Source: a virus (lineage: Duplodnaviria > Heunggongvirae > Uroviricota > Caudoviricetes). Taken from it: 64,000 nt of DNA. This document shows, piece after piece, positions 1 to 64,000 of the stretch. The notes beneath the pieces were generated by a model that was not told where the DNA came from, did not search any database, and saw nothing but the letters and a program-made list of their open reading frames with translations. Within the stretch, counting starts at the first letter, position 1. Every line of letters starts with the position of its first letter. The DNA is taken from the IMG/VR virus record IMGVR_UViG_3300026473_000783; one strand, written 5' to 3'. Position numbers and translations under genes: made by a program.

Positions 1-581
1 TTATAAGTTCTATTGTTAGGAACAATACGGCAACATTTATATAAATTACCTTTTTGATAATTTACTAAATGTTTAATCCACTCTTTTGCGGTCATATCAA
101 AAAGATTATTATGACAATAAAAATTTCCCTGTACTTCACGAGGCGAGCCTTCTAAAGACTTAAGTTGATTTTGTGAACAATAAAAATTACCATTAAGTTC
201 TTGAGGACAACCCTCTAATGATTTAAGCTGATTTTGGGAACAATCAACATTAACAACTTTTAAAGGACAACCTTCCAATGATTCAAGCAAATTAGATGAA
301 CAATAAAAATCTCCACTGACTTCGTGAGGTCCACCTTTTAAAGATTTAAGATAATTACCTGAACAATTAAAACTTCCATCAACTGATTCAGGAGCGCCTT
401 TCAATGATTTAAGTTGATTGCGTCCACAATCGAAATATCCATCCACAATACCAAATTGAAAAGGAATTTTTTCCAAATTTCTATCGATAAGATCAACCCC
501 TTGAAAGCAATCCAAAATCCCAGTTTTTTTAAATTTTTCTTTATCGTAATTTGTTATTCCAAAGTCTTCAGGCTTTTTCAT
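1..581 (-). CDS. family-A LRR-like repeat protein, N-terminal part (ORF runs off window start)
   Basis: ATG at 579-581 (minus) gives MKKPEDFGITNYDKEKF...; ~22-aa CSxNxLKSLxGxPxEVxGxFxC repeats; paralog of 842..1288, 37937..38512, 41395..42159; absent from ORF track because no in-window stop. Confidence 0.55.
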   Translation of the reverse strand, partial: MKKPEDFGITNYDKEKFKKTGILDCFQGVDLIDRNLEKIPFQFGIVDGYFDCGRNQLKSLKGAPESVDGSFNCSGNYLKSLKGGPHEVSGDFYCSSNLLESLEGCPLKVVNVDCSQNQLKSLEGCPQELNGNFYCSQNQLKSLEGSPREVQGNFYCHNNLFDMTAKEWIKHLVNYQKGNLYKCCRIVPNNRTY

Positions 582-586
582 ATATT

Positions 587-793
587 TTAGTCTTTATAAG
601 CAAAAAGAGTTCCACGATTTGTCGCTTTAACATAAACTTCGATTTCTCCGCCAACAGGTAAATTGAGAAGTTTTAAAGAATTTTTTGGCAAATAGTAAGA
701 GTTTAAAAAAACAATAGAGCCATCATGAATCTGGCCTTCTCCGATTCCTTTAAGAGGGTCAAACCATAATAATTTTACTTTTAATTTTTCCAT
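587..793 (-). CDS. cold-shock-domain-like small protein (68 aa)
   Basis: W-F-D-x-x-KGIG...DGS-x-VFLN pattern parallels CspA KWFN..KGFGFI..DGS.DVFVH; paralog at 20701..20907; sigma-28-like promoter 812-838. Confidence 0.5.
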   Translation of the reverse strand: MEKLKVKLLWFDPLKGIGEGQIHDGSIVFLNSYYLPKNSLKLLNLPVGGEIEVYVKATNRGTLFAYKD

Positions 794-811
794 AAATACC
801 TCTTTTTAATT

Positions 812-838
812 TTTTCGGCATTTTTCTTAAAAACTTTA
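812..838 (-). promoter_or_regulatory. sigma-28 (FliA)-type promoter candidate
   Basis: Minus strand TAAAGTTT-N11-GCCGAAAA (consensus TAAAGTTT-N11-GCCGATAA); about 20 nt upstream of CSD gene start. Confidence 0.5.
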
Positions 839-841
839 ATT

Positions 842-1288
842 TTATTTTAAAGCTTTTAAAATTTTTCGCTTTTCTTTTAAACCTTTTAAAGTGGATTCAT
901 AAGATGAATTATCAGGAACAATGCGGCAAGATTTATATAAATCACCGTTTTGATACTTTTCTAAATTTTTGATCCACTCCTGAACTGTCATATCTAAAGG
1001 ATTGCCATGACAATGAAGTATTCGGGCAGTTGTTTTTGGAGCACCTTTTAATGATTTGAGTTGATTATGTGAACAATTAAAACTACCAACTTTAAAGGGA
1101 CAACCTTCTAATGATCCAAGTTGATTATTGGCACAATCAAAATATCCATTAACTATACCAAATTGAAAAGGAATTGTTTCCAATTTTCTATCACGAAGAT
1201 TAACACTTTGAAAACAATCTAAAATCCCAGTTTTTTCAAACTTTTCTTTATTATATTTAGTGATTCCAAAATCTTCAGGTTTTTTCAT
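842..1288 (-). CDS. family-A LRR-like protein with conserved C-terminal tail
   Basis: Track ORF 842..1306 begins GTG; internal MKKPEDFGI Met at 1288 has RBS AGAGGGG; ends ...CRIVPDNSSYESTLKGLKEKRKILKALK. Confidence 0.55.
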   Translation of the reverse strand: MKKPEDFGITKYNKEKFEKTGILDCFQSVNLRDRKLETIPFQFGIVNGYFDCANNQLGSLEGCPFKVGSFNCSHNQLKSLKGAPKTTARILHCHGNPLDMTVQEWIKNLEKYQNGDLYKSCRIVPDNSSYESTLKGLKEKRKILKALK

Positions 1289-1372
1289 AAAACCCCTCTT
1301 TTTCACATCTTCTATCGAAGATTTCGTGTTAAAAATTTAGTATTTCTTAAAAAAAATGTTCGCATTATCTAT

Positions 1373-1401
1373 TTATTCGGAACACTTACTTTAAAACTTT
1401 A
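1373..1401 (-). promoter_or_regulatory. sigma-28-type promoter candidate (weaker)
   Basis: TAAAGTTT-N12-TCCGAATAA; -35 lies within last codons of 1386..1668. Confidence 0.3.
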
Positions 1402-1668
1402 GCTTTTTTTGAAGCTTTTTCTAATTCAAGAGATTTTTTACTTTTTATCTCATCTATCATCATTTTGTAGTATTCATCCTGAATCTTTAAAGATTCAATC
1501 ATTTTACGATCTTTATCAATGCTTGCTTTTGATACACAAGCGAGTCCATTAGATCCATTAGAACAAACAAGATCAGCTGTCTCAAACTGACCAGATAACT
1601 TATCATTATTCGTTTCCCAAGCTTGACAAACATTTGAAAAAATTAAAATAGCTAAAATTAAACTTTTC
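1386..1668 (-). CDS. small secreted protein (signal peptide)
   Basis: Track ORF 1386..1715 starts TTG and contains the sigma-54 -24/-12; likely start GTG 1666-1668 after RBS AGAGG; N-term VKSLILAILIFSNVCQA. Confidence 0.45.
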
Positions 1669-1695
1669 ACAAAGACCTCTATTTTTATTCTTTTA

Positions 1696-1832
1696 TATAG
1701 CAAGTTAAAAGCCAAGTTTAAATTGGTTATATTCGATTTGAGAGTGTGATTGTCAAAAGATTAGATAGTTATTTGAGCTAAGTATTTGATTTTATTAGGT
1801 GTCAAACTTTTAGTGAGTGGTTAAAGCTTAAA
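1696..1832 (-). promoter_or_regulatory. sigma-54 promoter cassette (-24/-12 + palindromic UAS)
   Basis: Minus-strand TTGGCTTTTAACTTGCT (GG and GC 12 nt apart); UAS ttgattttattaggtgtcaaacttttag... at 1785-1832. Confidence 0.6.
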
Positions 1833-1890
1833 CGATTACCGTATTGCGACAGAGATTTGTCTCAATTCTATTTATAAAGTGGTTTTAAGA

Positions 1891-2115
1891 TTATTGAATC
1901 ACTTTATGTAAAGAACTGTTTTGAAGTGAATACGATAGGGCTTCCTCTAATAGATAAGAATATGCTTCATGATAGGTTTTGAAGGTTTTTGAATAAATCT
2001 CGTTTTTTGAATAGGTAGAAATTACTTTGTAATTTTCACTTTTCCAAATAACTAAAGATAAACGAATTGTTTCATTTTCTTTTAGCTGTAGAGAGTAGAT
2101 GTTTTCTTCATTCAT
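1891..2115 (-). CDS. hypothetical protein (74 aa)
   Basis: ORF only. Confidence 0.3.
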   Translation of the reverse strand: MNEENIYSLQLKENETIRLSLVIWKSENYKVISTYSKNEIYSKTFKTYHEAYSYLLEEALSYSLQNSSLHKVIQ

Positions 2116-2210
2116 AATGATGACTTAGTCCTTTTTTTATAAAATTTTTGTAGATTTTTAAAAAACTACAATCAATACCTTAATCTTCTTCGACTGATTC
2201 TTCTACCGTA

Positions 2211-2435
2211 TTAGAAATCCCATGTTTTTCCTGGTGGTTTTGAATCATCAAAATCAACTTCTTTGACTTCAACTTTTTCTTCTGTATCTAAAGAGTGTTC
2301 GAGTTGGAGCAAGGTACTTATTAAAGTCGCAAAAGCTTGAGAGTGTTCATGACCATGAGAATTTTTTAAATCTTTAATTCTTGCTTTAAGTTGGTTCACT
2401 AATTGTTCTGTTTCTTTTTTTGTTAATGTTTGCAT
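2211..2435 (-). CDS. hypothetical protein (74 aa)
   Basis: ATG with AGGAG RBS; sigma-28-like promoter 2456-2483 upstream. Confidence 0.45.
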   Translation of the reverse strand: MQTLTKKETEQLVNQLKARIKDLKNSHGHEHSQAFATLISTLLQLEHSLDTEEKVEVKEVDFDDSKPPGKTWDF

Positions 2436-2455
2436 ATTTTCTCCTATTATAGAGA

Positions 2456-2483
2456 TTATCGGTTGTTTGTATAAAAAACTTTA
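2456..2483 (-). promoter_or_regulatory. sigma-28-type promoter candidate
   Basis: TAAAGTTT-N12-ACCGATAA, 21 nt from ATG of 2211..2435. Confidence 0.45.
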
Positions 2484-2556
2484 ATTTGATAAGTGTTTGA
2501 TTTTAATACGGTTTAATTAAATAATGTTTGAATACGACAATTTAAAGTCTTATTTT

Positions 2557-2721
2557 AAAGCTTTTAAAATAGACATCTTCTTTTTTAAATTCTTTAAAGT
2601 TGTTTCATAGTCTGGGTTTGGAACTATTCTAATTGATTGATATACATTTTTAAATACAAAATCTCTTTCTAATGCGAAAACACACATCTCAACTGAAGCT
2701 TTTATAAGTTTTCCTTTTTAT
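2557..2721 (-). pseudogene. 3' fragment of a family-B (DUF4116-like) gene
   Basis: Minus-strand translation GKLIKASVEMCVFALERDFVFKNVYQSIRIVPNPDYETTLKNLKKKMSILKALK* with in-frame stops just upstream; no start. Confidence 0.5.
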
Positions 2722-3074
2722 AATTATCGTCAACTTTTTTTAAAAACTTAAACCTTTTTTAATTTTCTCATTTTAAAAAATTTATAATTTTCAATTCCGC
2801 AGAATTGTCCTATCTGTTCAGCGCCTGTTGTTGGATGGAGAGAGAAAGTTTTTGGTAAATCTTATGCGAAAAATAAAGAAAAAATAGAAAACCAAATTCT
2901 TCAATTAAGCTTAGATATTCAGCAAATAGAGGCTAAAATGGTTAAAGTTGATATGAGTGATTTATCTAGAAAAGATCTAGAATCGATCCATACCCTTATT
3001 TTAGCCGATGTTCATCACTAATCTTTAGAGATTAAGAACAATCCCTCTCTATTTAATAAATAAAGGGGGATTTT

Positions 3075-3302
3075 ATGGCTTTACTAGGGTCAGCGATTTT
3101 TTCAATCATATTAGGTCTTTTTATTCTTTGGATTTATTTTCTACCAACCTTTATAGCGAGTAAAAGAAATAATCACTTCTCTTCAGTTCTTTTAATCAAT
3201 TTATTTTTTGGTTGGTCTTTAGTTGGTTGGATTATTGCTTTAGCGATTGCTCTTTCTTCTCCAAAAATTATAGTTGTTGAAAAAAACGAGGATAGATCTT
3301 AA
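3075..3302 (+). CDS. superinfection-immunity (Imm)-like small membrane protein
   Basis: YFLPTFIASKRNNHFSSVLLINLFFGWSLVGWIIALAIAL resembles the phage Imm family motif (FLPsiiA..R...NlllGW..GW); two TM segments. Confidence 0.5.
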   Translation: MALLGSAIFSIILGLFILWIYFLPTFIASKRNNHFSSVLLINLFFGWSLVGWIIALAIALSSPKIIVVEKNEDRS

Positions 3303-4057
3303 TTTTTAACAAATCTATCTTGTATCGATTTATTGATGATATACGCTAAAAATGTAGGCGCAGAAGAACTGGTTCCATTGAATAGGATAGAATCTCCGTC
3401 TTTTGTTTCAAGTAAAACATTTCCCTTAAATGGAGCATAGGCGTTAACTAATTTACCATAATTGGAACGTTCCGATAAAGAATAGGGAAATTCATCGCTA
3501 ATTCCACCTACACAGTAGATGTTTGGAGAATTAAACATACATAACGCTTGAACCTCTTCAACTCTATAAGCATCGTTTCCTGCACTAACCGTTATTTTAA
3601 CTTTATCTGATAAAAACAATAAAGCGATTATTTCTTCTTCATCAATCAAATCTGGCCCAACTCTAACCGATATATTGAGTAGTGATAAGTTTGGAATTTG
3701 GCTCATTTTATTTAAACAATCAGTTAAAATCATCGACTCTTCAATTTGGCAATAAGCTATCTCAATTTTTTCATAAGCGTTAGGGTTTTGTGATTCTACT
3801 GTAGCAATGATCTGATCAATAACGGCTTGACCATGTTTGTCAAAATGAGAAGTTGGGTTTGTTTCGAATTGATAAGCACTTTTATAAAGAGAGCGATTCG
3901 AATTCCAGTTGATTGGATTGATGTCAATAACTCCGATTATAATTTTAGATTGAGTCGAAACTGTTGGGATTTGATTAAAATCGATTAGATCAATTCTATT
4001 CTCTTTTGAAAAATTGATTGAAGCTAAAAGTATTATAGTTGTAATGATTTGTTTCAT
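3299..4057 (-). CDS. secreted subtilisin-like (S8) protein, short/degenerate
   Basis: Signal peptide; IGVIDIN (Asp motif), HGQAVID (His motif), GTSSSAPTFLA (Ser motif); paralogs 53183..53923, 34984..35994. Confidence 0.5.
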   Translation of the reverse strand: MKQIITTIILLASINFSKENRIDLIDFNQIPTVSTQSKIIIGVIDINPINWNSNRSLYKSAYQFETNPTSHFDKHGQAVIDQIIATVESQNPNAYEKIEIAYCQIEESMILTDCLNKMSQIPNLSLLNISVRVGPDLIDEEEIIALLFLSDKVKITVSAGNDAYRVEEVQALCMFNSPNIYCVGGISDEFPYSLSERSNYGKLVNAYAPFKGNVLLETKDGDSILFNGTSSSAPTFLAYIINKSIQDRFVKN

Positions 4058-4067
4058 ATCTTTTATT

Positions 4068-4208
4068 GTTGCAAATAAAATGCCTACTTATAAAGAATTG
4101 TAGTGGATTTGATAAGAGTGAAGTGTTAAAAGCTTAGATGTTTTAGGTCTAAGCTCTTGATTTTATTAGGTGTAAAACTTTTATCTGCTGTTTAAAGATT
4201 AAACAACT
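4068..4208 (-). promoter_or_regulatory. sigma-54 promoter cassette
   Basis: AGGCATTTTATTTGCA; UAS 4156-4208; drives 3299..4057. Confidence 0.55.
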
Positions 4209-4390
4209 AATACTAAAAAACTAACCACGGCAACAGCCACAGCAACGTATCGAAGCTTTGTATCTAATTTTGCTAATTTAGCTTGATCATTGTTTTGTTT
4301 TGATAAGACAAAATCCCAAACTAAAGCTCCTAATACAGCCCAAAAACAGGCACTCACGATTTGCGCTAAAAAACTTGTCGATTCTAACAT
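4199..4390 (-). CDS. small membrane protein (63 aa)
   Basis: Hydrophobic ORF; sigma-28-like promoter 4422-4448. Confidence 0.4.
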   Translation of the reverse strand: MLESTSFLAQIVSACFWAVLGALVWDFVLSKQNNDQAKLAKLDTKLRYVAVAVAVVSFLVLVV

Positions 4391-4421
4391 AATTTCTCCT
4401 TTTGTTTATTGATCTTATCTC

Positions 4422-4448
4422 TTATCGGACATTTATTTTAAAACTTTA
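4422..4448 (-). promoter_or_regulatory. sigma-28-type promoter candidate
   Basis: TAAAGTTT-N11-TCCGATAA; -35 overlaps last codons (LKF*) of 4438..4824. Confidence 0.5.
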
Positions 4449-4824
4449 ATGTATTTATGACTCTTTGAATATGTTCTCTGTCTACTAGTTCTTTTGCTGA
4501 TTTTTTTGTTGCTAAATCGCTATAAGCTAAATTTCTAATCAATTCTTTAAGGTGAGCTGAATTGTTTTCTTTTAAAGTTTGAACTCCTGTAATTGTATCT
4601 CCAACGACAAGAAGGATTTGTTCTGACAGGGTAGTGTCGATTAGGAAAATTTCATTATTGATTTTAAATTGGATCTGATACGAAATCTTAGATTCTCCTT
4701 CATATATGTAGTTTTCTAATCTATTAAAAGTGTATTGATTTGCGTCAACTAATTGTCGAATAGCTTGATAAGTTTTTGATTGGGCTTGAGTCATTCCAAA
4801 TATTTTTTCGATTAGTTTTTGCAT
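4438..4824 (-). CDS. hypothetical protein, 128-aa family
   Basis: MQKLIEKIFGMTQAQ...NSAHLKELIRNLAYS; paralog of 13077..13463; sigma-54 cassette upstream. Confidence 0.5.
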   Translation of the reverse strand: MQKLIEKIFGMTQAQSKTYQAIRQLVDANQYTFNRLENYIYEGESKISYQIQFKINNEIFLIDTTLSEQILLVVGDTITGVQTLKENNSAHLKELIRNLAYSDLATKKSAKELVDREHIQRVINTLKF

Positions 4825-4846
4825 TGTAATCTCCTAATAGCATTTG

Positions 4847-4999
4847 GTAGCAATTTATAGGCCAAGTTCTTGTGTTATTATATTTGATTTGAAAATATGG
4901 GTGTTAAAAGTTTGGTTAAAAGTTTGGATAGGGATTTGGGGTAAGTTGTTGATTTTATTAAGTGTCAAACTTTTAATCAATGATAAGTGATTTGACAAC
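4847..4999 (-). promoter_or_regulatory. sigma-54 promoter cassette
   Basis: TTGGCCTATAAATTGCT; UAS 4948-4999 (TGTCAAAC...TTGACA). Confidence 0.6.
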
Positions 5000-5157
5000 T
5001 TTTCTTTTAAAATCTAATCTATAAAATTTGTTTTTTCAATTTGTTTAGTGAACGCTTCCGCAAAGCTTTTAGAAACATAGGTTTTAAATGATCTAATTTT
5101 AATTTATAGCTATATTTTGATAAATTAAAAACATAACAAATCCTCTCTTTATTTAAC

Positions 5158-5185
5158 TTATCGGAACATTTAAGAATAACTTTAG
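5158..5185 (-). promoter_or_regulatory. sigma-28-type motif with no adjacent downstream ORF
   Basis: TAAAGTTA-N12-TCCGATAA; 330 nt of non-coding DNA before 4438..4824. Confidence 0.3.
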
Positions 5186-5191
5186 CTTTTT

Positions 5192-5398
5192 CTAATACCT
5201 TGATATATGTATTGCATTTGGATTAGTTTTTGAAACTTCTTCATGAGGGCCAAAGAAATCACTTTTGTTTGTGTTGAAAGCGACTCGAATCGGTTCAATT
5301 GAAGCGATTTCGTCTAAACCACCCTCATAACCATCTAACAAAATTGGGAAATCTTCAGGAAATGTGGATAATTTTTTTATCAATTCTTTTACGGTCAT
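5192..5398 (-). CDS. hypothetical small protein (paralog of 31264..31476)
   Basis: MTVKELIKKLSTFPEDFPILLDGYEGGLDE... shared with 31264..31476; track start probably over-extended. Confidence 0.4.
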   Translation of the reverse strand: MTVKELIKKLSTFPEDFPILLDGYEGGLDEIASIEPIRVAFNTNKSDFFGPHEEVSKTNPNAIHISRY

Positions 5399-5437
5399 GG
5401 TAGATCCTTTGTTGTAAACGCGCAAAGCCTAAATCTC

Positions 5438-6007
5438 TTATGCTGTATGCTGATATGTTTTGACTCCGTTATATTCCATATACTCTTTATCTAAATAATC
5501 AAGAGCTGCTTTATTTGTTTTGCTGACTTTTGCTAAAAAATCTTGAGTTGGATTTTTCACATATTGGATCAAAAATGGAGAAAATTCAATCCCAAGAAGT
5601 TGGACTTCTTCTGATTCTTGATTAAAAAGTTCAACCAAGTTCTTTTTATAAACATTAGGATTGTCTTCTTTTTTCATGTGTGTTGGTAAAAAGTTTAAAC
5701 GCTCATAAGAATAGGGATTTTTGTTAAAAGCGATAAGAGCCATTGCTGAGTTTTGATTTTTAACCAAACTGATCAAATAGGGGGCGGATTTGATTAGACT
5801 CATTTCTTGTCTTGGAGAAAGATCCATCATTGTGATAAGACTTGGAAAATTTTCAATCATTGCCATTTTTTTTGGCCATGTTTGATCATTAAGGATTGAG
5901 GAAATAAATTGGCCCTCTTCTGGGGATAAGTTAAGGTCATTAATTGAAATTTCTTCTATTTTTTTTAAGAAGCCTTTTAAGATGATATCTTTCATTTGGT
6001 TTGTCAT
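5438..6007 (-). CDS. hypothetical protein (189 aa)
   Basis: ORF with sigma-54 cassette 6038-6177 upstream. Confidence 0.45.
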   Translation of the reverse strand: MTNQMKDIILKGFLKKIEEISINDLNLSPEEGQFISSILNDQTWPKKMAMIENFPSLITMMDLSPRQEMSLIKSAPYLISLVKNQNSAMALIAFNKNPYSYERLNFLPTHMKKEDNPNVYKKNLVELFNQESEEVQLLGIEFSPFLIQYVKNPTQDFLAKVSKTNKAALDYLDKEYMEYNGVKTYQHTA

Positions 6008-6037
6008 GATTTTCTCCTCTATTGTTTAATTATAATT

Positions 6038-6177
6038 GTAGCAAACAAAAGGCCAACTTCTAAATGTCTTATATTGGATTTGGCCCTCTTAAATGTCAAA
6101 AGGTTAGTCATTTATTTTCTAACCTATTGATTTTATTAGGTGTCAAACTTTTAAGCGATGAATCAAGGATTGACACT
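6038..6177 (-). promoter_or_regulatory. sigma-54 promoter cassette
   Basis: TTGGCCTTTTGTTTGCT; UAS 6126-6177. Confidence 0.6.
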
Positions 6178-6532
6178 AATAAACTTTGAATAAAAACTCC
6201 GAATCTAACGAAAAAACACTATCAACTAAACTAATGTCAAGATCTGTTCGTTGATTTTTGATTTCTTCAATTTGAGCTTGAATCTCTAATTTATAAGCTT
6301 CAAGTTCGTTTGTGAATTTTTCTTTTTGTTCTTTTTGAAAAGTTTCAAAAGCTTCTAATGATTTTGCTTCAAAAGAAAGCTCAGTTTTAAGGAGGTTGTT
6401 TAAGTTTTCCATAAATAAAGAAGCGCTTCGTTCCGAGCCAAATCCAGCAGAAACCACTAAGCCATTTTGTTGAATGATTCGATATAGGGTGTTGTGTTTT
6501 GAAGTGTAGGGTTCAATTCTAAAATTCATCAC
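6176..6532 (-). CDS. hypothetical coiled-coil protein (118 aa)
   Basis: ORF with sigma-54 cassette (TTGGCACTTAACTTGCT) upstream. Confidence 0.45.
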   Translation of the reverse strand: MMNFRIEPYTSKHNTLYRIIQQNGLVVSAGFGSERSASLFMENLNNLLKTELSFEAKSLEAFETFQKEQKEKFTNELEAYKLEIQAQIEEIKNQRTDLDISLVDSVFSLDSEFLFKVY

Positions 6533-6551
6533 AGAGCCTCCACAGCTCTAT

Positions 6552-6690
6552 GTAGCAAGTTAAGTGCCAACTTTATGTCCGTTATAGAAGATTTAAGTCA
6601 AGTCAGTGTTTGGGAAATGATCAATGAAGGGTTTAAGTGCTTGATTTTATTAGGTGTCAAACTTTTAGGCGATGAATTAAAGATTTACAC
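6552..6690 (-). promoter_or_regulatory. sigma-54 promoter cassette
   Basis: TTGGCACTTAACTTGCT (consensus TGGCAC-N5-TTGC); UAS 6641-6690. Confidence 0.65.
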
Positions 6691-6715
6691 GAGGGGCTTT
6701 TAACCCCCCATACAA

Positions 6716-7258
6716 TTATTTAGAAAATGTAGATTCAGCTTTTTGAACTAATTCTAATGTGAACTCTATTAGATCTTTTCTTGAAAGCCTCAAATCAGTG
6801 TAGGCAGTTATATGTCGAGATTTTTCCTTAATTACGCTTCCGCCATTTGTAGTCAGGTTTTCTTCTATGATGATTTTAATTTTCGAATTAAAAAAACTAA
6901 CTCTTTCAATCCTGACTTCATAGGGTTTATCCATAAGTAAGTAGAGAAGTTTTTTTAAATAATTTTTTTGAAGATAAGCTTCTAAAATTGAACAAGGTAA
7001 AAACGAAAAAACAAATACTGAAATCACAACCTGAACTGCTACTGCCTGAACTACTGGCAGACCTTTTGATTCTGGTAAAGGAAACAAAATCAAAAGTGAT
7101 AAAACCACTGTCAACAAACTTGATACCCCTACTACAGCAAAAAAACTATAGCTTAGATTACCTAAAAGATAACTGATTTCTTCATCTTTTTGTTTAGGGG
7201 TTTTTGTTTGGTTTGTGTATCTACTTATACACTCGTTGATTTTTTCGCTTTGATACAT
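6716..7258 (-). CDS. membrane protein; C-terminal domain shared with 27466..27864
   Basis: Shared ...LLMDKPYEVRIERV...KIIIEENLT.NGGSVIKEKSRHITAYT.LRLSRKDL..FTLELVQKAESTFSK; upstream 230 bp also duplicated at 27900-28130. Confidence 0.5.
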   Translation of the reverse strand: MYQSEKINECISRYTNQTKTPKQKDEEISYLLGNLSYSFFAVVGVSSLLTVVLSLLILFPLPESKGLPVVQAVAVQVVISVFVFSFLPCSILEAYLQKNYLKKLLYLLMDKPYEVRIERVSFFNSKIKIIIEENLTTNGGSVIKEKSRHITAYTDLRLSRKDLIEFTLELVQKAESTFSK

Positions 7259-7500
7259 AGGATCTCCTTTGGGGCTTTGCCCGTTTAAAGTTTTATGATC
7301 TTATTTCTTTAAAGGGATTATTTCCGTTTTTAAAGTTTGATAAACAAGACCAATTCTAAAATACCGATTTTTTATAAGGTTTTAGAAATGATCCAAAGTC
7401 CCAAACCCGCCCAATCCACCCTTTCAATTTAACATGGTTTTAAGGGAAAAGTCAATAAAAATCGAGAAATTCTTAAAATAAGACAGTTCTCTTAAAAAGT

Positions 7501-7528
7501 TTGACATTGTGGTTGAATCCCTTATGAT
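7501..7528 (+). promoter_or_regulatory. sigma-70-like promoter
   Basis: TTGACA-N16-TATGAT, then GGAGGAG and ATG 7545. Confidence 0.45.
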
Positions 7529-7544
7529 GGATGGAGGAGATCTT

Positions 7545-7862
7545 ATGAAAATTTTTATTTTAATTTCCATCACGTCAATGTTGTTTTTTGGGTGTTCTAA
7601 AGAAACAGAAGAAACAACTTATCATTACTCCTTACCTGAAGAATTAAAAGATTGTAAAATTTTTCGATTGCGAGGAGACAACACCTCTACACTAAGAGTG
7701 GTGAAATGTCCAAATTCAAACACAACAACCTCTTACAGTGAAGGAAAAACTAAAATGGACATAACAGTGGTTGAAGAAAACTTGAAACAACTCAAACTTA
7801 AAGAATCCGCACTAAATAAACTTACAGACGAGGAAAGAAAAGCATTGGGTCTTTTTAAATAG
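7545..7862 (+). CDS. lipoprotein
   Basis: Internal Met with RBS GGAGGAG; MKIFILISITSMLFFGC lipobox; track start 7509 over-extended. Confidence 0.5.
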   Translation: MKIFILISITSMLFFGCSKETEETTYHYSLPEELKDCKIFRLRGDNTSTLRVVKCPNSNTTTSYSEGKTKMDITVVEENLKQLKLKESALNKLTDEERKALGLFK

Positions 7863-7863
7863 C

Positions 7864-8343
7864 ATGAAAGAAACACTTCTTCTCCTATTTATGATTTTAG
7901 TTCCTATCGTAGCTATTGGATTGATCATGGCTTTTATGTCGGGAGCTTTTCCAAGAAAAGTGAAATGTTTAAAAAAACACTTCGCACTCATTCCTCAAAA
8001 AATTGAAGGATCTTGGATTTGGGGAAAAACTTATTTTTCTTATCACACCTATGGACACGGCATGGTTTTAGGTGGCACTGTTAAAGCTCATTATTCGAAA
8101 GACGGGAAGAAAGTCTCTTATTCTTCGAGAGGTGCGTCATTTTTTCCTCGTTATAAAAGAGAGTGGGAAGGTCTTCATTTGGTTTCATTAAGAACTCATC
8201 TAAGATCAGATCGGTTCTATAAAAGCAAATATCGAGAGAGATTAGATAAGATCAAAAATTTAGAAGGAATCAATGATTTCCTATATGAAGGAAAAAACAA
8301 GAAGATCTTAAAGGATATTGAGAAGCTTAAAGGTCAAAAGTGA
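7864..8343 (+). CDS. membrane protein (159 aa)
   Basis: N-terminal TM; co-operonic with 7545..7862. Confidence 0.45.
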   Translation: MKETLLLLFMILVPIVAIGLIMAFMSGAFPRKVKCLKKHFALIPQKIEGSWIWGKTYFSYHTYGHGMVLGGTVKAHYSKDGKKVSYSSRGASFFPRYKREWEGLHLVSLRTHLRSDRFYKSKYRERLDKIKNLEGINDFLYEGKNKKILKDIEKLKGQK

Positions 8344-8480
8344 TAGATTTTTTTTAAAAGATTCTCCTCACAGTGAGTGAAAAATTCAAAAACATTAGGG
8401 TGGATCTACAAAATTGTCAGTGCTTCGTGGAATGCCCCAAAATTAGCTTCCAAGAGCCTCTGGTTTGACTTATAGGAGTT

Positions 8481-8506
8481 GATTCTCATATGAGAGTCCT
8501 CTTTTA
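8481..8506 (+). terminator. intrinsic terminator candidate
   Basis: GATTCTCATATGAGAGTC hairpin followed by CTCTTTT, downstream of + strand operon 7545..8343. Confidence 0.4.
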
Positions 8507-8672
8507 GGGAAAACTCAACCTTGAGCCTTTTAAAGAGGTTTTATAAAAGTATTTAATTTTCTATAAAATCTTATTTTTGATGCTAAGTGTTTAATTTTAA
8601 TAAGGAAATCGACATCACTATGTGGGATCTTGCTTTATTTAAATATTTTTTAAAAATCAGGTATTAACATTT

Positions 8673-9461
8673 ATGAATAATCTAAAAATAAATCAAGAAG
8701 CTATATTTGAAAAAATCTACAAAATAGAGAGAAATGGTGAACTTCAAATCGTTATGTTAGATAAAGATTTAGCTGATTTTTACCAAACAGATACTCGTAA
8801 GATAAATCAATCAGTCAAAAGAAATCCTTTAAAATTTGCTGATCAAACATTTAAACTCACAAAAGAAGAGTGGCTCTCTATTTTAAAAGCAAGAAATGAA
8901 AATGAGGAAGATCCAATTGAATTTAAAGGTGGACATTTACCTTCAGTTTTTACAGAAGAAGGCGCTTTAGCGTTATCGACAGTGTTGGAATCTCCAGTTG
9001 CTATTCAAGTTTTTAAAGTGTTGCTAAAATCATTTTTTGCGATGAGAACTCTTCTAAAGGAAAGACCAGATCTCCAACTTCATCAAGAGGTTTGGGAATT
9101 AAAGAATAGAGTTATTGAAGTTGAGAAAAAAATTGGTGAAAACTCAAATCAAAACGTGGTTATTCATCAATTGACAAATAATGGAACTTTTCAACTTGGA
9201 TCAAACAACTCAATGGTTGTTAAAATCAATGACTTTGAAGATGTTGTTCAATTTATGACAGAACTTAGACGTCATCCTGGTATAAAGGATAATCTTGAAT
9301 CTAAAGAAGCGATTGATAAATCGATTCAATTAGCTCTAAAAGCGGATAAAAAAGGATTGTTGGAACAAATGAGTTCAGTCATATCAATCACCAATAACAT
9401 TGCTGATTTAGCAGTTAAAGCTTCTCCTGTGATTTTATCCATTTTATCTTGGCTTAAATAA
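8673..9461 (+). CDS. ORF6N-domain-like protein (phage antirepressor-associated N-domain)
   Basis: VMLDKDLADFYQTDTRKINQSVKRNPLKFADQTFKLTKEE resembles the ORF6N core. Confidence 0.45.
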   Translation: MNNLKINQEAIFEKIYKIERNGELQIVMLDKDLADFYQTDTRKINQSVKRNPLKFADQTFKLTKEEWLSILKARNENEEDPIEFKGGHLPSVFTEEGALALSTVLESPVAIQVFKVLLKSFFAMRTLLKERPDLQLHQEVWELKNRVIEVEKKIGENSNQNVVIHQLTNNGTFQLGSNNSMVVKINDFEDVVQFMTELRRHPGIKDNLESKEAIDKSIQLALKADKKGLLEQMSSVISITNNIADLAVKASPVILSILSWLK

Positions 9462-10806
9462 AACCTTGCTGTTTTAGAGCTTTTTTTAATTTTTTTATAG
9501 ATAAACCATACTTTCCTAAAGGAGAAGTTATATAAGTTTTGAAATATTTGTTCCCATAAACTTTTTTAGCTTCTTTTTCATATTTAAAAATCTGCTTCTT
9601 ATTACGATCACAATTCTGCTTCTTTTTGTCTGATTTTGTTTCTACAATGATTTTCATTCCTTTTTTATTAGTGCAAACAAAGTCTGGCTTACATTCTTTT
9701 GATAGATTAGGTTCGTATTCAAATTTTAAATCTATTTCTTTAAATAATTTTTTATATTTTGGGTGAACCACCTTTTTTTCGTGAAGATCAAGTTCTGTGT
9801 TAAAAGGATTAGAGCCTTTTAATAAAGATTGAATTGAAATAGTTGTTGTTTTTTTTGTATAAAATTCTTCAATCAATACAATCCAATCCCTTGAATCCTT
9901 AGATTTTGAGACAATTCGTTTAAATCTAAATTTGGGTGAAGATTTTTTTCCAATTTGGTTTACCCTAATTTCATTTTCTTTTATAGAATAAGATTTTTTC
10001 CAAGGGTTATGGCCACGCAAAAGAGAAGCGTGAGGTTTGACTGCCGTTTTTTTCGTTTCAATGTTTTGAATTTTGACTTCGATTTTGTTTAAATTATTTT
10101 TACCTATATATTTTAAGAATTTATATTGAGGATTTGATTTTCGACCTTGTCTATTGGTTGTATTTTTAATTTGCTTTAATGAGTATTTGACTTTCCAAGG
10201 ATTTGTTCCTCTTAATAAAGAAGATAGTCTTGAAAGTTCTGTTTCTCCAGTTTCGTCAAGCTTAACTTCAATTAATCGGTCAGTCCCAGATTTGATTCCT
10301 GAATCTCTTACAAAAGAATAAGAAGGCTTTGCGCTCTTCCCTGCGGCGTTTATTTTTAATTTAATTTCTTCTAAAGTGTAAGCGTTTCCCCAAGGGTTAG
10401 ATCCGTTCATTAAATTTGATAATTGAGCTGTCGCTTTTTGTCCATATTGATTTTTAATTTCAATAATTCGAATGGATTTAGCAGTTCCAACTTTGATTCC
10501 AGTATCTCGAACAAATATATATTTTGGGGTAGATTTTGCCCCAACTGCGTTAACTTTTTGCCTTAGAATTTCTTCACTATAAGGAACGCCTCTTCCTGAA
10601 AAAGGGTTTACGCCTCCCATGATATGTCGAAACAAGCGAATTGCTGTTTTATTGGAATTAATCATTTGAATTTTTACTAACTTTTCATTTTTTGAATTAC
10701 GACCAGCAAGCGAGTGAAATTTAAATTTAGGTTCTCGGATCTTTCCTTTAAGATTGACAGCGTTTTTAAGTTCTTTGTCAGAATATCTAATTCTTTTTGT
10801 ATTCAT
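9454..10806 (-). CDS. repeat protein with C-terminal PD-(D/E)xK nuclease-like domain
   Basis: About 8 copies of ~45-aa module IxxxGKKSxPxYxF...IEVK...LSxLLxGxNPW; C-term KPDFVCTNKKGMKIIVETK (D...E.K); paralogs 17384..18715, 55753..56652. Confidence 0.5.
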   Translation of the reverse strand: MNTKRIRYSDKELKNAVNLKGKIREPKFKFHSLAGRNSKNEKLVKIQMINSNKTAIRLFRHIMGGVNPFSGRGVPYSEEILRQKVNAVGAKSTPKYIFVRDTGIKVGTAKSIRIIEIKNQYGQKATAQLSNLMNGSNPWGNAYTLEEIKLKINAAGKSAKPSYSFVRDSGIKSGTDRLIEVKLDETGETELSRLSSLLRGTNPWKVKYSLKQIKNTTNRQGRKSNPQYKFLKYIGKNNLNKIEVKIQNIETKKTAVKPHASLLRGHNPWKKSYSIKENEIRVNQIGKKSSPKFRFKRIVSKSKDSRDWIVLIEEFYTKKTTTISIQSLLKGSNPFNTELDLHEKKVVHPKYKKLFKEIDLKFEYEPNLSKECKPDFVCTNKKGMKIIVETKSDKKKQNCDRNKKQIFKYEKEAKKVYGNKYFKTYITSPLGKYGLSIKKLKKALKQQGFI

Positions 10807-10847
10807 TCATTGACCTTATTTACATATTTTCTCATCATATAGATATC

Positions 10848-10874
10848 TTATCGGTTGCTTTGTCTGAAACTTTA
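10848..10874 (-). promoter_or_regulatory. sigma-28-type promoter candidate
   Basis: TAAAGTTT-N11-ACCGATAA upstream of 9454..10806. Confidence 0.45.
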
Positions 10875-11096
10875 ATGATTAAGTGAATGAAGAAAAGCTC
10901 TTGATAGCATAGAAACTTGTCTTGCTTCTTTTTTAGAGCCGATCACTCTTAATAAGCCACTATCTTCAAAGGAAACATTTTCAAAGCCTTTGTGGGATAG
11001 AAAGTTCACTAATTCAATTCCAAAGGAGTTAAAGATTTCTGGGGATAATTGGATTTGGAACTCATCTTTGTGTTTGATTAGTTGAAACATAATCAC
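10872..11096 (-). CDS. hypothetical protein (74 aa)
   Basis: ORF with sigma-54 cassette upstream. Confidence 0.4.
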   Translation of the reverse strand: MIMFQLIKHKDEFQIQLSPEIFNSFGIELVNFLSHKGFENVSFEDSGLLRVIGSKKEARQVSMLSRAFLHSLNH

Positions 11097-11111
11097 CTCG
11101 TATTATCTTAT

Positions 11112-11250
11112 GTAGCAATCTAAAAGCCAACTCCTAAGTGCCTTATATTGGATTTGAATCGTTCAGTTTTCAATTGTTTGATCATTTCTTCTTTAAACCA
11201 TTGATTTTATTAAGTGTCAAACTTTTAGTGAGTGATTAGAAGATGTTCGG
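11112..11250 (-). promoter_or_regulatory. sigma-54 promoter cassette
   Basis: TTGGCTTTTAGATTGCT; UAS 11201-11250. Confidence 0.6.
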
Positions 11251-11625
11251 TTAAAGTTTTGTTATTTTTGAATAAATTTGAGGATAAAAAGCACAATCTT
11301 TTTCAGTTCCATCAAGATTATAGTAGGCTCCAGTTTCCTTTTCACCTTCACTCCCTTTTAAGTATATTGTGTTTTTTGAGATAGAGTGAATTGTTTTAGT
11401 GGAAGTTTCTTTAACTGCTCCACTGAAAATATATTGGATCTTGACTTTTTCGCCTTTTTTAAAAGATATAGGTTTTTTTAAATCTTTCATTTTCTTTAAT
11501 TTAACATAATTATAAGTTCCACATTTGGGACATTCCGCTTCTAAAGAAGTTTTATTAGGTTCAATGCTCTCGTCAGTGTATGTGAATTGGCAATCGGAAC
11601 ATTTTATTTGCTTTTTCATGATCAT
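11251..11625 (-). CDS. zinc-ribbon protein (124 aa)
   Basis: CSDC...CPKCG. Confidence 0.4.
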   Translation of the reverse strand: MIMKKQIKCSDCQFTYTDESIEPNKTSLEAECPKCGTYNYVKLKKMKDLKKPISFKKGEKVKIQYIFSGAVKETSTKTIHSISKNTIYLKGSEGEKETGAYYNLDGTEKDCAFYPQIYSKITKL

Positions 11626-11672
11626 TCCTTTTGTCTTAGGTCCATTTTATTGTTTTTAATCCCCTAATTCAA

Positions 11673-12521
11673 TTAAAAACCACTCAATGCCTGTTTTAGT
11701 GTTTTTGCTTTTTCGTCGTGTTTGATATTTCTATAATGATTTTTAGGGTCAATCCATAATTGTCCAGTCAAAATATCATAATCAAATGCGTTCACTTCTA
11801 ACTCAACAACTGTCTTTTTTAAGCCTGCGGATAAAATTGAAGTCAAACTTCCTGCGCCATTGTAGTTGCCCAATTTAATTCCCTTATAAGAGGAAAGGCC
11901 ACTACAGCCTGGGTGAAAATCCCAAAGATTTCCATGGCAAACTAAACTTGATCCATCAAAAATAATAGCGGATTCGTGCTCACTACAATCGACACGATAG
12001 ATAACGTCTTCTCTAATTTTAGATTTTAAAATGTTTTTGACAACGTATTGGTTAGTTTTTTCACAAGCTTCTTCAACAATTTTCTCAAGATTTGATTTTT
12101 TCAAAAGATTGAGGTGTTCCACAGAAGGCTCTATCATTTCAATTCTAACATTAAGAAAATCAGAATCTTTTTTTTGAAGATAAATAGATTTTAATTCTTC
12201 AGTGAAATCACCATAAGTTAAGGATCTCACCACAGAGAAAGGAACTTCGGCGTGGTCTTTTTCGTCAACAACAACTCTTACTAAGTCATTATCACAGAAA
12301 ATTTTAGGATTTGATCTCATTAAAAAACTTCCTACATTTTCTGAATTTAATTGAGTAAAAAGGCAAGGGTTGGAATCTGTGATTGAATTATTAAAAATGG
12401 AACCTGTCCAAACACAACTATCGAACTGTAATTTTTTATTCATTTCTTCTAATCTAAAATTCAAATTTTTTAGGACTTCTTTTGAAGAAAATTTCATTTC
12501 TAACCTCTTTGTTGTTTTCAT
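11673..12521 (-). CDS. hypothetical protein, 280-aa family
   Basis: Paralog of 36159..36983 (shared VIYR..SE.....FDG..LV..G). Confidence 0.45.
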   Translation of the reverse strand: MKTTKRLEMKFSSKEVLKNLNFRLEEMNKKLQFDSCVWTGSIFNNSITDSNPCLFTQLNSENVGSFLMRSNPKIFCDNDLVRVVVDEKDHAEVPFSVVRSLTYGDFTEELKSIYLQKKDSDFLNVRIEMIEPSVEHLNLLKKSNLEKIVEEACEKTNQYVVKNILKSKIREDVIYRVDCSEHESAIIFDGSSLVCHGNLWDFHPGCSGLSSYKGIKLGNYNGAGSLTSILSAGLKKTVVELEVNAFDYDILTGQLWIDPKNHYRNIKHDEKAKTLKQALSGF

Positions 12522-12596
12522 CCATTATAAAGGGTTTTGATTAATTAGTCTATTGTTTTATCAAAAAACTCTCAAAATGAGAACTTGTCACAATAA

Positions 12597-12660
12597 TGTT
12601 TTTATCCTAAAAACACACTTAAAGATTTATTGACTTCATTTCTATTTTTTCATTTAATTC
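12597..12660 (-). repeat. 65-bp repeat derived from the 3' end of the 128-aa family gene
   Basis: tgtttttatcctaaaaa.cacttaaag.ttt.ttgacttcatttctatttttt also at 13060-13125, where it encodes the C-terminus of 13077..13463. Confidence 0.45.
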
Positions 12661-13043
12661 TAATGATACAATTCTTTCTTTTTTTGAGTTAAAGAATTAA
12701 GAATTAAATTAGAATAATGTCGGATTCTTTTATAATCCAGCCCATGATCTTTTTTGATATTAGAAACTTTTTCAACTTCCTTTAGAAGGGATTCACAAGC
12801 TTCTGCTAAATTTATAACTCCCGCAAGATTAAACAGCACTGAGGCTTGAGATAGATTGTCTTTAATTAATTGAACTGCTATATAATGGTTTATGTTTTTG
12901 GTTTTGGCATTTTTTGGAGTTGCTGAGATAATTTCTTTTAGATTCAAGCTCGCGTTATAAATGGCTTCTATGTTAATGTTCATAAAATCTCCGCATTTGT
13001 GTGTTTTATCGGCAAGTTTTTTTAAAATTGAACATCTTATCAA
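12660..13043 (-). CDS. hypothetical protein (127 aa)
   Basis: 3' end overlaps a 65-bp repeat derived from the 3' end of the 13077..13463 family. Confidence 0.4.
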   Translation of the reverse strand: MIRCSILKKLADKTHKCGDFMNINIEAIYNASLNLKEIISATPKNAKTKNINHYIAVQLIKDNLSQASVLFNLAGVINLAEACESLLKEVEKVSNIKKDHGLDYKRIRHYSNLILNSLTQKKKELYH

Positions 13044-13076
13044 AAACTCTCCTGAGAACTTGCGTTAAGAATGTTT

Positions 13077-13463
13077 TTATCCTAAAAATCCACTTAAAGC
13101 TTTTTTGACTTCATTTCTATTTTTTAATTCTTGGCTTTTTTCAATTTCTTTTAATTTTGAATAAGCTAAGTTTCTAACAAATTCTTTAAGGTGAGCTGAG
13201 TTTCTTTCATTAATTGGAAATACAGCAGTTATCGCGTCATTAGCAACAATCATGAGTGATTCTCCCAAGATTGAGTCCATCATGATTTTTTGATCTTTAT
13301 TTGAGATTTCAAATTGATACGAGATAAAGACTTGCCCGTCATTATAGAATTTCTCTAATCGAGTGAACTTGTATTGGCCCAAATCGACCAACTCTTTAAC
13401 TTTTTGAAGCATTTCGGTTTGTTCAGGTGTCATTCCAAATAATTTTTCGATTAACTTGATCAT
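13077..13463 (-). CDS. hypothetical protein, 128-aa family
   Basis: Paralog of 4438..4824; sigma-54 cassette (TTGGCATCGAGATTGCT). Confidence 0.5.
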   Translation of the reverse strand: MIKLIEKLFGMTPEQTEMLQKVKELVDLGQYKFTRLEKFYNDGQVFISYQFEISNKDQKIMMDSILGESLMIVANDAITAVFPINERNSAHLKEFVRNLAYSKLKEIEKSQELKNRNEVKKALSGFLG

Positions 13464-13488
13464 ATGATCTCCTCGCTTATTGATTTAT

Positions 13489-13620
13489 GTAGCAATCTCG
13501 ATGCCAAATTCTTTTATTGTTATATTGGACTTGAGTCGTTCAGTTGTCAATTGTTTGGTCGTTTCTTTTCTAACCCCTTGATTTTATTCACTGTCAAACT
13601 TATCGGCGGTGTTTAAGAGT
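13489..13620 (-). promoter_or_regulatory. sigma-54 promoter cassette
   Basis: TTGGCATCGAGATTGCT; UAS 13578-13620. Confidence 0.65.
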
Positions 13621-13622
13621 TT

Positions 13623-14042
13623 TTATTTATTTCTATTTGATAAGTAAATAATGTTAGATATATTTTTTTGTTTAATTTCTAAAACTTCTCTAGATTTAGG
13701 AGAATTTGGAAAGACATTCTCTTTCTTTTGTGTTAGTTGAACCAAACCATTTAAAATTTTTGAAATTAAAGTTCCAAAAATAAAAACTGTTGTAAATAAA
13801 AGGACAAATCCCAAAACTGCAACTGACAGACCCAGCCCTAAAGGTCCAAAGATAAAAGACATTCCTGAAAGAATAGAAAGAGCTTCTACACTATCTCTTT
13901 CTCTTAAGTCTACTGTAAATAGTCCAATAGAAATCACGATTATTGATCCAACAATTCCAGATAAATACCATTGCCAAGATAGGAGTGGAGCGGCCTTGGC
14001 TTGATTTAGGATATTTGCGATTAAAGTTAATATGTTTGTCAT
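13623..14042 (-). CDS. polytopic membrane protein
   Basis: RBS AAGAGGAG; paralog of 29613..30029 (MTN.L.LIANILNQA...). Confidence 0.5.
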   Translation of the reverse strand: MTNILTLIANILNQAKAAPLLSWQWYLSGIVGSIIVISIGLFTVDLRERDSVEALSILSGMSFIFGPLGLGLSVAVLGFVLLFTTVFIFGTLISKILNGLVQLTQKKENVFPNSPKSREVLEIKQKNISNIIYLSNRNK

Positions 14043-14066
14043 GAAAACTCCTCTTTAGAATAGATC

Positions 14067-14220
14067 GTTGCAAAAATGACGCCAAGTTTTAAAGTGCTTA
14101 TAAAGAGCTTGAGTTTAGTTTTGTCAAAACTTTGGATAGATATTTTAGATAAACTATTGATTTTATTCACTGTCAAACTTATAGGCGGTGTTTAAAAGAT
14201 GTTAGATTGGTTTTTGATTT
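14067..14220 (-). promoter_or_regulatory. sigma-54 promoter cassette
   Basis: TTGGCGTCATTTTTGCA; UAS 14176-14220. Confidence 0.55.
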
Positions 14221-14230
14221 TGAAAATCGA

Positions 14231-14794
14231 TCAATCCTCAATTTTTGCTGTTTTATGAGAATCTCCATAAATTTTAATGATAGTTTGGATTTGCTCCAAG
14301 CTGTAAGTTTTTTCTTCCCCAATCATTAAAACTGGACTCATAAGGCTTGACTGATCTTCGACATGTTTAAAGCCCAATGCGTGAGATAGTTCGTGCCTAA
14401 ATAAAGATCGAAAGTCATATTCTTCAAAGTTAGGTGAAAAATAGATATTTGCTTCTAAAATCTCATCTCCACGCCAATGAAGGCTCGTTCTTGCTTGTTC
14501 CGAAGGATTTAGATCCTTATATTGGTTGTTGGTGTTCCAGTAGAGGACATTTTTAGTTGTGTCAATTTCTTTAACTTCTTCATTAGAGATTGAAACAAGA
14601 TCAATTCCAATTGTTCGATTAAGGGTTGAGATTTCTTCGCGGGCTATTGTTCTTTTTTTAGAGGGAAAATCTTTATGGAAATAAAACTTAACTTCTTTTT
14701 TCCATCTCAACGGTTCATTATAAGCGTTAGATAAGAAGATTTTGTTTGAATGACAAGAGCATAAAAAAATTATTAATAGATAAAAACTTTTCAT
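14231..14794 (-). CDS. metzincin-type zinc metalloprotease lipoprotein
   Basis: HELSHALGFKH = HExxHxxGxxH; LLIIFLCSC lipobox; paralog 55047..55601. Confidence 0.6.
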   Translation of the reverse strand: MKSFYLLIIFLCSCHSNKIFLSNAYNEPLRWKKEVKFYFHKDFPSKKRTIAREEISTLNRTIGIDLVSISNEEVKEIDTTKNVLYWNTNNQYKDLNPSEQARTSLHWRGDEILEANIYFSPNFEEYDFRSLFRHELSHALGFKHVEDQSSLMSPVLMIGEEKTYSLEQIQTIIKIYGDSHKTAKIED

Positions 14795-14800
14795 GCTTGA

Positions 14801-14828
14801 TTATCGGCTATATTTTGAAAAAACTTTA
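14801..14828 (-). promoter_or_regulatory. sigma-28-type promoter candidate
   Basis: TAAAGTTT-N12-GCCGATAA; identical 32-mer also at 15318-15350 and 16818-16850. Confidence 0.5.
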
Positions 14829-15102
14829 ATGTTTTAAAAGATTCTCATTCCAACACAAAACATTGATCCTACAAGACTATCCTTTATTATTCTAAATGAA
14901 TAGTAGATGTTTAGGATTGGGATTAAAGAAATGAGGAGTGTTTTGGCTATTTTTCGACCAAAATGATATCTAAACTTGTTTTTTAAAATAGGACAGTTCT
15001 CTGTTGATAGAAGATAGTGGAGTTCTCTTATCTCAAGGATAGATTTAATTCCTAAAAAGAGCATTGGGGTTAAATATAAAAACATCATGAAAATCTCCTG
15101 AT

Positions 15103-15303
15103 TTATTTGTTTTTTCTCTTAAAATCAACAAAAATGACATTACTGTTTGTGTTTTCTTCTTTATCGCTTTCTTTGATATTAGACACGTTCCACAAACCTT
15201 CGCATCCGTATTTTTCACAAATATCGATGTGTTGCTTTGAAACATTGCTTAGCACTTTTTCTAAATAATCTTTATCTTTTAAAAGTTCTCTTGATTCACT
15301 CAT
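15103..15303 (-). CDS. hypothetical protein (66 aa)
   Basis: ORF downstream of sigma-28-like motif 15321-15348. Confidence 0.35.
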   Translation of the reverse strand: MSESRELLKDKDYLEKVLSNVSKQHIDICEKYGCEGLWNVSNIKESDKEENTNSNVIFVDFKRKNK

Positions 15304-15320
15304 AAAATCTCCTGATTCTC

Positions 15321-15348
15321 CTATCGGCTATATTTTGAAAAAACTTTA
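15321..15348 (-). promoter_or_regulatory. sigma-28-type promoter candidate
   Basis: TAAAGTTT-N12-GCCGATAG. Confidence 0.45.
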
Positions 15349-15408
15349 ATTATTTAAAAAATCTCATTCCAACACAAAGCATTGATCCCATAAAGGTTCT
15401 AAGCTCTC

Positions 15409-16803
15409 TTATCTCCATCCATTTAAGTTTAGCTCTTTTAATAAGACCTTAGGGCAACACTTATCACTTTGATTTCGAGATTCTAACTCAGAAATAAAGA
15501 AGGGAACATTTTTGATTCTTCTTATTTCGACTTGGCCCATCTTGCTTTGATTCAGGACGTCAAATCCTAACTTATCACCAGGAAAGATTCTAAGCTTATA
15601 GTTGTTTTTGACAAAAGAGATAGTTCCAGCTTGCGATATTTCACTAATCTCATATTTAAGTGCCTTTATTTGCTCTATAACTCTAATAGCTGGGTGATCT
15701 GCGACTTTTAACTCCAGAGCTGAGCTGATAGTTGTTTCTTTTCTAATAAGGCTTTGGTGCGTTTTAATGAGGGGTTGAATTTGAGAAAGATCTGTTATGT
15801 TCTCCGTTATGCCAAAAGCGTCTACACAAACTCCGCGCTTGTTCATGTTCACTTCGATTCGGTGCTTCTCAAATAACAATAGAGCTTGCCTATCGCTCAT
15901 TTGGGAAAGTTTAAAGCCTGCTTCGACTAATGCTTCCAACACTTTAGGGAAGAGAGCTTTATTTTCTTCATGATTAATCTCAAAAGTTTCATCATTTTCA
16001 CATTCTGATCTAAATTGACTAATTGTGTTTTGAAGTGAACTTATTTGGCTATAAGGGATATGTTTATAGGATAAGATTCTACGATCTTTTCTAAACTCTA
16101 AGATTAGTTTGAGATCTTGAGAAGCTGATATTTGAATGACGATTCGAAGATTTGCCAAAGTTAGCATGTTTTTAGTGTTAGACGACTTAGCGTGGGTAAA
16201 GTTAAGGGCTTCTAAGCTTCTAATAATAAAATCTATTTTATTTTGAATAATAGGGTTTGACGCATTTTCTTTTAAAGCTTCTAAAGATGAGGTAGGAGAC
16301 GCGTGTTTTTTTCTTAATTTGAAATAAGTCGGGGTTTTGCTTTTAATCGAGATAAGGGTGTTTGTTTGTGGAGATACGACGACAAAACATTTAAAAATGG
16401 TGCTTTTATAGATTTTAACGTCTTCTTGCTCTTCACAGAATTGAAGAGAGTCAATAAGTTCATATACAAACTTATGAAATTTGATTGAGATATATTTTTT
16501 TTGAGCTGGAGTGAATGAATTAAGGGTTGAGAAGGTTCTTTGAAAATTAATGGTAAGTTGAAACATTCCTTTTGGATGAAGGAAGAATAAAGATCTATCT
16601 GGGTTTTGGAAGTTGTAGTTATGTGGCAGGTTTTGGATAAAGTGATGATCAGTTGAAGTGTCGGAAGGAAATGGAAAGGCCATTTCTTTAAGGATTCTTT
16701 CGTTGTTTTCAAGAACGAGGCAATTTTCTTCTAAGTCGACCACTTTTGAGATAGTTTCGGATTCATTTCTAATATAAAGGATTGTTTGATTTAAGAGCGA
16801 CAT
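15409..16803 (-). CDS. hypothetical protein (464 aa)
   Basis: Long ORF, RBS AGGAGG, sigma-28-like motif 16821-16848. Confidence 0.5.
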   Translation of the reverse strand: MSLLNQTILYIRNESETISKVVDLEENCLVLENNERILKEMAFPFPSDTSTDHHFIQNLPHNYNFQNPDRSLFFLHPKGMFQLTINFQRTFSTLNSFTPAQKKYISIKFHKFVYELIDSLQFCEEQEDVKIYKSTIFKCFVVVSPQTNTLISIKSKTPTYFKLRKKHASPTSSLEALKENASNPIIQNKIDFIIRSLEALNFTHAKSSNTKNMLTLANLRIVIQISASQDLKLILEFRKDRRILSYKHIPYSQISSLQNTISQFRSECENDETFEINHEENKALFPKVLEALVEAGFKLSQMSDRQALLLFEKHRIEVNMNKRGVCVDAFGITENITDLSQIQPLIKTHQSLIRKETTISSALELKVADHPAIRVIEQIKALKYEISEISQAGTISFVKNNYKLRIFPGDKLGFDVLNQSKMGQVEIRRIKNVPFFISELESRNQSDKCCPKVLLKELNLNGWR

Positions 16804-16820
16804 TGTGCCTCCTATCTGGA

Positions 16821-16848
16821 TTATCGGCTATATTTTGAAAAAACTTTA
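16821..16848 (-). promoter_or_regulatory. sigma-28-type promoter candidate
   Basis: TAAAGTTT-N12-GCCGATAA, 18 nt from ATG of 15409..16803. Confidence 0.5.
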
Positions 16849-16923
16849 AGGGATTTTAAGCATTTTTTTTGTGCGTTAAAATGTCCAAAAAGTCTAAGAA
16901 TTGTTCATTTTATTGATCAATGG

Positions 16924-17136
16924 TTATTTTTTTATTTCTTCTAATTTGTCATTTTTCCATAAAAAAGTGGAACCATCTTTTGTTTGGATGAACAAACCGA
17001 CACTATAATCAAGATTGTTTTCTTTTTTTATTTGATCTAAGATCTTATTGTGAGATAGGTTTAATTCTTTTTTAGAAGAAACTGTTTCAACGATCTCTTC
17101 TTGATTGTTTTGTCTTTTATAAAGAAAATATTTCAT
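16924..17136 (-). CDS. hypothetical protein (70 aa)
   Basis: Track ORF 16924..17199 contains the sigma-54 -24/-12; internal Met 17136 with RBS GAGGA. Confidence 0.4.
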   Translation of the reverse strand: MKYFLYKRQNNQEEIVETVSSKKELNLSHNKILDQIKKENNLDYSVGLFIQTKDGSTFLWKNDKLEEIKK

Positions 17137-17174
17137 TTGATCCTCGTTGAAAAATGTTTCATAGCATCTTACAT

Positions 17175-17310
17175 GTAGCAATTTAAATGCCAAATCCAAA
17201 GTTTATATATTGGATATAAAAGTGTTTGGATGTCAATAAAATGGTCAATTTAGCTTTAACCACTTGATTTTATTAGGTGTCAAACTTATAGGCGATGTTT
17301 AAAAGATTTT
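17175..17310 (-). promoter_or_regulatory. sigma-54 promoter cassette
   Basis: TTGGCATTTAAATTGCT; UAS 17263-17310. Confidence 0.6.
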
Positions 17311-17383
17311 CAATTCTAAAATGGTAAAGGTTTGTTTTTATGAATATAATTTGTGGGTTGTTTTATTCAAAAAATTGTTAAAA

Positions 17384-18715
17384 TTACTTGTTTTTAATTA
17401 TTTTTTTTAGTTGTTTTTCTAATTCTTTAATGGATATAAACCCATATTTTTGATGACGCCCTTCTGGGTCTGAAAAGTATATTTTTTCAATGTTATATTT
17501 TTTATTTTTAGATAATTCTATATATCTTTTTTTTTGTTTAATAGAATATTTGTGAAACTTATTAGATTGTTTAACTTCTATTACAATGTTTTTATTCATT
17601 TTTGGATGCTTAATCATGAAATCTATAATGTTTTTGTTATTAAATTTAAAAGGAATTTTTTGAAAACCTAATTTTGTAAATAATTTTTTATAAATTGGAT
17701 GGATTTTTTGAATTTCTTCTCTGTTTTGATTTGTATTGAATGGATTAAATTTAAATTTTGTCAAGTGCCTATATGTGGTTTCGTAAGTTTTTTGAGTTTT
17801 TTTATTTTTAACAATAACGTATCTTGTTCCATGTTGATTTTTTCTACTATTTGGATTTACACAAATAAATTGAGGATTTGCTTTTTTTCCGATTTTATTT
17901 ATTTCATTTCTAACCTGGTCGTCATTTTTCATGTGACTTATGTTTTTTGTTTTTAATAAAGAATAAAAATTAAATAGTTTATTGATTTTTCCATTTTTTG
18001 TTTTAACCTCTACTAATACAAACAATCGTCTATTTTCTCGAAAGTGTTTTTTATATTTGATTTTAGTGTTCTTACCTGTTTTGAGATCTTGGACTATTTT
18101 TTTAATTGTTTTTTTAGTATATTTAAATGGGTTTTTAAATTTATCATTAAGAATTGTCTCTTTTTTTGTTATCTTCTTTTCGTTAGAATAGGGGTCTTTT
18201 ATTAAAACATAATCATGTTCGTTTTTATAGTTTTTATATAAAGAGCAAAAAACTACATTGTTTTTTTGACAAAGAGATTTTAATTTTGTATTTTCTAATT
18301 CTTGTTCATATCTTGGAAAGCAAACCTTTTTGCTTTTGAGAAGGCGAGCGACAAATGCCGTTATTTCTTCATTGTTGATAGCATTTGTAATTCTTACTTT
18401 TAGATTTTTTCCTCTTATTATTGATTTTTTTTGATTAACGAAAAATGGGGGGTTGTGTTTTTTTCCAATTTTAGAAACTTCCAATATAATTTCACAATCA
18501 CTTTTTCTGTTGAAAGGATTTTTATTTTGAGACAAATTCGACAATTTTGACTCTTTTATTTCGCCTGTTTTAATCGATTTAACAACACAAACCCTTTGGT
18601 AAGATTTTTTTTTGTTTATTATTGGAAAAAAAGACTTAATATAATAGAATGAAGGATTGGAGTTCTTTCCAATTTTATTTACCATAGATTTTATTGTCTC
18701 TTCTTTATGCCGCAT
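17384..18715 (-). CDS. repeat protein with C-terminal PD-(D/E)xK nuclease-like domain
   Basis: Same module family as 9454..10806; IIDF...IVIEVK; start reassigned to Met 18715 because sigma-28-like motif 18723-18750 lies inside track ORF. Confidence 0.5.
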   Translation of the reverse strand: MRHKEETIKSMVNKIGKNSNPSFYYIKSFFPIINKKKSYQRVCVVKSIKTGEIKESKLSNLSQNKNPFNRKSDCEIILEVSKIGKKHNPPFFVNQKKSIIRGKNLKVRITNAINNEEITAFVARLLKSKKVCFPRYEQELENTKLKSLCQKNNVVFCSLYKNYKNEHDYVLIKDPYSNEKKITKKETILNDKFKNPFKYTKKTIKKIVQDLKTGKNTKIKYKKHFRENRRLFVLVEVKTKNGKINKLFNFYSLLKTKNISHMKNDDQVRNEINKIGKKANPQFICVNPNSRKNQHGTRYVIVKNKKTQKTYETTYRHLTKFKFNPFNTNQNREEIQKIHPIYKKLFTKLGFQKIPFKFNNKNIIDFMIKHPKMNKNIVIEVKQSNKFHKYSIKQKKRYIELSKNKKYNIEKIYFSDPEGRHQKYGFISIKELEKQLKKIIKNK

Positions 18716-18722
18716 AATTAAC

Positions 18723-18750
18723 TTATCGGTTGTTTTATCTAAAAACTTTA
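18723..18750 (-). promoter_or_regulatory. sigma-28-type promoter candidate
   Basis: TAAAGTTT-N11/12-ACCGATAA. Confidence 0.45.
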
Positions 18751-18752
18751 AT

Positions 18753-19166
18753 TTATCTTTTATCAAAATGATAAAGAGCTTCTTGAGCTGCTTGTTTTAC
18801 AATTTTGGGATTATAAGGCAGATTTTGAGTGTTTGTGTAGTGTTTGGCTAAAGAGTGCTTATCCCAATGGCCACTAACACTTTTCATAAATTCAGGTAAA
18901 GTTTTTGAAATTTCTTCTCTAATCTCAGAAATTGTCTCTTGAGAAAAGCTTACAAATACAAAAGTGTTTCCTCCAGATAAGATCTCGCCTGTTGATTCAC
19001 ATCTTTGATAAAATTCATATTTTTCTTTTAAAAGTGTATCAATTTTTTCATAATCTAATTTTGGATCTAACAATTTAACATTGATTGAAGATTTGGTTGT
19101 GATTCTAACATGTTTTGTGTCGATTCCATTTTCTTTAAGGTAAGATTTAATTTGATTCGCTTTCAT
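18753..19166 (-). CDS. hypothetical protein (137 aa)
   Basis: ORF with sigma-54 cassette (CTGGCCTCTTGATTGCA). Confidence 0.45.
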   Translation of the reverse strand: MKANQIKSYLKENGIDTKHVRITTKSSINVKLLDPKLDYEKIDTLLKEKYEFYQRCESTGEILSGGNTFVFVSFSQETISEIREEISKTLPEFMKSVSGHWDKHSLAKHYTNTQNLPYNPKIVKQAAQEALYHFDKR

Positions 19167-19189
19167 GTTATCCCCTTGTTAAGATAGAT

Positions 19190-19320
19190 GATGCAATCAA
19201 GAGGCCAGTTTTAAAACTGATCCTGTTTGATTTGAGCGAGCTTGTTGTCAATAAAATGGTCATTTGTTATCTAACTACTTGATTTCATTAGGTGTAAAAG
19301 TTTTAGGCAGTGATTAACCC
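19190..19320 (-). promoter_or_regulatory. sigma-54 promoter cassette
   Basis: CTGGCCTCTTGATTGCA; UAS 19278-19320 (variant TGTAAAAG). Confidence 0.55.
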
Positions 19321-19331
19321 TTGTTCACCAA

Positions 19332-19640
19332 TTATTTAGCTTTTTCAGCTTCTTGGATTATTTTTGTCGCAATTAAGCTTTCCTGCAGAGTGAGAACTGT
19401 TAAAATTTCAGCGGTTAGAATCGTTTCATTTTTAGAAACTTGAGATTTTATGATCTTAACCATAGCGACAATGTTCCAATTGTGATCTGCAATCATTATG
19501 GGGCTATCAATCACAAATGTTCTATGTCCACTTTTTGAAACTTCAACAATGCTTTTTGGAGTTAGGTTTTGATAGAGAGCTTCCGACTCTTTGGGAGTTG
19601 AACATTTTAGAATATAGTTGATTTCATTTAAATAACCCAT
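19332..19640 (-). CDS. hypothetical protein (102 aa)
   Basis: Downstream of HD gene, likely co-transcribed. Confidence 0.4.
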   Translation of the reverse strand: MGYLNEINYILKCSTPKESEALYQNLTPKSIVEVSKSGHRTFVIDSPIMIADHNWNIVAMVKIIKSQVSKNETILTAEILTVLTLQESLIATKIIQEAEKAK

Positions 19641-19660
19641 TCGTTCCCCTAATCTAAAAT

Positions 19661-20155
19661 TTAAGGTTTGATCTCTTTTGTGATTGTTTCGATAATTTTA
19701 AGCTGTGTTTTAGACATGTTTCGATTATCTTTTAACCAATCTAAAAGCTCAAGAGTGTCTGTTTTATAAGATTCTTTTGGAGAATCTGTAATGTTTGCTA
19801 ATCTGTCAACTAATTTTAGAGTTAAAGCATAACTTGACATGTTTTTCATTTTATTTTTTAAATAAGTGTTTTTTCCAAGTTTTTTAATCTCTTCTTCATC
19901 ACTTGTAAGTTCCCAAACTAAACTTGCGACAAGAGGAGTAAAGTTTTTAGCGATTTCTTCAAAAGAGGTATCAGTATCTTCAAGTGTATCATGAAGAAGC
20001 GCCGCACAGATAAGTTCTTCTATTTTTTTTGATTGTTTGAAGGATGCTAAAAGATAAGAGACTTTAATAGGATGCGACACATAGGGTTGTTTTGAAACTT
20101 TTCTTGTTTGACCCGCATGTTTCGTTTCGGCAAATTTTAAAGCTTTTAATATCAT
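19661..20155 (-). CDS. HD-domain (p)ppGpp hydrolase-like protein (MESH1/SpoT-hydrolase type)
   Basis: ALKFAETKHAGQTRK..PYVSHPI....AALLHDTLEDT...LVDRLANI; paralog 37398..37895. Confidence 0.6.
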   Translation of the reverse strand: MILKALKFAETKHAGQTRKVSKQPYVSHPIKVSYLLASFKQSKKIEELICAALLHDTLEDTDTSFEEIAKNFTPLVASLVWELTSDEEEIKKLGKNTYLKNKMKNMSSYALTLKLVDRLANITDSPKESYKTDTLELLDWLKDNRNMSKTQLKIIETITKEIKP

Positions 20156-20185
20156 AAAGCCTTCTTTCTTGGTTCTTCACTTATA

Positions 20186-20320
20186 GAAGCAAATTTGAAG
20201 CCAATCCCTTAAAGCGTTATGGTTGATTTGAATATGGTGCTGTCAAAAGTTTAGATAACGAAAATCGTTAACTACTTGATTTTATTAGGCGTAAAAGTTT
20301 TAGGCAGTGATTAACCCTCA
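20186..20320 (-). promoter_or_regulatory. sigma-54 promoter cassette
   Basis: TTGGCTTCAAATTTGCT; UAS 20275-20320; drives HD-hydrolase operon. Confidence 0.6.
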
Positions 20321-20457
20321 TACAGGAAGATTCGATCCATTTGCATAAATTTTTCAATAATCCATATCATCACTATCTTCGAGCCAGCCTAAATCAACTA
20401 TGTCGGCGATAATTTTAATAATTTGAAAAGCATCTTCGATATCGGGTTGATATAGTT

Positions 20458-20691
20458 TCATTCCATTTCCATTTTTGATATAGCAATTTTCCAAAAATCT
20501 TCAGCTTCTTGACCATTTGAAAACGACAATAATGTAGCTTCGCTGTCTTCCAGTTTTTTATAATATATGAAAATTCGAATTGAATCGCTGCCATGAACTG
20601 ATCGAACAACGTTTCTAACTTCAGAAAAATCTATAATCAGATCATTGCTAACATAGATTTTTGAAAAGTTATTTCTTTGATTTTGACTCAT
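20458..20691 (-). CDS. hypothetical protein (77 aa)
   Basis: ORF immediately downstream of CSD-like gene. Confidence 0.3.
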   Translation of the reverse strand: MSQNQRNNFSKIYVSNDLIIDFSEVRNVVRSVHGSDSIRIFIYYKKLEDSEATLLSFSNGQEAEDFWKIAISKMEME

Positions 20692-20700
20692 TTGGGATCT

Positions 20701-20907
20701 CTAATCTTTATAAGCAAATAATGAATTGCTTTTCGTTGATTTCACATAAGCTTCTATTTCGCCCCCGACAGGAAGTGAGAGAAGTTTTAAGGAATTATTT
20801 GGTAGATAATAAGAATTAAGAAAAACAACTGATCCATCATGTAGAGAAGCTTCTCCAATGCCTTTAAGCGCGTCAAACCATAATAGTTTTAATTTTTGTT
20901 TTTTCAT
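20701..20907 (-). CDS. cold-shock-domain-like small protein
   Basis: Paralog of 587..793; sigma-28-like promoter 20925-20951. Confidence 0.5.
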   Translation of the reverse strand: MKKQKLKLLWFDALKGIGEASLHDGSVVFLNSYYLPNNSLKLLSLPVGGEIEAYVKSTKSNSLFAYKD

Positions 20908-20924
20908 GTCAACCTCTTCAATTC

Positions 20925-20951
20925 TTATCGGTTAGTTGTTCTAAAACTTTA
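20925..20951 (-). promoter_or_regulatory. sigma-28-type promoter candidate
   Basis: TAAAGTTT-N11-ACCGATAA upstream of second CSD-like gene. Confidence 0.5.
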
Positions 20952-21029
20952 GCTTTTATTTTGACTCAAAATGATAAATTACACTCTTTTCATTATTGAG
21001 ATAAACCAAAAATCCAATTATCTAAATGA

Positions 21030-21422
21030 TTATTTTTGATTGAATTGTTTAAGAAGACCAATTCCAACGATCACAGACGAGATCCAGCCGTAGATGTCAG
21101 CTAAATTAGCGACACAATAATTCAAATTAATGAAATCAACCACTCCAGCAGAATCAAAGCGACCCACATAGTTCCCTAAGAAAGAGGCTAAAACGAGCGC
21201 ATAAGCCCACTGTTGAGATTTTTTAGATTCAAGCATAGAAACTGTGAAAAGAGAGAATCCAATCAAGGCAAGAGGCGCTCCAAACTTTATAAGGTCATTT
21301 GAAGCTAAATTAAAGACCATATCTTTATTGTAAACAACCAAGTTTGGGAAGAAAAGAGTTGCCATTTTTTTTGAAGCAAGGTCTAAAACTAAAAGAATGA
21401 TTGTTTTGATTGCTGTGTTCAT
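21030..21422 (-). CDS. signal peptidase II (LspA)-like membrane protein
   Basis: GVVDFINL....VANLADIYG...VIVGIGLL resembles LspA VVDF / FNxAD motifs; paralog 38588..38980. Confidence 0.5.
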   Translation of the reverse strand: MNTAIKTIILLVLDLASKKMATLFFPNLVVYNKDMVFNLASNDLIKFGAPLALIGFSLFTVSMLESKKSQQWAYALVLASFLGNYVGRFDSAGVVDFINLNYCVANLADIYGWISSVIVGIGLLKQFNQK

Positions 21423-21433
21423 GCTAAATCAAG

Positions 21434-21570
21434 GGTGCAATTCCAATACCAGCATTAAGTCGCTTATGTTTGATTTAATAGAGGCTCGTGTCAAAACAAA
21501 TGACAAACATCCACTAAGATATTGATTTTATTTGGTGTCAAACTTTTAGGCGATGATTAAAGGATTGACA
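21434..21570 (-). promoter_or_regulatory. sigma-54 promoter cassette
   Basis: CTGGTATTGGAATTGCA; UAS 21522-21570 with perfect TGTCAAAC-N20-TTGACA; ATG 15 nt from -12. Confidence 0.55.
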
Positions 21571-21964
21571 TTAGTTTTTGCTTTTTTTTGAGATTTGAGA
21601 GAGTTGTTTTAAAATCTGGATTTGGAACAATCTTAACCCCTCGATAGAAATCTTCATTAATTTCTAAGGCTTCTAAACAAAAATCAACAGATTGGGTTTT
21701 CATGAGGGAAAGAAGATCATTTCCTCTATCACCATAAAGCTCTTTAATAGCTTCTAAAACTACTATATAATTTGGATTATTCATAAATGCCAAAACAGAA
21801 TAATCACTATGTATGAAGCGAAATTGTTCATGAGGCTCTAAGCTATTTAGGACTTCTACATAAGAGTCAAATTCTTCTTGATTACAGCGACTATCCTTAA
21901 CCCAATTTTGAAACCATCCACTGTATTCGTTAAGAGCGTTCAATAGCTCAGTTTGTTCTTTCAT
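21557..21964 (-). CDS. family-B DUF4116-like repeat protein
   Basis: ...DFCLEALEINEDFYRGVKIVPNPDFKTTLSNLKKKQKLMSIL. Confidence 0.5.
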   Translation of the reverse strand: MKEQTELLNALNEYSGWFQNWVKDSRCNQEEFDSYVEVLNSLEPHEQFRFIHSDYSVLAFMNNPNYIVVLEAIKELYGDRGNDLLSLMKTQSVDFCLEALEINEDFYRGVKIVPNPDFKTTLSNLKKKQKLMSIL

Positions 21965-21970
21965 GACCTT

Positions 21971-22252
21971 TTATCCTACCTGAATATTATTTCTTTTAAG
22001 CAGGGCTTTGTATTGATTTGAAAAATTAACGACAACCACATTATCGACTCGGTCCAACACTTTTTGACCATTTGATTCTACATCAAATTGAGAATAATAA
22101 TCTTTATATTCTTTTTGAGATTGAGCCTCAACTTCTTTAATGATTGATTGGCTCATTTCAAGTCCAACAGAAGAAACTTCTTTTCTGATCGTTAAAAGTT
22201 TATCTAAAGTAAAGATTGAAACAACTGCGATAATTGATAAAATTAAAAACAT
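21971..22252 (-). CDS. small membrane protein (94 aa)
   Basis: Sigma-54 -24/-12 at 22278-22297 lies inside track ORF; internal Met 22252 with RBS GGGAG. Confidence 0.45.
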   Translation of the reverse strand: MFLILSIIAVVSIFTLDKLLTIRKEVSSVGLEMSQSIIKEVEAQSQKEYKDYYSQFDVESNGQKVLDRVDNVVVVNFSNQYKALLKRNNIQVG

Positions 22253-22277
22253 ATAGCTCCCTTGTTTTCTTCTTAGA

Positions 22278-22415
22278 GATGCAATCAAAATGCCAGCATC
22301 TAAAGCCTTTATATTGTGTTTAAAATCCTTCATTGTCAAAGAGTTGATCATTCTTTGTCTAACCCCTTAATTTTATTAGGTGTCAAACTTTTAGGCGATG
22401 AATAGAACTTTTACA
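22278..22415 (-). promoter_or_regulatory. sigma-54 promoter cassette
   Basis: CTGGCATTTTGATTGCA; UAS 22366-22415. Confidence 0.6.
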
Positions 22416-22565
22416 AGAGTGTTTTCTCATTTTATCTAAAAATCCAAAAATATCGTTTATATCCGTTTTCATGATTAAACAATTCTTATTCTTCTTTTAA
22501 ACAATTCTGATTAATTTCTTTATTGAAAACATTTGGCTCCACTCTTCTGTATCTTGCTAAAGAAA

Positions 22566-22916
22566 TTATCGTCGATTCTTTAGATTTTTATAATAATCAA
22601 AGTATCTTGGTGAGGCAGGGTGGTTATCAGGATCGTGATGAACAAACCCCACGAGCACCATAAGAAGAGGCACAATAAGCATAAGATTGCCAACTACATT
22701 TGGATTATCATACCAAGGAACATTTGCAACATCCGATTCTTGAACTATTGTTTGGGGAACAGATCCGATTTTTTGACAAGTGTATCCGTTTATTGTTTCA
22801 ACGCAAGAAACTTTTGATGTATCCACGAATGGATTCTTATTCCAAGGCACATTTGCGGTATCTGCTTGAGCCATTGCTGATCCGATAATTAGAGCTGCGA
22901 ACATGATTTTTTTCAT
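22566..22916 (-). CDS. secreted/membrane-anchored protein with ANVPW(N/Y)xNP repeats
   Basis: Signal peptide MKKIMFAALIIGSAMAQA after RBS AAGGAA; C-terminal TM. Confidence 0.45.
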   Translation of the reverse strand: MKKIMFAALIIGSAMAQADTANVPWNKNPFVDTSKVSCVETINGYTCQKIGSVPQTIVQESDVANVPWYDNPNVVGNLMLIVPLLMVLVGFVHHDPDNHPASPRYFDYYKNLKNRR

Positions 22917-22948
22917 AAAATTTCCTTTTTTGTTTTTCATTCCTTTAT

Positions 22949-23088
22949 GTAGCAAATGAAATGCCAGCCTCTAAAGCCTTTATGTTTGATCTAACAAGAG
23001 AGGGTTGTTTAAGAAATTGACAAATCTATTCTAAGTGGTTGATTTTATTAGGTGTCAAACTTATAAACGACGACTAAACTTTTAACAT
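22949..23088 (-). promoter_or_regulatory. sigma-54 promoter cassette
   Basis: CTGGCATTTCATTTGCT; UAS 23038-23088. Confidence 0.6.
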
Positions 23089-23435
23089 CAAAAATCATAA
23101 GAATAGAGGATCTTATCTTTTTTGAAAATAAGAGAATGATTCTTGTTTTTTATTTCAAATTTAGGATCACTCATCCAATAAGCGACAGCAAGAGGTTTTG
23201 ACATACCTGTTTTTTCAACCAACACTTGACCCCTATAGTTGATGTTTTTCTCAACTATCTTAAGATCTTCGCAAATTTGAACCTTAGAACTTTGACAAGC
23301 TTCCAAAACTGTCCGAATCGGATCTGAAAAAGCATAAATTGGAATTAATAGAATTAAAACGATTTTAAGCAACATATTGACCCGCCAAAAATTGAATCGG
23401 CATAACTGTGATAAGTTTGTTTTGTTGGAAAACAA
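23088..23435 (-). CDS. hypothetical secreted protein
   Basis: Internal signal-like segment LLKIVLILLIPIYAFS. Confidence 0.3.
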   Translation of the reverse strand: MFSNKTNLSQLCRFNFWRVNMLLKIVLILLIPIYAFSDPIRTVLEACQSSKVQICEDLKIVEKNINYRGQVLVEKTGMSKPLAVAYWMSDPKFEIKNKNHSLIFKKDKILYSYDF

Positions 23436-23634
23436 AGATCTTATCTGCTAATAAGAAAGCTTTTGATCCATTGTGCTTTTTTGATTTTTCGATATAAGAA
23501 TCTTTAAGGGGAGATTCCAAGATGTCAATTCCTTGGTTTATCGCTTTTTTAGCAAAAAACTTAAGAGCTGACGCGTCCATTTTGAATCTTTCAAAAGCTC
23601 TATCTATAGCATGTTGGCTTATTATTAAGTTCAT
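23365..23634 (-). CDS. hypothetical protein (~90 aa)
   Basis: Track start TTG; ATG at 23634 lies 14 nt from the sigma-54 -12. Confidence 0.4.
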   Translation of the reverse strand: MNLIISQHAIDRAFERFKMDASALKFFAKKAINQGIDILESPLKDSYIEKSKKHNGSKAFLLADKIFVFQQNKLITVMPIQFLAGQYVA

Positions 23635-23644
23635 AACAAACAAA

Positions 23645-23780
23645 GAAGCAAGAATAGAGCCAGCTTCAAATTAAACAGGTTAGACCTAATAGAACTGATT
23701 GTTTAGAGAATTGACATAAATCTTCTAACCACTTGATTTTATTGGGTGTCAAACTTATAGGCGATGGAGAATTGTTTTAC
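23645..23780 (-). promoter_or_regulatory. sigma-54 promoter cassette
   Basis: CTGGCTCTATTCTTGCT; UAS 23733-23780. Confidence 0.55.
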
Positions 23781-24382
23781 AATCCAAGAGCAAGAGCTTT
23801 TTCTGGAGTCATCTTGTAAGTGAATCGAATTCTTCTCGAAACTTTAAATGTTGATATTTGGTTTGAGTCAATAGTTCCCATCTTATAATTTGGTCCAAAA
23901 GTTTTTTCTAATCTTTCATTGCTCATGTTGAAAAGAGCAGTCATCGCGATTGGTAAAAATTTTCTTTTATCTTCACTGATCACATAGTGGATTTTCTTAG
24001 ATTTTGGAACTTTTGTTGTTTTCATCGAATGTTTCACATTGATTTTAGCGTTATGTGTTTGATTAAGTTCATTCATTTTAGCTAAAAATTGAGATCCATG
24101 AGAAGGTCTTTTTTTTAAGATTTGAATTTCCCAAATGTGGATAAGTTCATGAGCAATAACTGAGATCAATTCTTGTTCTGTCCAGTTAAAGTTTTTAGAA
24201 ATTTTCATTTCTCTCACAAGAACTATTTGCCCAAATAAAGTGTTAAAATGAACTTGTCCAGCTGCTTTTGACGTGTTAGATAGCTTGATTGGAAAATTGA
24301 TATTAAGCTCTCCATTGAACATTGAAGCATTTACATGGTGAGTTAGTTCTATGATTTGTTGAAGAAGTTGTTTGTTTTCCAT
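23777..24382 (-). CDS. SprT-like zinc metalloprotease-family protein
   Basis: VIAHELIHIWE...HGSQFLAKM (HExxH + HG..F); start reassigned to Met 24382, 15 nt from -12. Confidence 0.5.
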   Translation of the reverse strand: MENKQLLQQIIELTHHVNASMFNGELNINFPIKLSNTSKAAGQVHFNTLFGQIVLVREMKISKNFNWTEQELISVIAHELIHIWEIQILKKRPSHGSQFLAKMNELNQTHNAKINVKHSMKTTKVPKSKKIHYVISEDKRKFLPIAMTALFNMSNERLEKTFGPNYKMGTIDSNQISTFKVSRRIRFTYKMTPEKALALGL

Positions 24383-24393
24383 GATTTTAGATA

Positions 24394-24532
24394 GATGCAA
24401 TTTAATTGCCACCTTTAAATGGAATCTATTCGATCTAATAGAGGGGATTGTTTAGAGAGTTGACACAAATCTTCTAAGTGTTTGATTTTATTAAGTGTCG
24501 ATCTTTTAGTCGGTGTTTAATCGTTTGTCAAT
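24394..24532 (-). promoter_or_regulatory. sigma-54 promoter cassette
   Basis: GTGGCAATTAAATTGCA; UAS 24482-24532 (variant). Confidence 0.5.
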
Positions 24533-24680
24533 CTTCTCCAAATCCGACAGAATGATTATATGTTTTACAATTTAAACAAACACAGCGATCATAATGAGAA
24601 TCTGTAATTTTCCATTGATGTTTTCCAAAAAAAACATTTTATAAAACTTATGAAGCGGCTCATTTTATTCCTTTTTAAAA

Positions 24681-24929
24681 TTAATCTTCCAATTCCATAT
24701 CTTTTAAGAGTTCTGGAAAACATCCACAATCTTCAGTTTTAGATGTTTCTTCTGCTGTTGTCCATTTTTTTTCAATGACAAGCCCAGTTTTAGCGGACCA
24801 TTTGGAAATGAGTTGATTTGAAACTTCATGATGTTCATAAACTTTTTTGCCATCGACAAATAAACCTTCCCAATCGTTTCCAGTTGATACTAAAACTAAT
24901 GATTTGTATTTTTTTGCGCTTTTTTTCAT
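24681..24929 (-). CDS. hypothetical protein (82 aa)
   Basis: ORF only. Confidence 0.35.
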   Translation of the reverse strand: MKKSAKKYKSLVLVSTGNDWEGLFVDGKKVYEHHEVSNQLISKWSAKTGLVIEKKWTTAEETSKTEDCGCFPELLKDMELED

Positions 24930-25139
24930 AGATTTATCTTCTCTTCATTTGTGGTAATTGTCAATGTTTATTTAAATTCTTCGATTTTGTGATTGGAACG
25001 AATAAATTCTTCAATTTCTCCACTAAGATTCCAAAAGATAACAGCACCTTTTGGGGGAATAATTTTAATAGGGGTTAAAGTTTGTGGATTTGATAAGCTT
25101 AATTGTTAAAAGTTTAGACGGTTTATGGTCTAAGCTCTT

Positions 25140-25185
25140 GATTTAAGGAGGTGTCAAACTTTTATCTGATGTTTAAAATATAATC
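25140..25185 (-). promoter_or_regulatory. UAS-like palindromic site without a recognisable -24/-12 partner
   Basis: cttgatttaaggaggtgtcaaacttttatctgatg; no GG-N10-GC found between here and 24929. Confidence 0.3.
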
Positions 25186-25669
25186 AGCGATTAATTGCGT
25201 CTAAAATAGCTTTCTTTTCTTTTAGATTTCGAAGCGTTGTCTCAAAATCTGGATTTGAAACTATTTTTACATCTCTAAAACAAATCGGAAACTCTTCTAA
25301 AGCTAAAATACATAAATCAACGCTTTGATTTTGGATTTCTGTCATAACAAAAGGATTTAAACCCATAGCTAATTCACATAAATGTTTTTTTTGATCTTTA
25401 ACAAATTTAATAGACCACGGATCTCTGTTTATTGCTGATTTACAGATTGAATCGTTTTGATTTAAGATTACGGATAAAATTGTAGAATCTATTGATAAGT
25501 ATTTACAGACTTCCTCTTCACTAATTTGATTTAGCCAATTTTTAAAAAGATTCATTTCTTGATCAGAGCATATTTCAGTTCTTGACCAATTCATAAATGA
25601 ATAATGGTTATGCCCTTTATAAGATTCTAGTTTTGATTCAAATAATGTTTTTATGTCTTCATTTGTCAT
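25184..25669 (-). CDS. family-B DUF4116-like repeat protein
   Basis: MTNEDIKTLFE...VKIVSNPDFETTLRNLKEKKAILDAINR. Confidence 0.55.
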   Translation of the reverse strand: MTNEDIKTLFESKLESYKGHNHYSFMNWSRTEICSDQEMNLFKNWLNQISEEEVCKYLSIDSTILSVILNQNDSICKSAINRDPWSIKFVKDQKKHLCELAMGLNPFVMTEIQNQSVDLCILALEEFPICFRDVKIVSNPDFETTLRNLKEKKAILDAINR

Positions 25670-25678
25670 TCAATAACC

Positions 25679-25706
25679 TAATCGGATCTTTTAATTAAAA
25701 ACTTAA
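25679..25706 (-). promoter_or_regulatory. sigma-28-type promoter candidate (weaker)
   Basis: TTAAGTTT-N11-TCCGATTA. Confidence 0.3.
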
Positions 25707-25711
25707 ATGTT

Positions 25712-26545
25712 TTATTTTGATTCACTCATTTTCAACAAGTCTTGTCTAACCTTATTTAAATGATCCTCAGATTGAGGCACTCCAGAGACATTTAATTTTA
25801 AGAAGTATTCCATTTTATCTTTTAAAGTCCAACTCTCATCGCCACGTCCCAATGTTATATTATAATTTAAAAAATGATTTTTATCTTTTTGAGAGAGTTG
25901 AGAAAACGTTTTACCTCTATATGAGAATTGATCTTCATAGTATTGGATTAAAGTGGTTAGTCTTTGTTTTCCATCTAAAATTTCAAAGCCTGGGCTGTTT
26001 TCTTTATAGGGAAGCTCGACCATTACGAATTTTCCAATTTCTACCGCGTTAAAAATGCTTTCTATCAATTTTTCTTTATCTTTTAAATCCCAACAAAGCT
26101 CTCTTTGATAAGAGGGGTTGTAGTCAATTCCAAAAGAGTAATGATAGCTAAATAAAGAATCAATTGAAGCGTTGTGAAAGGAGATTTGTCTTTTTGAACT
26201 TAAATGATTAGAAAAATCTGAAGATTCTTCAAAATTTTCAGGTAAAGCTTCTAAGTGGTGAATGTAGCGGATTGTTTTTTCATTATTTTTTGAATAAATT
26301 TCACACTTTAAAATACGGCCTTCATCAATGACCTCTAAAACAATCATAAAGTCCCAATGAGCAGTCCTTGGTTTTATTTTATCTCCAACTTTAAATTGAA
26401 ATTGAGGAGTTGTCATTGGATATTGTTTTAATTTTAATAATTCAGAATTTAACAAAGATTCAAGTCTCTTCTCTTCTTGCAATGCTTTATTTTTTTCTCT
26501 TGATTGACTTCTTTTAAGCTTGGCTTCCTCTGTCATTTTTCTCAT
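25712..26545 (-). CDS. DUF262 (ParB-like nuclease domain) protein
   Basis: FEILDGKQRLTTL = DUF262 DGQQR motif; no DUF1524/HNH partner seen. Confidence 0.5.
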   Translation of the reverse strand: MRKMTEEAKLKRSQSREKNKALQEEKRLESLLNSELLKLKQYPMTTPQFQFKVGDKIKPRTAHWDFMIVLEVIDEGRILKCEIYSKNNEKTIRYIHHLEALPENFEESSDFSNHLSSKRQISFHNASIDSLFSYHYSFGIDYNPSYQRELCWDLKDKEKLIESIFNAVEIGKFVMVELPYKENSPGFEILDGKQRLTTLIQYYEDQFSYRGKTFSQLSQKDKNHFLNYNITLGRGDESWTLKDKMEYFLKLNVSGVPQSEDHLNKVRQDLLKMSESK

Positions 26546-26599
26546 AAAATTCCCTTCAAAAGATCCTTAAATTCGTCAAATCTTCACCTCTTAATAAAA

Positions 26600-26626
26600 T
26601 TATCGGAATAATTCATTTAAACTTTA
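26600..26626 (-). promoter_or_regulatory. sigma-28-type promoter candidate
   Basis: TAAAGTTT-N11-TCCGATAA upstream of DUF262 gene. Confidence 0.45.
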
Positions 26627-26629
26627 GCT

Positions 26630-27097
26630 TTATTTTAATAAATCTAAAATGGCTTTTTTTTCATATAAATTCTTTAAAGTGGTTTCATAGTCTGGATTTG
26701 GGACAATTCTAATGTGTTTATAATTTGGCATATATATTTCTAAAGATAAAAGACAAAGATCAACTGTTTGATTTTTTACAAACCTAATCATTGTTGCGTT
26801 TTTACTTATAGCAAGCTTACATAAATGATTTTTTTGATTCTTTATAAAACGAATCGATTCATAATCACAACAAATCGCAAATTCGCATATATGATCGGAC
26901 TGATTTTCAATTATTGATAAAATTGTATGATCTTTTTTAAGATAAAAACAAATTTGGTCTTCATTTAATTGATTGAACCATTTGTAAATAAACGATTGCT
27001 CTCCTTCTTTATAAAATCGATTATCAGACCAAACATTTCTCATTGTGTTTGTTTTTATTTTTTCTTCAAATAGTGTTTTTATTTCTTCGTTTGTCAT
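26630..27097 (-). CDS. family-B DUF4116-like repeat protein
   Basis: MTNEEIKTLFE...IRIVPNPDYETTLKNLYEKKAILDLLK. Confidence 0.55.
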   Translation of the reverse strand: MTNEEIKTLFEEKIKTNTMRNVWSDNRFYKEGEQSFIYKWFNQLNEDQICFYLKKDHTILSIIENQSDHICEFAICCDYESIRFIKNQKNHLCKLAISKNATMIRFVKNQTVDLCLLSLEIYMPNYKHIRIVPNPDYETTLKNLYEKKAILDLLK

Positions 27098-27152
27098 TTA
27101 AAACAGCCTTAAAGGGTTTTATTTAAAAGTCTTCTGAAAGTTTTATATAAAT

Positions 27153-27341
27153 CTAATCGCTTTCTTTTTGATATAATAGCGAATCGCCAACTCCACCAAT
27201 TAAAAAAGCGAAAATAGAAATTAAAAAAGCGAACATGATTTGTTCTCCTCCTAATAATGAAGGAGTGTTCCAAATAAACAAAATTGGAGCACCTATTATA
27301 AGAAGTGGTAATATAAAAACTCGATAAATGATGATTGACAT
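27153..27341 (-). CDS. small membrane protein (62 aa)
   Basis: Two TM segments; sigma-28-like motif 27361-27388. Confidence 0.4.
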   Translation of the reverse strand: MSIIIYRVFILPLLIIGAPILFIWNTPSLLGGEQIMFAFLISIFAFLIGGVGDSLLYQKESD

Positions 27342-27360
27342 ATTGGCCTCCTAAATAGAC

Positions 27361-27388
27361 TTATCGGAATAAATTAAAATAACTTTAG
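27361..27388 (-). promoter_or_regulatory. sigma-28-type promoter candidate
   Basis: TAAAGTTA-N12-TCCGATAA. Confidence 0.4.
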
Positions 27389-27465
27389 TTTTTTAAAAAA
27401 AAGATTTTTTGTATCATTATTGATCGATAATTGAAAAAGGGGGATTTAACCCCCTTTAGAGATAA

Positions 27466-27864
27466 TTATTTAGAAAATGTAGATTCTGCTTTTTGAACTA
27501 GTTCTAATGTGAATTGAGTTAAATCTTTTCGAGAAAGTCTTAAATTTGTATAGGCTGTGATATGACGAGATTTTTCTTTAATAACACTTCCTCCATTTGA
27601 GGTCAGATTTTCTTCTATAATAATTTTAACCTTAAATCCAAACCAATCAACTCTTTCAATTCTAACCTCGTAAGGTTTATCCATAAGTAGATAGATAAGT
27701 TCTTTTAAGTTATCAACTTTTCGATTAAAATTTGAACTATAAAAAGTTAATGTGAAAAGAATAAATAATCCACCAACACTATAAAATTTGTTTAGATTAA
27801 AAAAGAAAGCTAAAGGTAAATGTCCTAAAGTTGCTAGCGCAATTGATGAAAGAAACACATCCAT
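27466..27864 (-). CDS. membrane protein, paralog of 6716..7258
   Basis: Shared C-terminal ~75 aa and duplicated upstream DNA. Confidence 0.45.
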   Translation of the reverse strand: MDVFLSSIALATLGHLPLAFFFNLNKFYSVGGLFILFTLTFYSSNFNRKVDNLKELIYLLMDKPYEVRIERVDWFGFKVKIIIEENLTSNGGSVIKEKSRHITAYTNLRLSRKDLTQFTLELVQKAESTFSK

Positions 27865-28367
27865 AAGAGAAAAAGGGCTGTCTTTTAATAGAAAAACAAT
27901 TCTTTCATCTCTTTGCCCGTTTAAAGTTTTATGACCTTATTTCTTTGAAGGGATTTTTTCCGTTTTCAAAGTTTTTAAATAAGACCATATCTAAAATACC
28001 GTTTTTTATAAGATTTCTCAAAAAGACTCCAGCCCGCCCAATCCACCCTTTCATTCTACCATGTTTTAAGTGCAAAGTCAAGAAAAAAATGAAAATTCTT
28101 AAAATAAGACAACTCTTTTAGCTATTCATTATAAAGTGAACAGTGGAACCTATAGTGGAATAGAAATTCTCAGAAAAACAACAATTTTTCCTTAAAAAGA
28201 TTCTACAAATCTGATCAAATGCCCTAAATTTCGCATAAAACAGCCATTGGCTTGATTTAAAGACAAAAAGACTTCTTCCTTTTTAAAAAACTCAACCTTG
28301 AGCCTTTAAAGAGCTTTTACGAAATAATCTAAAAACCTTATTTTTAATGAATCTTCTAAGATTGAAC

Positions 28368-28601
28368 TTATTTTTTTAATAAATTAGAGAGAAGTTTAAT
28401 GGCTAGTTTTTGTCTTTTAACCATTAGTCTCCCATGTTCTGAGGGGTCTTTTTTGTATTGTTCTAAAGTTTTATAACAATAGTCAATTGTATTAACAATT
28501 GCTTCAATTCTTGTTTTTCCATTTTCAATGAGAGGGTCAGAAGTTTTTACCACTGTTAGTTTTAAAGTTTTCTGTTCAAATCCCTTAACATAATAACCCA
28601 T
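28368..28601 (-). CDS. hypothetical protein (77 aa)
   Basis: RBS GGAG. Confidence 0.35.
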   Translation of the reverse strand: MGYYVKGFEQKTLKLTVVKTSDPLIENGKTRIEAIVNTIDYCYKTLEQYKKDPSEHGRLMVKRQKLAIKLLSNLLKK

Positions 28602-28612
28602 AAATTTCTCCT

Positions 28613-28951
28613 TTAGGAATTTTTATTTTTCCAGCTCTCTCTAATTTTATTCATTTTTAGCATAGATTCAGCTTCTTGAGGTCTCCATTTTCCATTATCG
28701 TCGCCACGAGTGTTCCTGTATTCCCATCCAACTTCTAATAAACCGTTTTGACCTTTGAGTCGATAGTGAGTTCTTTCTAGTCCTCTCATAGCACTTTTAG
28801 TTAGAGAAAATCCTTTATGATCTGGGTGAATCACATATCTTGAGCCTGATTCATTCACAACGTCTTTAGCGTATTCTAATTCAAATCCATACTCATCTTT
28901 TAATAATTTGATTAGTTTTTGTTGAGCTTCTTTTTTTGTTAAAACTTTCAT
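28613..28951 (-). CDS. hypothetical protein (112 aa)
   Basis: Sigma-28-like motif 28992-29018. Confidence 0.4.
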   Translation of the reverse strand: MKVLTKKEAQQKLIKLLKDEYGFELEYAKDVVNESGSRYVIHPDHKGFSLTKSAMRGLERTHYRLKGQNGLLEVGWEYRNTRGDDNGKWRPQEAESMLKMNKIRESWKNKNS

Positions 28952-28991
28952 TTAATACCTCAAATTTTTAATTTAAAAATCTTTATTATTC

Positions 28992-29018
28992 TTTTCGGCT
29001 TACTTTTTTAAAACTTGA
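28992..29018 (-). promoter_or_regulatory. sigma-28-type promoter candidate
   Basis: TCAAGTTT-N11-GCCGAAAA. Confidence 0.4.
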
Positions 29019-29203
29019 CTATTTTCTCGTTTTTTTTGAAGTTTTTTAAAAATTTCTTCAATTCTTGCTTCATTTTGAGATTTAGGATAACTCACCCTTT
29101 CTAAACGATTCGCTCGTGTCTGTTCATACATTTCTCGATTTTTAAAAATTCAGCTTCTTTTCTATCAGAGATTTGATTTTATTTTTACGACTCAATAACC
29201 TTT

Positions 29204-29581
29204 TTAAGGGAGTAATCTGTGTTTAATTTGTTTATAAGTTCTCTCTGAGATCAAATAATACCCTGCTCCCCAACTTTTAGAGTGATAACTAAAACTATCA
29301 AGACATTCGCTTGAACAAAAACCGTGATGTCCCTCTTTAAAAATAAAGTCTTTTACTTTAGTAATATCTTGTTTAGATTTTAGGACTTTCTTTTTAATAA
29401 CTCGTACAAGAGTTGAGTCTAAAATTTCAGAGGTAAATTCTAAAACGTATACCGTCTCGCCTTGTTTAAAGTTATGTTTTTGACGGTGTAGCCAACCCTT
29501 TTTTAAAAGATGTTGAGTTCCATTTCTCTTTGGGGTAGACCAAGTTCCTGTTATATCGTTTCTTGTTATAGTTTTAGTCAT
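29204..29581 (-). CDS. hypothetical protein (125 aa)
   Basis: Internal Met with RBS AGAGG; track ORF 29204..29704 over-extended. Confidence 0.4.
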   Translation of the reverse strand: MTKTITRNDITGTWSTPKRNGTQHLLKKGWLHRQKHNFKQGETVYVLEFTSEILDSTLVRVIKKKVLKSKQDITKVKDFIFKEGHHGFCSSECLDSFSYHSKSWGAGYYLISERTYKQIKHRLLP

Positions 29582-29612
29582 TTTAAGACCTCTATTAGTA
29601 AAAGAGTTTTTA

Positions 29613-30029
29613 TTTATTTCTATTTGATAAGTAAATAATGTTAGATAGATTTGTTTGTTTAATTTCCAAAACTTCTCTAAATTTAGGAGGATTTGGAAAG
29701 ACATTCTCTTTTTTTTGTGTTAGTTGAACCAAGCTGTTTAAAATTTTTGAAATGAAAGTTCCAAAAACAACAACTGTAGTAAATAAAAGGATAAACACCA
29801 AAGCTAATGCTGATAGACTCAGTCCTAAAGGTCCAAAGATAAAAGACATTCCTGAAAGAAGTGAAAGAGCTTCTATGCTATCTTTTTCTTTTAAGTCTAC
29901 TGTAAATAAACCAATCGAAATCACGATCAGAGATCCAACAATTCCTGATAAATACCATTGCCAAGATATGAATGGATCGGCCATGGCTTGATTTAGGATA
30001 TTTGCGATTAAAGATAAAGTGTTTGTCAT
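29613..30029 (-). CDS. polytopic membrane protein, paralog of 13623..14042
   Basis: MTNTLSLIANILNQAMADP...; track ORF extends through the sigma-54 promoter and UAS. Confidence 0.5.
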
Positions 30030-30051
30030 AAAAACCTCTTTAGAGTAAATA

Positions 30052-30190
30052 ATAGCAAAAATTAAGCCAAGCTTTAAGTCGCATATAGATGATTTGAGAC
30101 AAGGGGTGTAAAAACTTTGGATAGATATTTTAGATAAGTGGTTGATTTTATTAGATGTCAAACTTTTAATCGATGAGTAAAAGCTTGACA
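30052..30190 (-). promoter_or_regulatory. sigma-54 promoter cassette
   Basis: TTGGCTTAATTTTTGCT; UAS 30141-30190. Confidence 0.6.
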
Positions 30191-30401
30191 CTTTCTAAAT
30201 TTTGATTTATTTCTACAAATTGTAAAAATTATCTTATATTTGTTTTGTTCAATTATATGGAACATATGTACATGATTTTAGAACAGTAAAAAACCCATAA
30301 TTTAAATGACGGATACCGCTCATTAGATAATAGGCTCAAGAATCACAATTTTGGCTGTTCAGAAATTATTAGAAGTTGTTAATGGGTTGTTTGTTTTAAG
30401 A

Positions 30402-30444
30402 AAACTCCGGATTTTGGATAATTCTATAAATCCGGAGTTTTTCT
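30402..30444. terminator. bidirectional intrinsic terminator candidate
   Basis: 12-bp stem AACTCCGGATTT/AAATCCGGAGTT with T-runs on both strands. Confidence 0.4.
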
Positions 30445-30743
30445 ATAAAATTTAAACTTTAGCTTTTTTATTTCCATTAAATGTTAATTTAAAGATACAA
30501 AATGTGCATGAAAGAGTTTTAGTTCCAAATGTTGGTGAGTATTTAGTTGAAGGAAAAATTGAGTCAGTTTTACCAGCAAGATTATATATTTACAAAGGTC
30601 TTGACGATAATAAAAAATTAGTTGGTCATTATAATTGTTTTTCTAAATCTAAAAACTTTAACTATTGCTTAGAATTGTTTAAAAAAGAAGTAAAAGATTT
30701 AAAAGTTCCAGAAAATGAGTTTGACAAATTGATTAACTAATAA

Positions 30744-31115
30744 TTATTTTAATATATCTAAAATAGCCTTTTTTTTCTCTAAATTATAAACGGTAGTTTC
30801 AAAGTCTGGATTTGGAACTATTCTTACTAAACGATAAGTGTCTGGGTGTTGGACTAATGCTAAAGAGCATAAATCAACGGTTTGTTCTTTTATGTGCTCT
30901 AATGTCCATGGATTTATCTTAATTGCTAGCTCACAAAGTTCTTTTTTTTGATCATTTATGTATTGAATTGATGAAGGGGTTGTTTTTATTGATCGTTTAC
31001 ATAAAGAATCAGAAGGATTCGTTAGCACTGATAGAATCGAAGAATCGATCTTAATATATCTAAAAATATCTTTATCATTTAGATCGAATGGACAGAATTG
31101 ATCCATCTTGTTCAA
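30744..31115 (-). CDS. family-B DUF4116-like repeat protein
   Basis: ...VRIVPNPDFETTVYNLEKKKAILDILK. Confidence 0.55.
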   Translation of the reverse strand: MNKMDQFCPFDLNDKDIFRYIKIDSSILSVLTNPSDSLCKRSIKTTPSSIQYINDQKKELCELAIKINPWTLEHIKEQTVDLCSLALVQHPDTYRLVRIVPNPDFETTVYNLEKKKAILDILK

Positions 31116-31263
31116 GATATGAGATTAGATCTTCTTCACTGATTTGCTTTAACCATTTTGTGAAAAACCCATCTCTTCTTTTGTACAAAAATCCATTTTA
31201 TACCAAGCCTGAAATCTGATATCTTTTCTTGCTAGATAGATTTCAAATTTTGATTTAATTTCA

Positions 31264-31476
31264 CTATTTTTCATATCTAGATATTTTAACAGCGTTAGGT
31301 CTTTTTTTAGAAACTTCTTCGTGTGGTCCAAGCCAATTTTTATCGTTAACATTAAATTCAACTTGAACTTTTTCGATATGTCCTACCTCATCTAGTCCAC
31401 CCTCATAGCCATCGACAAGAACGGGAAGGTCTTGAGGAAATGTAGATAAGTGTTTCATTAACTCTTTTACAGTCAT
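31264..31476 (-). CDS. hypothetical small protein (paralog of 5192..5398)
   Basis: MTVKELMKHLSTFPQDLPVLVDGYEGGLDE. Confidence 0.4.
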   Translation of the reverse strand: MTVKELMKHLSTFPQDLPVLVDGYEGGLDEVGHIEKVQVEFNVNDKNWLGPHEEVSKKRPNAVKISRYEK

Positions 31477-31490
31477 TGGGTTTTCTCCTT

Positions 31491-31925
31491 TTATATTTTG
31501 TTAATTTCAAAAAATAATTTGTTAGATTGTTTAGATGAACAAATCAGTTGAAGATTAGAATGTATTTTTTCTTTTCCACCGATACGAAAAAAATAACCAT
31601 TTTTTAAAAAGTTTAATAATTTTTCTTGTAAATCAGGTGCGAGTTGATTAGATTCGTATAGAAGTAAAATTCCACCATTTGCCACTTCGATTAGTCCAAT
31701 TTTTTTATGATAAGCATTTTTAAAAGAACCTTTCTCATGACCAAAGATTTCAGATTCTAACAAAATACCAGATAAAGCCGAACAATTGATCATAATAAGA
31801 GGTTTGTCTTTTCGATCACTTCTTTGATGAAAATCACGACAGAACTCTTCTGCTTCATTAAGTGATTCTTTTAAGATAAGTATTGGTTTTGGTATTTTCA
31901 TAGAGATAGTATCGGAATTTTTCAT
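31491..31925 (-). CDS. truncated, degenerate sigma-54 activator (bEBP AAA+) fragment
   Basis: INCSALSGILLESEIFGHEKGSFKNA....GLIEVANGGILLLYESNQLAPDLQEKLLNFLKNGYFFRIGGKEKIH aligns to bEBP NCAAIPE.LLESELFGHEKGAFTGA...GGTLFLDEI..L....Q.KLLRVL....F.R.GG; Walker A replaced (KESLNEAE), GAFTGA->GSFKNA, Walker B DE->YE; only 144 aa. Confidence 0.5.
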   Translation of the reverse strand: MKNSDTISMKIPKPILILKESLNEAEEFCRDFHQRSDRKDKPLIMINCSALSGILLESEIFGHEKGSFKNAYHKKIGLIEVANGGILLLYESNQLAPDLQEKLLNFLKNGYFFRIGGKEKIHSNLQLICSSKQSNKLFFEINKI

Positions 31926-32000
31926 ATAAACTTTAATTTATAAGTGTATGATTTTAATACGTTTTATTTAAAAAATGGTTGAATGCGACAAATTGAAGTC

Positions 32001-32468
32001 TTATTTCAAAGCTTCTAAAAGAGCTTTCTTCTCTTTTAAATTTTTAAGAGTTGTTTCATGGTCTGGATTTGAGACTATTCTTACATGTTGATATGTATAT
32101 GGATTTTTTTCTAAAGCTAAAAGACATAAATCAACGGTTTGTTCTTTAATGTAGTGAATTGATCTTGGAAAATTCTTAATAGATAACTCACATATTTCTT
32201 TTGTTTGATCTTTTATAAATTCTATTGAAAAAGGATCATTTTGAATTGCGATCTTGCACATATGAACTGTTTGATTTTTGATAGCTAATAGAATTGTTCC
32301 ATCTTTTTTAAGATAAGAACAGATTTCTTCTTCACTGAGTTGGTTTAACCATTTGTTGAATCTTTTAATTTCTTTTATAGTACAAACTTTCAATCCTAAC
32401 CAATTTTTAAAGTAGTTAGTTTTTTTCATATTTCTTTCAAAAACCTTCTTGATTTGATCATTTGTCAT
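32001..32468 (-). CDS. family-B DUF4116-like repeat protein
   Basis: Internal Met MTNDQIKKVFE matches family N-terminus; ...VRIVSNPDHETTLKNLKEKKALLEALK. Confidence 0.55.
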   Translation of the reverse strand: MTNDQIKKVFERNMKKTNYFKNWLGLKVCTIKEIKRFNKWLNQLSEEEICSYLKKDGTILLAIKNQTVHMCKIAIQNDPFSIEFIKDQTKEICELSIKNFPRSIHYIKEQTVDLCLLALEKNPYTYQHVRIVSNPDHETTLKNLKEKKALLEALK

Positions 32469-32469
32469 T

Positions 32470-32922
32470 TTACCAAGAATCACTTGAGCCACCTCCCGAA
32501 GAATCGCCGCCCCCTCCATCATAAGAAGAATCACTACTTGAGCTAGAAGAAGAATTATCTGAAGTCCAGTAAGAATCGTCTGAAGACATTATCGAGTTTG
32601 AAGGATTCGAAGAATTTTCTTCTTTTTTTTGAATAGATTGTTTTTTATATTTAATTTTCTTTTTTAAAGAGCTTAAATGTAGTTCTAATTTGTTTTTTTG
32701 GATTTTAAGTTTATTTATTTGATCCGTAGAATTAGAATTTTTCTCTTTTTTTATTAAAAGATTTTCAATTCTTTTCTCTAATGTTTCTGCTTGAGTCATT
32801 TCTGTTTTTATTTCTAAAATTTGTTTTAAACACTCTTCATAAATTTTTTTTGTCTTTTCTAATTTTGAGTTAATAATAAAATAAATCACTAAAGCTATAA
32901 TCGCAAATATAAATAAAAACAT
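32470..32922 (-). CDS. TM + coiled-coil protein with Gly/Ser-rich C-terminal tail
   Basis: ...SSSSSSSDSSYDGGGGDSSGGGSSDSW; abuts 32924..33724 with a 1-nt gap. Confidence 0.4.
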   Translation of the reverse strand: MFLFIFAIIALVIYFIINSKLEKTKKIYEECLKQILEIKTEMTQAETLEKRIENLLIKKEKNSNSTDQINKLKIQKNKLELHLSSLKKKIKYKKQSIQKKEENSSNPSNSIMSSDDSYWTSDNSSSSSSSDSSYDGGGGDSSGGGSSDSW

Positions 32923-32923
32923 A

Positions 32924-33724
32924 TTAAAAACTCTCTTTCTCTAAAGAGCTAATCTCTTCTTCTAATCGTTTTATATCGTTTTGTAAAGATTCAACATCGT
33001 CGATTTTTTCAGTACAGAGATTGAAACATTTTTCTCTTAATTCGTTATTTTTTTCTTTTAAATAAAGGTAAGCTTTTTCTGTGGATTCAATGTTTTCTTT
33101 AATTGGTTTATCAGATAATTTCAAGATTGAAACTTCCATTTTAGAAATATCATTTTTTTTAACTAATAAGTTGATCAATAGAATTAAAGAGATAAAAACA
33201 AATCCTATATTTAAAAAATCATCTAAATGAGAGTTTTCTTTAATCATCGAATCAGCTCTTTTCTGAACAGCACCTTTTTGAGATACAACTTTTAAAACCT
33301 CACTCGTTATTTGAACAGCTCCAGCATTAAAATTACCGCTTTTAAAAAAATCATGACCTGATTGTAAAATTCTTTTCGATAACAGATCGGTTAAAGAGCC
33401 TTCAAGACCTCTACCGACTTCGATTCGGCTTTTTCTATCATTTGGAGCTATAACGATTAAAACACCATCATCTCTTTTGCTATCTCCAATTTTAAGTGAA
33501 TGAAAGGTTTTATTTGAAAATTCTTCTATTGATTGACCATTTAGAGCTTTGATAGTGATTAAAACGACTTGTGGACCCATGCCTTCACTATAAACCGCTC
33601 TAATCTGCTTATTAAGCTCTTGGATCGTCGATTGCGATAAGACTTGAGCTTCGTCCATAATTGGGCGCATAGGCTCTGATTTGGCCGATAAAGCGATTAA
33701 AAGGGTTATTATAATGAATTTCAT
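32924..33724 (-). CDS. TPM-domain (YgcG/TLP18.3-like) membrane protein
   Basis: Signal peptide; DEAQVLS...QVVLITIKALNGQSIEEFSNKTFHSLKIGDSKRDDGVLIVIAPNDRKSRIEVGRGLEGSLTD matches the TPM fold signature; TM, then coiled coil. Confidence 0.5.
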   Translation of the reverse strand: MKFIIITLLIALSAKSEPMRPIMDEAQVLSQSTIQELNKQIRAVYSEGMGPQVVLITIKALNGQSIEEFSNKTFHSLKIGDSKRDDGVLIVIAPNDRKSRIEVGRGLEGSLTDLLSKRILQSGHDFFKSGNFNAGAVQITSEVLKVVSQKGAVQKRADSMIKENSHLDDFLNIGFVFISLILLINLLVKKNDISKMEVSILKLSDKPIKENIESTEKAYLYLKEKNNELREKCFNLCTEKIDDVESLQNDIKRLEEEISSLEKESF

Positions 33725-33780
33725 GCGCTCCTTTAAAAGTTTTCTATCAATAGGTAAAGTTTAAATGAGTTTATTTTTAA

Positions 33781-34065
33781 TTAAACTCTTATCCTATAGT
33801 TTCTCAAAATTGCTTCAGCTTCTTCTAAAATCTGGTTAATGGCCAATCCTAAGTTTTTATTTTTAACTTTGATACAGATCGCTGGATAAAGCTCTTTTTC
33901 ATAATTAGTAGATCCATTTTCTTCAGCGTAGACGGTTCTTAGCCAAAAACCTAAGTTAAATCCAGAAGAACTCATATCCAGTTTAAAAATAGAGCCATTC
34001 ATCTTATATCCGAGATTTTTCGCTTTATCTAAAAATTCAAAAACATCATTCATCTCTGTTTTCAT
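33781..34065 (-). CDS. hypothetical protein (94 aa)
   Basis: ORF only. Confidence 0.35.
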   Translation of the reverse strand: MKTEMNDVFEFLDKAKNLGYKMNGSIFKLDMSSSGFNLGFWLRTVYAEENGSTNYEKELYPAICIKVKNKNLGLAINQILEEAEAILRNYRIRV

Positions 34066-34067
34066 AA

Positions 34068-34682
34068 TTAAACGGCTCGTCTTCTTTTAAAATCTACAGA
34101 AATCACATTATCTTTCGAAGTTTCGATTTCGTTTGAATAATTATATTCTTCTTCTTTTAAATCGATCTGTTTGCTTTGTTCATAGAAATCATTTCTCATA
34201 TCAGATAAAGAGTCTAATTTTTCATTTAATTGTCTTAATTCTTTTTCCATTTTTTCTTTAGACTCTTTTTCTCTTTCAATATTTTTTTGTTTTAATCTTT
34301 TTTGTCTTTCTTCATTGCATTTTTCTCTTAAACAAACACTCATCATTATTAACATTTTTTCTTGAGGAGAATTTAGCTTTAATTTCATTAACTCTTTATT
34401 ATCTTTTTTTAAACTGATAATAACTGTGTCAAGGTCATTTCTGTTTTTTGAATAAAAACACATAACTCTAGAATTATCTTCTGAAACAAGTCTATAAAGC
34501 TCATCTCCTTTTTGAGAAAATTTGTTTTTTTCTAAAAAAAATTTATATTTTTCAAACTCTTCTTTGTATTCTTTTTTAAGAAAGTAGAGAACTAATTTAA
34601 ACCTCCAAGATTTTAAATTTATATTGAATTCCAAATTTAAAATAAAATTTTTAAAATAAGCAGTAATCGCTTTAATCATCAA
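34068..34682 (-). CDS. hypothetical coiled-coil protein (204 aa)
   Basis: ORF only. Confidence 0.4.
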   Translation of the reverse strand: MMIKAITAYFKNFILNLEFNINLKSWRFKLVLYFLKKEYKEEFEKYKFFLEKNKFSQKGDELYRLVSEDNSRVMCFYSKNRNDLDTVIISLKKDNKELMKLKLNSPQEKMLIMMSVCLREKCNEERQKRLKQKNIEREKESKEKMEKELRQLNEKLDSLSDMRNDFYEQSKQIDLKEEEYNYSNEIETSKDNVISVDFKRRRAV

Positions 34683-34716
34683 ATTCTCCTAACAATATGT
34701 TTTCGACTTGTTTCTT

Positions 34717-34820
34717 TTAAAACTTAATGAAAAAAACTAAAATCAATAAAACTAAAAAAATAAAGGTAAAATTAACTTGTCGAATAAATCTATCAGCATA
34801 ACCTTTTTGGATTTGTTTCA
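34717..34820 (-). CDS. small membrane peptide (34 aa)
   Basis: MKQIQKGYADRFIRQVNFTFIFLVLLILVFFIKF; strong RBS AGGAGATAAG; directly downstream of sigma-54 cassette 34842-34980; below ORF-track length cutoff. Confidence 0.35.
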
Positions 34821-34841
34821 TATCTTATCTCCTATAATCAT

Positions 34842-34980
34842 TTTAGCAAATAATAGGCCAACCCTAAATCGAATATATTCTCTTTAAAGGACTTAACTGT
34901 TAAAGATTTAAACAGATATCTTCTAAGCTATTGATTAGACAGCTGTTAAACTTTTAATCGATGAATAAAGAATTAACAGC
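34842..34980 (-). promoter_or_regulatory. sigma-54 promoter cassette
   Basis: TTGGCCTATTATTTGCT; UAS variant TGTTAAAC...TTAACAG at 34930-34980. Confidence 0.55.
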
Positions 34981-34983
34981 TCC

Positions 34984-35994
34984 CTATTTAGAAGCTAAGT
35001 TTCTTTCTATCGATTTTAAAGAAGGGGTTGATTGATTGTTTTTTTCTAAAATCTTTAATTTCTCAAAATCAATCACTAAACTTTGATTAGAACTGTTCGA
35101 TATTGATTTTAAAAATTTATGAACATCTCTAGTTGAATTTTTATCTTGAGTCGATAAATATAAAGAAATTAAGCCTGATACAACTCCAACAGCTTGACTA
35201 ACTCCAGACATTTTAACGCCAAATCCGATAAGTTTAGCTCCATGCGTTATGACAAGATTTGAGTCATTAGACCAGCTCGATTTTGGATCTAAACTATTTA
35301 ATTCTTTATCAAAATTTGAAACTATAATCATGTTTTTCGTTTTCAAAGAGGCAGGATAGATCGGGGATTTGTCAATGTTTATCCCATCATTTCCAGTTGA
35401 GGCGACAATGATAATTCCTGCTTTTTCCGCTTCTAAAATGGCTTCTTTTTCTTTTTTTGAAAAATCAGGCCCAGCTATTGATAAATTGATAATATCCACT
35501 TTTGATTTAATCGCTAATTTAATCGCTTCAACTTCGTTATTTAAAGAATTTCCTTTAAAAAGAGAGCTGTAGTATTTTATAGGTAAAATTTTAACTTCTT
35601 GATTGATCCCAAGAATGATTCCAGATATATTTGTTCCGTGAAGAAGTTGATCATTCATTCCTGTATTTGTCAGATCATATCCTGAAAAGTTTTTAATCTT
35701 TTCTGGATTGTAGATTTTACTTTTTAATTGATGGATAAGTTCTTTTCTAAGTCCAGTATCGATAATTGCTATTTTTATTTCTCTTCTCTGTTTTAATGAA
35801 AGGTTGGGTAAATTGTAATTTTGTTTAAAGAAATCGGTTTGTTCTTGAATAATGTCTTTTTTAATAAATTTGGAGAAAAACGATTCAGGATTTTCTTTAT
35901 GGATATAGGTGAATGTTTTAGGCAATTTCTTAGGAAATTTATTCTCTTGATTTGAGCAACTTACTAAAAATAATATGAAAATAAATTTCTTCAT
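34984..35994 (-). CDS. subtilisin-like (S8) lipoprotein, degenerate
   Basis: MKKFIFILFLVSC lipobox; IAIIDTGL (Asp), HGTNISG (His), SGVSQAVGVVSG (Ser-motif-like); ATG at the predicted sigma-54 TSS (leaderless). Confidence 0.5.
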   Translation of the reverse strand: MKKFIFILFLVSCSNQENKFPKKLPKTFTYIHKENPESFFSKFIKKDIIQEQTDFFKQNYNLPNLSLKQRREIKIAIIDTGLRKELIHQLKSKIYNPEKIKNFSGYDLTNTGMNDQLLHGTNISGIILGINQEVKILPIKYYSSLFKGNSLNNEVEAIKLAIKSKVDIINLSIAGPDFSKKEKEAILEAEKAGIIIVASTGNDGINIDKSPIYPASLKTKNMIIVSNFDKELNSLDPKSSWSNDSNLVITHGAKLIGFGVKMSGVSQAVGVVSGLISLYLSTQDKNSTRDVHKFLKSISNSSNQSLVIDFEKLKILEKNNQSTPSLKSIERNLASK

Positions 35995-36004
35995 ATGTTT
36001 CATT

Positions 36005-36146
36005 GAAGCAAGAATGAGGCCAGTGTAAGATTGGTTTATATTTGATTTAATAGATGTGATGTCAATTTTTTAGACTATGAATTGAGTTAAATACTTGATT
36101 TTATTAGGTGTCAAACTTTTAGTGAGTGTTTAAAGGTTTGACACGT
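36005..36146 (-). promoter_or_regulatory. sigma-54 promoter cassette
   Basis: CTGGCCTCATTCTTGCT; UAS 36094-36146. Confidence 0.6.
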
Positions 36147-36158
36147 TTTTTTTAATGA

Positions 36159-36983
36159 TTAAGCACATTTTTGACTATTTTTTCGTCTCCATAGTTCTTC
36201 TAGGAATGTTTTTGATTTTTTTTCTTTTTTTTCTTTAAAATTGTAAAGACCATTAACCATAAATTCAAAATCTTTTTTTGAAACTTCTAAGTTAACAATT
36301 TTCTTTTTAAATTTCATCGATAGTATTCTAGCCATGTCGCATGAGCAGATACAGTTGTATTTTTCTAAATTTATATTTTTATGTAGAGAAAGTCTATTCG
36401 AATCGGCACGTTGAAATTCTTCGTATTCTCCAGCCATAACTAAATTTGGTCCATCAAAAACTGCTGCGATAGCTTCTTCACTATTGAAAATTCTATAAAT
36501 AACATTTTCTTTAACTTTTTCTTTTAAAATTCTTTCCACCTCTTTGTTAGCTAATTGGCAGTATTCTTTGACTATGTTTTTTAATTGATTTTTAAATTTT
36601 TTAGAGTTTTCTTTTGTTTTTCTTTGAATTAAAAATTTAATGACTCGATTATTTTCTTTAACCAATTCTGAATGAGCTAGATCAAAAAAATCTTTATTTA
36701 GCATTTTTGATAGGTCTTCACCAGATACTTCTTTTTGATTATGGCTTAAAATGAATTTATCTTCTTTGTGGAAGAAATATGGATTTGTTTCGTCTATAAA
36801 TTGAAAAAGATTTTCAGGAGTTAAATCGAAATAGGCTTGTGGGTCACCTGGGTAATAGTCTTTGTCAGTCAGCGGCTTGTTTAAAATTGTAGTTTTACTA
36901 AGCCTTTTTTCAAAATCATATTTTAATGATTCGTTAAATTTTTTATTTAATTGCTTTAAAATTTTTGATTCGACATATTTCAT
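36159..36983 (-). CDS. hypothetical protein, 280-aa family
   Basis: Paralog of 11673..12521; track start is TTG, Met 36983 preferred. Confidence 0.45.
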   Translation of the reverse strand: MKYVESKILKQLNKKFNESLKYDFEKRLSKTTILNKPLTDKDYYPGDPQAYFDLTPENLFQFIDETNPYFFHKEDKFILSHNQKEVSGEDLSKMLNKDFFDLAHSELVKENNRVIKFLIQRKTKENSKKFKNQLKNIVKEYCQLANKEVERILKEKVKENVIYRIFNSEEAIAAVFDGPNLVMAGEYEEFQRADSNRLSLHKNINLEKYNCICSCDMARILSMKFKKKIVNLEVSKKDFEFMVNGLYNFKEKKEKKSKTFLEELWRRKNSQKCA

Positions 36984-37186
36984 TTCTTTATAATAAGATA
37001 AAAGACCAATAAAGTCAAACAAAATGTGAATTAAGCGATAATTGTAAATTTTTTCTTATATTTAATTTGTTTGAATTTTAATTACTCTTTACTTTATCAT
37101 AGAAGAAAAAGCAAAACTATCAACTTTTTAATATATATTATATGAAATCTGGAGATTAAATAATAGTAAAATCCTTTAAGTATTTG

Positions 37187-37235
37187 ATTTTATTAGATGT
37201 AAAACTTATAAACGCTGTTTAAAAGTTAGATATCG
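37187..37235 (-). promoter_or_regulatory. UAS-like site upstream of 36159..36983 without a recognisable -24/-12
   Basis: tttgattttattagatgtaaaacttataaacgctg. Confidence 0.3.
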
Positions 37236-37397
37236 ATCAAAATCAATCGTTTTATACATTATAATGTCTTTTTTAAGTTTTTTTCTTTAAAATGTATATT
37301 ATAATGTTCAATTCATATCAAAAAGTACATTATAATGTCCTTTTTTTGATAAATAATTGATTTTACTAAATTATTCCATATTCCGATTTGGAATATT

Positions 37398-37895
37398 TTA
37401 AACTTCTCTTAAAATAGATTCAATTATTTTAAGTTGAGTTTTATTTAGATTTCTATTTTCTTTAAGCCAAGTTAAAAGTTCTACAGTATCTTTTCGATAC
37501 GATTCTTTAGGGTTGTCTGTTATATTCGCTAATCTATCTACTAGCTTTAAAGTTAGCGCATAACTTGACATGTTTTTCATTTTATTTTTTAAATAATTGT
37601 TTTTTCCTATTTTTAAAATTTCAGCTTCATCACTTGTTAATTCAAAAACTAAAGAAGCGACAAGGGGTGAAAATTCTTTTTCAATTTCTTCAAAGGTTGT
37701 TTCGGTATCCTCTAACGTATCATGAAGAAGCGCTGCACAGATAAGTTCTTCTATTTTTTTTGATTGTTTAAAAGAAGTTAATAGATATGATACTTTAATT
37801 GGGTGAGAAATATAGGGTTCATTTGAAACTTTACGTTTTTGTCCTTCATGCTTGTTTTCGGCAAATTTTAAAGCTTTTAATATCATCATAAACAC
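37398..37895 (-). CDS. HD-domain (p)ppGpp hydrolase-like protein (MESH1 type)
   Basis: ALKFAENKHEGQKRK..PYISHPI....AALLHDTLEDT; paralog of 19661..20155. Confidence 0.6.
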   Translation of the reverse strand: MFMMILKALKFAENKHEGQKRKVSNEPYISHPIKVSYLLTSFKQSKKIEELICAALLHDTLEDTETTFEEIEKEFSPLVASLVFELTSDEAEILKIGKNNYLKNKMKNMSSYALTLKLVDRLANITDNPKESYRKDTVELLTWLKENRNLNKTQLKIIESILREV

Positions 37896-37936
37896 CTCTT
37901 GAGATACTTCTCGGATATTTAAAATAAAACTTTAAT

Positions 37937-38512
37937 TTATTTTAAAGCCTCTAAAATAGCGAGTTTATCTTTAAGACCTTTTAAAGTGGACTCATAGGTT
38001 GAATTATCAGAAACAATTCGGCAAGATCGATATAAACCATTTTTTTGATATTTTTCCAAATAATGGAGCCACTCTTGAACTGTCATATCGAATGAATTGC
38101 CATAACAATTTAAATACCCTTTAATTTTTTGAGAGATTCCTTTTAATGATTTTATTTTATTATGTGAACAATAAAAGTCTCCATCAACTTCTTTAGGACA
38201 AAACTCTAATGATTCAAGTTTATTAAACGAACAATGAAAAATTCCATGAACTTCTTGAGGACAACCCTCTAATGATTCAAGTAAATTATATGAACATTTA
38301 AAAAATCCACGAACTTCTAATGGACAACCATATAATGATTTGAGTTTATTATAGGCGCAATCAAAACATCCATCCACAATACCAAATTGAAAAGGAATTT
38401 TTTCCAAATTTCTATAACGAAGATCAACACTTTGAAAACAATCTAAAATGCCCGTTTTTTCAAACTTTTCTTTATCATATTTGGTGATTCCAAAATCTTC
38501 AGGCTTTTTCAT
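37937..38512 (-). CDS. family-A LRR-like protein
   Basis: MKKPEDFGITKYDKEKF..., CSYNxLxSLxGCPxEV repeats, tail CRIVSDNSTYESTLKGLKDKLAILEALK; sigma-28-like motif 38530-38556 lies inside track ORF. Confidence 0.6.
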   Translation of the reverse strand: MKKPEDFGITKYDKEKFEKTGILDCFQSVDLRYRNLEKIPFQFGIVDGCFDCAYNKLKSLYGCPLEVRGFFKCSYNLLESLEGCPQEVHGIFHCSFNKLESLEFCPKEVDGDFYCSHNKIKSLKGISQKIKGYLNCYGNSFDMTVQEWLHYLEKYQKNGLYRSCRIVSDNSTYESTLKGLKDKLAILEALK

Positions 38513-38529
38513 AATTATCCTTTTTAATT

Positions 38530-38556
38530 TTTTCGGCATTTTTCTTAAAAACTTTA
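38530..38556 (-). promoter_or_regulatory. sigma-28-type promoter candidate
   Basis: TAAAGTTT-N11-GCCGAAAA upstream of LRR gene. Confidence 0.5.
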
Positions 38557-38587
38557 ACTTATTATAAGAAGTGTTAAAATAAAATTT

Positions 38588-38980
38588 TTATTTTTTAATC
38601 AGCTGCTTAAAAAGGCTGAATCCTACAATTAAAGAAGAGATCCATCCGTAAATATCGGCTAAATTTGCTACACACCACCCTAAATTGATAAAATCTACAA
38701 CCCCGTTAGAATCGAATCTACCAATGTAATTGCCTAGAAATGAGGCTAAAACAAAGCTATAAGCCCATTGTTGCGTTTTTTTAGATTCAATCATAGAAAC
38801 TGTATAAATTGAAAAACAAATCAATCCTAGAGGTAATATGAACTTTACCGTATCATTTGCTAATAGGTTAAAAACCATATCTTTATTGTAGACGACTAAA
38901 TCACTAAAAAAAATAGTGGCTATTTTTTTTGAGATAAGGTCTAAACTAAGTAAAAAGATTGTTTTAACAGTTGTGTTCAT
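38588..38980 (-). CDS. signal peptidase II (LspA)-like membrane protein
   Basis: Paralog of 21030..21422; start reassigned to MNTTVK Met, 15 nt from the -12. Confidence 0.5.
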   Translation of the reverse strand: MNTTVKTIFLLSLDLISKKIATIFFSDLVVYNKDMVFNLLANDTVKFILPLGLICFSIYTVSMIESKKTQQWAYSFVLASFLGNYIGRFDSNGVVDFINLGWCVANLADIYGWISSLIVGFSLFKQLIKK

Positions 38981-38991
38981 AATCAACCATC

Positions 38992-39120
38992 GTAGCAATT
39001 GATAGGCCAATTTAAAACAAACCTATTCGATTTAATAGATAGGATTGTTTAAAGATTTGATAGAAATACTTTAAGTTATTGATTTTACTAGATGTAAAAC
39101 TTTTAATCGATGTCAAAAAA
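38992..39120 (-). promoter_or_regulatory. sigma-54 promoter cassette
   Basis: TTGGCCTATCAATTGCT; UAS 39077-39120. Confidence 0.6.
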
Positions 39121-39158
39121 ATAACTATCAATTCTATAAAATTTTTTAAAAAACATCT

Positions 39159-39311
39159 TCACTCATGTTTTTTACTTTTTTTCTCGTTTTCAATTTCCCA
39201 AGAGTTTTTAAATCGTTTATCTGTTTTACAATAAACCTGACTTTGACATCCACATCCTTTAAATAAAAACATTAAAACTATAGGTGTTAAAAAAAATAAA
39301 ATAGCTTCCAT
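39159..39311 (-). CDS. small membrane peptide (50 aa)
   Basis: MEAILFFLTPIVLMFLFKGCGCQSQVYCKTDKRF...; second gene of a small sigma-54 operon; below ORF-track cutoff. Confidence 0.3.
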   Translation of the reverse strand: MEAILFFLTPIVLMFLFKGCGCQSQVYCKTDKRFKNSWEIENEKKSKKHE

Positions 39312-39326
39312 TTTGGATAATCCTTT

Positions 39327-39434
39327 CTAGTCGAACGCCTCTGACTCTTCATTTAAGACTTTGATATATTCTGCTGATATTGAGCCTGATCTATCCTCTA
39401 CACAGCTCATTTTTGGCATTTTCTTTTTATTCAT
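39327..39434 (-). CDS. small protein (35 aa)
   Basis: MNKKKMPKMSCVEDRSGSISAEYIKVLNEESEAFD; RBS AGGAGATAAAT; directly downstream of sigma-54 cassette 39456-39592. Confidence 0.3.
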   Translation of the reverse strand: MNKKKMPKMSCVEDRSGSISAEYIKVLNEESEAFD

Positions 39435-39455
39435 ATTTATCTCCTATCAATTACT

Positions 39456-39592
39456 GTAGCAATCTTTAGGCCAATCTTTAAATGAATCTATTCGATTTAA
39501 TAGATAGGATTGTTTAAAGATTTGATAGAAACTTTTTAAGTTATTGATTTTATTAGGTGTCAAAGGTTTGTGCGGTGTTTAAAAGATGTTTA
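39456..39592 (-). promoter_or_regulatory. sigma-54 promoter cassette
   Basis: TTGGCCTAAAGATTGCT; UAS 39543-39592; drives two small-peptide genes. Confidence 0.6.
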
Positions 39593-40000
39593 CATAAAAT
39601 AGTCTAAAATAGCTTTTTTTTCTTTAAGATTTTCAAGAGTAATCTCATAGTTAGTATTTCGGACGATCCGAATATATGGATATATATGTTGATTTTTTTC
39701 TAAAGCGATAAGACACAAATCAACCGTTTGCTCTTTTATGTATTGAATGCAATATGATGATATTTCAACGCTTTTTTTACATAAATTATTTGATTGGGTT
39801 GAGATTAAAGAAAGCACTGAATTATCTATTTCTATGTACTTTAAAACTTTTTCTTCACTTAATGAATTAAAATAATTTTTAAAAAGATAAAATTCTTCTT
39901 TTGTACAAAAATTATATTCAGGCCATAAATCAATAGATTGCCAAAAATGGTTTTCTTGAACTTTTTTTAAGAATAATTCTTTAATTTTTTGATTTGTCAT
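39590..40000 (-). CDS. family-B DUF4116-like repeat protein
   Basis: MTNQKIKELF...IRIVRNTNYEITLENLKEKKAILDYFM. Confidence 0.5.
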   Translation of the reverse strand: MTNQKIKELFLKKVQENHFWQSIDLWPEYNFCTKEEFYLFKNYFNSLSEEKVLKYIEIDNSVLSLISTQSNNLCKKSVEISSYCIQYIKEQTVDLCLIALEKNQHIYPYIRIVRNTNYEITLENLKEKKAILDYFM

Positions 40001-40431
40001 TTAAAAGCCTCTAAAACAGCCTTTTTTTCTAATAAATTCTGTATAGTTTTTTCATGATCTGGATTTGGGACTATTCTAACGAAATTGTGGCAATAATTAT
40101 CAACTTCTAAAGATTTAAGACATAAATCAACTGTTTGAGATCTAATATGCACAAGATTGTAAGGGTTGCATTTTATAGCAAATTCACATAATTCTTTGGT
40201 TTGATCTGTTATAGCAGAAAAAATTGAGCTATCTTTTTCTATATATTTTAAAATCTCTTTTTCGCTTAGTTGATTAAGCCAAATAATAAAATCCTCCATT
40301 TCTTCTGGATCACAAATACCGTTAAAAACCCAATCTTCGAAGCAAATAAGGTCATGCGTTAAATTTTCTTTAAATTTTTCTTTAACTTCAATTCTGTTTA
40401 AAAATCTTTTGTAAGGTTTTAAATTTTTCAT
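39997..40431 (-). CDS. family-B DUF4116-like repeat protein
   Basis: ...VRIVPNPDHEKTIQNLLEKKAVLEAFK; 4-nt overlap with next gene. Confidence 0.5.
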   Translation of the reverse strand: MKNLKPYKRFLNRIEVKEKFKENLTHDLICFEDWVFNGICDPEEMEDFIIWLNQLSEKEILKYIEKDSSIFSAITDQTKELCEFAIKCNPYNLVHIRSQTVDLCLKSLEVDNYCHNFVRIVPNPDHEKTIQNLLEKKAVLEAFK

Positions 40432-40439
40432 TTTATCCT

Positions 40440-40859
40440 TTATTTTAAAGCGTTTAAAAGTTCTTTTTTCTTTTTTAGATTTAAAAGAGTTGTCTTAAAA
40501 TCAGGATTTGGGACAATTCTTACATGTTTGTGAATATGAACCTCGTATGAAAATTTATCTAAAGCCGTTAAGCAAATGTCAACAGATTGCTGGTTTTGAT
40601 TAATAAATTCTAAAAGTTCAGGATAAGAATCTAATATAAAAAGAATTGATTCTTCACTTAAGTCTTTTGCGATTATTTTAAAAGATTGTTGAAAGTCTTT
40701 ATCGTATCGAAGGTAAGTTTTTAAATTTTTTTGAGAAAAAATCAATATGTTTTCATTTTTTGTATTTATATAATCTTTTAAAAGCAAGATTTGTTTTTTT
40801 CTTGTAGTAAAAATTACAAACAAAATATATGTTAAAAATCCAAAAAAAACAAAATACAC
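40440..40859 (-). CDS. family-B-like protein with N-terminal TM
   Basis: ...VRIVPNPDFKTTLLNLKKKKELLNALK. Confidence 0.45.
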   Translation of the reverse strand: MYFVFFGFLTYILFVIFTTRKKQILLLKDYINTKNENILIFSQKNLKTYLRYDKDFQQSFKIIAKDLSEESILFILDSYPELLEFINQNQQSVDICLTALDKFSYEVHIHKHVRIVPNPDFKTTLLNLKKKKELLNALK

Positions 40860-40933
40860 GATGTAAATAAGAGATATGGAATCTCTTCATCGGTAAAAAA
40901 TGTTTTATAAGATTTTAAAAAATTCATTTTTTC

Positions 40934-41284
40934 CTATTTTAGGTTTTTATTTCCCTGATTTGGGAAAATTGTTTTTAAAGGATAGTCTCCTCTAATTGTG
41001 TAAAGTAAAAGTTTAGGAGTTCTATAAGCTTGAACGCTTGAATCTCCATGCCAAAGATCTATTGAGTTTTCTAGATCTTTTTTTGAAATCGAGTTAATTC
41101 CTAATTCTTTTAATTTGAATAAAACGGTTTCAACATTTATTGATTTTTTCTCAAGTAAGCATATTGATAAGTCTCTTAAAAAATAAGAGTTAATTATTTC
41201 TTTTTTAGATAAATATTTAATTGAGGTTATTGACTTTTCTGTAATTTCTTTTTCTTCTATTAAAGATTCTGGAACTTTTTTCAT
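40934..41284 (-). CDS. hypothetical protein (116 aa)
   Basis: ORF only. Confidence 0.35.
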   Translation of the reverse strand: MKKVPESLIEEKEITEKSITSIKYLSKKEIINSYFLRDLSICLLEKKSINVETVLFKLKELGINSISKKDLENSIDLWHGDSSVQAYRTPKLLLYTIRGDYPLKTIFPNQGNKNLK

Positions 41285-41394
41285 GTATTCTCCTTATAAG
41301 GATTGTCGGGATTTTTTTAAAAAGCTTTAGCTTTTTTTTAATTTTGATTAAAATCGAGACACTTTTTGATAATTTTATCAAAATAAGTCAAGTT

Positions 41395-42159
41395 CTATTT
41401 TAAAGCTTCTAAAATTGATAGTTTTTCTTTAAGTCCATTTAAGGTGGATTCATAGGTTGAATTATTTGGAACAATTCGGCAAGATAGATATAAATCACTT
41501 TTTTTATACATTTTTAAATATTTAATCCACTCTTTAGCGCTAATATCAAATGGATTGTTTTCACAACAAAGATATCCTTTAAAATTTTCTGGAAATCCTT
41601 TTAATGATTTAAGCTGATTATATACACAATAAAAATCTCCACCAATTTCTTTAGGGCAACCTTCTAATGATTCAAGCAAATTATATGAACAACTAAAACT
41701 TTCATGAACTTTTAATGGACAACCTTTTAATGATTTGAGTTGATTGCGTGAAAAATCAAAATCCCCTTCAACTTCTTTAGGACAGCCTTCTAATGATTTT
41801 AGTTGATTGCTGGAACAGACAAAATCTCCATTAGTTTTTTTAGGACAATCCTCTAATGATTCAAGTTGATTATTTGAACAATCAAAATTGCCATTGACTT
41901 TTTTAGGACAACCCTCTAATGATTTAAGTTGATTATGTGAACAATCAAAAAATCCATTAACTTCTTTAGGGCAACCTTCTAATGATTTGAGTTGATTATT
42001 GGCACAATCAAAAAATCCATCCACAATGCCAAATTGAAAAGGAATTTTTTCCAAATTTCTATCGATAAGATTAACCCCTTGAAAGCAATCTAAAATTCCC
42101 GTTTTTTCAAACTTTTCTTTATTATATTTAGTGATTCCAAAATCTTCAGGTTTTTTCAT
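41395..42159 (-). CDS. family-A LRR-like protein (254 aa, ~8 repeats)
   Basis: CSHNQLKSLEGCPKEVNGFFD-type repeats; RBS AAGAGGAG; sigma-28-like motif 42177-42203. Confidence 0.6.
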   Translation of the reverse strand: MKKPEDFGITKYNKEKFEKTGILDCFQGVNLIDRNLEKIPFQFGIVDGFFDCANNQLKSLEGCPKEVNGFFDCSHNQLKSLEGCPKKVNGNFDCSNNQLESLEDCPKKTNGDFVCSSNQLKSLEGCPKEVEGDFDFSRNQLKSLKGCPLKVHESFSCSYNLLESLEGCPKEIGGDFYCVYNQLKSLKGFPENFKGYLCCENNPFDISAKEWIKYLKMYKKSDLYLSCRIVPNNSTYESTLNGLKEKLSILEALK

Positions 42160-42176
42160 TTATTCTCCTCTTTAAT

Positions 42177-42203
42177 CTTTTCGGAACTATTCTTAAAAAC
42201 TTT
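42177..42203 (-). promoter_or_regulatory. sigma-28-type promoter candidate
   Basis: TAAAGTTT-N11-TCCGAAAA upstream of LRR gene. Confidence 0.5.
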
Positions 42204-42207
42204 AATT

Positions 42208-42759
42208 TTATTTTAAAGCCTCTAAAATGGCTTTTTTCTCTAATAAATTTTTTAAAGTAGTTTCATAATTTGGATTTGGAACAATTCTAATATAATTACA
42301 AGCATTTCTTCTTTTTTGTAAAGCTAAAATACACAAATCAATTGTTTGTTCTTTAATCAGCGCTATGTTATACGGATCTTTTTCAATAGCTAAACGACAT
42401 AAGTAATCGGTTTGATTTCGAACATATTCAAAAGTCCAAGGCGATTTATTTATTGCTAACTCGCATAAAAATTCTGTTTGGTTATTTAAAAATCTAATAC
42501 AGGTTGGAGCTTTTTCAATAGCAGTTTGACAGATCGATTCTGTTTGATTTTTTATAACTTTTAAAATTGAAGGATCTTTCTGTATATATTTTAATAACTG
42601 TTTTTCACTTAATTGATTTAACCAATTTGAAAAATTATTAAATTCTTCTAAAGAACAAACATTGTCTCTAACCCAGAATCTAAATCCTAAGCTTTCTTTT
42701 TTTAATTTTTTTTCAAATAATTGTTTAATCAAATTTAAAATATCCTTTTGTTGGGTCAA
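42208..42759 (-). CDS. family-B DUF4116-like repeat protein (183 aa)
   Basis: ...IRIVPNPNYETTLKNLLEKKAILEALK. Confidence 0.55.
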   Translation of the reverse strand: MTQQKDILNLIKQLFEKKLKKESLGFRFWVRDNVCSLEEFNNFSNWLNQLSEKQLLKYIQKDPSILKVIKNQTESICQTAIEKAPTCIRFLNNQTEFLCELAINKSPWTFEYVRNQTDYLCRLAIEKDPYNIALIKEQTIDLCILALQKRRNACNYIRIVPNPNYETTLKNLLEKKAILEALK

Positions 42760-43087
42760 AATTAAATTTAAGCTTTGATTTTTTTAATAAATAAACCTCT
42801 AAAGTTGATTTTCTCCATTTCGTTAAAACTTCATACGAACCACTTATTCCTAACATTTCTAAAATTACAAAACAATCCTTATTATTTTTGTCTGTATAAG
42901 AGATGTCGAGCAGCAACGTTTTAGAGTCTTTATCAAAATCTGCCATATCGACAGTATAGTTTTTAGTCTTATTATCAACAAGCATTAAAAACCCTAAATC
43001 TCCCATTTTTAAAACGCGACAAGATTTTATAAATTTTTTCTTTACTTTTTGAGCTTTTTTATTATAGGCTTGAACTTTTATTTTCAT
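42725..43087 (-). CDS. hypothetical protein (120 aa)
   Basis: ORF overlapping start of 42208..42759. Confidence 0.35.
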   Translation of the reverse strand: MKIKVQAYNKKAQKVKKKFIKSCRVLKMGDLGFLMLVDNKTKNYTVDMADFDKDSKTLLLDISYTDKNNKDCFVILEMLGISGSYEVLTKWRKSTLEVYLLKKSKLKFNFDPTKGYFKFD

Positions 43088-43161
43088 AAATTTCCTTCAT
43101 ATAAAATTTTAACATAAATTCTATATAAATGATTATTTTTTTATAAATATCTCAAATCGAA

Positions 43162-43419
43162 TCAATCCTTAAATGAGTCAATAATTGTTTTCTTTTCTAA
43201 TAAATTTTTAAGAGTTGTCTCATAGTCGGGATTTGAAACTATTCTAACATGTTTATAATTAGCTTTATTTTGTCTTAAAGCTAAAAGACAGGTATTAACA
43301 GATTGATCCGGAACGATTTCTAAAGAACCGGAAAGTTGTTCAATAAATGTTTGACCCATTTTGATTGTTTTAAAGTGATCTTCTATAAAATAAAAAGCGA
43401 CTGATTTAGTTTCAGTCAT
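43162..43419 (-). CDS. family-B-like short protein
   Basis: ...VRIVSNPDYETTLKNLLEKKTIIDSFKD; track start 43452 lies inside repeat copy B, Met 43419 preferred. Confidence 0.45.
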   Translation of the reverse strand: MTETKSVAFYFIEDHFKTIKMGQTFIEQLSGSLEIVPDQSVNTCLLALRQNKANYKHVRIVSNPDYETTLKNLLEKKTIIDSFKD

Positions 43420-43430
43420 AACTTTTTCAA

Positions 43431-43648
43431 CTTTTTGGCCGCAATATATCATTGAACCAATCGGAGATTATCTCCGAAATCCTCCGTTAGAAGGTTCTTC
43501 TCTCATCAAAACCAATATATGGTCTCTCCAGAAGCTTAAACTCTAATTTTTTAGAGTTTTCCCCATTAAAGTGGGGTCATGAACTTATTTAACCACTTCT
43601 TCCCTATTTTGTCAAGAAAAAAATAACTCAATAAAATCAATTACTTAG
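43431..43648 (-). repeat. structured ~220-bp repeat, copy B (solo)
   Basis: About 95% identical to 47988-48168 and to the reverse complement of 49865-50085; contains hairpins CCCCA-N6-TGGGG, CGGAGATTATCTCCG, AACTCTA-N7-TAGAGTT; begins with partial UAS and TTGACA-N17-TTAAAT; ends at start of 43162..43419. Confidence 0.6.
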
Positions 43649-43860
43649 TATAGGGGTGTATGATTTTATTGTTGTTTTATGACAAAAACATTAGTAAAAA
43701 CAACTTGAATGAAGTTGAGGGTTTTATGTTTTGTAAATTATTGTTTTTACTTGATAAAATATATTTTAGCAACACTCAAGTATCACTCCCCTGCTTTAAC
43801 TATTTGAATTGATTAGATGTTAAAATTATAGTCAGTGCTTAGAAAATATACAGGTCATTT

Positions 43861-44328
43861 TTATTTTAAAGCTTCTATAATTTCTTTTTTCTCTTTAAGG
43901 TTTTTAAGAGTTGTTTCAAAATCTGGATTTGAAACAATTCTAACATATCTATAAACAAAGCGTTCTTGTTTTAAAGCTAAAAGACATAAATCGACACTTT
44001 GTATTTTTATGCTTTTTAAACAAAGCGGATTACGACTAATCGCAAGTTTAGAAAAATGATAGGCTTGTTCTGAAACAATCCCAATAACCCAAGAATTGGC
44101 CTCAATTGATTTTAAGATAAATTGTTCAGTTTTATTTTCTATTGCTGAAAAAATAGTGTGGTCTTTTTTAAAAAGATCAAACAACTCCTCGTCGTTGAGT
44201 TGATTTGGCCATTTTTTGAAAAGAATCATTTCATTTTCTGTACAGATATTTTCTTTTACCCAATTAACAAATAAATAGTTTTTGTTTTTTTTCTTTTCAA
44301 ATAAATTTTTAATTTCTTGATTTGTCAT
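43861..44328 (-). CDS. family-B DUF4116-like repeat protein
   Basis: MTNQEIKNLFE...VRIVSNPDFETTLKNLKEKKEIIEALK. Confidence 0.55.
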   Translation of the reverse strand: MTNQEIKNLFEKKKNKNYLFVNWVKENICTENEMILFKKWPNQLNDEELFDLFKKDHTIFSAIENKTEQFILKSIEANSWVIGIVSEQAYHFSKLAISRNPLCLKSIKIQSVDLCLLALKQERFVYRYVRIVSNPDFETTLKNLKEKKEIIEALK

Positions 44329-44330
44329 TT

Positions 44331-44531
44331 CTACTCTTTTAAAACTTTAATGGAATCTTCTGGTAAAACAACAGCTAAAGTTCTGCCATCATCCCATTTA
44401 ATCCAAATTTGCGTTTGTTTAAAGTATAAAAGCTCTCTAATCTCTTCAATAATACCTCTTTGACCAACATTGATTGGATCTGGATCAACTCCCATGTGAA
44501 CTAATTCCACTTTATCGCCAACTTTAAACAT
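44331..44531 (-). CDS. DUF4314-like small protein
   Basis: FKVGDKVELV...GQRGIIEEI......IWIKWDDGRTLAVV resembles DUF4314. Confidence 0.4.
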   Translation of the reverse strand: MFKVGDKVELVHMGVDPDPINVGQRGIIEEIRELLYFKQTQIWIKWDDGRTLAVVLPEDSIKVLKE

Positions 44532-44675
44532 TTCAGCTCCTATTTGTTATAGCTTATCATTAAATATATAATTTAAAAACTTTTTTTAATATAAGTATTT
44601 TTTTGAGAAATTATTATTTTTAAATTTAAAAATGTCTTTTTTTATATTTTTTTCATTTAAAATGAGGGGGTAGAT

Positions 44676-44858
44676 ATGAGTTCAAATTATGAAGTTGTTG
44701 TTATTCGAAGTAAAGATGATATTCGAGTTTTAAAAAGTGGATTAACTAAAAAAGAAGCAGAAGCGATAGCGAAAGACTGGGAAGAGACAATTTTTAATAG
44801 AGATGTTTTTTTTGATCCAGTTCCTAAAGTTAAAGTTCGTGTATCAAAGGAAGAGTAA
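44676..44858 (+). CDS. hypothetical protein (60 aa)
   Basis: RBS GAGGGGG. Confidence 0.4.
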   Translation: MSSNYEVVVIRSKDDIRVLKSGLTKKEAEAIAKDWEETIFNRDVFFDPVPKVKVRVSKEE

Positions 44859-44901
44859 TCTCTTCCTTTTTTTATATTTGATATTTTTCAAGTTTTTCCA
44901 A

Positions 44902-45114
44902 TTATTCTTTTTCTAATTTTTCTAAATTTTTAAGTAAAGAAGCATAAGCTGAATTGGCTTCTTCCGATGAATCAAATAAAATCTCCAACTCTGCAGAGTC
45001 CCCTAGTGTCCACACATCAAAAGCCCAATAATCTCCATTCTTATAAACACCTGCAGTTTTACAAACTTTTGAAAGTGATATAAAATAAAATGATCGACTT
45101 GTTTTAATAATCAT
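44902..45114 (-). CDS. hypothetical protein (70 aa)
   Basis: ORF only. Confidence 0.35.
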   Translation of the reverse strand: MIIKTSRSFYFISLSKVCKTAGVYKNGDYWAFDVWTLGDSAELEILFDSSEEANSAYASLLKNLEKLEKE

Positions 45115-45177
45115 AAAACCACCTATTCTTCCATTTCTTCTATTTTTTGACTAAGCTGTAAAAAAGCTTTTTCCGTA

Positions 45178-45498
45178 TCAATAATCATCACGGTCAACAA
45201 GTTTCCACTTGGGAGAAGTGTCTTCCTTGTTAATTTCCTCGAAAGGTCCAATTTCTTTTAAAGTATTAGAAAGTTCTTTGAATGTGGTTCTATGAAAGAT
45301 TTGTCGCATAGTCCAGGTAGTTACCGTAACCGAACCATCTTTATTTTTTTTCATGCGAGTAATGTTGTTAAATTCGGCGGCATCTTCTACCCCTAGTTTA
45401 AGCCAGAACTTGTTGTATTTTGCTGTAAAAGATTGTTTTTCTTGTTTTGTCATCTCTACCTCTTTCTTTATTATATTCCTATCTGTTTTAATTATCAT
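45178..45498 (-). CDS. hypothetical protein (~106 aa)
   Basis: Internal Met with RBS GGAGG, 18 nt from sigma-28-like -10 (45516-45542); track ORF over-extended. Confidence 0.45.
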   Translation of the reverse strand: MIIKTDRNIIKKEVEMTKQEKQSFTAKYNKFWLKLGVEDAAEFNNITRMKKNKDGSVTVTTWTMRQIFHRTTFKELSNTLKEIGPFEEINKEDTSPKWKLVDRDDY

Positions 45499-45515
45499 CT
45501 CGACCTCCAAATCAC

Positions 45516-45542
45516 TTATCGGTACATTTTTTTTAAACTTTA
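45516..45542 (-). promoter_or_regulatory. sigma-28-type promoter candidate
   Basis: TAAAGTTT-N11-ACCGATAA. Confidence 0.5.
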
Positions 45543-45544
45543 AT

Positions 45545-45865
45545 TTAGCAATCAAAAAACTTATCACATCGCGTTAAAACTTTCCCTCTTTTTCGCCAAA
45601 ACTCAACAATTTCAAGGGAGGATTGAGCTGTTTGGTCAAAATACTCAAAAGGGGTTAGTTTTTGATTTAAAGCTTCTTCAACCTTATCGTAAAGATAGGT
45701 CGCAACGCCTTTTCTTCTGTATTTTGGATCAACAAAGCAATTAAAAGCGATAAGTTTGTTTTCTTTTTTTAAAACAGTTAAAAATCCAACCCTAAAATCG
45801 TCATCCCAAACTTCGAATTGTAAATTTTCACTATTTTTTATTGTTTTTGTTATTTTTAAATCCAT
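45545..45865 (-). CDS. GNAT-family N-acetyltransferase
   Basis: VDPKYRRKGVATYLYDKVEE; sigma-54 cassette TTGGCACCTTTATTGCT with ATG 14 nt from -12. Confidence 0.5.
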   Translation of the reverse strand: MDLKITKTIKNSENLQFEVWDDDFRVGFLTVLKKENKLIAFNCFVDPKYRRKGVATYLYDKVEEALNQKLTPFEYFDQTAQSSLEIVEFWRKRGKVLTRCDKFFDC

Positions 45866-45875
45866 AACTTGATGA

Positions 45876-46022
45876 TAAGCAATAAAGGTGCCAAGTCATG
45901 TCGTTTTTATTTCATTTAAAAACGCTTCTAAACGAGCACTGTTTAACTTTTTTACAAATCTTAGCTAAGAGGTTGATTTTGTTAGGTGTCGAGCTTATAG
46001 GCGATGTTAAGAGGTTTTACAC
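45876..46022 (-). promoter_or_regulatory. sigma-54 promoter cassette
   Basis: TTGGCACCTTTATTGCT; UAS 45971-46022. Confidence 0.65.
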
Positions 46023-46142
46023 ATTTTTTAATCTAAATAATTGAAATTTAATCGTTTTAATTTAAAAGTTTAAGATTGCGACTTTTTTGAGTCCATATTT
46101 TTATTATATAAACAAAATAGGGGGTTTTAACCCCCTTTAAAA

Positions 46143-46928
46143 TCATTGACCTTGCTTTAAATTCTTTAAATCAAGAAGAGGTGTTCCGCCACTTCCAATA
46201 ACTGTTGGCAGGACTCCATTCCATTTTTCAATAGCCATTTTTTGTAAAAGCATAGGAGTGATAGAGGATCTAAGCAAAGCTTGAGCCTCAGCTTGTCCCT
46301 TTGCTGTATTCACTAGAGCTTGCGATTCATTTTTTGCTTTTTCAGCTAAATACAAAGCTCTTTTTGCTTCTTGCTCAGCCACCATTTTTTGTTCAACTGA
46401 TTGCGTATATTCTCGGCTAAAAGTTAAGTTCACAATTGATACATCTCGAACCTTAATATTGTATTTAGCTAATCGTTCAATTAAATCATTATCAATCTCA
46501 TCTTTAAGCTCTTGACGCTTCGATAAAACTTCATCAAGGGTTCTTTTTGAAGTTGATTTTTTCAAAACCTCATGAACAGCAGGGTAAAGAACTCGTTCAA
46601 CCGCAGTATCTTCGTCTCCAAATTCAGAAACAATTTTTACAACATTTTCTGGATCAACCTGATAGTTTACAGCTATATGAACTTCAACTTGTTGATTTCC
46701 TAATGCAACTGCTTCACTTTTTTCAATATCAGCTTTTTGTGTTTGAACCGAGATTTTTCTAACAGAAGAAACCAATGGAAACACGAAATAAACATCCGGT
46801 TCCAAAGGCTTTTCATTAACTTTTCCAAAAGTTACACGAACACCTCGTTCACCAGGGCCAACGACTGTACAAGAGCTGATTATCCCGAGCACTGAGAGTA
46901 GCGTTAATAGTTTTGTTATTTTTTTCAT
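46143..46928 (-). CDS. SPFH/band-7 domain lipoprotein
   Basis: Lipobox LGIISSC; prohibitin/HflC-like core followed by coiled coil. Confidence 0.65.
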   Translation of the reverse strand: MKKITKLLTLLSVLGIISSCTVVGPGERGVRVTFGKVNEKPLEPDVYFVFPLVSSVRKISVQTQKADIEKSEAVALGNQQVEVHIAVNYQVDPENVVKIVSEFGDEDTAVERVLYPAVHEVLKKSTSKRTLDEVLSKRQELKDEIDNDLIERLAKYNIKVRDVSIVNLTFSREYTQSVEQKMVAEQEAKRALYLAEKAKNESQALVNTAKGQAEAQALLRSSITPMLLQKMAIEKWNGVLPTVIGSGGTPLLDLKNLKQGQ

Positions 46929-46942
46929 ATTTTCTCCTTTTT

Positions 46943-47320
46943 TTATTTGAAAAGATTTACATTTTCGTAAACTTTTTTATTTTCAAAATAACCTTCAACT
47001 AAATTATCAATACTCTCAATTAAAGAATCAACATCTATATCATGAAGAGTTTGAGAGTTTTTTCTTTTAATAAATGATCCATTTGATAGAGTTCCAATTT
47101 GAATATCGTAATAATCCTTATAGTTTAAAGTAATTAAAACATGTTTTTTATGTTTCAACCCATTAACTTTAAAAATTAAACCACCTAAATGATTTTTATT
47201 ATCTTCATTTAAGAATTGATTTTCTTTAAAGCTTTTAAAAGAAGAAGCTCCCCAAGCGTAAAGAGAGTTTAGGTCTAGGCTTTTTAATTGATTAAAAATA
47301 ATATTTCCAACATTTTCCAT
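46943..47320 (-). CDS. hypothetical protein (125 aa)
   Basis: Sigma-28-like motif 47341-47367. Confidence 0.45.
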   Translation of the reverse strand: MENVGNIIFNQLKSLDLNSLYAWGASSFKSFKENQFLNEDNKNHLGGLIFKVNGLKHKKHVLITLNYKDYYDIQIGTLSNGSFIKRKNSQTLHDIDVDSLIESIDNLVEGYFENKKVYENVNLFK

Positions 47321-47340
47321 AAAATCTCCATTCTATCAAT

Positions 47341-47367
47341 TTATCGGAAAGTTTTTTAAAAACTTTA
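47341..47367 (-). promoter_or_regulatory. sigma-28-type promoter candidate
   Basis: TAAAGTTT-N11-TCCGATAA. Confidence 0.5.
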
Positions 47368-47370
47368 GCT

Positions 47371-47844
47371 TTATTTTAAAGAATCTAAAATAGCTTTTTT
47401 TTCATATAAATTCTTAAGAGTTGTCTCATAATCTGGATTTGGGACGATTCGAACAAAACGATAACTAGAAAAACTTTCTTTTACTAAAGCTAAAATACAC
47501 AAGTCAACGCTTTGTTCTTTTACATAACCAATGGTCAAAGAGTTTCCTCTTACAGCTAATTCACACATTTCTTTTGTTTGATCTTTGATAAATCTAATGG
47601 AAAATGAGTTGACTTCAATCGACATTTCACAGAGAGTTTTTGTTTGATTTTTAATTACAGCTAAAATCGAACAATCACGCTCAATGTAATTTAAAAGTTC
47701 TGATTCTTCAATTGAATTAAAATAATTCGATAAAAGATCAAATTCTTTTTTTGTACAAACCGACTTATCAATCCATTCAAAGAAAAAATCATCGGTTTTT
47801 TGAAATTTTTCTTCAAATATTTTTTGAATATCTCTACTCTTCAT
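47371..47844 (-). CDS. family-B DUF4116-like repeat protein
   Basis: ...VRIVPNPDYETTLKNLYEKKAILDSLK; preceded by repeat copy A and 65-bp leader shared with nuclease gene 50138. Confidence 0.55.
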   Translation of the reverse strand: MKSRDIQKIFEEKFQKTDDFFFEWIDKSVCTKKEFDLLSNYFNSIEESELLNYIERDCSILAVIKNQTKTLCEMSIEVNSFSIRFIKDQTKEMCELAVRGNSLTIGYVKEQSVDLCILALVKESFSSYRFVRIVPNPDYETTLKNLYEKKAILDSLK

Positions 47845-48168
47845 TTATTTATCCAATAGCCTTTTTTTTCATATCTTTATTTTACATTTTTTTATTTAAA
47901 AAAACAACTATTTTAAATACTTGTCTCCTTTTTGGTCGCAATATATCATTGAACATTTATTCAGTGGGTTTCGATGAGAACGTGTATCTTTTTGGTCGCA
48001 ATATATCATTGAACCAATCGGAGATTATCTCCGAAATCCTTCGTTAGAAGGTTCTTCTCTCATCAAAACCAATATATGGTCTCTCCAGAAGCTTAAACTC
48101 TCCGAGGAGTTTTCCCCATTAAAGTGGGGTCATGAACTTATTTAACCACTTCTTCCCTATTTTGTCAA
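47845..48168 (-). repeat. structured repeat copy A plus shared 65-bp leader, immediately 3' of tnpB
   Basis: Element 47988-48168 abuts tnpB stop (48178); 27-nt terminal segment duplicated (47928-47954 and 47988-48014) around a unique 33 nt; 47845-47927 is the inverted copy of 50086-50147. Confidence 0.6.
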
Positions 48169-50085
48169 ATAAAAGATTCAAAGAATTTTATTGTTTTTCT
48201 TTGTATTTGAAATTTTAATAAGACCTCTTCCAACTTTATAAATAACAAGTGCGGCATTATGATCTGCGTCCATTCTGTAATTACAACTGGTACAGATAAA
48301 TTTTTTGTCTTTTCGACTATCTTGATCCGTCTTCCCACAACAGCTACAAGTTTGAGAAGTGAACTTAGGGTCAACTTTTTTAACATTTTTTGAGTACTCA
48401 TTTAATTTTTGAGCAAAATAACCCCAGTTTTTAGAAAGAATAGATCTGTTTAAACCAGTTTTTTGAGAAACTTTCTTTCCAGGATTGTCAACATTGCCTT
48501 TAGCTGTTTTTGTCATATTTGATATTTTTAAATCTTCAATATAGATATCTTCACTTTTTTTCGCAATTAAAGTGGCTTCTTTTTTTAGAAAATTTTCTTT
48601 TTGTCTTTTAAGTTTTAATTGAAGCTTTGAGATTTTTCTAATTTCTTTTTTAAAATTTTTAGAGTCTCTATCTTTTTTTCTTCTATACAACATAGATTTC
48701 TTTTTTGGAATTATTTTTTCTAAATTTAAAATATATTCTGGAAAATCAATGCTTTTATATTTGACCTGATTTGGGTTTTTATTTGACACAATCGCAATAG
48801 CGGTTTTTGTTGAAATACCTCGGTCAATTCCAACTGAGCTTTTTTTGACAACTTCTTTTTTTACAGTTTTTTCTTGAATAGAAAAAATTACAAACCACTC
48901 ACTTCCCTCTTTTTTAAACTGAACAGTTCTTACATTTTCAACTAGAAAAGGTTTAAAGCATTTAAATTTCAAATATCCAAGGTCAAATTTTTCTTTTATA
49001 TCTTCATAATTTTTAGAAATACAAAAATAAGCATATGAAGAATTTGAATTTTCTTCAAAAGTCGTGTTCCATAAATTTTTAAACGCATTTTTAAAACCAA
49101 TAAATCCACTGTCTCTCTCACTTTTATAGCGAGGAATTCCAGCTTTTTTCGGGTCTTTTTTTAAATTTCTAAAAAATTGTTTATAAGAATCCTCACTTTT
49201 ATCAAATACATTATTAAAAAAGCTTGAACAAAACGGAAGAATTTTGTTTTTACGATTCTTTTTCATTTGAGTAAATTCTTTTTGTAGAACAGCTTTTGAA
49301 AAATTTTCATTTTTAAATGAACTTTGGAAATGATAAGGAATCTTGATTGAAAATACTTTTTTGTCTTTTTTCGATAAGTTCAGCTCTTTTCCAATGTTTG
49401 AATTAAGCCTGTTTTCAAAATTAAAGAAAACAACTGTTAAAAAACTTCTTAATTTATTCCGTTCCTTTAACTCTTCTTCTTTTTCGCTATCTTTTAGTTT
49501 TTTAAATTTATCAAAACTTGCTGAAATCAACTCATTTAATTCTTTAATTCTACGATCCGAAATTTTGATCGATTGTCTTTCCGCGATTTTTATTATTTGT
49601 TTCGCATCGAAAATATCTATTTTGTCTTTTTTCTCAATTTTATTAAAATTATAAAAATCTTGAGATTCTATTTGTTTTTCAACAATCGCATTCCATAAAT
49701 CTTTAGAAGCATTTTCCATTTTTTCTAAAATTGATCTCTGTTTTTCATTTAAATATAGTTTATATTTATAGTTTTTTATAGTCGTTTCCATATATTCATT
49801 TAAACACATTTTTCAATAAAAATAAAGAATTAAGACTTTGAACCTAAAAAAATATGTATTTTTCTAAGTAATTGATTTTATTGAGTTATTTTTTTTCTTG
49901 ACAAAATAGGGAAGAAGTGGTTAAATAAGTTCATGACCCCACTTTAATGGGGAAAACTCTAAAAAATTAGAGTTTAAGCTTCTGGAGAGACCATATATTG
50001 GTTTTGATGAGAGAAGAACCTTTTAACGAAGGATTTCGGAGATAATCTCTGATTGGTTCAATGATATATTGCGACCAAAAAGGAG
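47988..50085 (-). mobile_element. candidate TnpB-only IS200/IS605-like (IS1341-type) element, or tnpB inserted between inverted promoter-leader repeats
   Basis: tnpB bracketed by inverted ~200-bp repeats; no tnpA; the right-end/omega-RNA-like structured sequence sits directly after the tnpB stop. Confidence 0.45.
48178..49809 (-). CDS. tnpB: TnpB-family RNA-guided endonuclease homolog (IS200/IS605 OrfB / Cas12-like), 543 aa, catalytic motifs intact
   Basis: N-term NYKYKLYLNEKQRSILEKM...LWNAIVEK (TnpB HTH pattern); RuvC-I VGIDRGI; RuvC-II IYIEDLKISNM; zinc finger CSCCG...CTSCNYRM; RuvC-III DADHNAALVI; ~140 aa longer than typical TnpB. Confidence 0.75.
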   Translation of the reverse strand: MCLNEYMETTIKNYKYKLYLNEKQRSILEKMENASKDLWNAIVEKQIESQDFYNFNKIEKKDKIDIFDAKQIIKIAERQSIKISDRRIKELNELISASFDKFKKLKDSEKEEELKERNKLRSFLTVVFFNFENRLNSNIGKELNLSKKDKKVFSIKIPYHFQSSFKNENFSKAVLQKEFTQMKKNRKNKILPFCSSFFNNVFDKSEDSYKQFFRNLKKDPKKAGIPRYKSERDSGFIGFKNAFKNLWNTTFEENSNSSYAYFCISKNYEDIKEKFDLGYLKFKCFKPFLVENVRTVQFKKEGSEWFVIFSIQEKTVKKEVVKKSSVGIDRGISTKTAIAIVSNKNPNQVKYKSIDFPEYILNLEKIIPKKKSMLYRRKKDRDSKNFKKEIRKISKLQLKLKRQKENFLKKEATLIAKKSEDIYIEDLKISNMTKTAKGNVDNPGKKVSQKTGLNRSILSKNWGYFAQKLNEYSKNVKKVDPKFTSQTCSCCGKTDQDSRKDKKFICTSCNYRMDADHNAALVIYKVGRGLIKISNTKKNNKIL

Positions 50086-50147
50086 ACAAGTATTTAAAAT
50101 AGTTGTTTTTTTAAATAAAAAAATGTAAAATAAAGATATGAAAAAAA
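49865..50147 (+). repeat. structured repeat copy C (inverted relative to A) plus 65-bp leader running into nuclease gene
   Basis: Begins with truncated UAS (taagtaattgattttattgag), then TTGACA 49898-49903 -N17- TTAAAT 49921-49926, then structured region, then leader identical to the one upstream of 47371..47844. Confidence 0.6.
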
Positions 50148-50998
50148 TTATTTATTTAATCGTACTTATCGCCCCTCTTTGTTATGGATATTCATTTAAA
50201 AAATTATTTAAAGAAGTTGAAAAATCTTTTCACCAAGATCATAAAACAACTTCCCATAAAGTCAACAAAGGTCAAATTCAAATTCCAAACGAACCATTCA
50301 CCAAGGCTGAAGCTCCCCAATCTGTTAGTTATGGAGAATCTTTTGGTCGATGTGACGTTTTTTTTCCTAAAAAAAGAGCCCCTGCTATTGATTCAAGACT
50401 AACCTCTAAATCAAGATCAATCTGCTCAACTAAATTTGCGGTCCTTTATTCAACTGATTACAAATCTCCTATTTATACGATTGAAAAACTTTCTTATTTA
50501 AATTTTGTATCTAAAAAAGTGGAAAGATCAAACAAGTTTAAAGAAGATTATAGATTGAAAGATTCTGAAAAATCAACACTTGATGACTATAAAGAAGTCT
50601 CTTTTCAATTCGATAGAGGCCACAATGTGCCTTCTGGAGATTTTGTTGGAGGGTCTGAATTTGAAAATGAAGAAACCTTCTACCTTTCCAATATGTCAGC
50701 CCAAGACGCAACTCTGAATAGAGGTATTTGGGCCAAATCTGTAGAAAAAGCGGTTAGAAGCTATGTTCAAAGATCTTCTGGTGATATTTATGTATTTACA
50801 GGTGGCTATTATGGAAAAAATCCGGTTAGATTTGGCAAAAGTAAAGTGGCTATACCAAATTATTTCTGGAAATTGGTTTATGACGATTATACTAAAAAGT
50901 CATGGGTTTATTGGATTGAAAATAATTCAACAGATAAGCTTAAAGTTTTGTCTTATCAAGAATTTGTCGATAAAACTCAACTTAAGCTTTTAGATTAA
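50138..50998 (+). CDS. secreted DNA/RNA non-specific endonuclease (Serratia-nuclease/NucA family)
   Basis: Signal peptide; DRGHNVPSGDF and FYLSNMSAQDATLNRGIWAKSVE match the DRGH...N...N.G.W..E active-site signature. Confidence 0.65.
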   Translation: MKKIIYLIVLIAPLCYGYSFKKLFKEVEKSFHQDHKTTSHKVNKGQIQIPNEPFTKAEAPQSVSYGESFGRCDVFFPKKRAPAIDSRLTSKSRSICSTKFAVLYSTDYKSPIYTIEKLSYLNFVSKKVERSNKFKEDYRLKDSEKSTLDDYKEVSFQFDRGHNVPSGDFVGGSEFENEETFYLSNMSAQDATLNRGIWAKSVEKAVRSYVQRSSGDIYVFTGGYYGKNPVRFGKSKVAIPNYFWKLVYDDYTKKSWVYWIENNSTDKLKVLSYQEFVDKTQLKLLD

Positions 50999-51381
50999 AA
51001 AACTAATACAGCATTTGCCGTAGCAAAGAACTTGTCATCCCTTTTAACAATATGTGTTAAAGATAAATTTAATTCTTTTGGGCAGATATCCCCTTTAATA
51101 GATAAATCTGAAGAGTCAACTATGGCTTCGTTTATTTCTATTTCAAAATCAACATCAACCGTTTCACCCTCTTCATTTGATATTTCAAAAGATGCAGCAA
51201 TTGATTCATTTAATAAATTAAACTTTAAGCCTGAAATGCCCCATCTTTGGATAGAAACTGATATCTCATATTCGATTTCAGCTTCAGAAGTTTTACTTTC
51301 AAAAACAAATCTTTCCGGTAAATCAACAGAGTTTTCTATATTAACTGAAATTTTTGTTTGAAATTTATTTGATAAATCCAT
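50995..51381 (-). CDS. acidic hypothetical protein (128 aa), convergent with nuclease gene
   Basis: D/E-rich; 4-nt overlap with 3' end of 50138..50998. Confidence 0.4.
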   Translation of the reverse strand: MDLSNKFQTKISVNIENSVDLPERFVFESKTSEAEIEYEISVSIQRWGISGLKFNLLNESIAASFEISNEEGETVDVDFEIEINEAIVDSSDLSIKGDICPKELNLSLTHIVKRDDKFFATANAVLVF

Positions 51382-51546
51382 ATGTTCTCCGATCTTGTCT
51401 ATTAAATAGAATTTTTATTAAAAAAGCTTATTTTAAAATTTCACAACCCATATTAAATTCTTTAAAAAAGTCTTTTTTTGATACAAATCAATTAAATTAA
51501 ATACTTTATTTATTTTTTTTGATAAACTAATTAAAAGAGGTGATTT

Positions 51547-51726
51547 ATGAATTTAAAAGAATCTTTACAATCTTTTTTTGAAAAAAAATACTCAAAATCA
51601 GTCGCTTTAGATTATTTAAAAAGAGGAAAAACATCAAATCACCAATCAGGTGTTGATCTTATTTTAGAAAACAAGACTTATCATTTCGATCACAACTTAA
51701 ACCTTAAAGGTACAACAATTTGGTAA
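51547..51726 (+). CDS. small protein (59 aa)
   Basis: MNLKESLQSFFEKKYSKSVALDYLKRGK...; strong RBS AAAGAGGTG; just below ORF-track cutoff; first gene of + strand operon. Confidence 0.4.
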   Translation: MNLKESLQSFFEKKYSKSVALDYLKRGKTSNHQSGVDLILENKTYHFDHNLNLKGTTIW

Positions 51727-51729
51727 TTT

Positions 51730-52128
51730 ATGGCAAATAACCCCACAAACTATAAACAAGTCATTTTAATTCGTGAAGATCTCAATTTAAGTGCTGGAAA
51801 ACTTGCCGCTCAAGTTGCTCATGCTTCGCTAGGAGCTATTTTATCTATTTCGAAAATTGAAGATAAAAAATTAACAATTGAGCTGGATGATCCTACTTTT
51901 CTTTGGATTAGTGAGCGATTTACAAAAATTTGCTTAAAAGTAAAAAATGAAGAAGAGCTTCTGTTCTACTACAATAAAGTTAAGGAATCAAACTTAAAAC
52001 ATGCGATTATAAAAGATGCTGGCTTTACTGAGCTTGAATCTCCAACATTGACTTGTCTAGGGATTGGTCCTGATTTCAATGATAGGATTGACGCAATTAC
52101 AAAAAAATTAAGGCTATACAACAAGTGA
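51730..52128 (+). CDS. peptidyl-tRNA hydrolase PTH2 family
   Basis: KQVILIREDLNLSAGKLAAQVAHAS....DAGFTELESPTLTCLGIGP....KKLRLY matches PTH2 signature. Confidence 0.65.
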   Translation: MANNPTNYKQVILIREDLNLSAGKLAAQVAHASLGAILSISKIEDKKLTIELDDPTFLWISERFTKICLKVKNEEELLFYYNKVKESNLKHAIIKDAGFTELESPTLTCLGIGPDFNDRIDAITKKLRLYNK

Positions 52129-52634
52129 AAAAACCTGAAGATTTTGGAATCACTAAATATGATAAGAAAAAGTTTAAAAAAACTGGAATTTTAGATTGCT
52201 TCCAGAATGTCAATTTAAGTAATCTAAAATTAACAAAAATTCCCTTTAACTTTGGAACCATTGAAGGTTTTTTTTCTTGCTCAAACAATAATTTAAACTC
52301 ATTAAAAGGATCTCCAAGAATTGTTTCAGGTAGCTTTTATTGTTTTAACAATAAATTAAAATCATTAAAAAATTCTCCAGAAAAAGTTTTTTGTGACTTT
52401 TATTGTGATAATAATAAATTAAAATCTTTAAAAAATATATCAGAATGCCATCGAGACGTTTATTGCGAAGAAAATCCGATAGATATGACAGTAAAAGACT
52501 GGATTGAGGTTTTAGAAAAATGTCCAAATAGCGATTTATTCAAATACTGTCAAATAACTTCTGACAATTCAACTTATGAGAATGTCTTAAATTGTCTTAA
52601 AGAGAAATTAGCTATTTTAGAAGCTTTAGATTAA
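52125..52634 (+). CDS. family-A LRR-like protein
   Basis: GTG start overlapping PTH2 stop (GTGA); VKKPEDFGITKYDKKKF...; tail YCQITSDNSTYENVLNCLKEKLAILEALD. Confidence 0.55.
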   Translation: MKKPEDFGITKYDKKKFKKTGILDCFQNVNLSNLKLTKIPFNFGTIEGFFSCSNNNLNSLKGSPRIVSGSFYCFNNKLKSLKNSPEKVFCDFYCDNNKLKSLKNISECHRDVYCEENPIDMTVKDWIEVLEKCPNSDLFKYCQITSDNSTYENVLNCLKEKLAILEALD

Positions 52635-52640
52635 AAATAA

Positions 52641-53108
52641 TTATTCCGATTTTATTTCTTCACCTTTTAAATTAAAAGCTTTATGATAATAATCAAAAAC
52701 CGCATTTATTAAAATTTCTTTTTCACGATATTCAAATTTTAGAGTTCTATTTGGAACGACAACTGATTCAATGATTTTTTCTTTTTTTTCTGGAACATAG
52801 GGTAGACCTTCTTGCTTAACTTCAGGTGTTGTTTTATAAACAGTTTTTTCCGATAGAATATCACTTACTTCAATAACAACATTTCTGTTTTCAGTTTTAA
52901 ATTTATAATTTAAAGATTTAATCTCAAAACCTTCACCACTTTCTCTAAGCTCGTTTTCTAAACGAAATTTTATAGAGTCGAGAAACATTTTGGTTTTTGA
53001 CAAACATTCCAAAAGATTTTCTGTTGACTCATAAAATCCATTAAAAGAATCATAGGAACTACCCGTGTAATGATTAAATTCTATAAGTTTTATTTTTTTT
53101 GTTTCCAT
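52641..53108 (-). CDS. hypothetical protein (155 aa)
   Basis: ORF only. Confidence 0.4.
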   Translation of the reverse strand: METKKIKLIEFNHYTGSSYDSFNGFYESTENLLECLSKTKMFLDSIKFRLENELRESGEGFEIKSLNYKFKTENRNVVIEVSDILSEKTVYKTTPEVKQEGLPYVPEKKEKIIESVVVPNRTLKFEYREKEILINAVFDYYHKAFNLKGEEIKSE

Positions 53109-53182
53109 ATTTTTATCCTTTTAATATATTTAGTTTAAATCGAATTTATCTAAAAAGCAAATAAATCTTATTATGATAAAAA

Positions 53183-53923
53183 TTATTGAAGAGAGCGAAC
53201 AATCGATGAAGCTAAAAAACGAGGTGCACTTGCAGAAGTTCCAACAAATTGTCTTTTATCGTATCTAAAATAGTCATAAATATCAATAGAACCTCTATAA
53301 TAATCGACAGCGTCTATAGAACTACCATAATTGCTACCTTTATCAAAAGATTTGCGATCTAGACTAATTCCACCTACACATATTTTATTTTTTAATCGAT
53401 AAGAACAAAGCTCGTTTTGAGAAGCGTCAGCGCTATCATTTCCTGCAGAGACTATTATTTTTGTTTTTTCAGAAACCTCCAATAAAAGATCTTTTTCTGA
53501 TTGTTTCAAATTTGGAATAATCATTGAGATATTTATAGCGGTTAAATTAAGTGATTTAAATTGAGATAAGCAATTTTCGATAGATAGAGTTTCATCCATT
53601 TGACAGTAGATAATTTCTACATTTGATACTTTGTATTTTTCAAAAATAGAAACCATTTCGCTTATAACCGCTTCCCCATGAAGGTCATTAGCTTGCTCAA
53701 TAAAAACAACTTTAGGTTTTGATATTTGAATTGAAGATTTGTATTTTAAAGAAGATTCTGTCCATTTGACAGGATACACGTCAATAACCCCAATTTTGAT
53801 TTTTTCATTTTTTGAAATATCAAATTTAAAAGAAATACTTCTCTGAACAAGCTCTTTGACCCGTTCTGATGGGTGCTGGACTACGCTTGATAATAATAGG
53901 CACATTACTAATTTTTTAAACAT
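53183..53923 (-). CDS. secreted subtilisin-like (S8) protein, short/degenerate
   Basis: IGVIDVYP, HGEAVISEM, FVGTSASAPRFLA; ATG 13 nt from sigma-54 -12. Confidence 0.5.
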   Translation of the reverse strand: MFKKLVMCLLLSSVVQHPSERVKELVQRSISFKFDISKNEKIKIGVIDVYPVKWTESSLKYKSSIQISKPKVVFIEQANDLHGEAVISEMVSIFEKYKVSNVEIIYCQMDETLSIENCLSQFKSLNLTAINISMIIPNLKQSEKDLLLEVSEKTKIIVSAGNDSADASQNELCSYRLKNKICVGGISLDRKSFDKGSNYGSSIDAVDYYRGSIDIYDYFRYDKRQFVGTSASAPRFLASSIVRSLQ

Positions 53924-53932
53924 ACATAAAAT

Positions 53933-54070
53933 GTAGCAAGAAAAAGGCCAAATCTATATATTTTATATTGGATTTGGGGTATGGAAATGTTTAAAGATTT
54001 TACAGAGAATGATCTAAGTCGTTGATTTTATGAGGTGTTAATCTTTTAGTCGGTGGTTAAAAGATTGACA
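53933..54070 (-). promoter_or_regulatory. sigma-54 promoter cassette
   Basis: TTGGCCTTTTTCTTGCT; UAS 54021-54070. Confidence 0.6.
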
Positions 54071-54459
54071 TAGGGAGTTTATTTAATCACCAACTCTCAT
54101 AGGGTAGATTCAATGGGTGCTTGTTGTATAATAAAAGAAAGTGTTTATTTTAAACGATATATTTTTATTTAAGTATTGTTTTAAAAAACAAGAAAAAAGG
54201 CGACTAGGTAAGGGGGGCTAGCCGCCATGGGGGGTACTCATGTAAGGATAAGATACTTTTTAAAAATTATCAACTCTTTATATTAAAATACCAAATAAAA
54301 TTTTATAAACTATTGATTTCATTTCTTTTTTTTTGAAAAATTTTAAATAGGCTAATTGACTTTCAATGCAGAAAATAGATTTTTAATTTCTCCAAAAAAT
54401 CTAGAATGACCATTAAATAGAGTTTTTAATAGTAAATTCTTATTTTTTAAATTATTGAA

Positions 54460-55038
54460 TTAGTCAAAAAGAGCTAATATAGCTTGTTTTTCTTTTAAAC
54501 CTTTTAAAGTCGACTCATAAGTGGAATTATCTGAAACAATTAAACAAAGTTTAAAAAAGTTTCTGCTCGAATGTTGAGTTTTTGTTAAAAATTCTATCCA
54601 CTCTTGGACAGTCATGTCTAAAGGATTTCCAAAAAAAACCATTGAACCTTTTACTTCAGGAAGATTGTTTATTTTTTTCAATTTATTGTATTGACAATAA
54701 AAACCGCCAATAGCTTTTAATGGACTTCCTTCTAATGAAGTGAGTTGATTATAGGAACAATCGCAAATCTGATTGACTTCTTTAGGAAAATACTGTGATG
54801 ATTTAAGTTGATTATGAGAACAATCAAAATCTCCCAAAACTTTTTTAGGAGAACCTTTTAGTGATTTAAGATTATTTACTGATAAAATAAAATCTCCATG
54901 AGCGATTCCAAAATTAAAAGGGATTTCTGATAAATTTCGATTGCTCAAGTCGACATTCTGAAAACAATCCAAAACTCCCGTTTTTTCAAACTTTTCTTTA
55001 TCATATTTGGTAATTCCAAAATCTTCCGGTCTTTTCAT
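54460..55038 (-). CDS. family-A LRR-like protein
   Basis: MKRPEDFGITKYDKEKF...; co-operonic with metzincin gene. Confidence 0.55.
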   Translation of the reverse strand: MKRPEDFGITKYDKEKFEKTGVLDCFQNVDLSNRNLSEIPFNFGIAHGDFILSVNNLKSLKGSPKKVLGDFDCSHNQLKSSQYFPKEVNQICDCSYNQLTSLEGSPLKAIGGFYCQYNKLKKINNLPEVKGSMVFFGNPLDMTVQEWIEFLTKTQHSSRNFFKLCLIVSDNSTYESTLKGLKEKQAILALFD

Positions 55039-55046
55039 AAATCCTC

Positions 55047-55601
55047 TTAATTTTTAACTAAACTATCAACTATCCCTAATTGTTTCTTCCAATCTTTAAC
55101 TAAATCAAGATCCCAACTTCTCGATACAAAATCCCCCAAATAAGGATACATCAATTTTTTGTCATGAGTATGTTGAAGCCCTAAAGAATGCATTAACTCG
55201 TGCCTTGCTAATGTTCTAAAATCAACATACGGATAAGCGTCATTAAACAAAATATCTCTTTTAAAGATTGAAATGCCAAAATAAAGCGTTAAAGTTCTGG
55301 CTTGTTCTCCAATTTTAAAAGAATCTCTACTTTTCCAGTAAAGTCCATTTTTAAAAGTTAAATATCTATTTTGAGAATCAATATCTTCACCTACACTAAA
55401 AACCTCAAATCCAGCGACTTGATTAAAGCTTTTCATTTCTTCAATCATTTCTTTCTTTTTATTTGAAGGAAACTCTTTATGAAAAGAGAATTGAATCGGA
55501 AATTTTCTGGATAAAACCGGACTATCCCCTACAAATAAATATAAACGATTCTGATTTAGGGTTAAAAGTGGAAATAATAGAGTTAAGATAAATGTTTTCA
55601 T
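55047..55601 (-). CDS. metzincin-type zinc metalloprotease
   Basis: ARHELMHSLGLQH; track start TTG, Met 55601 is 15 nt from -12. Confidence 0.55.
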   Translation of the reverse strand: MKTFILTLLFPLLTLNQNRLYLFVGDSPVLSRKFPIQFSFHKEFPSNKKKEMIEEMKSFNQVAGFEVFSVGEDIDSQNRYLTFKNGLYWKSRDSFKIGEQARTLTLYFGISIFKRDILFNDAYPYVDFRTLARHELMHSLGLQHTHDKKLMYPYLGDFVSRSWDLDLVKDWKKQLGIVDSLVKN

Positions 55602-55612
55602 ATAGTTCAATT

Positions 55613-55750
55613 AAAGCAAAATATGTGCCTGGCCTATAAGCTTTATATTAGATTTGGTGGAAAGAATTGTTTAAAGATTTGATAGTTTTCTGCTAAGTTG
55701 TTGATTTTATGAGGTGTCAATCTTTTAGTCGATGATTAAAAGAATGACAT
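55613..55750 (-). promoter_or_regulatory. sigma-54 promoter cassette
   Basis: CAGGCACATATTTTGCT; UAS 55700-55750. Confidence 0.55.
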
Positions 55751-55752
55751 AT

Positions 55753-56652
55753 CTATTTTAAGATTTTATCTTCTAATTCTTTAATAGATAGAGATCCCTT
55801 GTGAATTCCTCTGGGGTCTGATAAAATTATTTTTGATAACCTGTATTGGTTAAGTTTTGATATTTTTCTATATGTAGAGATTTGATTGTTTCTCATATAA
55901 AGCTTTTCTGATTGCTTCACTTCAATTCCAATTTTTTTCGTATTTGGAAAAATAACAAAATCTATTCTTTTTCGGCCAAGTTTGAATTCTTTAATGTATG
56001 GAATTTTTAGTTTTTTAAATAGATTTTCATAAATAGGATGTATTTTGTTAAGTTCAATTCTATTTTGAATTTTGGAAAATGGATTTTGACCTTTCATTAA
56101 ATGATCAAATCGACTAAATTTAACCGATCCGTTTTCACAACAAATCTTAACAAATCTTCTATTTTTAATAAATTGAGTACTTATAAATTTAAATTTTGGA
56201 TTAGCTAGTTTTCCTAATTTATTTATTTTTTCTATAACTTCTTTTTTTGATAGTTTATTTTGAATAAAAGGATTTTTTCTATTTTTTATGTTATCAAAAA
56301 AGGCTTCAATTGTTTTTCCAGTTGTGGCATTTTTAATCTTTATTAAGATTTTAGATTTTTCATTTCGTCTCATTGATACGTAAGAAAATTGAGGAATTGA
56401 TTGTTTTCCAATTTCTTCAACTATTTTTTTAGCTTTAAAATCTTGAATTCTTGAGAAAAGATTTTTATTTTTTGAGATCTTTGAAAAATTTATAGAAATA
56501 ATTTGTTCTGTTTTTAAATTTTGGATTTTAACCAAAATTTGGCCATATTTTCCTCTTTTTGAAGATATGAAAATAAACCTATCTAAAGCTTTTGCTCCAA
56601 TTTGGTTGGTTTTTTTCTTAATTTCCTCATTGCTTAATTTTCTCAAAAACAA
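55753..56652 (-). CDS. repeat protein with C-terminal PD-(D/E)xK nuclease-like domain (299 aa)
   Basis: RIDFVIFPNTKKIGIEVK; same module family as 9454..10806. Confidence 0.5.
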   Translation of the reverse strand: MFLRKLSNEEIKKKTNQIGAKALDRFIFISSKRGKYGQILVKIQNLKTEQIISINFSKISKNKNLFSRIQDFKAKKIVEEIGKQSIPQFSYVSMRRNEKSKILIKIKNATTGKTIEAFFDNIKNRKNPFIQNKLSKKEVIEKINKLGKLANPKFKFISTQFIKNRRFVKICCENGSVKFSRFDHLMKGQNPFSKIQNRIELNKIHPIYENLFKKLKIPYIKEFKLGRKRIDFVIFPNTKKIGIEVKQSEKLYMRNNQISTYRKISKLNQYRLSKIILSDPRGIHKGSLSIKELEDKILK

Positions 56653-56775
56653 ACTCCTCCTTCCAATTATAATCTAAAAATAATTATTTTAAAATTGTTT
56701 TTAAAGAATTGTCTCAAAAATAAGCATCTTAAATGAAATCTTCTTATTTAAAATAAAGCCTAAAAAGGAGCTTAA

Positions 56776-58308
56776 ATGAAAAAATCACAAATCTTGCCAA
56801 CTCTACTTGCCCTTACATTTTCTCTTGTCGCATGTAAAGAAATTGAAGTGGTTAAAACTAAAAAAGGAACAACATCTTCAAGTGCTGCGCCAATGGTTGA
56901 CTATGGAATTGCGCTTTATACAGCTCAAGAAGAATTGCTTGGAACTTCTAAATTGTTCAGTATTGACACAAAAGGTGTTATAAACAAAATACAAAGCGAA
57001 GAAGGCCAAGATCTTGAAAACTTATATATTAACACGGTTATACCTGTTAAAAGCGGCTTGATTTTTTCAGTTTATAATGGAAATTTAAATCAAAGCGAGA
57101 ATTATTTTACAAATGGTAAAACGGCTCAAAAATTAAGCTATACAGGTCAATTTTCAAGCTCAAAAGGTGAAAGTATCGATTATTCAAGATCAGCAAAAAC
57201 ACGCTTTTCTTTTTTCTGTAGCCAAGGAACGGCAATGGCTTGGGATGATAATTTAAAAACAATAACTGCAATTTCTCAGACAAGTGGGAGTTGTCAAGTC
57301 GCTTATTCTCAAAATAAACTTGTCGTGGTTAATTCAGATTACCAAATGTTTTTCATGGGGCCTTCAACGATTTCAACTAAAATCACAAAATTTTCATTTA
57401 ATGAAGATTCTATTGGTGAGCCTGAAGTTATGAGTGATTCATCAAGTTTGATCAACTACGTTGATTCTTTAGATGTTGTTGATAATAAAGTAATTATGAT
57501 TAGAACTATTGGTGCAGATTATTCTAATGTTGTTAGAAGCATTGTTTCAATAAATCTTGACAATAATTCTTCAGAAAATCTTCTTTCAGTTTCTGGAAAT
57601 GATTCATATATTTATAAACTAACTAATAAAAAACTAGATAATGGAAAATTATTTTTTGTTGAACAACGCTATTTTCAAGGTGATAGTTACGATGTTTTAT
57701 ATGAAGACACTCAAAACGTTTACTACTCTTCAACGGGTTATCAAAATCGTAAACTTATCTCTTACAGCAGTCAAGAGGGCTTATCTGTTTTAATCGATAA
57801 AACTTATCAATCAGAAAATTTAGGTTATGAGTTTATTGTTGGAGAAGATACGGCGTTCGTGATTAAAGATCAATACTATCCTTCTCAAGAGGGAGATTCT
57901 TATAGAACTTACAATCTTTATAATTTAAATGATTTAGAAAATCCTATATTAGCTTCATATTACGATAGCAGAGTACCAAGTCAACAAGTCTTCCACTTTT
58001 TAGATCTTAAAACTGGTCTTATTATAGTCTCAAAAGATATGGTTCAGCCAGATCAGCCAACTCAAAAAGAAATAACTGCATACGTTTTACCTTCGGCGAC
58101 TAGAGAATTAGGTGTTGATAAAAGAATTGTGTTGGGGAATTTTAACTATGTTAACTTTATAAACTTTTACGGACAAGTTTTATATAACTATTCAAGTTAT
58201 ATTTCAGAAACGGATTCTTATGAGATGAAAGCCGGATTTGTAAGTGTTCTCAAAGATTCGGCACAAATGATTGAACAGCTAAACCCAATGTTTTTAAACA
58301 ACAACTAG
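56776..58308 (+). CDS. lipoprotein (510 aa)
   Basis: LLALTFSLVAC lipobox; RBS AAAGGAG. Confidence 0.55.
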   Translation: MKKSQILPTLLALTFSLVACKEIEVVKTKKGTTSSSAAPMVDYGIALYTAQEELLGTSKLFSIDTKGVINKIQSEEGQDLENLYINTVIPVKSGLIFSVYNGNLNQSENYFTNGKTAQKLSYTGQFSSSKGESIDYSRSAKTRFSFFCSQGTAMAWDDNLKTITAISQTSGSCQVAYSQNKLVVVNSDYQMFFMGPSTISTKITKFSFNEDSIGEPEVMSDSSSLINYVDSLDVVDNKVIMIRTIGADYSNVVRSIVSINLDNNSSENLLSVSGNDSYIYKLTNKKLDNGKLFFVEQRYFQGDSYDVLYEDTQNVYYSSTGYQNRKLISYSSQEGLSVLIDKTYQSENLGYEFIVGEDTAFVIKDQYYPSQEGDSYRTYNLYNLNDLENPILASYYDSRVPSQQVFHFLDLKTGLIIVSKDMVQPDQPTQKEITAYVLPSATRELGVDKRIVLGNFNYVNFINFYGQVLYNYSSYISETDSYEMKAGFVSVLKDSAQMIEQLNPMFLNNN

Positions 58309-58323
58309 AGATAAGAGGATTAT

Positions 58324-59112
58324 ATGAAAAAAACAATTATTACCGCAGTTCTAGCCTTTTCTCAAATCACGACAGCTAGTCAAATGAAATGGGAAGAGAT
58401 TAAAGTTCAAAAAGGCTATATCTTATCGATTGATTTAAAGAAAAATAAAGAATGCAAAAACATTTGGACTGAGCAAATTAAAGCTTTTAAAGCGATGAAT
58501 CCTCAAATTAAAAATGTAAATTTGATTAGAGTCAATAAAAAGATTAAAGTTCAAAACTGTAAAATAGAGATTGAACCTGTAAAAGAGCAAGTTCAATCTC
58601 CTATTGAAAAATTAACCATTGCTGAAAAGAAGGTCGTGGATCAGCTTTTTTTAGAAGTTTTCAGCGGTGTTAGCTTTTTAGGTGAAAAGTCAAAAGAAGA
58701 CAGCTCTAAACAAGGTGTTAGTTTAGGCGCTAAAGTTGGAAGAATTGTCGCAAAAGAGGGTAAAAAAGTATCTATGTCTGCAGGTTTATTGGTTAATAGA
58801 AGTGAGACTCGTGATAATAACGACGAATTAGGCGTTTATAAGCTCAATACAGCGATTTTAACCCTTGATTGGTCATATCTAGTGGATTTATCGGAAAAAT
58901 TAAGCGTAGGGCCTAAGTTGAGCCTTGGATTATCGGATGATTTGTCTTTTGCTGACGTTAAGAAAGAAGATAAGGCTGGCTTATATTTAGGTTTAGAAAG
59001 TCTTATTGATTTAAAAGAGAATAATTCTTTAGCGATTTCTGTAAATCAAAGAGCTGATGATTTATCTAGAACGAACATTTTACTTAATTTTGGTTTAAGA
59101 TTTGGTTTTTAA
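58324..59112 (+). CDS. outer-membrane beta-barrel protein candidate
   Basis: Signal peptide, alternating amphipathic C-terminal strands ending ...LNFGLRFGF (terminal Phe). Confidence 0.5.
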   Translation: MKKTIITAVLAFSQITTASQMKWEEIKVQKGYILSIDLKKNKECKNIWTEQIKAFKAMNPQIKNVNLIRVNKKIKVQNCKIEIEPVKEQVQSPIEKLTIAEKKVVDQLFLEVFSGVSFLGEKSKEDSSKQGVSLGAKVGRIVAKEGKKVSMSAGLLVNRSETRDNNDELGVYKLNTAILTLDWSYLVDLSEKLSVGPKLSLGLSDDLSFADVKKEDKAGLYLGLESLIDLKENNSLAISVNQRADDLSRTNILLNFGLRFGF

Positions 59113-59163
59113 TTAAATTTGTTTTTTCAAAGAAAAGAGGAAGCTTAAAAGGTTTTCTCTTTT

Positions 59164-59691
59164 TTAATTTTTAATTGATTCTTTTATCAAGTCTAAACAA
59201 TCTTCTTTTGAAAAGTTGCTACTCATACATTCTTTAATGAGTTGATTTGATTTAAGGGAGATTTCTTTTTTTAAATCGTTGCTTACAGATTTTTGAAAAG
59301 TTCTTAATAAATAAGCATTTCTAATTTTTTCTTTGTCGCAACTATATAAAAAATAATATCCATTCTTAAAACACTCCTCTTTAATGATTGAATAAGATAT
59401 GTTTCCTTGTTTGTTCTTAAAATCTTGAAATTTAATAGTTCTAAAAGCCAATGAATAAAAAGAGAATAATAGTGTTAATAGGAAAAATAAAAAATTACGA
59501 TATTTATGAGGGTGGTCTGAAAATATATTAAATAAAGAAATAACATTCATTACGGAGATTGCCCCAAAAGAAAGAATTGCAACAGCTTTAAATTCTTCGG
59601 CTAAAACTGAATTTTCGTAAGTTGAGTTTGTTATTGAAAAAAACAGACCTGTTGCTAAAAAAATGTAAATAGAAAATTTTATTGTTTTCAC
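59164..59691 (-). CDS. membrane protein (175 aa)
   Basis: Three N-terminal TM segments. Confidence 0.45.
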   Translation of the reverse strand: MKTIKFSIYIFLATGLFFSITNSTYENSVLAEEFKAVAILSFGAISVMNVISLFNIFSDHPHKYRNFLFFLLTLLFSFYSLAFRTIKFQDFKNKQGNISYSIIKEECFKNGYYFLYSCDKEKIRNAYLLRTFQKSVSNDLKKEISLKSNQLIKECMSSNFSKEDCLDLIKESIKN

Positions 59692-59740
59692 ACATCTATT
59701 GTTTCGAAATTATTAAATAAAGTCAATAATTTCATAAAGA

Positions 59741-60088
59741 TTGTATCATTTCGATTCATTTTATCGTTTTTTTAAGTGTTTTTTCTATTTAACAAATGGG
59801 GGATATATGAAAAAAGGTTTTTTAATTTTAGTTCTTGAGAGCAGCAAAGAGAATATATATGATGAAAGTGAGGTTTTTGAAGTTGATCAAAATTGGAAAG
59901 ATAATTCAGATCTTATCGAAAAAATAAAAGAGTTTTCACAAAAATCTTTGAAGCTAAATGAAAAATCTACAGACGAAACGTTTTTTGTATCTATTGACGT
60001 AGTGGAATGTCCAGAAGGTCTTTTATCTGTTTTTGAAGAAATTGAAAACTATACGGAAAAATTTTGCGACGATTTAAGCAATTCTTAA
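59741..60088 (+). CDS. hypothetical acidic protein
   Basis: ORF only. Confidence 0.35.
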   Translation: MYHFDSFYRFFKCFFYLTNGGYMKKGFLILVLESSKENIYDESEVFEVDQNWKDNSDLIEKIKEFSQKSLKLNEKSTDETFFVSIDVVECPEGLLSVFEEIENYTEKFCDDLSNS

Positions 60089-60142
60089 TTTTTTAAGATC
60101 TTTTATAATAACAAAGACAATTCTGAAAAGATTTGTCTTTTT

Positions 60143-60613
60143 TTATTTAAAAGCTTCTAATATCTCTTTTTTGTTTAATAGATTCTTAATGGTCGTTTTA
60201 TAGTTTGGATTTGGCACTATTCTAACATATTTATAACAACCTTTATCTAGTTTTAAAGCTAAAAGACATATTTCAACGGTTTGTTCTTCTACAAACTGAA
60301 TAGATCCACTCCACTTTTCAATTGCTAGTTTACACAATTCTTTCGTTTGATTTTTTACAAACATTAAACACCAAGGTTCTTGTTTAATAGAGAATTCACA
60401 AATTTTATTTATCTGATTGTTTATTACAGATAAAATTGTTGGATCTAATTTTAAATAATCACAAATTTCTTCTTCATTTAATTGATTTAGCCAATTAACA
60501 AAAGTTTTATGCTCTTTTTTTGAGCAAATTTGTAGATTTGACCAGTCTTTAAAATGCCAAGCTTGATTTCTTAAATTTTCTTCAAATAAAGATTTAATTT
60601 CTTTATTTGTCAT
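60143..60613 (-). CDS. family-B DUF4116-like repeat protein
   Basis: ...VRIVPNPNYKTTIKNLLNKKEILEAFK. Confidence 0.55.
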   Translation of the reverse strand: MTNKEIKSLFEENLRNQAWHFKDWSNLQICSKKEHKTFVNWLNQLNEEEICDYLKLDPTILSVINNQINKICEFSIKQEPWCLMFVKNQTKELCKLAIEKWSGSIQFVEEQTVEICLLALKLDKGCYKYVRIVPNPNYKTTIKNLLNKKEILEAFK

Positions 60614-61077
60614 TTTAAAGCCTCTAAAATAGCTTTTTTCTCTAATAGATTTTTAAGGGTCATTTCATAATTAGTATTTGGGACAATTCTAATATGCGAA
60701 TAAACTTCACTATCTGATTTTAAAGCTAAAAGGCACAAATCCACAGTTTGTTCTTTAACATTTTTTATAATGAATGGATTGAATTGAATCGCTATTGAAA
60801 ACAATCTTTCACTTGGATCTTTAATTGATAAAACAAGATGAGGAATTCGACTAATTGCGATAATAGCCAAATATTCGTCAAGATTTGTCAAAACTGAAAT
60901 AATGGTTGGACTCTTCTGAACATAGCTAATCAATTCTTTTGTGTTTAATTGATTAAGCCATGTTATGAAAATAGACATTTCATATTCAGAACAAACCTTT
61001 AATACTTTCCAATTCCAGAATAGAACGCCACTTTCTACATTTTTATCAAATAATCTTTTAATTTCGCTATTTTTCAT
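60610..61077 (-). CDS. family-B DUF4116-like repeat protein
   Basis: ...IRIVPNTNYEMTLKNLLEKKAILEALK; 4-nt overlaps on both sides. Confidence 0.55.
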   Translation of the reverse strand: MKNSEIKRLFDKNVESGVLFWNWKVLKVCSEYEMSIFITWLNQLNTKELISYVQKSPTIISVLTNLDEYLAIIAISRIPHLVLSIKDPSERLFSIAIQFNPFIIKNVKEQTVDLCLLALKSDSEVYSHIRIVPNTNYEMTLKNLLEKKAILEALK

Positions 61078-61675
61078 TTTTTATTTTTTCAAAAACAGCA
61101 CAAACTCGTTTTATCTGATTTTTACAATCATCAATAGCATTATGCTTTTCACCTTTAAATTCAATTTCTTTTTTCGAATTAAAATTAAAAGCCCTCATTC
61201 CAATATCGTCATAGGTCCGAACATCTGCATCATCCCAGTACTTCCAAGGAGCTTCAATGCTACAAGCGTTATAAGCGGATCTAACCCAGACACAATCAGC
61301 AACAGGCCCGTTTCCCCAAACCTTAACTTTTGAACAGTTATTTTTTTTCATCTCTTCCTTTAACCAATCGGTAAAAGCAAAAAGAACTTCTCTTAACTCC
61401 TCACCTTCTGTAAAAGCTTTTAAAATAACCTTATTGAAAACAGATTCTTCCTGTTTAAGCCAAAAATCCATTGTCGGAACGCTTCCATAAGGACTCTCAC
61501 AAGACAAACCTACTTTAGCACAAGATTGAGGCTTAATGAATCGATTAAACTCACTTAGAGGTTTTCCTGACTCGATTTGAAATGAAACTGCAGATAACTG
61601 AGTGATAACTGGTTTAAGACCGTTTCCTAACGTTTCAACATCAAGCATTATATCTAATGTATTTGACTTAATCAT
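61067..61675 (-). CDS. DEDDh-type 3'-5' exonuclease
   Basis: MLDVETLGN (Exo I D.E), VWGNG (Exo II), HNAIDD (Exo III). Confidence 0.55.
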   Translation of the reverse strand: MIKSNTLDIMLDVETLGNGLKPVITQLSAVSFQIESGKPLSEFNRFIKPQSCAKVGLSCESPYGSVPTMDFWLKQEESVFNKVILKAFTEGEELREVLFAFTDWLKEEMKKNNCSKVKVWGNGPVADCVWVRSAYNACSIEAPWKYWDDADVRTYDDIGMRAFNFNSKKEIEFKGEKHNAIDDCKNQIKRVCAVFEKIKNEK

Positions 61676-61935
61676 AACGATTCTCTTAAATTACCAGATT
61701 CTTCAGTTCCGTTTTGTTCAATCTCCTGGCCCATTTTGATTTTATCTTCTCTTGAATTATCTCGAATCGAAGAACCAAAATAATCTTCAGCTAATTGAAT
61801 TAAATAACGCTCCTTAGCTTCTTTAATTGTTCTAAACGGACCCAAAGGGGATCTATCGAAATAATTTGGGTATTTAACAAAAAATCCACTATCCTTTTTT
61901 ACTACTGACGCATCGCACATTTCTAAAACTTTCAC
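61672..61935 (-). CDS. hypothetical protein (87 aa)
   Basis: GTG start after RBS AGGAG; overlaps exonuclease start. Confidence 0.4.
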   Translation of the reverse strand: MKVLEMCDASVVKKDSGFFVKYPNYFDRSPLGPFRTIKEAKERYLIQLAEDYFGSSIRDNSREDKIKMGQEIEQNGTEESGNLRESL

Positions 61936-61965
61936 ATTTTCTCCTTTTTTTTGTTGTTAATATAA

Positions 61966-61992
61966 TTATCGTCGTTTTTTTTAAAAACTTAA
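61966..61992 (-). promoter_or_regulatory. sigma-28-type promoter candidate (weaker)
   Basis: TTAAGTTT-N11-GACGATAA upstream of exonuclease operon. Confidence 0.35.
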
Positions 61993-62009
61993 CACTTTTT
62001 TTAATTTTC

Positions 62010-62435
62010 TCATTTTAAGGCATCTAAGATAGCTTTTTTCTCTTTAAGATTTTTTAGAGTCGTCTCATGATCTGGATTTGGGACGATTTTTATATTTTTA
62101 TAACAATTATAAACACCATTTGGGATCATAATTGTTTCTTTGATTAAAGCTAAAATACACAAGTCGACTGTTTGATCTCGAATGAAAGCAATTGAATAAG
62201 GATCTCTTTCAATAACCATTTTGCATACTTTATAGGATTGATTTGTGATTACAGATAAAATAGTTTGATCTTTATCAAGATAATCACAAATCTTTTGTTC
62301 AGGTAATTGATTTAACAATTTTATAATTAGATTCATTTCTTTTTTATTAAAAACACCAAAATTTTCCCAAAAAATAAAAGGGTGTGGGGACGTCAGTTTT
62401 TCTTCAAATAATTTTTGAATTTTACCACTTTTCAT
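62010..62435 (-). CDS. family-B DUF4116-like repeat protein
   Basis: ...IKIVPNPDHETTLKNLKEKKAILDALK. Confidence 0.55.
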   Translation of the reverse strand: MKSGKIQKLFEEKLTSPHPFIFWENFGVFNKKEMNLIIKLLNQLPEQKICDYLDKDQTILSVITNQSYKVCKMVIERDPYSIAFIRDQTVDLCILALIKETIMIPNGVYNCYKNIKIVPNPDHETTLKNLKEKKAILDALK

Positions 62436-62908
62436 TTAAGAGCCTCTAAAATATCTTTTTTATTTTTAAGATTTAATAGGGTCGTCTCAACATCTGGATT
62501 AGGAACAATTCTAACATCTTTATATGAATAATATAAAGAATTATTCTCTAGTGCGAAAAGACATAAATCAACAGTTTGCTCTTTAATTAAGAAAAGAACG
62601 TTTGTATCCAATTGTAAAGCAAACAGGCAAATACTTTCTGTTTGATTTTTAATATGTTTTAAAGAGTATGGATTTATTGAAATAGCCCTTTCACAAATTT
62701 TTATGGATTGATCTTCTCTTGCTGAAAGAATAGACCAATCAGTCTTCAAAAAATCACAAAACTCATCTTCGCTTAATTGGTTTATCCATTTTTTAAAAAA
62801 CTTCATTTCATGTTTGTCACAAATTTTTCTATCAAGCCAATCCTCAAACAAATATTTATGTTTTTTATGACGTTCCTTAAATAAAGCTTCAATTTGATCA
62901 TTTCTCAT
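62432..62908 (-). CDS. family-B DUF4116-like repeat protein
   Basis: ...VRIVPNPDVETTLLNLKNKKDILEALK. Confidence 0.55.
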   Translation of the reverse strand: MRNDQIEALFKERHKKHKYLFEDWLDRKICDKHEMKFFKKWINQLSEDEFCDFLKTDWSILSAREDQSIKICERAISINPYSLKHIKNQTESICLFALQLDTNVLFLIKEQTVDLCLFALENNSLYYSYKDVRIVPNPDVETTLLNLKNKKDILEALK

Positions 62909-62918
62909 TAAAATCCTC

Positions 62919-63401
62919 TTAAAAAGAATCTAAAATAGATTTTTTAGCATATAAATTTTTAAGTGTTGTCTCATGATCTGGATTTTGGACAATTTTAACC
63001 ATTGTAAAGTTTAAAAGATTCAAGTTTTTAGTTTTTTTCTTTTCTTCTTCTAATGCTAAAATACAAGTTTCAACGTCTTGATCAAATCTAATCAATCCAA
63101 AACTTACATAGGAATCTTTAATACAAATAATTGCTTCTTTTTTAGAAAGTTTATCTTTTTTATAAATTCCATAAGAATAACTATAAGACAAGAGTTCTAA
63201 CCAATAGTCTTCACTTTTATTTTCTAAATATCTCGCAATAAAAGGGTAGTTTTGTGTATGTTCATAAATTTCTTTAGGAGATAAACTATTAAGCAGAGAT
63301 ATGATCTCTTGTTGAGAACTTTCCGTTAAAAATCCTGTGTTTTTTAAAACATCAAGGCTCATTCCCTTTTTTAATAAGTTCTTTAATTTTACTATATCCA
63401 T
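62919..63401 (-). CDS. family-B-like protein, divergent N-terminus
   Basis: ...VKIVQNPDHETTLKNLYAKKSILDSF. Confidence 0.45.
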   Translation of the reverse strand: MDIVKLKNLLKKGMSLDVLKNTGFLTESSQQEIISLLNSLSPKEIYEHTQNYPFIARYLENKSEDYWLELLSYSYSYGIYKKDKLSKKEAIICIKDSYVSFGLIRFDQDVETCILALEEEKKKTKNLNLLNFTMVKIVQNPDHETTLKNLYAKKSILDSF

Positions 63402-63483
63402 TTAATCATTATAAAGGAAAGTTTTAAGTTTTTAAAGAAATAAGTTAAAATGTATCGATTCGAATCATTTTATTTTAAAATTG

Positions 63484-63512
63484 TTTACAAAATAATATTT
63501 TTTTAATAGAAT
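63484..63512 (+). promoter_or_regulatory. sigma-70-like promoter
   Basis: TTTACA-N17-TAGAAT upstream of 63534..63728. Confidence 0.4.
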
Positions 63513-63533
63513 CATAGGATAGAGGAGAATTTT

Positions 63534-63728
63534 ATGGAAAAAAAATGTTGTGGTGGAAATTGTCATAAACCTAATAAAAAAGAAGACCTTTATTTACATG
63601 AATACGATAATGGAGAAATTGAAGTGGTTTCTGGAAAAGATAGATCTGACGCAAAGATCCAAAATTCTTCTGGTCATTTAAGAATTAAACGATATAAACT
63701 TGTTGAAGTGGCTGAAAAAGGCTGTTAG
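63534..63728 (+). CDS. hypothetical Cys-rich small protein (64 aa)
   Basis: RBS AGGAGAAT; sigma-70-like promoter 63484-63512. Confidence 0.4.
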   Translation: MEKKCCGGNCHKPNKKEDLYLHEYDNGEIEVVSGKDRSDAKIQNSSGHLRIKRYKLVEVAEKGC

Positions 63729-63731
63729 AGA

Positions 63732-64000
63732 TGAAAAAACCTGAAGATTTTGGAATCACCAAATATGATAAAGAAAAATTTGAAAAAACTGGGATTTTGG
63801 ATTGTTTCCAAAGTGTTTATCTTCGTGATAGAAATTTGAAAAAAATTCCTTTTCAATTTGGTATTGTGGATGGATATTTTGATTGTTCCCATAATCAATT
63901 AAAGTCATTAGAAGGCTGTCCTCAAGAAGTTAAAGGAGATTTTTATTGTTATGAAAATCAACTTAAATCATTAGAAGGTTGCCCGAAAGAAGTTAATGGA
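63732..64000 (+). CDS. family-A LRR-like protein, N-terminal part (runs off window end)
   Basis: MKKPEDFGITKYDKEKFEKTGILDCFQ...CSHNQLKSLEGCPQEV. Confidence 0.55.

Follow-up and report, generated by a model that had tools for sequence, protein, structure and literature searches.

Repeated sigma-54-type promoter cassettes in an array of small genes, nine of them positioned for predicted leaderless or near-leaderless mRNAs

Introduction

Sigma-54 promoters with an IHF site, such as those of the nifH, Pu, and glnHp2 types (TGGCAC-N5-TTGC), are among the closest described relatives of the promoters reported here. The window (the whole 64-kb stretch of DNA analysed) contains ~24 copies of a ~165-nt control module among small unknown genes, and these share with the IHF-site promoters a GG and GC exactly 10 nt apart, a T before and a C after the GG, TTGC(A/T), and an exact WATCAANNNNTTR site with inverted repeats 80 to 150 nt upstream, as well as a location directly before same-strand genes, many of which code for secreted or membrane products. 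They differ in that 24 near-identical, repeat-borne copies are present within 64 kb, that the IHF-type site adjoins a putative enhancer palindrome rather than lying midway, and that nine copies lack room for a leader.

Leaderless mRNAs are known in bacteria from lambda cI and from the sigma-70-driven sets of Campylobacter jejuni, Helicobacter pylori, and Sinorhizobium meliloti, and they are abundant in Deinococcus. All leaderless mRNAs in the C. jejuni transcription start site (TSS) map lie behind a sigma-70 -10 box (PMC3847290), and the available portion of the S. meliloti report gives no sigma assignment for its leaderless mRNAs (PMC3616915). The genes described below resemble these in having ATG as the sole start codon, no Shine-Dalgarno (SD) sequence, and the start codon at the predicted TSS, but the leaderless state is here predicted from sequence, and across sigma-54-, sigma-28-, and sigma-70-type promoters. 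The combination of a sigma-54-type promoter with leaderless geometry is rarely reported.

As a whole, the repeat is closest to the PeSL cassettes (promoter/stem-loop) of T4-like phages, although its promoter is of sigma-54 type. PeSL and PmSL (Arbiol 2010; Comeau 2014), like the module in the window, combine a palindrome or stem-loop, a promoter, usually an SD, and a start codon in an intergenic unit that is repeated before small ORFans of a hyperplastic co-oriented region, with degraded half-copies. Theirs are sigma-70 early promoters (PeSL) or MotA-box middle promoters (PmSL), whereas the module here carries a sigma-54-type promoter and an IHF-type site, is about twice as long, and lies in a replicon that may be a huge phage or an AT-rich bacterium.

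Integron cassettes with attC are also arranged as long co-oriented arrays of small unrelated genes with a conserved, partly palindromic repeat between them. However, integron cassettes are typically promoterless, whereas this repeat is 5' of each gene and promoter bearing, and many array genes are repeat free; the array also has no integrase, and the repeat has neither the R''/L''/L'/R' architecture nor the GTTRRRY core.

Results

The top-scoring full copy of the repeat (nhmmer; 6022..6185, minus strand) has an H1 palindrome (GTGTCAAnCTTTTAA/TAAAAGTTTGACAC), an IHF-type site (AATCAAnnnnTTA), a TTGACA box, AAATCCAATATAA, and TTGGCC-N6-TTGC, followed by a 33-nt leader with AGGAG and then ATG 6007. 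In the cassette generally, an imperfect palindrome, TGTCAA...TTGACA, has its centre near -130, an exact IHF-type site near -100 comprises AATCAA-N4-TTA and an A/T tract, an additional TTGACA box is near -66, and the sigma-54-type promoter, TTGGC-N7-TTGC(T/A), is at -24/-12; the WATCAANNNNTTR consensus is exact in 24 of 25 cores. The copy at 6022..6185 belongs to the long class of start codon distances (see below), as do further minus-strand copies at 1685-1845, 4831-5009, 6538-6699, 11095-11258, 13472-13622, 14049-14205, 17165-17319, 19175-19338, 20172-20334, 22267-22425, 22932-23095, 30036-30197, 34835-34985, and 39439-39598.

The minus strand, which is the coding strand, holds all 24 exact GGC-N7-TTGC matches in the window, 16 times the expectation from shuffles (1.5 ± 1.1) and wholly strand specific. 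Twenty-three of these are at a fixed position within the repeat, ~97 nt downstream of the core in 23 of the 25 core-bearing repeats, and every one of the 24 is followed 13 to 42 nt later by a start codon in gene orientation. In an alignment of the repeat copies that was not anchored on the -24/-12 tetramers, these tetramers are nonetheless the most conserved columns of the promoter-proximal half, with TGGC and TTGC at least 90% conserved and the 7 nt between them variable; the C of GGC is conserved too, though it was not used in selecting the copies. Diverged copies from other metagenomes (L047, L073, and L074) retain GG-N10-GC and TTGC(A/T) and have lost the neighbouring TTGACA and TATAA blocks. 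Counting against a sigma-54 reading, most copies have TGGC(C/T/A)T instead of TGGCAC as their -24 box. Also counting against it, the copies share a single ancestral repeat, so their agreement with the sigma-54 consensus amounts in effect to one observation together with a conservation pattern.

Start codon distances from the -12 C are bimodal, at 13 to 15 nt (n = 9) versus 25 to 42 nt (n = 15), with 16 to 24 nt empty; nine of 24 starts within one 3-nt window and none at 16 to 24 nt has a binomial probability of 1.6e-4 versus a uniform spread. The nine short-class units are all on the minus strand. At 21420..21451, TGGTATTGGAATTGC (21437-21451) and 14 nt precede ATG 21422 of a gene (21030-21422, minus strand) for a 130-aa LspA-like protein (Pfam PF01252), and its paralogue of 74% identity starts at ATG 38980, 14 nt after TGGCCTATCAATTGC (38978..39009); the pair have the ATG in common, whereas an upstream in-frame TTG is present in one member only. 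A SprT-like gene (23777-24382) begins at ATG 24382 behind TGGCAATTAAATTGC and 14 nt (24380..24411), and a subtilase lipoprotein (MKKFIFILFLVSC; Pfam 2.8e-20) at ATG 35994 behind TGGCCTCATTCTTGC and 13 nt (35992..36022). The remaining units are at 23632..23662 (TGGCTCTATTCTTGC, 13 nt, ATG 23634), 45863..45893 (TGGCACCTTTATTGC, an exact sigma-54 consensus; 13 nt, ATG 45865), 53921..53950 (TGGCCTTTTTCTTGC, 12 nt, ATG 53923; MFKKLVMCLLLSS), 55599..55630 (AGGCACATATTTTGC, 14 nt, ATG 55601; MKTFILTLLFPLL), and 4055..4085 (AGGCATTTTATTTGC, 13 nt, ATG 4057; MKQIITTIILLA). Counted from the -12 C, the start is thus at nt 13 for 53923, at nt 14 for 4057, 23634, 35994, and 45865, and at nt 15 for 21422, 24382, 38980, and 55601.

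A sequence-only reading of this DNA had proposed at least eight genes with sigma-54 promoters positioned for leaderless mRNAs and no SD, and the unit at 4057, outside the range covered by that reading, adds a ninth. The eight have (T/A)GG(C/T)-N7-TTGC with the A of the ATG 13 to 15 nt past the C of the GC, and the absence of an SD is borne out by anti-SD duplex energies of at least -3.3 kcal/mol, a bound that holds for all nine genes, in eight of which the energy is positive. By contrast, all 15 long-class genes have an SD (-3.1 to -10.2 kcal/mol in the leadered copies) and none of the nine short-class genes does; all nine start with ATG. A search for an alternative SD-led start downstream found none in the nine, and in six a signal-peptide-like N terminus runs directly from the proposed ATG. 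The reading had also held that listed ORFs run through the promoter by TTG or GTG codons and are over-extended; this stands for five genes, where the listed starts (TTG 23643, GTG 24412, ATG 36003, TTG 39010, and TTG 55610) lie inside or just after the motif, but not for 21422, 45865, and 53923, where the listed ORF begins at the proposed ATG. GTG 24412 is inside the -24 element and TTG 23643 is downstream of the -12 element, and the ATG at 36003, a second in-frame ATG for the 35994 gene, is just 5 nt past the -12 C.

These assignments bear on whether the motif is a chance resemblance or annotation artefact, with short-class ORFs unexpressed or starting elsewhere, which we consider extremely improbable. 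Spurious ORFs and weak motif matches are frequent in AT-rich DNA, and 17 matches to TGGCAC-N5-TTGC are expected by chance when 2 mismatches are permitted, but the abundance and strand specificity of the exact motif come close to refuting such an origin, and the short class includes the subtilase, the SprT-like protein, and the LspA-like paralogues, with no gene offering another SD-led start.

The positions also fit mapped transcription. In C. jejuni, sigma-54 TSSs are 8 to 13 nt after GGaa-N6-tTGCTt, or 10 to 15 nt after the C, and the short-class spacing is inside that range (PMC3847290). Within the 15 leadered copies the first base of the SD is never earlier than nt 13 after the -12 C, as expected if transcription begins near nt 12. 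The short-class ATG sits at the expected start of transcription, so the messages are probably leaderless, although transcription from nt 12 would put the ATG at +2 to +4 and leave a 5' untranslated region (UTR) of 1 to 3 nt and not strictly 0. Every sequence-level test applied agrees with sigma-54-type promoters positioned for mRNAs that are leaderless or nearly so; among seven copies that come from relatives or lie beyond the window, no unambiguous short-class case was found.

Other promoters in the window behave similarly. There are 19 near-consensus FliA-type (sigma-28) promoters (20 matches versus 0.9 expected), with the ATG either 7 to 10 nt or 18 to 42 nt after CCGATAA, the same two-class split, and C. 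jejuni sigma-28 TSSs are 6 to 8 nt after the motif (PMC3847290). Two leaderless-looking genes of sigma-70 type have the ATG 6 nt after the -10 box. Predicted leaderless genes thus number nine, three, and two for sigma-54-, sigma-28-, and sigma-70-type promoters, respectively, and with this shared split, leaderless geometry is a property of the replicon and not of sigma-54 alone. The FliA-type promoters, rather than the sigma-54-type ones, invite comparison with the attack-phase regulon of Bdellovibrio bacteriovorus, in which FliA (sigma-28) sites (TTAAG-N16-CCGATA in 92 of 140 promoters) also stand before many nonflagellar genes (proteases, surface proteins, and unknowns); the window is far more AT rich (29% G+C).

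Discussion

The observation is confirmed and is stronger than first stated, and its interpretation needs widening rather than correction, as the evidence supports promoters that are part of a large repeated regulatory cassette. We think it fairly likely, judging from sequence, that the window has ~24 sigma-54-type promoter cassettes, nine of which yield mRNAs that are leaderless or have 1- to 3-nt 5' UTRs. The window would then consist of small and mostly unknown genes in a co-oriented, hyperplastic array whose transcription units open with repeated alternative-sigma promoters, ~24 of them with the ~165-nt cassette. We infer a sigma-54 reading of the motif, the exact start site, binding of IHF and an activator, and leaderless translation: sigma-54 RNA polymerase would, after opening by an enhancer-binding ATPase, begin transcription 10 to 15 nt past the -12 C, giving an 11- to 30-nt leader with an SD at 15 cassettes and, at nine with the ATG at the start point, a leaderless mRNA or one with a 1- to 3-nt 5' UTR, translated by direct ribosome binding to the 5'-terminal AUG. 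By analogy with the PeSLs of T4-like phages, the cassette probably also promotes gene shuffling as a site of homologous exchange.

It is plausible but unlikely that the repeat serves chiefly for recombination or mobility (as a PeSL-like cassette, a MITE, or the site of an IHF-using recombinase), with the fixed ATG distance merely reflecting its right edge, transcription arriving from upstream, and short-class genes translated without an SD from within longer U/A-rich RNA. Consistent with this, the repeat is ~165 nt long, strongly conserved, co-oriented, and adjoins ORFans; it has palindromes and an IHF-type site, like many recombination sites and transposon ends; neighbouring copies are the most alike; and PeSLs provide a precedent (PMC4122927). 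Truncated copies occur, one of which (25085..25192, minus strand) keeps the core and IHF-type site without the -24/-12 part, and another (37164-37234) precedes a canonical sigma-70 promoter, TTGACT-N17-TATTAT. H1 and H2 are unconvincing as terminators, so read-through from upstream genes is possible, and the cassette holds a poorly spaced sigma-70-like pair, TTGACA-N19-21-TATAA, that could yield an upstream start. However, spacing at canonical sigma-70 promoters elsewhere in the window is 16 to 18 nt, no canonical sigma-70 promoter was found in the cassettes (in a scan of 19000-25300, matches were no more frequent than by chance), and the TTGACA and TATAA blocks are what the diverged relatives lose while keeping GG-N10-GC. 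An edge effect should give starts spread to one side from about nt 8 and fails to account for the tight cluster at 13 to 15, the empty gap at 16 to 24, or the SDs never before nt 13, and the two start classes recur at sigma-28- and sigma-70-type promoters outside the repeat. Nor does the repeat have a linked integrase or transposase, attC R/L boxes, or GTTRRRY, and random insertion would not be expected to place 24 of 24 copies 13 to 42 nt before a co-oriented start codon.

As to trans factors, a further difference from the IHF-site promoters is that no rpoN or intact bacterial enhancer-binding protein (bEBP) gene was found in the 64 kb and ~12 kb of extensions; no ihf gene was found there either. 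The sole bEBP-like ORF there (31491..31925, minus strand; 144 aa) codes for a degenerate, truncated sigma-54-interaction (AAA+) domain that no longer has the ATPase and GAFTGA motifs (Walker A GESGTGKE to KESLNEAE, GAFTGA to GSFKNA, and Walker B DE to YE), and is the remnant of a sigma-54 activator gene within the array.

That no rpoN was seen would suit a real promoter and correctly predicted start that are read by something other than host sigma-54, such as a sigma factor or polymerase encoded by a phage, with a site that resembles TGGC-N7-TTGC by chance. Large phages commonly have their own transcription factors, and the replicon is phage-like in its many PHROG matches, Imm_superinfect gene, small co-oriented ORFans, and contigs of 233 to 419 kb, with relatives that are likewise ORFan-rich contigs; its HD hydrolase is 57% identical to those of ~190-kb Vibrio phages and 43 to 47% identical to those of 484- to 636-kb uncultured phages. 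We nevertheless regard such a reader as improbable: the eight most conserved sigma-54 positions are all matched, with exact spacing and selective conservation, an IHF-type site and upstream palindromes, which usually accompany sigma-54 promoters, are attached, and the activator remnant lies inside the array. The other repeated promoter of the window matches the FliA consensus almost perfectly, an argument for the use of standard bacterial holoenzymes.

No relatives were found among 185,579 species genomes. No gain or loss of cassettes was seen between relatives; the overlapping assemblies all agree at 100% identity, one inversion aside.

The repeated cassette and its -24/-12 motif

The window has a G+C content of 29%, and nearly all of its ORFs lie on the minus strand. 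Every exact match to GGC-N7-TTGC is on that strand too (n = 24, versus 1.5 ± 1.1 in shuffled sequences), and TGGCAC-N5-TTGC with two mismatches permitted gives 44 matches in the window where 17 are expected. The sigma-54 consensus is TGGCAC-N5-TTGCW, with GG at -24 and GC at -12; the window sites carry these dinucleotides exactly 10 nt apart and match all eight of the most conserved consensus positions at exact spacing. The motif is the conserved portion of the promoter-proximal half of a ~165-nt repeat, or cassette. In an alignment of the copies anchored on the whole repeat and not on the motif, the TGGC and TTGC columns are at least 90% conserved and the intervening 7 bases are variable; the C of GGC, which was not a selection criterion, is likewise conserved. 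Judged by its sequence, the element fits the definition of a sigma-54 promoter, and chance resemblance, set against the shuffled expectation, is highly improbable. A co-oriented start codon lies 13 to 42 nt beyond 23 of the 24 exact sites and beyond a GGT variant at 21450, the single exact site without one being intragenic (46274-46287). Diverged copies outside the window retain (T/C)GG-N8-TTGC(A/T), including those in relatives from other metagenomes (one in L047 and two each in L073 and L074) and two in L025, a contig extending past the window.

The 25-mer AAAGTTTGACACCTAATAAAATCAA is present ~25 times, on the minus strand every time, with the -24/-12 motif ~97 nt beyond it in 23 of 25 copies, and a profile built from the copies finds 24 full copies (~150 to 180 nt) and three partial ones in the window. 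From 5' to 3', the repeat comprises an imperfect inverted repeat (GTGTCAAnCTTTTAA / TAAAAGTTTGACAC), AATCAAnnnnTTA(G) with an A/T tract in front, a variable stretch, a TTTGACA or TTTAAACA box, AAATCnAATATAA, and TTGGC-N7-TTGC(T/A). In 24 of 25 cores, AATCAAnnnnTTA is an exact match to WATCAANNNNTTR, which we take to be the integration host factor (IHF) consensus; it is a predicted IHF-type site of atypical geometry. This site is accompanied upstream of the promoter by TGTCAA/TTGACA repeats, a putative enhancer. Two partial copies on the minus strand (25085-25192 and 37164-37234) are missing the -24/-12 part but still have the core as well as the IHF-type site; the third (43790-43861) is a weak profile match. 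The genes downstream of the two truncated copies are served by ordinary sigma-70-type promoters.

The repeat matches no Rfam family at gathering or E-value thresholds. Its two imperfect palindromes, H1 and H2, are not called intrinsic terminators or attC-like hairpins, because they lack a U-tract and show little covariation (matching of 7.8 versus 7.4 in the control for H1, and of 1.7 versus 0.9 at the variable positions of H2). The 25-mer was also considered as a promoter for a T7-like single-subunit polymerase and rejected, as no consistent start or leader follows it and the IHF consensus is matched instead. A T4 MotA-box reading of TGCTTnA was set aside because a -10 box is absent at the required distance.

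A ~150-nt repeat in far more GC-rich contigs (L056, L058, and L063 of Ga0256830, and L004, the Nitrospirae metagenome-assembled genome DRKX01000037.1) holds CAAGGTCAACA(C/T)CTAATAAAATCAAGG(A/G)CTTA, nearly identical to the core of the window repeat. Its flanks diverge past GAAC(A/T)TGGG, like the end of a mobile element, and no Rfam family matches it. Either convergence on an IHF-type site or distant kinship may account for the resemblance.

Leaderless-type and leadered genes

The sequence-only reading had proposed at least eight sigma-54 promoters positioned for leaderless mRNAs between 21422 and 55632 (genes starting at 21422, 23634, 24382, 35994, 38980, 45865, 53923, and 55601). All eight indeed have (T/A)GG(C/T)-N7-TTGC on the minus strand with the A of the ATG 13 to 15 nt past the C of the -12 GC, and a ninth lies beyond that range (ATG at 4057, 14 nt). 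The distances from this C to the start codon fall into two classes across the 24 motif-gene pairs: a short class of nine (13, 14, 14, 14, 14, 15, 15, 15, and 15 nt) and a long class of 15 (25, 25, 25, 26, 26, 26, 27, 28, 29, 29, 30, 34, 34, 36, and 42 nt), with no start codon at 16 to 24 nt. All nine short-class genes start with ATG and, as had been claimed for the eight, are devoid of a Shine-Dalgarno (SD) sequence, with anti-SD duplex energies of at least -3.3 kcal/mol (positive in eight); in none of the nine is there an alternative SD-led start farther downstream. The long-class genes, by contrast, mostly start with ATG and have a GGAG-type SD in 15 of 15 cases, with duplex energies of -3.1 to -10.2 kcal/mol (13 scored). 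These SD sequences begin at nt 13 after the C at the earliest, as predicted by a transcription start near nt 12. With that start placed 12 nt after the C, the short-class ATG is predicted to lie at +2 to +4. In six of the nine short-class genes a signal-peptide-like N terminus begins directly at the ATG (e.g., MKKFIFILFLVSC and MFKKLVMCLLLSS).

The two classes can be compared in cassettes 39008 (short class, 38974-39124) and 39472 (long class, 39439-39598), both on the minus strand and 460 nt apart, whose central 45 nt are identical. They diverge past TTGCTAC, where 39472 gains an extra segment with AGGAG, such that the leaderless-type member reads TTGAT-T-ATG and the leadered member TTGAT-AGGAGATAAAT-ATG. 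The two have the appearance of a natural pair set apart by the SD segment. We also note two minus-strand cassettes (22916-22965, and ~1100-1133 of L025) in which an ATG 12 to 14 nt past the -12 C is followed, five to eight codons on, by another in the same frame that is led by an SD; one start or both could be used.

Over-extension of the annotated N termini through the promoters, also part of the initial proposal, holds for five of the eight genes, whose ORFs start inside or just past the motif on the minus strand (TTG 23643, GTG 24412, ATG 36003, TTG 39010, and TTG 55610); those at 21422, 45865, and 53923 already begin at the proposed ATG. The LspA-like paralogues 21422 and 38980 are 74% identical and have the ATG in common, and only 38980 has in-frame TTG codons upstream, which argues against the longer ORF. 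A practical lesson is that gene callers over-extend N termini through such promoters.

The initial observation is thus confirmed and extended, and its interpretation, which agrees with all of the available sequence evidence, is supported. We consider it fairly probable that the cassettes carry sigma-54-type promoters yielding mRNAs that are leaderless or have leaders of 1 to 3 nt.

Alternative promoter readings and the regulators

A promoter of similar appearance read by a different factor is an improbable explanation. Several sigma-70-like readings can be drawn on the cassettes. TTGACA-N19-21-TATAA was rejected as a sigma-70 promoter, because the gap of 19 to 21 nt is too wide and the blocks are not retained in relatives, being gone from the L047 and L074 copies that keep (T/C)GG-N8-TTGC(A/T). 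The gap is 17 nt in real sigma-70-type promoters at other places in the window, e.g., before 36983. TTGGCn as a -35 box fits few copies only, and at 11128 it would leave the SD outside the transcript, and TGC-TACAAT as an extended -10 occurs in some copies only and leaves the conserved GG unexplained. A scan of 19000-25300 for sigma-70 promoters with 16- to 18-nt spacing gave 28 matches where 26.4 are expected by chance, none consistently placed in cassettes. In AT-rich Campylobacter jejuni, whose three sigma factors are the same, transcription starts have been mapped 8 to 13 nt after GGaa-N6-tTGCTt, equivalent to 10 to 15 nt after the C (PMC3847290).

Neither the window nor its extensions L025 and L076, out to -3.1 kb and +9.4 kb, includes an rpoN gene, and the 64 kb encode no intact AAA+ enhancer-binding activator bearing a GAFTGA loop. 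The sole relative of such activators in the window is the ORF at 31491-31925 (minus strand, 144 aa), a truncated sigma-54-interaction AAA+ domain that aligns to the AAA+ cores of NifA, NtrC1, FleQ, and PspF (E ~1e-22), is ~40% identical to those of NifA, NtrC1, and PspF, and retains neither the Walker motifs (A and B) nor GAFTGA. It is possibly a decayed activator gene, or a decoy or anti-activator. Homologue searches with this fragment and with the LspA-like protein return almost only themselves. A host, or another part of the genome, may encode an intact activator. When Escherichia coli RpoN and PspF were searched against phage records by tblastn, the best matches listed seem to be bacterial contigs that were entered as phages.

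Leaderless geometry at other promoter types

A second promoter type is similarly repeated. The pattern T(A/T)AAG-N13-17-CCGA-N-(A/T)A has 20 matches in the window, on the minus strand only, versus 0.9 in shuffles, most commonly in the form TAAAGTTT-N11-12-CCGATAA. Nineteen stand directly before genes, with first bases at 838, 1401, 2483, 4448, 5184, 10874, 14828, 16848, 18750, 20951, 25706, 26626, 27387, 37934, 38556, 41329, 42204, 45542, and 47367. These are near-consensus FliA/sigma-28-type promoters, the consensus being TNAAG-N14-GCCGATA (cited in PMC3333780), and TTAAG-N16-CCGATA for Bdellovibrio FliA (PMC3627812). Three of the genes (14794, 18715, and 25669) have no SD and an ATG 7, 8, or 10 nt past the -10 box, and 12 have an SD and an ATG at 18 to 42 nt; sigma-28 starts in C. 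jejuni lie 6 to 8 nt beyond CGATwt (PMC3847290). Two minus-strand genes with sigma-70-type promoters also look leaderless, with the ATG 6 nt past the -10 box: 36983 (TTGACT-N17-TATTAT-AAAGAA-ATG) and 63401 (TATAAT-GATTAA-ATG). Leaderless geometry therefore recurs at three promoter types, each with a type-specific distance, which would be hard to explain were TGGC-N7-TTGC no promoter, and which shows that the geometry belongs to the replicon and not to sigma-54.

At 36983, too, the annotated ORF begins upstream, at TTG 37022 within the promoter. On the minus strand at 10806-10874, 9 nt separate a sigma-28-type promoter from an ORF of 11 codons (MMRKYVNKVNE), whose stop overlaps the ATG of a 450-aa gene (ATGAATGA); the two may be coupled, with the small one a leaderless upstream ORF.

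Comparison with known systems

The known kinds joined here are sigma-54 promoters, leaderless mRNAs, and promoter cassettes. The nearest analogues are the PeSL and PmSL cassettes of T4-like phages, composites of a stem-loop, an early or middle promoter, and an SD that are repeated before ORFans in hyperplastic regions. Like these, the window repeat joins a conserved palindrome to a promoter and recurs in a hyperplastic ORFan region; it differs in promoter type, length, and IHF-type site. The PeSL and PmSL promoters are sigma-70 early or MotA middle promoters, whereas the window cassette carries one of the -24/-12 type and no sigma-70 promoter of 16- to 18-nt spacing. PeSL and PmSL cassettes mediate gene shuffling (PMC4122927). 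The overlapping assemblies of the window, all 100% identical, show no shuffling at cassettes, and the lone rearrangement between assemblies is an inversion at inverted paralogous gene starts, not at cassettes. The window repeat could be mainly a recombinational module, with transcription coming from upstream, a reading we regard as unlikely. An integron cassette array was rejected, since there is no integrase among the 89 ORFs scanned, no R''-L''...L'-R' arrangement, and no GTTRRRY core, and the palindromes are unlike attC; moreover, the window repeat lies 5' of each gene and carries the promoter.

As a rule, a genome has few sigma-54 promoters, and these need an activator and produce mRNAs with leaders. 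Here, two dozen sigma-54-type promoters lie on one repeated module in 64 kb, and nine cassettes place the predicted transcription and translation starts on the same nucleotides. Among mapped leaderless mRNAs, every one in C. jejuni is preceded by a sigma-70 -10 box (PMC3847290), and those in Sinorhizobium meliloti all open with AUG (PMC3616915). Five are reported in Chlamydia pneumoniae, in which no sigma-54 promoter lies ahead of any protein-coding gene (PMC3333780). Sigma-54-driven leaderless mRNAs had been noted at the outset as little described, and full-text literature searches found no description of them or of phage sigma-54 promoters, although such absence is weak evidence. If confirmed, sigma-54 (and sigma-28) would join the promoter types from which leaderless mRNAs arise, and an entire enhancer-dependent region (palindrome, IHF site, and -24/-12) could spread as a cassette before newly acquired genes. 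Cassettes such as 39008 and 39472, whose near-identical promoters are followed by a leader in one case and by none in the other, would then form a natural matched set suited to study of how the choice of start by E-sigma54 and 70S binding to 5'-AUG are reconciled.

The replicon and its cargo

The window is 100% identical to European Nucleotide Archive metagenome contigs (72 and 75 kb), Logan contigs, and one JGI contig, and its proteins also appear in the records of 233- and 419-kb contigs. It contains no tRNA or Rfam families. The cargo includes secreted proteases (subtilase, matrixin, and astacin), a nuclease (Endonuclease_NS), two LspA-like proteins, Band_7, TPM, HD hydrolase, GNAT, PTH2, an Rv2179c-like exonuclease, GmrSD, Tox-REase-9, an ORF6N anti-repressor, Imm_superinfect, TnpB, DUF4116 and leucine-rich repeat (LRR) families, and numerous ORFans. 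Searching 185,579 species genomes with an exact 22-mer and with a degenerate 19-base pattern returned only chance singletons, no related arrays are found in IMG/VR viral contigs, and blastn against phage and plasmid records gives no matches; related arrays did turn up in a metagenome scan, in two genuine relatives (L047 and L068).

One of two readings of the replicon is a huge phage. About one-third of the ORFs match PHROG families, the genes are small and co-oriented, the nearest Band_7 relatives are on similar ORFan-rich contigs with phage-type Pfam matches, and there are zero relatives among the species genomes. A further hint is the phage likeness of one of two paralogous small HD-domain genes (HD_4, alarmone-hydrolase-like; 19661-20155 and 37398-37895, minus strand): the product of 19661-20155 shares 57% identity with proteins of ~190-kb Vibrio phages and 43 to 54% with those of jumbo and huge phages (BcepSauron, LR756504, and LR756508), the figure for 484- to 636-kb uncultured phages being 43 to 47%. 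The other of the two readings is a bacterium, for which the repertoire of outer-membrane proteins and lipoproteins speaks, as does the control of Bdellovibrio proteases and surface proteins by FliA promoters (PMC3627812). A wider picture, which we offer tentatively and with some doubt, is that of a huge phage or similar extrachromosomal element whose hyperplastic ORFan arrays would draw their transcription from two mobile promoter-cassette sets borrowing flagellar-type sigma factors of the host (sigma-28/FliA, and sigma-54 aided by IHF and an activator), to form two tightly gated temporal classes, with at least one-third of the sigma-54-class messages leaderless. If true, both sigma-54-dependent phage expression and sigma-54-driven leaderless mRNAs would be new.

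An LRR family opening with MKKPEDFGIT(K/N)YDKE has paralogues in the window at approximately 560, 38512, 42159, and 55038, and a 4.9-kb segment is inverted between two assemblies of the same element (L025 4526-9671 versus L026 1-4877). The edges of the inversion are the inverted first ~350 nt of two LRR paralogues, whose C-terminal parts it exchanges in the manner of a shufflon or tail-fiber switch. The TnpB gene (48178-49809, minus strand, 543 aa) is IS605 OrfB/Cas12f-like, with no adjacent tnpA, and AAAATCAATTACTTA is present in inverted copies at 43628-43647 (plus strand) and 49865-49884 (minus strand).

Follow-up and report, generated by a model that had tools for sequence, protein, structure and literature searches.

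Most sigma-54 activators of the bEBP family carry a C-terminal HTH domain, and only a few do without one. FleT from Rhodobacter sphaeroides, a bEBP with neither an N-terminal domain nor an HTH, hetero-oligomerizes with FleQ (PMC10084136; PMC7277832). RedR1 and RedR2 from Aromatoleum anaerobium form hetero-oligomers through their central domains, and these complexes work only when neither partner is in an inactive form (PMC10084136). Other bEBP homologues, namely VpsR, TyrR-type proteins, Caulobacter NtrC, and PexR, are reported to have no sigma-54 function (PMC6158489; bioRxiv 10.1101/2023.06.06.543975; PMC12754779). Their AAA+ domains are devoid of the GAFTGA motif and/or of ATPase residues, and the proteins keep the whole AAA+ fold together with a DNA-binding domain and serve as DNA-bound regulators.

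Here we analyzed an open reading frame (ORF) of 144 aa at 31491..31925 on the minus strand of a 64,000-nucleotide stretch of viral DNA, referred to below as the window. The ORF encodes a truncated, motif-dead AAA+ fragment of a sigma-54 activator. Like the AAA+ domains of canonical bEBPs (PF00158; NtrC1, PspF, NifA, FleQ), with which it shares 45-52% identity over ~120 residues without a gap from beta1 to beta4, it has the INC, LLESE(L/I)FGHEKG, GG, KLL, and R(V/I)GG motifs. Unlike them, it lacks Walker A, the Walker B Asp, the Thr and Gly of GAFTGA, sensor I, and both arginine fingers, as well as alpha0, beta5, the lid with sensor II, the HTH, and the regulatory domain.

Similar to FleT, the ORF has neither an N-terminal domain nor an HTH and would likewise act only via another bEBP. 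However, FleT is a co-activator with a complete AAA+ domain, whereas the ORF does not encode such a complete, ATPase-competent domain: its AAA+ domain is incomplete and its ATPase motifs are destroyed. The RedR1/RedR2 pair offers a mechanistic precedent for a dominant-negative role, but those proteins are full-length regulators that switch states, whereas the ORF is a 144-aa fragment with a hypothetical partner. Compared with VpsR, TyrR-type proteins, Caulobacter NtrC, and PexR, it has neither the whole fold nor the DNA-binding domain. Here and there, other PF00158 homologues have likewise lost Walker A, GAFTGA, or Walker B, such as the inactive modules of the tandem-domain proteins P0018, P0022, P0032, and P0153 and the similarly short P0040 (196 aa), which reads GETLANKE and STFTDT and has lost the arginine fingers. 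These are independent lineages, at most 45% identical to the ORF, and none has its substitutions or its boundaries. The ORF is a further case of the known degenerate, non-catalytic bEBP derivatives.

Homology and extent of the ORF

The ORF is an ATG-to-stop frame (stop codon included in the coordinates) on the minus strand, which the earlier note did not give. The assignment to the central AAA+ domain of bEBPs made in that note, which a failed profile search was to refute, is confirmed. Pfam PF00158 (Sigma54_activat) matched with E=2.9e-32 and 112 bits, aligning residues 10-134 with positions 20-144 of the 168-position profile. The AAA+ cores of the NCBIfam models for NifA, PspF, NtrC, and RtcR matched with E-values from 1e-30 to 1e-25, albeit far under the full-length cut-offs of all NCBIfam models matched, and the PDB chains of NifA, NtrC1, FleQ, and PspF with E-values from 5e-23 to 3e-20. 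PADLOC and PHROGs recovered only AAA+ homology for the ORF (RtcR/PspF-type models). Homology to PF00158 is the only defining property of bEBPs that we found in the ORF.

We aligned the ORF with 122 full domains from an exhaustive HMMER search. The bEBP-derived segment (31494..31886, minus strand) spans residues 14-144, from beta1 to a degenerate arginine-finger helix, and is gapless against the family across residues 14-133. The stop codon lies exactly at the point where strand beta5 would begin, so that the complete AAA+ fold with beta5 and a helical lid carrying sensor II is not encoded; the match ends at position 144 of the 168 in the profile. The regulatory and HTH domains are missing, as the earlier note had stated; alpha0 is absent as well, and tblastn with full-length relatives found no remnants of the lid, HTH, or N-terminal domain in any frame of the flanks. 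An AF2 model showed the expected topology of beta1-alpha1-beta2-alpha2-L1-alpha3-beta3-alpha-L2-beta4, albeit at a pLDDT of 56 from a 5-sequence alignment, which carries no information on stability.

The ORF stands alone among its relatives. A word-indexed search of 5.8 billion clusters returned only the identical sequence, and all other contigs carrying the gene are 100% identical. An exhaustive HMMER search covered 1.84 billion representatives and yielded 96,520 matches, among which a canonical bEBP of 473 aa ranked first with 52% identity, and no relative exceeded this value. Scans of GTDB genomes and JGI metagenomes gave at most 47% identity among the matches listed. In the tree of the 123 domain sequences, the terminal branch of the ORF is the longest (0.348, compared with a mean of 0.151). 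Its base composition, with a GC content of 27.4% and a GC3 of 15.9%, is fully host-like.

Loss of catalytic motifs and its pattern

The three motif losses listed in the earlier note are all found in the alignment. Walker A, which reads GE[ST]GTGKE in the family, is replaced by KESLNEAE (31848..31871, minus strand), with G19, G22, G24, and K25 all substituted at columns that are 98-100% conserved in the 122 relatives. This change requires at least 8 nucleotide changes in 5 codons (15 nt), while the adjacent LLESEIFGHEKGSF is unchanged. The L1 loop, GAFTGA or GSFTGA in the family, became GSFKNA (31713..31730, minus strand), with T->K at a 96%-conserved column and G->N; because GSFTGA occurs in the nearest relatives, only these two substitutions are peculiar to the ORF. 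The acid pair of Walker B is YE instead of DE (31653..31658, minus strand), where the hhhhDE pattern has turned into LLLYE by a D->Y change at a 97%-conserved column.

The alignment also revealed losses beyond those three. Sensor I is SSK in place of ATN (31530..31538, minus strand). The tail KLFFEINKI (31494..31520, minus strand) is a relic of DLYYRLN(V/T)I, in which LYYRLN is still recognizable as LFFEIN and the second arginine finger has changed from R to E, and an 11-residue in-frame deletion just before the tail takes out the first. Thus, neither sensor I nor the trans-acting arginine fingers (FRxDLYYRL) are retained, while INC, LLESE(I/L)FGHEKG, GG, KLL, and R(V/I)GG are kept. The predicted product is unable to bind or hydrolyze ATP, to donate an arginine finger, or to bind DNA, and it probably cannot engage sigma-54.

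The replacements are unevenly distributed. Among columns that are at least 90% conserved, 7 of 13 have changed in the catalytic motifs compared with 5 of 30 elsewhere (Fisher p=0.024), and 5 of the 7 conserved columns in Walker A have changed (hypergeometric p=0.023). The six conserved-column changes outside the set of catalytic positions are mild, with BLOSUM62 scores from -1 to +2. We also simulated decay by AT-biased point mutation of a restored canonical ancestor until 16 of 52 conserved positions had changed, which took ~66 substitutions. Only 2.6% of 1000 runs stayed free of stop codons, and indels would lower this figure further. Neither stop codons nor frameshifts interrupt the 144 codons of the ORF, and its single internal indel is the in-frame deletion.

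Together, a frame that stayed open, a deletion of whole codons, and the concentration of substitutions in catalytic motifs indicate that the dead domain was held by selection for some time. ATPase function was probably lost long before the truncation, while the domain was still under selection as a dead ATPase, and the ancestor of the ORF was probably part of a longer, non-catalytic paralogue. We assume that the truncation itself is recent.

Junctions, flanking genes, and the sigma-54 island

Upstream of the ORF lies a DUF4116 gene (32001..32534, minus strand), separated from it by a 75-nt leader (31926..32000, minus strand). The stretch from 32094 to ~31900, which comprises the 3' end of the DUF4116 gene, the leader, and the first ~9 codons of the ORF, is 81-83% identical to a paralogous copy at 2449..2643 on the minus strand. 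In this copy, the leader is non-coding and continues into AGGAG and the ATG of an unrelated 74-aa gene (2211..2435). Therefore, codons 1-9 of the ORF (MKNSDTISM; 31899..31925, minus strand) are former leader sequence and not bEBP-derived. Both ATGs of the ORF, M1 and M9, are ATA in the paralogous leader.

No Shine-Dalgarno-like motif precedes M1 or M9, whereas the neighboring genes have AGGAG or GAGG. Most ATG-start genes in the window have clear GGAG-type sites, and a loose motif definition places one ahead of 41 of 78 longest ORFs (110 aa or more); some real-looking genes in the window are likewise without. The leader also contains no promoter of its own, as neither a sigma-54 -24/-12 element nor anything passing a sigma-70 consensus scan was found in it.

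Downstream, a gene of 70 aa begins 14 nt past the stop codon of the ORF (31264..31476, minus strand), preceded by a strong Shine-Dalgarno site (AAGGAGAA). Its paralogue at 5192..5425 (minus strand) stands behind a different upstream gene. The two genes of this pair encode 70-77 aa, both with strong Shine-Dalgarno sites, and match PHROG families of unknown function weakly; PADLOC and PHROGs gave nothing else for the neighbors of the ORF. The next DUF4116 paralogue downstream (30744..31361, minus strand) is disrupted by two in-frame stop codons and a frame switch. Its residues 59-82 lie in another frame, so that it is either a broken copy or one gene divided between two ORFs. Thus, compared with all functional members of the family, the ORF is truncated, joined to unrelated sequence, and deprived of translation signals.

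The window has ~29% G+C, and its genes lie almost exclusively on the minus strand. The earlier note had placed the ORF inside a sigma-54-rich island, and the promoter counts bear this out. With at most one mismatch, TGGCAC-N5-TTGC occurs 10 times in the window, always on the minus strand, against an expectation of 0.9, and a looser scan gave 29 minus-strand sites. Moreover, 25 copies of a 24-mer, AAGTTTGACACCTAATAAAATCAA, at up to 3 mismatches lie between 1786 and 55724, exclusively on the minus strand (for example 6127..6150, 17264..17287, and 36095..36118), where none would be expected by chance. In the copies checked, the distance from the start of the 24-mer to a downstream sigma-54-type TGGC-N8-TTGC element is 95-96 nt, and this element is followed after 10-30 nt by a small gene with its Shine-Dalgarno site and ATG. 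The 24-mer makes up one arm of a dyad, which reads GTGTCAAAC...GTTTGACAC at 36108..36144. This dyad is likely a shared candidate enhancer for one HTH-bearing bEBP.

No such enhancer-promoter module belongs to the ORF itself. Going upstream on its strand, the first sigma-54-type promoter (TGGCCTATTATTTGCT) is located at 34845..34860, accompanied by a diverged enhancer dyad at ~34930..34975. A hairpin with a U-tract at 30397..30445 (minus strand), CUCCGGAUUU...AAAUCCGGAG, with a dG of -21 kcal/mol and a z of -5.4, lies between convergent genes; a simple scan missed it owing to its long loop. This candidate terminator likely ends the transcription unit containing the ORF. Since no terminator was predicted between the promoter at 34860 and this hairpin, the ORF could be carried along in the distal part of a ~4.4-kb sigma-54 operon.

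We also looked for a bEBP that could act on these modules. By tblastn with the ORF and eight full-length relatives, no second bEBP or bEBP fragment was found in the 64-kb window, where only the ORF itself was recovered. Nor was a PF00158 activator present in the 10 kb to the right of the window (L082:1-10000, ENA ERZ27251563 contig k141_320286). The earlier note had invoked a hexameric activator for the reiterated cassettes, which is thus absent from both the window and these 10 kb. An ORF at 11673..12521 was dismissed as a bEBP fragment, as its tblastn match (E ~0.4) rests on the short string REDVIYR. It and the ORF at 36159..37022 (minus strand) are paralogous orphans of ~285 aa without a Pfam hit, and their REDVIYR and KENVIYR resemble the arginine-finger helix FREDLYYR, probably by chance. 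In the 10 kb to the right, the island continues with more orphan genes, DUF4116-like repeats, a DUF2201 protein, and a weak Peptidase_M10 match.

The window holds 22 paralogous ORFs with DUF4116 repeats, including the upstream neighbor of the ORF; most are on the minus strand, and many stand in tandem runs and have conserved 3' ends (for example 842..1306, 21557..21964, 39590..40859, and 60143..63401). It also contains a TnpB-like gene, nucleases, a subtilase, a TPM-domain protein, and many orphans. The TnpB/Cas12f-like protein (48178..49809, minus strand; 543 aa, OrfB_IS605 and Cas12f1-like TNB domain) is encoded inside the island, and no adjacent TnpA was noticed. Three large paralogous ORFs lie on the minus strand at 9454..10806, 17384..18766, and 55753..56652, one of which matches the restriction-endonuclease-fold toxin Tox-REase-9 weakly (E=0.0014, under the Pfam cut-off). 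Together with Endonuclease_NS (50138..50998), GmrSD_N (25712..26545), and an Imm_superinfect ORF (3075..3302, plus strand), these hint at a toxin/immunity or conflict island. Neither tRNA genes nor Rfam families were found in the 64 kb, and no PLSDB plasmid matched.

Origin and significance of the fragment

On balance, we consider it probable that the ORF is the relic of an already inactive bEBP paralogue that was cut down by cassette recombination. The homology is real but partial, covering profile positions 20-144 of 168 and missing the NCBIfam full-length cut-offs, and every catalytic element and the sigma-54-contact residues are lost. The mosaic 5' junction, the cassette gene as 3' neighbor, the lack of bEBP remnants in the flanks and of a second bEBP in 64 kb, and the missing Shine-Dalgarno site before M1 and M9 all point in the same direction. 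So do the domain boundaries that cut through the alpha/beta core, the status of the ORF as a singleton and the fastest-evolving of 123 domains, the disrupted adjacent DUF4116 paralogue, and the fully host-like base composition. That the paralogue was inactive before it was truncated is suggested by the clustering of conserved-column changes in catalytic motifs and by the low stop-free fraction of the decay simulation. The case for a relic is weakened by the intact frame of 144 codons at 29% G+C with a sole internal indel in frame, as the same is expected under selection, by the two ATGs that arose where the paralogous leader has ATA, and by the real-looking genes in the window that also lack Shine-Dalgarno sites.

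A relic of this kind could have arisen as follows. A bEBP-family gene would first have become a catalytically inactive paralogue, which recombination in the cassette array would then have trimmed at both ends. What remained is the part of the AAA+ alpha/beta subdomain from beta1 to beta4, including the L1 and L2 loops. The 5' end of this part is joined to a cassette leader that used to be non-coding and supplied an ATG by chance but no Shine-Dalgarno site, and an unrelated cassette gene comes directly after its 3' end. The ORF may be transcribed passively as the distal part of the sigma-54-dependent operon starting near 34860; it is probably poorly translated and would have no function of its own today.

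As explanations, the earlier note had left open a decaying pseudogene and a dominant-negative or poisoning subunit. The part of the first proposal that stands is the relic, favored by the mosaic junctions, the incomplete fold boundaries, the singleton status, the disrupted neighboring paralogue, and the absence of a Shine-Dalgarno site. Simple decay of an active gene is disfavored by the open frame, the in-frame deletion, and the clustering in catalytic motifs. An ordinary young pseudogene, in which a canonical active bEBP gene was truncated and then drifted neutrally, with the motif loss and the open frame both arising by chance, would account for the truncation, the missing Shine-Dalgarno site, the mosaic and decaying neighborhood, and the longest branch of the family. 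However, neutral runs rarely stayed open even before indels are considered, the changes are unevenly spread in both tests, and Walker A was heavily altered next to an untouched LLESEIFGHEKGSF; we regard such a pseudogene as decidedly improbable. An artefact, by chance similarity or by an assembly chimera creating the junctions, might be suspected in a repeat-rich region where short-read assemblies break at DUF4116 repeats, as does a 2.3-kb contig (L001) that ends inside them. Chance similarity is hard to reconcile with the Pfam E-value, and both junctions lie within an independent Logan contig that is 100% identical across 2308 bp, which therefore argues against an assembly artefact; the protein is also present in both the JGI and the ENA assemblies. 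We give an artefact next to no probability.

The alternative that credits the ORF with a present function is a mini pseudo-AAA+ anti-activator or poison subunit, derived from an activator and expressed from a sigma-54 operon of the island, and we consider it unlikely. Because the AAA+ domain is incomplete and every ATPase motif is destroyed, the product, if functional, could only inhibit, and the sole plausible mode would be hetero-oligomerization with a resident bEBP. The conserved surfaces of the alpha/beta subdomain would let it take a place in the hexamer of the cognate bEBP or cap this hexamer. Since both the P-loop and the arginine fingers are missing, ATP hydrolysis would be abolished at each of the two interfaces that it makes, resulting in negative feedback on the ~25 cassette promoters. 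The frame that stayed open, the in-frame 11-residue deletion, and the gapless alignment of residues 14-133 despite the longest branch are consistent with this, as are the rarity of stop-free runs under neutral decay and the concentration of replacements in catalytic motifs while LLESE(I/L)FGHEKG, INC, GG, KLL, and RxGG were kept. The context also fits, with 25 candidate enhancer dyad copies positioned 95-96 nt from sigma-54 promoters where checked and one such promoter upstream of the ORF, from which no predicted terminator separates it. There is precedent as well, since inactive bEBP forms inhibit active partners via central-domain hetero-oligomers, and FleT pairs with FleQ (PMC10084136).

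On the other hand, the N-terminus stems from a non-coding leader without a Shine-Dalgarno site, and the cut inside the alpha/beta subdomain, with no alpha0, beta5, or lid, makes both stability and a complete subunit interface doubtful; the low-confidence AF2 model is weak evidence either way. No orthologue turned up in the clusters, the representatives, or, among the matches listed, the genome and metagenome scans, so that there is no family, and the window and the 10 kb to its right contain no partner bEBP. The selection signal may, moreover, predate the truncation. Quite doubtful in our view is the fuller scenario, in which a self-derived 144-aa pseudo-AAA+ "cap" from one of the island's own sigma-54 operons would poison the hexamer of the single bEBP driving ~25 cassette promoters via the shared enhancer dyad. 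Such a cap would impose island-wide negative feedback, a regulator having been exapted into its own inhibitor by truncation. If an anti-activator of this type were nevertheless real, it would represent a compact, genetically tractable, truncated AAA+ subunit serving as a built-in brake on an enhancer-binding activator.

If the ORF is, as we favor, the relic of an inactive paralogue, the immediate consequence is one of annotation hygiene, as it should not be counted as a sigma-54 activator, and it would mark heavy recombination in the cassette island. The more notable biology lies in the surrounding island, with ~25 near-identical modules of enhancer and sigma-54 promoter driving small orphan genes. 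For the bEBP family, the pattern of change suggests that an AAA+ domain probably persisted under selection after ATP binding had been lost, and the ORF would thereby join a growing list of non-catalytic bEBP derivatives.

What the first reader, a model, noticed from the sequence alone, without database searches (positions are those of the whole stretch)
47988..50085. Large, apparently intact TnpB-like nuclease bracketed by inverted copies of a ~190-nt structured repeat (candidate omega-RNA / right end)
The 543-aa ORF has the TnpB N-terminal pattern, RuvC-I/II/III residues (GIDRGI, IEDLK, DADHNAA) and a CxxC...CxxC zinc finger, but is about 140 aa longer than canonical TnpB, so it could be a TnpB-to-Cas12-like intermediate. 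There is no tnpA. Its stop codon abuts a hairpin-rich ~190-nt element whose copies show a compensatory change in one stem (AAACTCTA-N7-TAGAGTTT in copies B and C versus AAACTCTCCGAGGAGTTT in copy A), which is what an RNA scaffold would show. A second copy lies inverted 1.7 kb away on the other side of tnpB. IS200/605 elements do not normally have terminal inverted repeats of this size.
Basis: partly seen in the sequence, partly recalled or inferred. Interest (0 to 1): 0.75.

Follow-up and report, generated by a model that had tools for sequence, protein, structure and literature searches.

The report
TnpB nuclease with extra guide-RNA copies
This is an intact RNA-guided TnpB nuclease from a rare lineage, followed by its own structured guide RNA and accompanied by two extra stand-alone copies of that guide-RNA gene, one of them inverted upstream; this explains the "inverted repeats", and a small repeat-spacer-repeat at the RNA's end hints at an early CRISPR-like array.

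Summary
The ORF (48178-49809, minus strand; likely start 49791, 537 aa) is a real, catalytically intact TnpB. It has the RuvC residues D323/E419/D510, a CCCC zinc ribbon and a confident AlphaFold model whose best fold match is ISDra2 TnpB. The extra length is an internal helical REC insertion (about aa 42-148), not an N-terminal extension.

The ~190-nt repeat is real: copy A at 47988-48177, copy B inverted at 49864-50082, copy C at 43431-43648. It most likely encodes the omega-RNA scaffold:
- It starts right after the tnpB stop on the same strand.
- Its 5' part is conserved at the 3' end of a 61%-identical homologue.
- It aligns with the ORF-3'-tail RNA of the nearest relatives, with covarying helices.

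B and C look like stand-alone guide-RNA genes with promoter-like motifs, not terminal inverted repeats; there is no target-site duplication, and no tnpA, cas1 or cas2 in the window.

A new observation is that the last 27 nt of the scaffold recur after a 33-nt spacer. Relatives carry 3-4 such units, so the arrangement is CRISPR-like. However, the window's second unit belongs to a 92-nt perfect copy of B's end plus flank.

Verdict: a new variant of a known kind, of moderate interest.

The parts
48178..49809 (-). tnpB-like gene. The ORF is 543 aa; the probable start is the ATG at 49791, giving 537 aa. RuvC residues D323/E419/D510 and zinc-ribbon cysteines C482/C485/C500/C503 (537-aa numbering). 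The REC lobe is enlarged by an insertion at about aa 42-148.
   Evidence: ORF. Pfam OrfB_IS605 + Cas12f1-like_TNB. Homologue starts. Conserved residues in the 50-sequence alignment. AlphaFold2 pLDDT 83.9, pTM 0.77. Foldseek best match 8h1j ISDra2 TnpB, TM 0.75 on the target. Insertion located in alignments A3 and A10.
47988..48177 (-). Copy A: the guide-RNA (omega-RNA-like) scaffold in cis. It starts just after the tnpB stop codon, on the same strand. It is a chain of six hairpins and ends ...GCGACCAAAAAG at 47988.
   Evidence: Inverted repeats I1/I3. Alignments. RNA fold z = -3.5 on this strand against -2.4 on the other. Homology and covariation with relatives.
48140..48168 (-). Promoter-like TTGACA (48168-48163), 17-nt spacer, TTAAAT (48145-48140) at the 5' end of the scaffold. 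It is present in copies A, B and C and in the homologue L003.
   Evidence: Sequence. Conserved in L003 as TTGACAAAACAGATAAAAGATGGTTAAAT. Function is inferred, not shown.
47955..47987 (-). 33-nt unique stretch immediately 3' of scaffold A (ATACACGTTCTCATCGAAACCCACTGAATAAATG on the minus strand). This is the predicted guide of copy A, or 'spacer 1'.
   Evidence: Sequence. No match elsewhere in the window, in IMG/VR or in phage records.
47928..47954 (-). A': an exact second copy of the last 27 nt of the scaffold (terminal hairpin plus AAAG), 60 nt start-to-start from the first.
   Evidence: Direct repeat D14 and D1. Homologous terminal modules are repeated 3-4 times in relatives.
47863..47927 (-). 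F_L: a 65-nt perfect inverted copy of the flank of copy B (the promoter region plus ATG and A-run of the endonuclease gene). It now lies upstream of the DUF4116 paralog gene at 47371-47844.
   Evidence: Inverted repeat I2, 92 nt at 100% including A'. Sequence. Same junction in the independent contig L001.
49864..50082 (+). Copy B: a stand-alone scaffold copy, divergent from tnpB, 97.7% identical to copy C. Its RNA sense strand points away from tnpB toward the endonuclease gene. The predicted guide is GAGACAAGTATTTAAAATAG....
   Evidence: Fold z = -4.4.
49875..49904 (-). Promoter-like TTGTCA-18-TAAAAT inside the inner end of copy B, pointing at tnpB. Its -35 overlaps, back to back, the TTGACA of copy B's own promoter-like site.
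   Evidence: Consensus scan. The same site occurs in copy C at 43609-43637. Function is inferred.
50083..50147 (+). F_R: the flank of copy B, that is, the upstream region and first 10 nt of the DNA/RNA non-specific endonuclease gene (50138-50998). It is the source of the F_L duplicate.
   Evidence: Endonuclease_NS assignment.
43431..43648 (-). Copy C: a stand-alone scaffold copy 4.3 kb away. Its 3' end lies 11 nt upstream of the ATG of a short DUF4116 paralog (43162-43419). The predicted guide is TTGAAAAAGTTATGACTGAA....

Best explanation
This is a TnpB-omega-RNA (OMEGA-type) RNA-guided nuclease locus of a rare, divergent lineage. It sits in an AT-rich (about 29% GC) genome made mostly of ORFans, possibly a large phage, with no tnpA nearby.

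Shown:
- The gene encodes a complete TnpB fold with an intact RuvC triad and zinc ribbon, plus an enlarged helical REC lobe.
- The ~190-nt repeat is homologous to the structured RNA region that the nearest relatives encode inside the 3' tail of their ORFs. In this lineage it lies wholly downstream of the stop codon.

Inferred:
- Copy A is transcribed on the tnpB strand, either as the mRNA 3' UTR or from its own TTGACA-17-TTAAAT site.
- It folds into about six hairpins and ends at ...GACCAAAAAG. The adjacent 16-20 nt (ATACACGTTCTCATCG...) then serve as the guide for TnpB-mediated DNA cleavage next to an unidentified TAM.
- Copies B and C are stand-alone guide-RNA genes, a phenomenon already described for OMEGA systems. 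They carry the same internal promoter-like site and different 3' flanks, so they would supply different guides in trans.
- Copy B happens to lie head-to-head with tnpB, and its inner end carries a promoter-like site pointing at tnpB. The apparent 'terminal inverted repeat' is therefore two outward-facing guide-RNA modules, one cis and one solo, not the ends of a TIR transposon.
- The 27-nt terminal module is repeated after a 33-nt spacer. This gives a two-unit guide array like the 3-4-unit arrays of the relatives. Whether the second unit works as a guide, or is a scar of templated repair copied from B's end and flank, is open.
For: Protein:
- Pfam domains and PHROG transposase family, E = 3e-46.
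- 7,555 TnpB-family hits; the nearest outside its own cluster is P0008 at 40% identity.
- PDB sequence hits to RdCas12n (3e-23) and ISDra2 TnpB (9e-13).
- D323, C482, C485, C500, C503 and D510 are invariant, and E419 is nearly invariant, in 50 homologues.
- AlphaFold2 pLDDT 83.9. Foldseek best matches are TnpB, Cas12f and Cas12p ternary complexes.

RNA:
- Copy A starts just after the stop codon, on the same strand.
- The 61% homologue P0002 has TTGACAAAA..GGTTAAATAA..CCCCAC overlapping its ORF end, although the adjacent coding tail has a 22-nt indel.
- All four substitutions among copies A, B and C lie in predicted stems, and they stay paired (as G-U) only on the tnpB-sense strand.
- Fold z-scores are -3.5 to -4.6 on that strand.
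- The alignment with the ORF-tail regions of L010 and L011 shows conserved blocks. In it, 92.6% of cells are paired and 10 of 30 pairs change on both sides, against 0-3 in the slid controls.
- An HMM of that alignment also finds L012, which was not used to build it (E = 9e-7), but not the canonical IS605 relatives L013-L015.

Copy census:
- Only three full copies and one 27-nt stub occur in 64 kb plus about 13 kb of extra sequence from the same genome, all within 7 kb of tnpB.

Stand-alone omega-RNAs that act in trans are described in the literature (PMC10691335).

Promoter-like sites: and the sequence itself.
Against: - There are no expression data.
- No TAM, left end, tnpA or empty-site allele could be identified.
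- No Rfam family matches.
- The covariation rests on only three independent lineages, and on a structure predicted from the same alignment.
- In the relatives that region is also protein-coding, which could contribute to the conservation.
- The promoter motifs are consensus matches in AT-rich DNA.
- The head-to-head position of B, and the perfect 92-nt duplicate of B's end plus flank next to A, are not explained by the simple model.
Confidence: 0.62

Rival explanations
1. Proto-CRISPR or TranC-like system. The scaffold acts as a tracr-like RNA, and the terminal 27-nt module plus the following spacer acts as a crRNA-like unit. On this reading, A-33nt-A'-F is a two-unit guide array that evolved, or is evolving, from the omega-RNA 3' end, as in the 3-4-unit arrays of the nearest relatives.
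For: - There is an exact 27-nt repeat with a 33-nt unique spacer directly after the scaffold.
- The nearest relatives have the homologous terminal module in tandem. L010 has four units with start-to-start spacing of 64, 80 and 54 nt. L011 has three units with spacing of 54 and 64 nt. In each, the last unit is degenerate.
- The repeat units start within about 2 nt of the same alignment column and end in ACCA[AG]A[AG]G.
- A canonical IS605 relative (L013) has no such repeats.
- The best PDB sequence hit is Cas12n, which also has an extended REC lobe.
- TranC systems are described intermediates that split the omega-RNA into tracrRNA and crRNA.
Against: - The window has only two units.
- The second unit is part of a 92-nt, 100% copy of copy B's end plus flank, which looks like a segmental copy rather than an acquired spacer.
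- Spacer lengths in the relatives are irregular (about 18-54 nt), unlike Cas1-Cas2 products.
- There is no cas1, cas2 or cas4 in the window and no array by TRF.
- No protospacer was found for the 33-nt spacer or for L010 spacer 1.
- Described TranC arrays have 32-38-nt repeats and at least 3 repeats.
Confidence: 0.2
2. B-tnpB-A is a single transposon with ~190-bp terminal inverted repeats, mobilised in trans by a DDE-type transposase (as for some eukaryotic Fanzor-carrying elements). Copy C would then be a solo TIR.
For: - The two arms are inverted, 93% identical, and end outward at the same sequence, CTTTTTGG.
- Short Logan contigs of this gene and of its homologue break close to both gene ends.
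Against: - There is no target-site duplication. The outer flanks are ACGTGTAT / GAGACAAG.
- Copy B carries about 35 nt at its inner end, shared with the solo copy C and absent from A. B is also closer to C (97.7%) than to A (93%).
- The repeat is an RNA-level structured element homologous to the omega-RNA region of relatives that have no such inverted copy.
- No transposase is present in the window.
Confidence: 0.06
3. The repeat is a mobile promoter or 5'-leader element (MITE-like) of this genome, unrelated to TnpB function. It merely landed next to tnpB.
For: - All three copies point into a downstream gene on the same strand. A/A' face the paralog at 47844, B faces the endonuclease gene, and C ends 11 nt from an ATG.
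- They carry promoter-like hexamers.
Against: - The same element start is conserved at the 3' end of a 61%-identical tnpB in another sample.
- The scaffold is homologous to the ORF-tail RNA of three more distant tnpB genes.
- No copies occur away from tnpB in the roughly 77 kb examined.
Confidence: 0.08
4. The inverted arrangement, or the 92-nt perfect block, is an assembly artefact.
For: - The block is 100% identical, whereas the full copies differ from each other.
- Two contigs end inside or at the edge of the repeats.
Against: - The JGI contig L001 reproduces the left junction base for base, to 5 nt beyond the block.
- An ENA contig from another sample is collinear over 60,966 nt.
- The block (92 nt) is shorter than the k = 141 implied by the names of these ENA contigs.
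Confidence: 0.03

Closest known systems
ISDra2-type TnpB with omega-RNA/reRNA (IS200/IS605 superfamily, OMEGA systems)
   Same: - The fold is the same (Foldseek 8h1j, TM 0.75 on the target), as are the RuvC D-E-D triad and CCCC zinc ribbon.
- A structured RNA of about 150 nt is encoded at the 3' end of the gene, on the same strand.
- The scaffold ends at a sharp boundary followed by unique flank.
   Different: - The protein is 537 aa, with a roughly 107-aa REC insertion.
- The scaffold lies entirely after the stop codon and has its own promoter-like site.
- No tnpA, left-end or right-end DNA hairpins, or TAM were identified.
- A second scaffold copy lies inverted upstream.
Stand-alone (trans-acting) omega-RNAs and PATE-like IS605 derivatives
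   Same: - Copies B and C are scaffold-only copies near an effector gene, each with a different 3' flank.
- Such solo omega-RNAs are reported to work in trans (PMC10691335).
- PATE-like ends-only elements are described in PMC7290912.
   Different: - The 5' extension of B and C shows no significant similarity to the tnpB 3' end or to the tnpB upstream region, so a left-end-plus-right-end origin could not be shown.
- Only two solo copies are seen, both within 7 kb.
Cas12n (type V-N / V-U4), e.g. RdCas12n, PDB 9J09
   Same: - It is the best solved-structure sequence match (E = 3e-23).
- The size is similar (540 aa), it has a REC extension, and its guide-RNA component lies at the ORF 3' end (PMC12216341).
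   Different: - Uncharacterised TnpBs score far higher than Cas12n: 188 bits for P0008 against 86 bits.
- There is no CRISPR array of regular repeats.
TranC (transposon-CRISPR intermediate) systems
   Same: - TranC effectors are TnpB-like proteins whose guide is split into a scaffold-derived tracrRNA and repeat-spacer units. They have no adaptation genes nearby, and some occur in phages.
- The window and its relatives have tandem copies of the scaffold's terminal module.
   Different: - There are only 2 units here and 3-4 in the relatives, with 26-36-nt repeats and irregular spacers.
- The first repeat is still fused to the scaffold.
- LaTranC is only a distant fold match (rank 38).
- Clade membership was not tested.

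Membership tests
TnpB / OMEGA RNA-guided nuclease | Split RuvC with catalytic D-E-D and a C-terminal CCCC zinc ribbon (TNB) | tested here: met
   D323, E419 and D510, plus C482/C485/C500/C503, are conserved in the 50-sequence alignment. Pfam PF01385 and PF07282 both score above their cut-offs.
TnpB / OMEGA RNA-guided nuclease | WED-REC-RuvC-TNB fold | tested here: met
   AlphaFold2 pLDDT 83.9, pTM 0.77. Foldseek 8h1j E = 3e-13, TM 0.75 on the target; 8iaz TM 0.71.
TnpB / OMEGA RNA-guided nuclease | Structured guide RNA encoded at the gene's 3' end on the same strand, ending at the element boundary | tested here: met
   Position and strand. Sharp boundary with three different continuations. Homology and covariation with relatives. 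Expression was not tested.
TnpB / OMEGA RNA-guided nuclease | RNA-guided, TAM-dependent DNA cleavage | not testable with these tools
   This needs a biochemical or plasmid-interference assay. No TAM could be inferred from two or three copies.
IS200/IS605 (IS1341-type) insertion sequence | Left-end and right-end subterminal DNA hairpins, and insertion 3' of a conserved 4-5-nt target | tested here: inconclusive
   The terminal hairpin at the right end is weak as DNA (-4.5 kcal/mol, z = -1.0). The region upstream of tnpB has no significant hairpin (z = 0.5). CTAAG precedes or starts both B and C, but with n = 2 this proves little.
IS200/IS605 (IS1341-type) insertion sequence | Y1 TnpA in cis or elsewhere, and multiple mobile copies | tested here: not met
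   There is no Y1_Tnp or resolvase among 90 ORFs in the window. Only one tnpB copy occurs in about 77 kb. The rest of the genome was not available.
Type V CRISPR-Cas / TranC | CRISPR array of regular direct repeats downstream of the effector | tested here: inconclusive
   The window has two exact 27-nt repeats with a 33-nt spacer. TRF finds no array. Relatives have 3-4 irregularly spaced units.
Type V CRISPR-Cas / TranC | Adaptation genes (cas1/cas2/cas4); optional in many V-U and TranC loci | tested here: not met
   No Cas families were found among the window ORFs.
TIR transposon carrying a TnpB/Fanzor-like gene | Terminal inverted repeats flanked by a target-site duplication | tested here: not met
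   Inverted arms are present but the flanks are ACGTGTAT / GAGACAAG, so there is no duplication. The inner ends are asymmetric.
TldR (nuclease-dead TnpB-like repressors) | Loss of RuvC catalytic residues | tested here: not met
   All three catalytic residues are intact.
Any Rfam RNA family | Covariance-model match at the gathering score | tested here: not met
   There were no matches at gathering thresholds over the whole window. With the E-value threshold, only chance-level hits appeared in 43300-50300.

The most novel reading that the evidence does not exclude
The window and its nearest relatives (the P0008 and P0217 loci) may capture CRISPR-array birth in the act. The last hairpin module of a TnpB omega-RNA is tandemly repeated 2-4 times, with 18-54-nt spacers and a degenerate last unit, and no Cas1 or Cas2 is present. 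In the window, the newest unit was apparently made by copying the end plus flank of a stand-alone omega-RNA gene (B). That would suggest a recombination-based route by which an omega-RNA acquires extra guides and begins to split into tracr-like and crRNA-like parts.
Probability: 0.2. Interest if true: 0.8.

Novelty: new variant of a known kind. Interest (0 to 1): 0.5.

Why it matters
TnpB-omega-RNA systems are the ancestors of Cas12 and are compact genome-editing candidates. This lineage is very rare: two clusters at 90% identity among about 15 billion proteins, and absent from IMG/VR, from the GTDB species representatives and from the JGI contig set searched.

Several features occur together here and could be tested at one small locus:
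- An enlarged REC lobe.
- A guide-RNA scaffold displaced entirely out of the ORF, with its own promoter-like site.
- Nearby stand-alone guide-RNA genes.
- A tandem repeat of the scaffold's terminal module, which relatives extend to 3-4 units.

If the tandem modules are used as guides, the clade would give a natural series (1, 2, 3 and 4 units) for testing how omega-RNAs split into tracrRNA and crRNA, and how arrays arise without Cas1-Cas2. If they are repair scars, they instead record imprecise templated repair at omega-RNA ends.

Tried and rejected
- **Public-collection searches for the repeat.** An exact 24-mer of the repeat gave no hits in IMG/VR, the GTDB genomes or the JGI metagenome contigs. 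A degenerate promoter-box pattern gave no hits in IMG/VR.
- **Related-loci searches with the protein.** The protein, and the two-sequence alignment, found no relatives in any of the three collections. Comparative data therefore come only from exact-protein contig look-ups.
- **Rfam.** No hits at gathering thresholds. With the E-value threshold, only chance-level hits such as rydB and snoRNAs.
- **Protospacer search.** No significant match for the 33-nt spacer or for L010 spacer 1.
- **B/C 5' extension derived from the tnpB 3' end (PATE-like origin).** Rejected; alignment scores are at background (shuffle p = 0.88).
- **B/C 5' extension as the left end upstream of tnpB.** No significant similarity (p = 0.49). 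The same holds for C's other flank against the tnpB upstream region (p = 0.25).
- **Copy C as a simple insertion splitting a DUF4116 gene.** No coding continuation on the other side of C.
- **The 60-nt period as a tandem duplication.** The 33 nt are unrelated to the corresponding scaffold segment (8 of 33 matches by eye).
- **Giant-virus / Fanzor reading.** Not pursued. Genes overlap by 4 nt in operon-like runs, and the content looks phage-like or bacterial. Fanzor2 is only fold match number 19.
- **Taxonomic origin.** Could not be established.


Full report
**1. What is in the sequence**

The minus-strand ORF 48178..49809 (543 aa) is present as described. A cluster representative and a 61% homologue both start at the seventh codon (METTIKNYKYKL / MNHTIKNYKFKL). 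The likely start is therefore 49791, giving 537 aa.

The ORF is flanked by inverted copies of a structured element:
- Copy A lies at 47988-48177 and copy B at 49864-50082. The arms are 114 nt at 98% and 68 nt at 97% identity.
- A third copy, C, lies at 43431-43648 in the same orientation as A.
- B and C are 97.7% identical over 219 nt. They share about 35 nt at the inner end that A lacks. A is 93% identical to them and its homology stops at the tnpB stop codon.

All three copies end at the same outer boundary (...GCGRCCAAAAAG on the RNA-sense strand). After that boundary three unrelated sequences follow, so it is a true element end.

After copy A come 33 unique nucleotides. Then comes an exact second copy of the last 27 nt of the element (A', 47928-47954). 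Then come 65 nt (F_L) that are a perfect inverted copy of the flank of B. That flank includes the ATG and A-run of the endonuclease gene at 50138.

The whole arrangement is reproducible. A JGI contig matches it base for base through the left junction. An ENA contig from another sample is collinear with the window over 60,966 nt.

**2. The protein**

- Family matches: Pfam gives OrfB_IS605 and Cas12f1-like_TNB above threshold. PHROGs gives a transposase family at 3e-46.
- Breadth of homology: a full HMMER scan of 1.84 billion representatives gives 7,555 hits at E<=1e-3. All of the best 150 are shorter or similar-length TnpB-like proteins. The nearest is P0008, at 40% identity over residues 175-524.
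- Rarity: only one cluster at 50% identity carries this architecture. It holds this protein and P0002 (61% identity, 545 aa).
- Catalytic residues: in a 50-sequence alignment the RuvC aspartates D323 and D510 and the four zinc-ribbon cysteines are invariant, and E419 is nearly invariant.
- Structure: the AlphaFold2 model is confident (pLDDT 83.9, pTM 0.77). Its best PDB match is the ISDra2 TnpB ternary complex, followed by Cas12f, Cas12p, ISFba1 TnpB, Cas12m and Fanzor2.
- Extra length: it comes from a helical insertion of about 107 residues after the first strand and helix (aa 42-148), plus loops in the WED domain. This is an enlarged REC lobe, not an N-terminal extension.
- Closest solved structure by sequence: RdCas12n (9J09, 540 aa; E = 3e-23, against 9e-13 for ISDra2 TnpB). 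That protein also has a REC extension and a guide-RNA component at its ORF 3' end (PMC12216341). Uncharacterised TnpBs score much higher than Cas12n, so membership of type V-N is not implied.

**3. The repeat is most likely the guide-RNA scaffold**

*Position.* Copy A begins just after the stop codon, on the coding strand.

*Conservation at the gene's 3' end.* The only available flank of the 61% homologue (L003) has TTGACAAAACAGATAAAAGATGGTTAAATAA...CCCCAC overlapping its ORF end. The window has TTGACAAAATAGGGAAGAAGTGGTTAAATAA...CCCCAC. This match holds even though the coding tails just upstream differ by a 22-nt indel.

*Strand.* The element folds better on the tnpB-sense strand (z = -3.5, -4.4 and -4.6, against -2.4 on the other strand). 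The four substitutions among the copies all fall in predicted stems. They remain paired, as G-U, only on that strand. With four events this is only suggestive (about 1 in 16).

*Homology to the relatives' RNA.* The scaffold aligns with the region that the nearest relatives (P0008 on L010, P0217 on L011) encode inside their ORF 3' tails.
- Conserved blocks include ...GGGGAA, TGGAGA, ATGA.G.AG.AA..TTCT and a terminal ACCA[AG]A[AG]G.
- On that alignment 92.6% of cells are paired. Ten of 30 pairs change on both sides, against 0-3 when partners are slid by 1-3 columns. The first two helices are fully compensated.
- Caveats: there are only three independent lineages, and the structure was predicted from the same alignment.
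- A profile HMM of the alignment finds the third relative, L012, which was not used to build it (E = 9e-7). It does not find the canonical IS605 relatives L013-L015.

Among the three window copies, no pair changes on both sides. No Rfam family matches.

**4. Why the copies look like inverted repeats**

The RNA-sense orientation of A points left, away from tnpB. That of B points right, also away from tnpB. The bracket is therefore two outward-facing guide-RNA modules.

- B is the same type as the solo copy C, not a mirror of A.
- Both B and C carry the inner extension. It contains a promoter-like TTGTCA-17/18-TAAAAT site reading inward; for B, that is toward tnpB. This site lies back to back with the TTGACA-17-TTAAAT site that reads into the scaffold.
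- There is no target-site duplication, and no transposase, tnpA or cas adaptation gene among 90 window ORFs.
- Stand-alone omega-RNAs that work in trans with a compatible effector are already described (PMC10691335), as are ends-only PATE-like IS605 derivatives (PMC7290912).
- I could not show that B and C are composites of a left end and a right end. Their 5' extension has no significant similarity to the tnpB 3' end or to the region upstream of tnpB.
- B and the tnpB 5' region abut at the near-palindromic CTAAG/CTTAG, and C also starts with CTAAG. Two insertions on opposite strands at one target motif would explain the head-to-head layout, but two cases cannot test this.
- In 64 kb plus about 13 kb of further sequence from the same genome there are no other copies.

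**5. The repeat-spacer-repeat**

The 27-nt unit is essentially the terminal hairpin plus the AAAG linker. It recurs once, 60 nt downstream.

The nearest relatives show the same thing on a larger scale:
- L010 has four copies of its homologous 26-nt terminal module. The first overlaps the stop codon, and the start-to-start spacings are 64, 80 and 54 nt.
- L011 has three copies, with spacings of 54 and 64 nt.
- In both, the last copy is degenerate.
- The units start within about two nucleotides of the same alignment column.
- A canonical IS605 relative with tnpA has none.

This resembles the described route from omega-RNA to tracrRNA plus crRNA in TranC and Cas12 systems.

Four points count against a functional array in the window:
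- There are only two units.
- The second unit is contiguous with a 65-nt perfect copy of B's flank, so it may be a product of templated repair or gene conversion between the inverted copies.
- Spacer lengths in the relatives are irregular.
- No protospacer was found.

One side effect is that F_L places a copy of the endonuclease promoter region upstream of the DUF4116 gene at 47844. This may be why the duplicate is retained (inference).

**6. Mechanism proposed**

*Shown:* an intact TnpB fold and active site; a conserved structured RNA element at the gene's 3' end, with a sharp 3' boundary; and two extra copies with different flanks.

*Inferred:*
- Scaffold transcripts come from the internal promoter-like site, or from processing of the tnpB mRNA.
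- They bind TnpB and use the 16-20 nt beyond ...CCAAAAAG as the guide.
- The three or four guides would be ATACACGTTCTCATCG..., GAGACAAGTATTTAAA... (encoded twice) and TTGAAAAAGTTATGAC....
- Cleavage of matching DNA next to an unknown TAM would serve element maintenance by homing, as in IS200/IS605. In a phage-like genome it could instead serve competition with related genomes.

**7. Context and verdict**

The host genome is about 29% GC. It consists mostly of ORFans on one strand, with phage-like genes (anti-repressor, superinfection immunity, exonuclease, DUF2201/ATPase) alongside bacterial-type genes. Its origin was not established.

The finding is real, and the omega-RNA interpretation is largely right. 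It is wrong on the compensatory change and on terminal inverted repeats. It is best filed as a new variant of the known TnpB-omega-RNA kind. A minority reading (about 0.2) sees it as a proto-CRISPR array, which would be of high interest.

Noticed in passing
window 63731-64000; L005 4526-9671 versus L006 1-4877: There is an inversion polymorphism between two assemblies of the same genome, just beyond the right end of the window. A segment of about 5.1 kb carrying some 10 genes is inverted between samples ERZ27251563 and ERZ27251577. The inverted repeats are the ~94%-identical 5' ends of two LRR-like paralog genes, so inversion swaps their C-terminal parts, in a shufflon-like way.
   Followed up: partly
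L010 2906-3129 and L011 1600-1756: The nearest relatives of the TnpB (P0008, P0217) carry 3-4 tandem copies of the last 26-36 nt of their guide-RNA scaffold, with spacers of about 18-54 nt and a degenerate last copy. L010 spacer 2 contains a promoter-like TTGACA-N17-TTAGAT that is 82% identical to L010 934-967.
   Followed up: partly
window 37937-47844: There is an array of DUF4116 paralog genes on the minus strand, all ending in ...RIVPNPDYETTLKNLxEKKAILEALK. Copy C sits 11 nt upstream of an unusually short member (43162-43419).
   Followed up: partly
window 114-419, 38144-38353, 41597-42020, 52284-52436, 63872-64000: 63-nt (21-aa) tandem repeats occur inside a family of LRR-like genes that share the N-terminus MKKPEDFGITKYDK.
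   Followed up: no
window 43793-43847, 37174-37210, 1779-1823, 17253-17307, 20268-20313: A short intergenic repeat (76-86% identical) lies downstream of several genes. It may be a shared terminator or promoter motif.
   Followed up: no
window 47847-47870 (minus strand): The F_L duplicate creates a mini-ORF (MKKKAIG*) from the copied start of the endonuclease gene. It ends 4 nt before the ATG of the paralog gene at 47844.
   Followed up: no
window 47955-47987 versus 48066-48081: The 33-nt spacer contains a 13-of-16 antisense match to the scaffold segment GGTTTTGATGAGAGAA, and it is predicted to pair with that segment in the RNA fold. My rough estimate of the chance expectation is about 0.2, so this may be coincidence.
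   Followed up: partly
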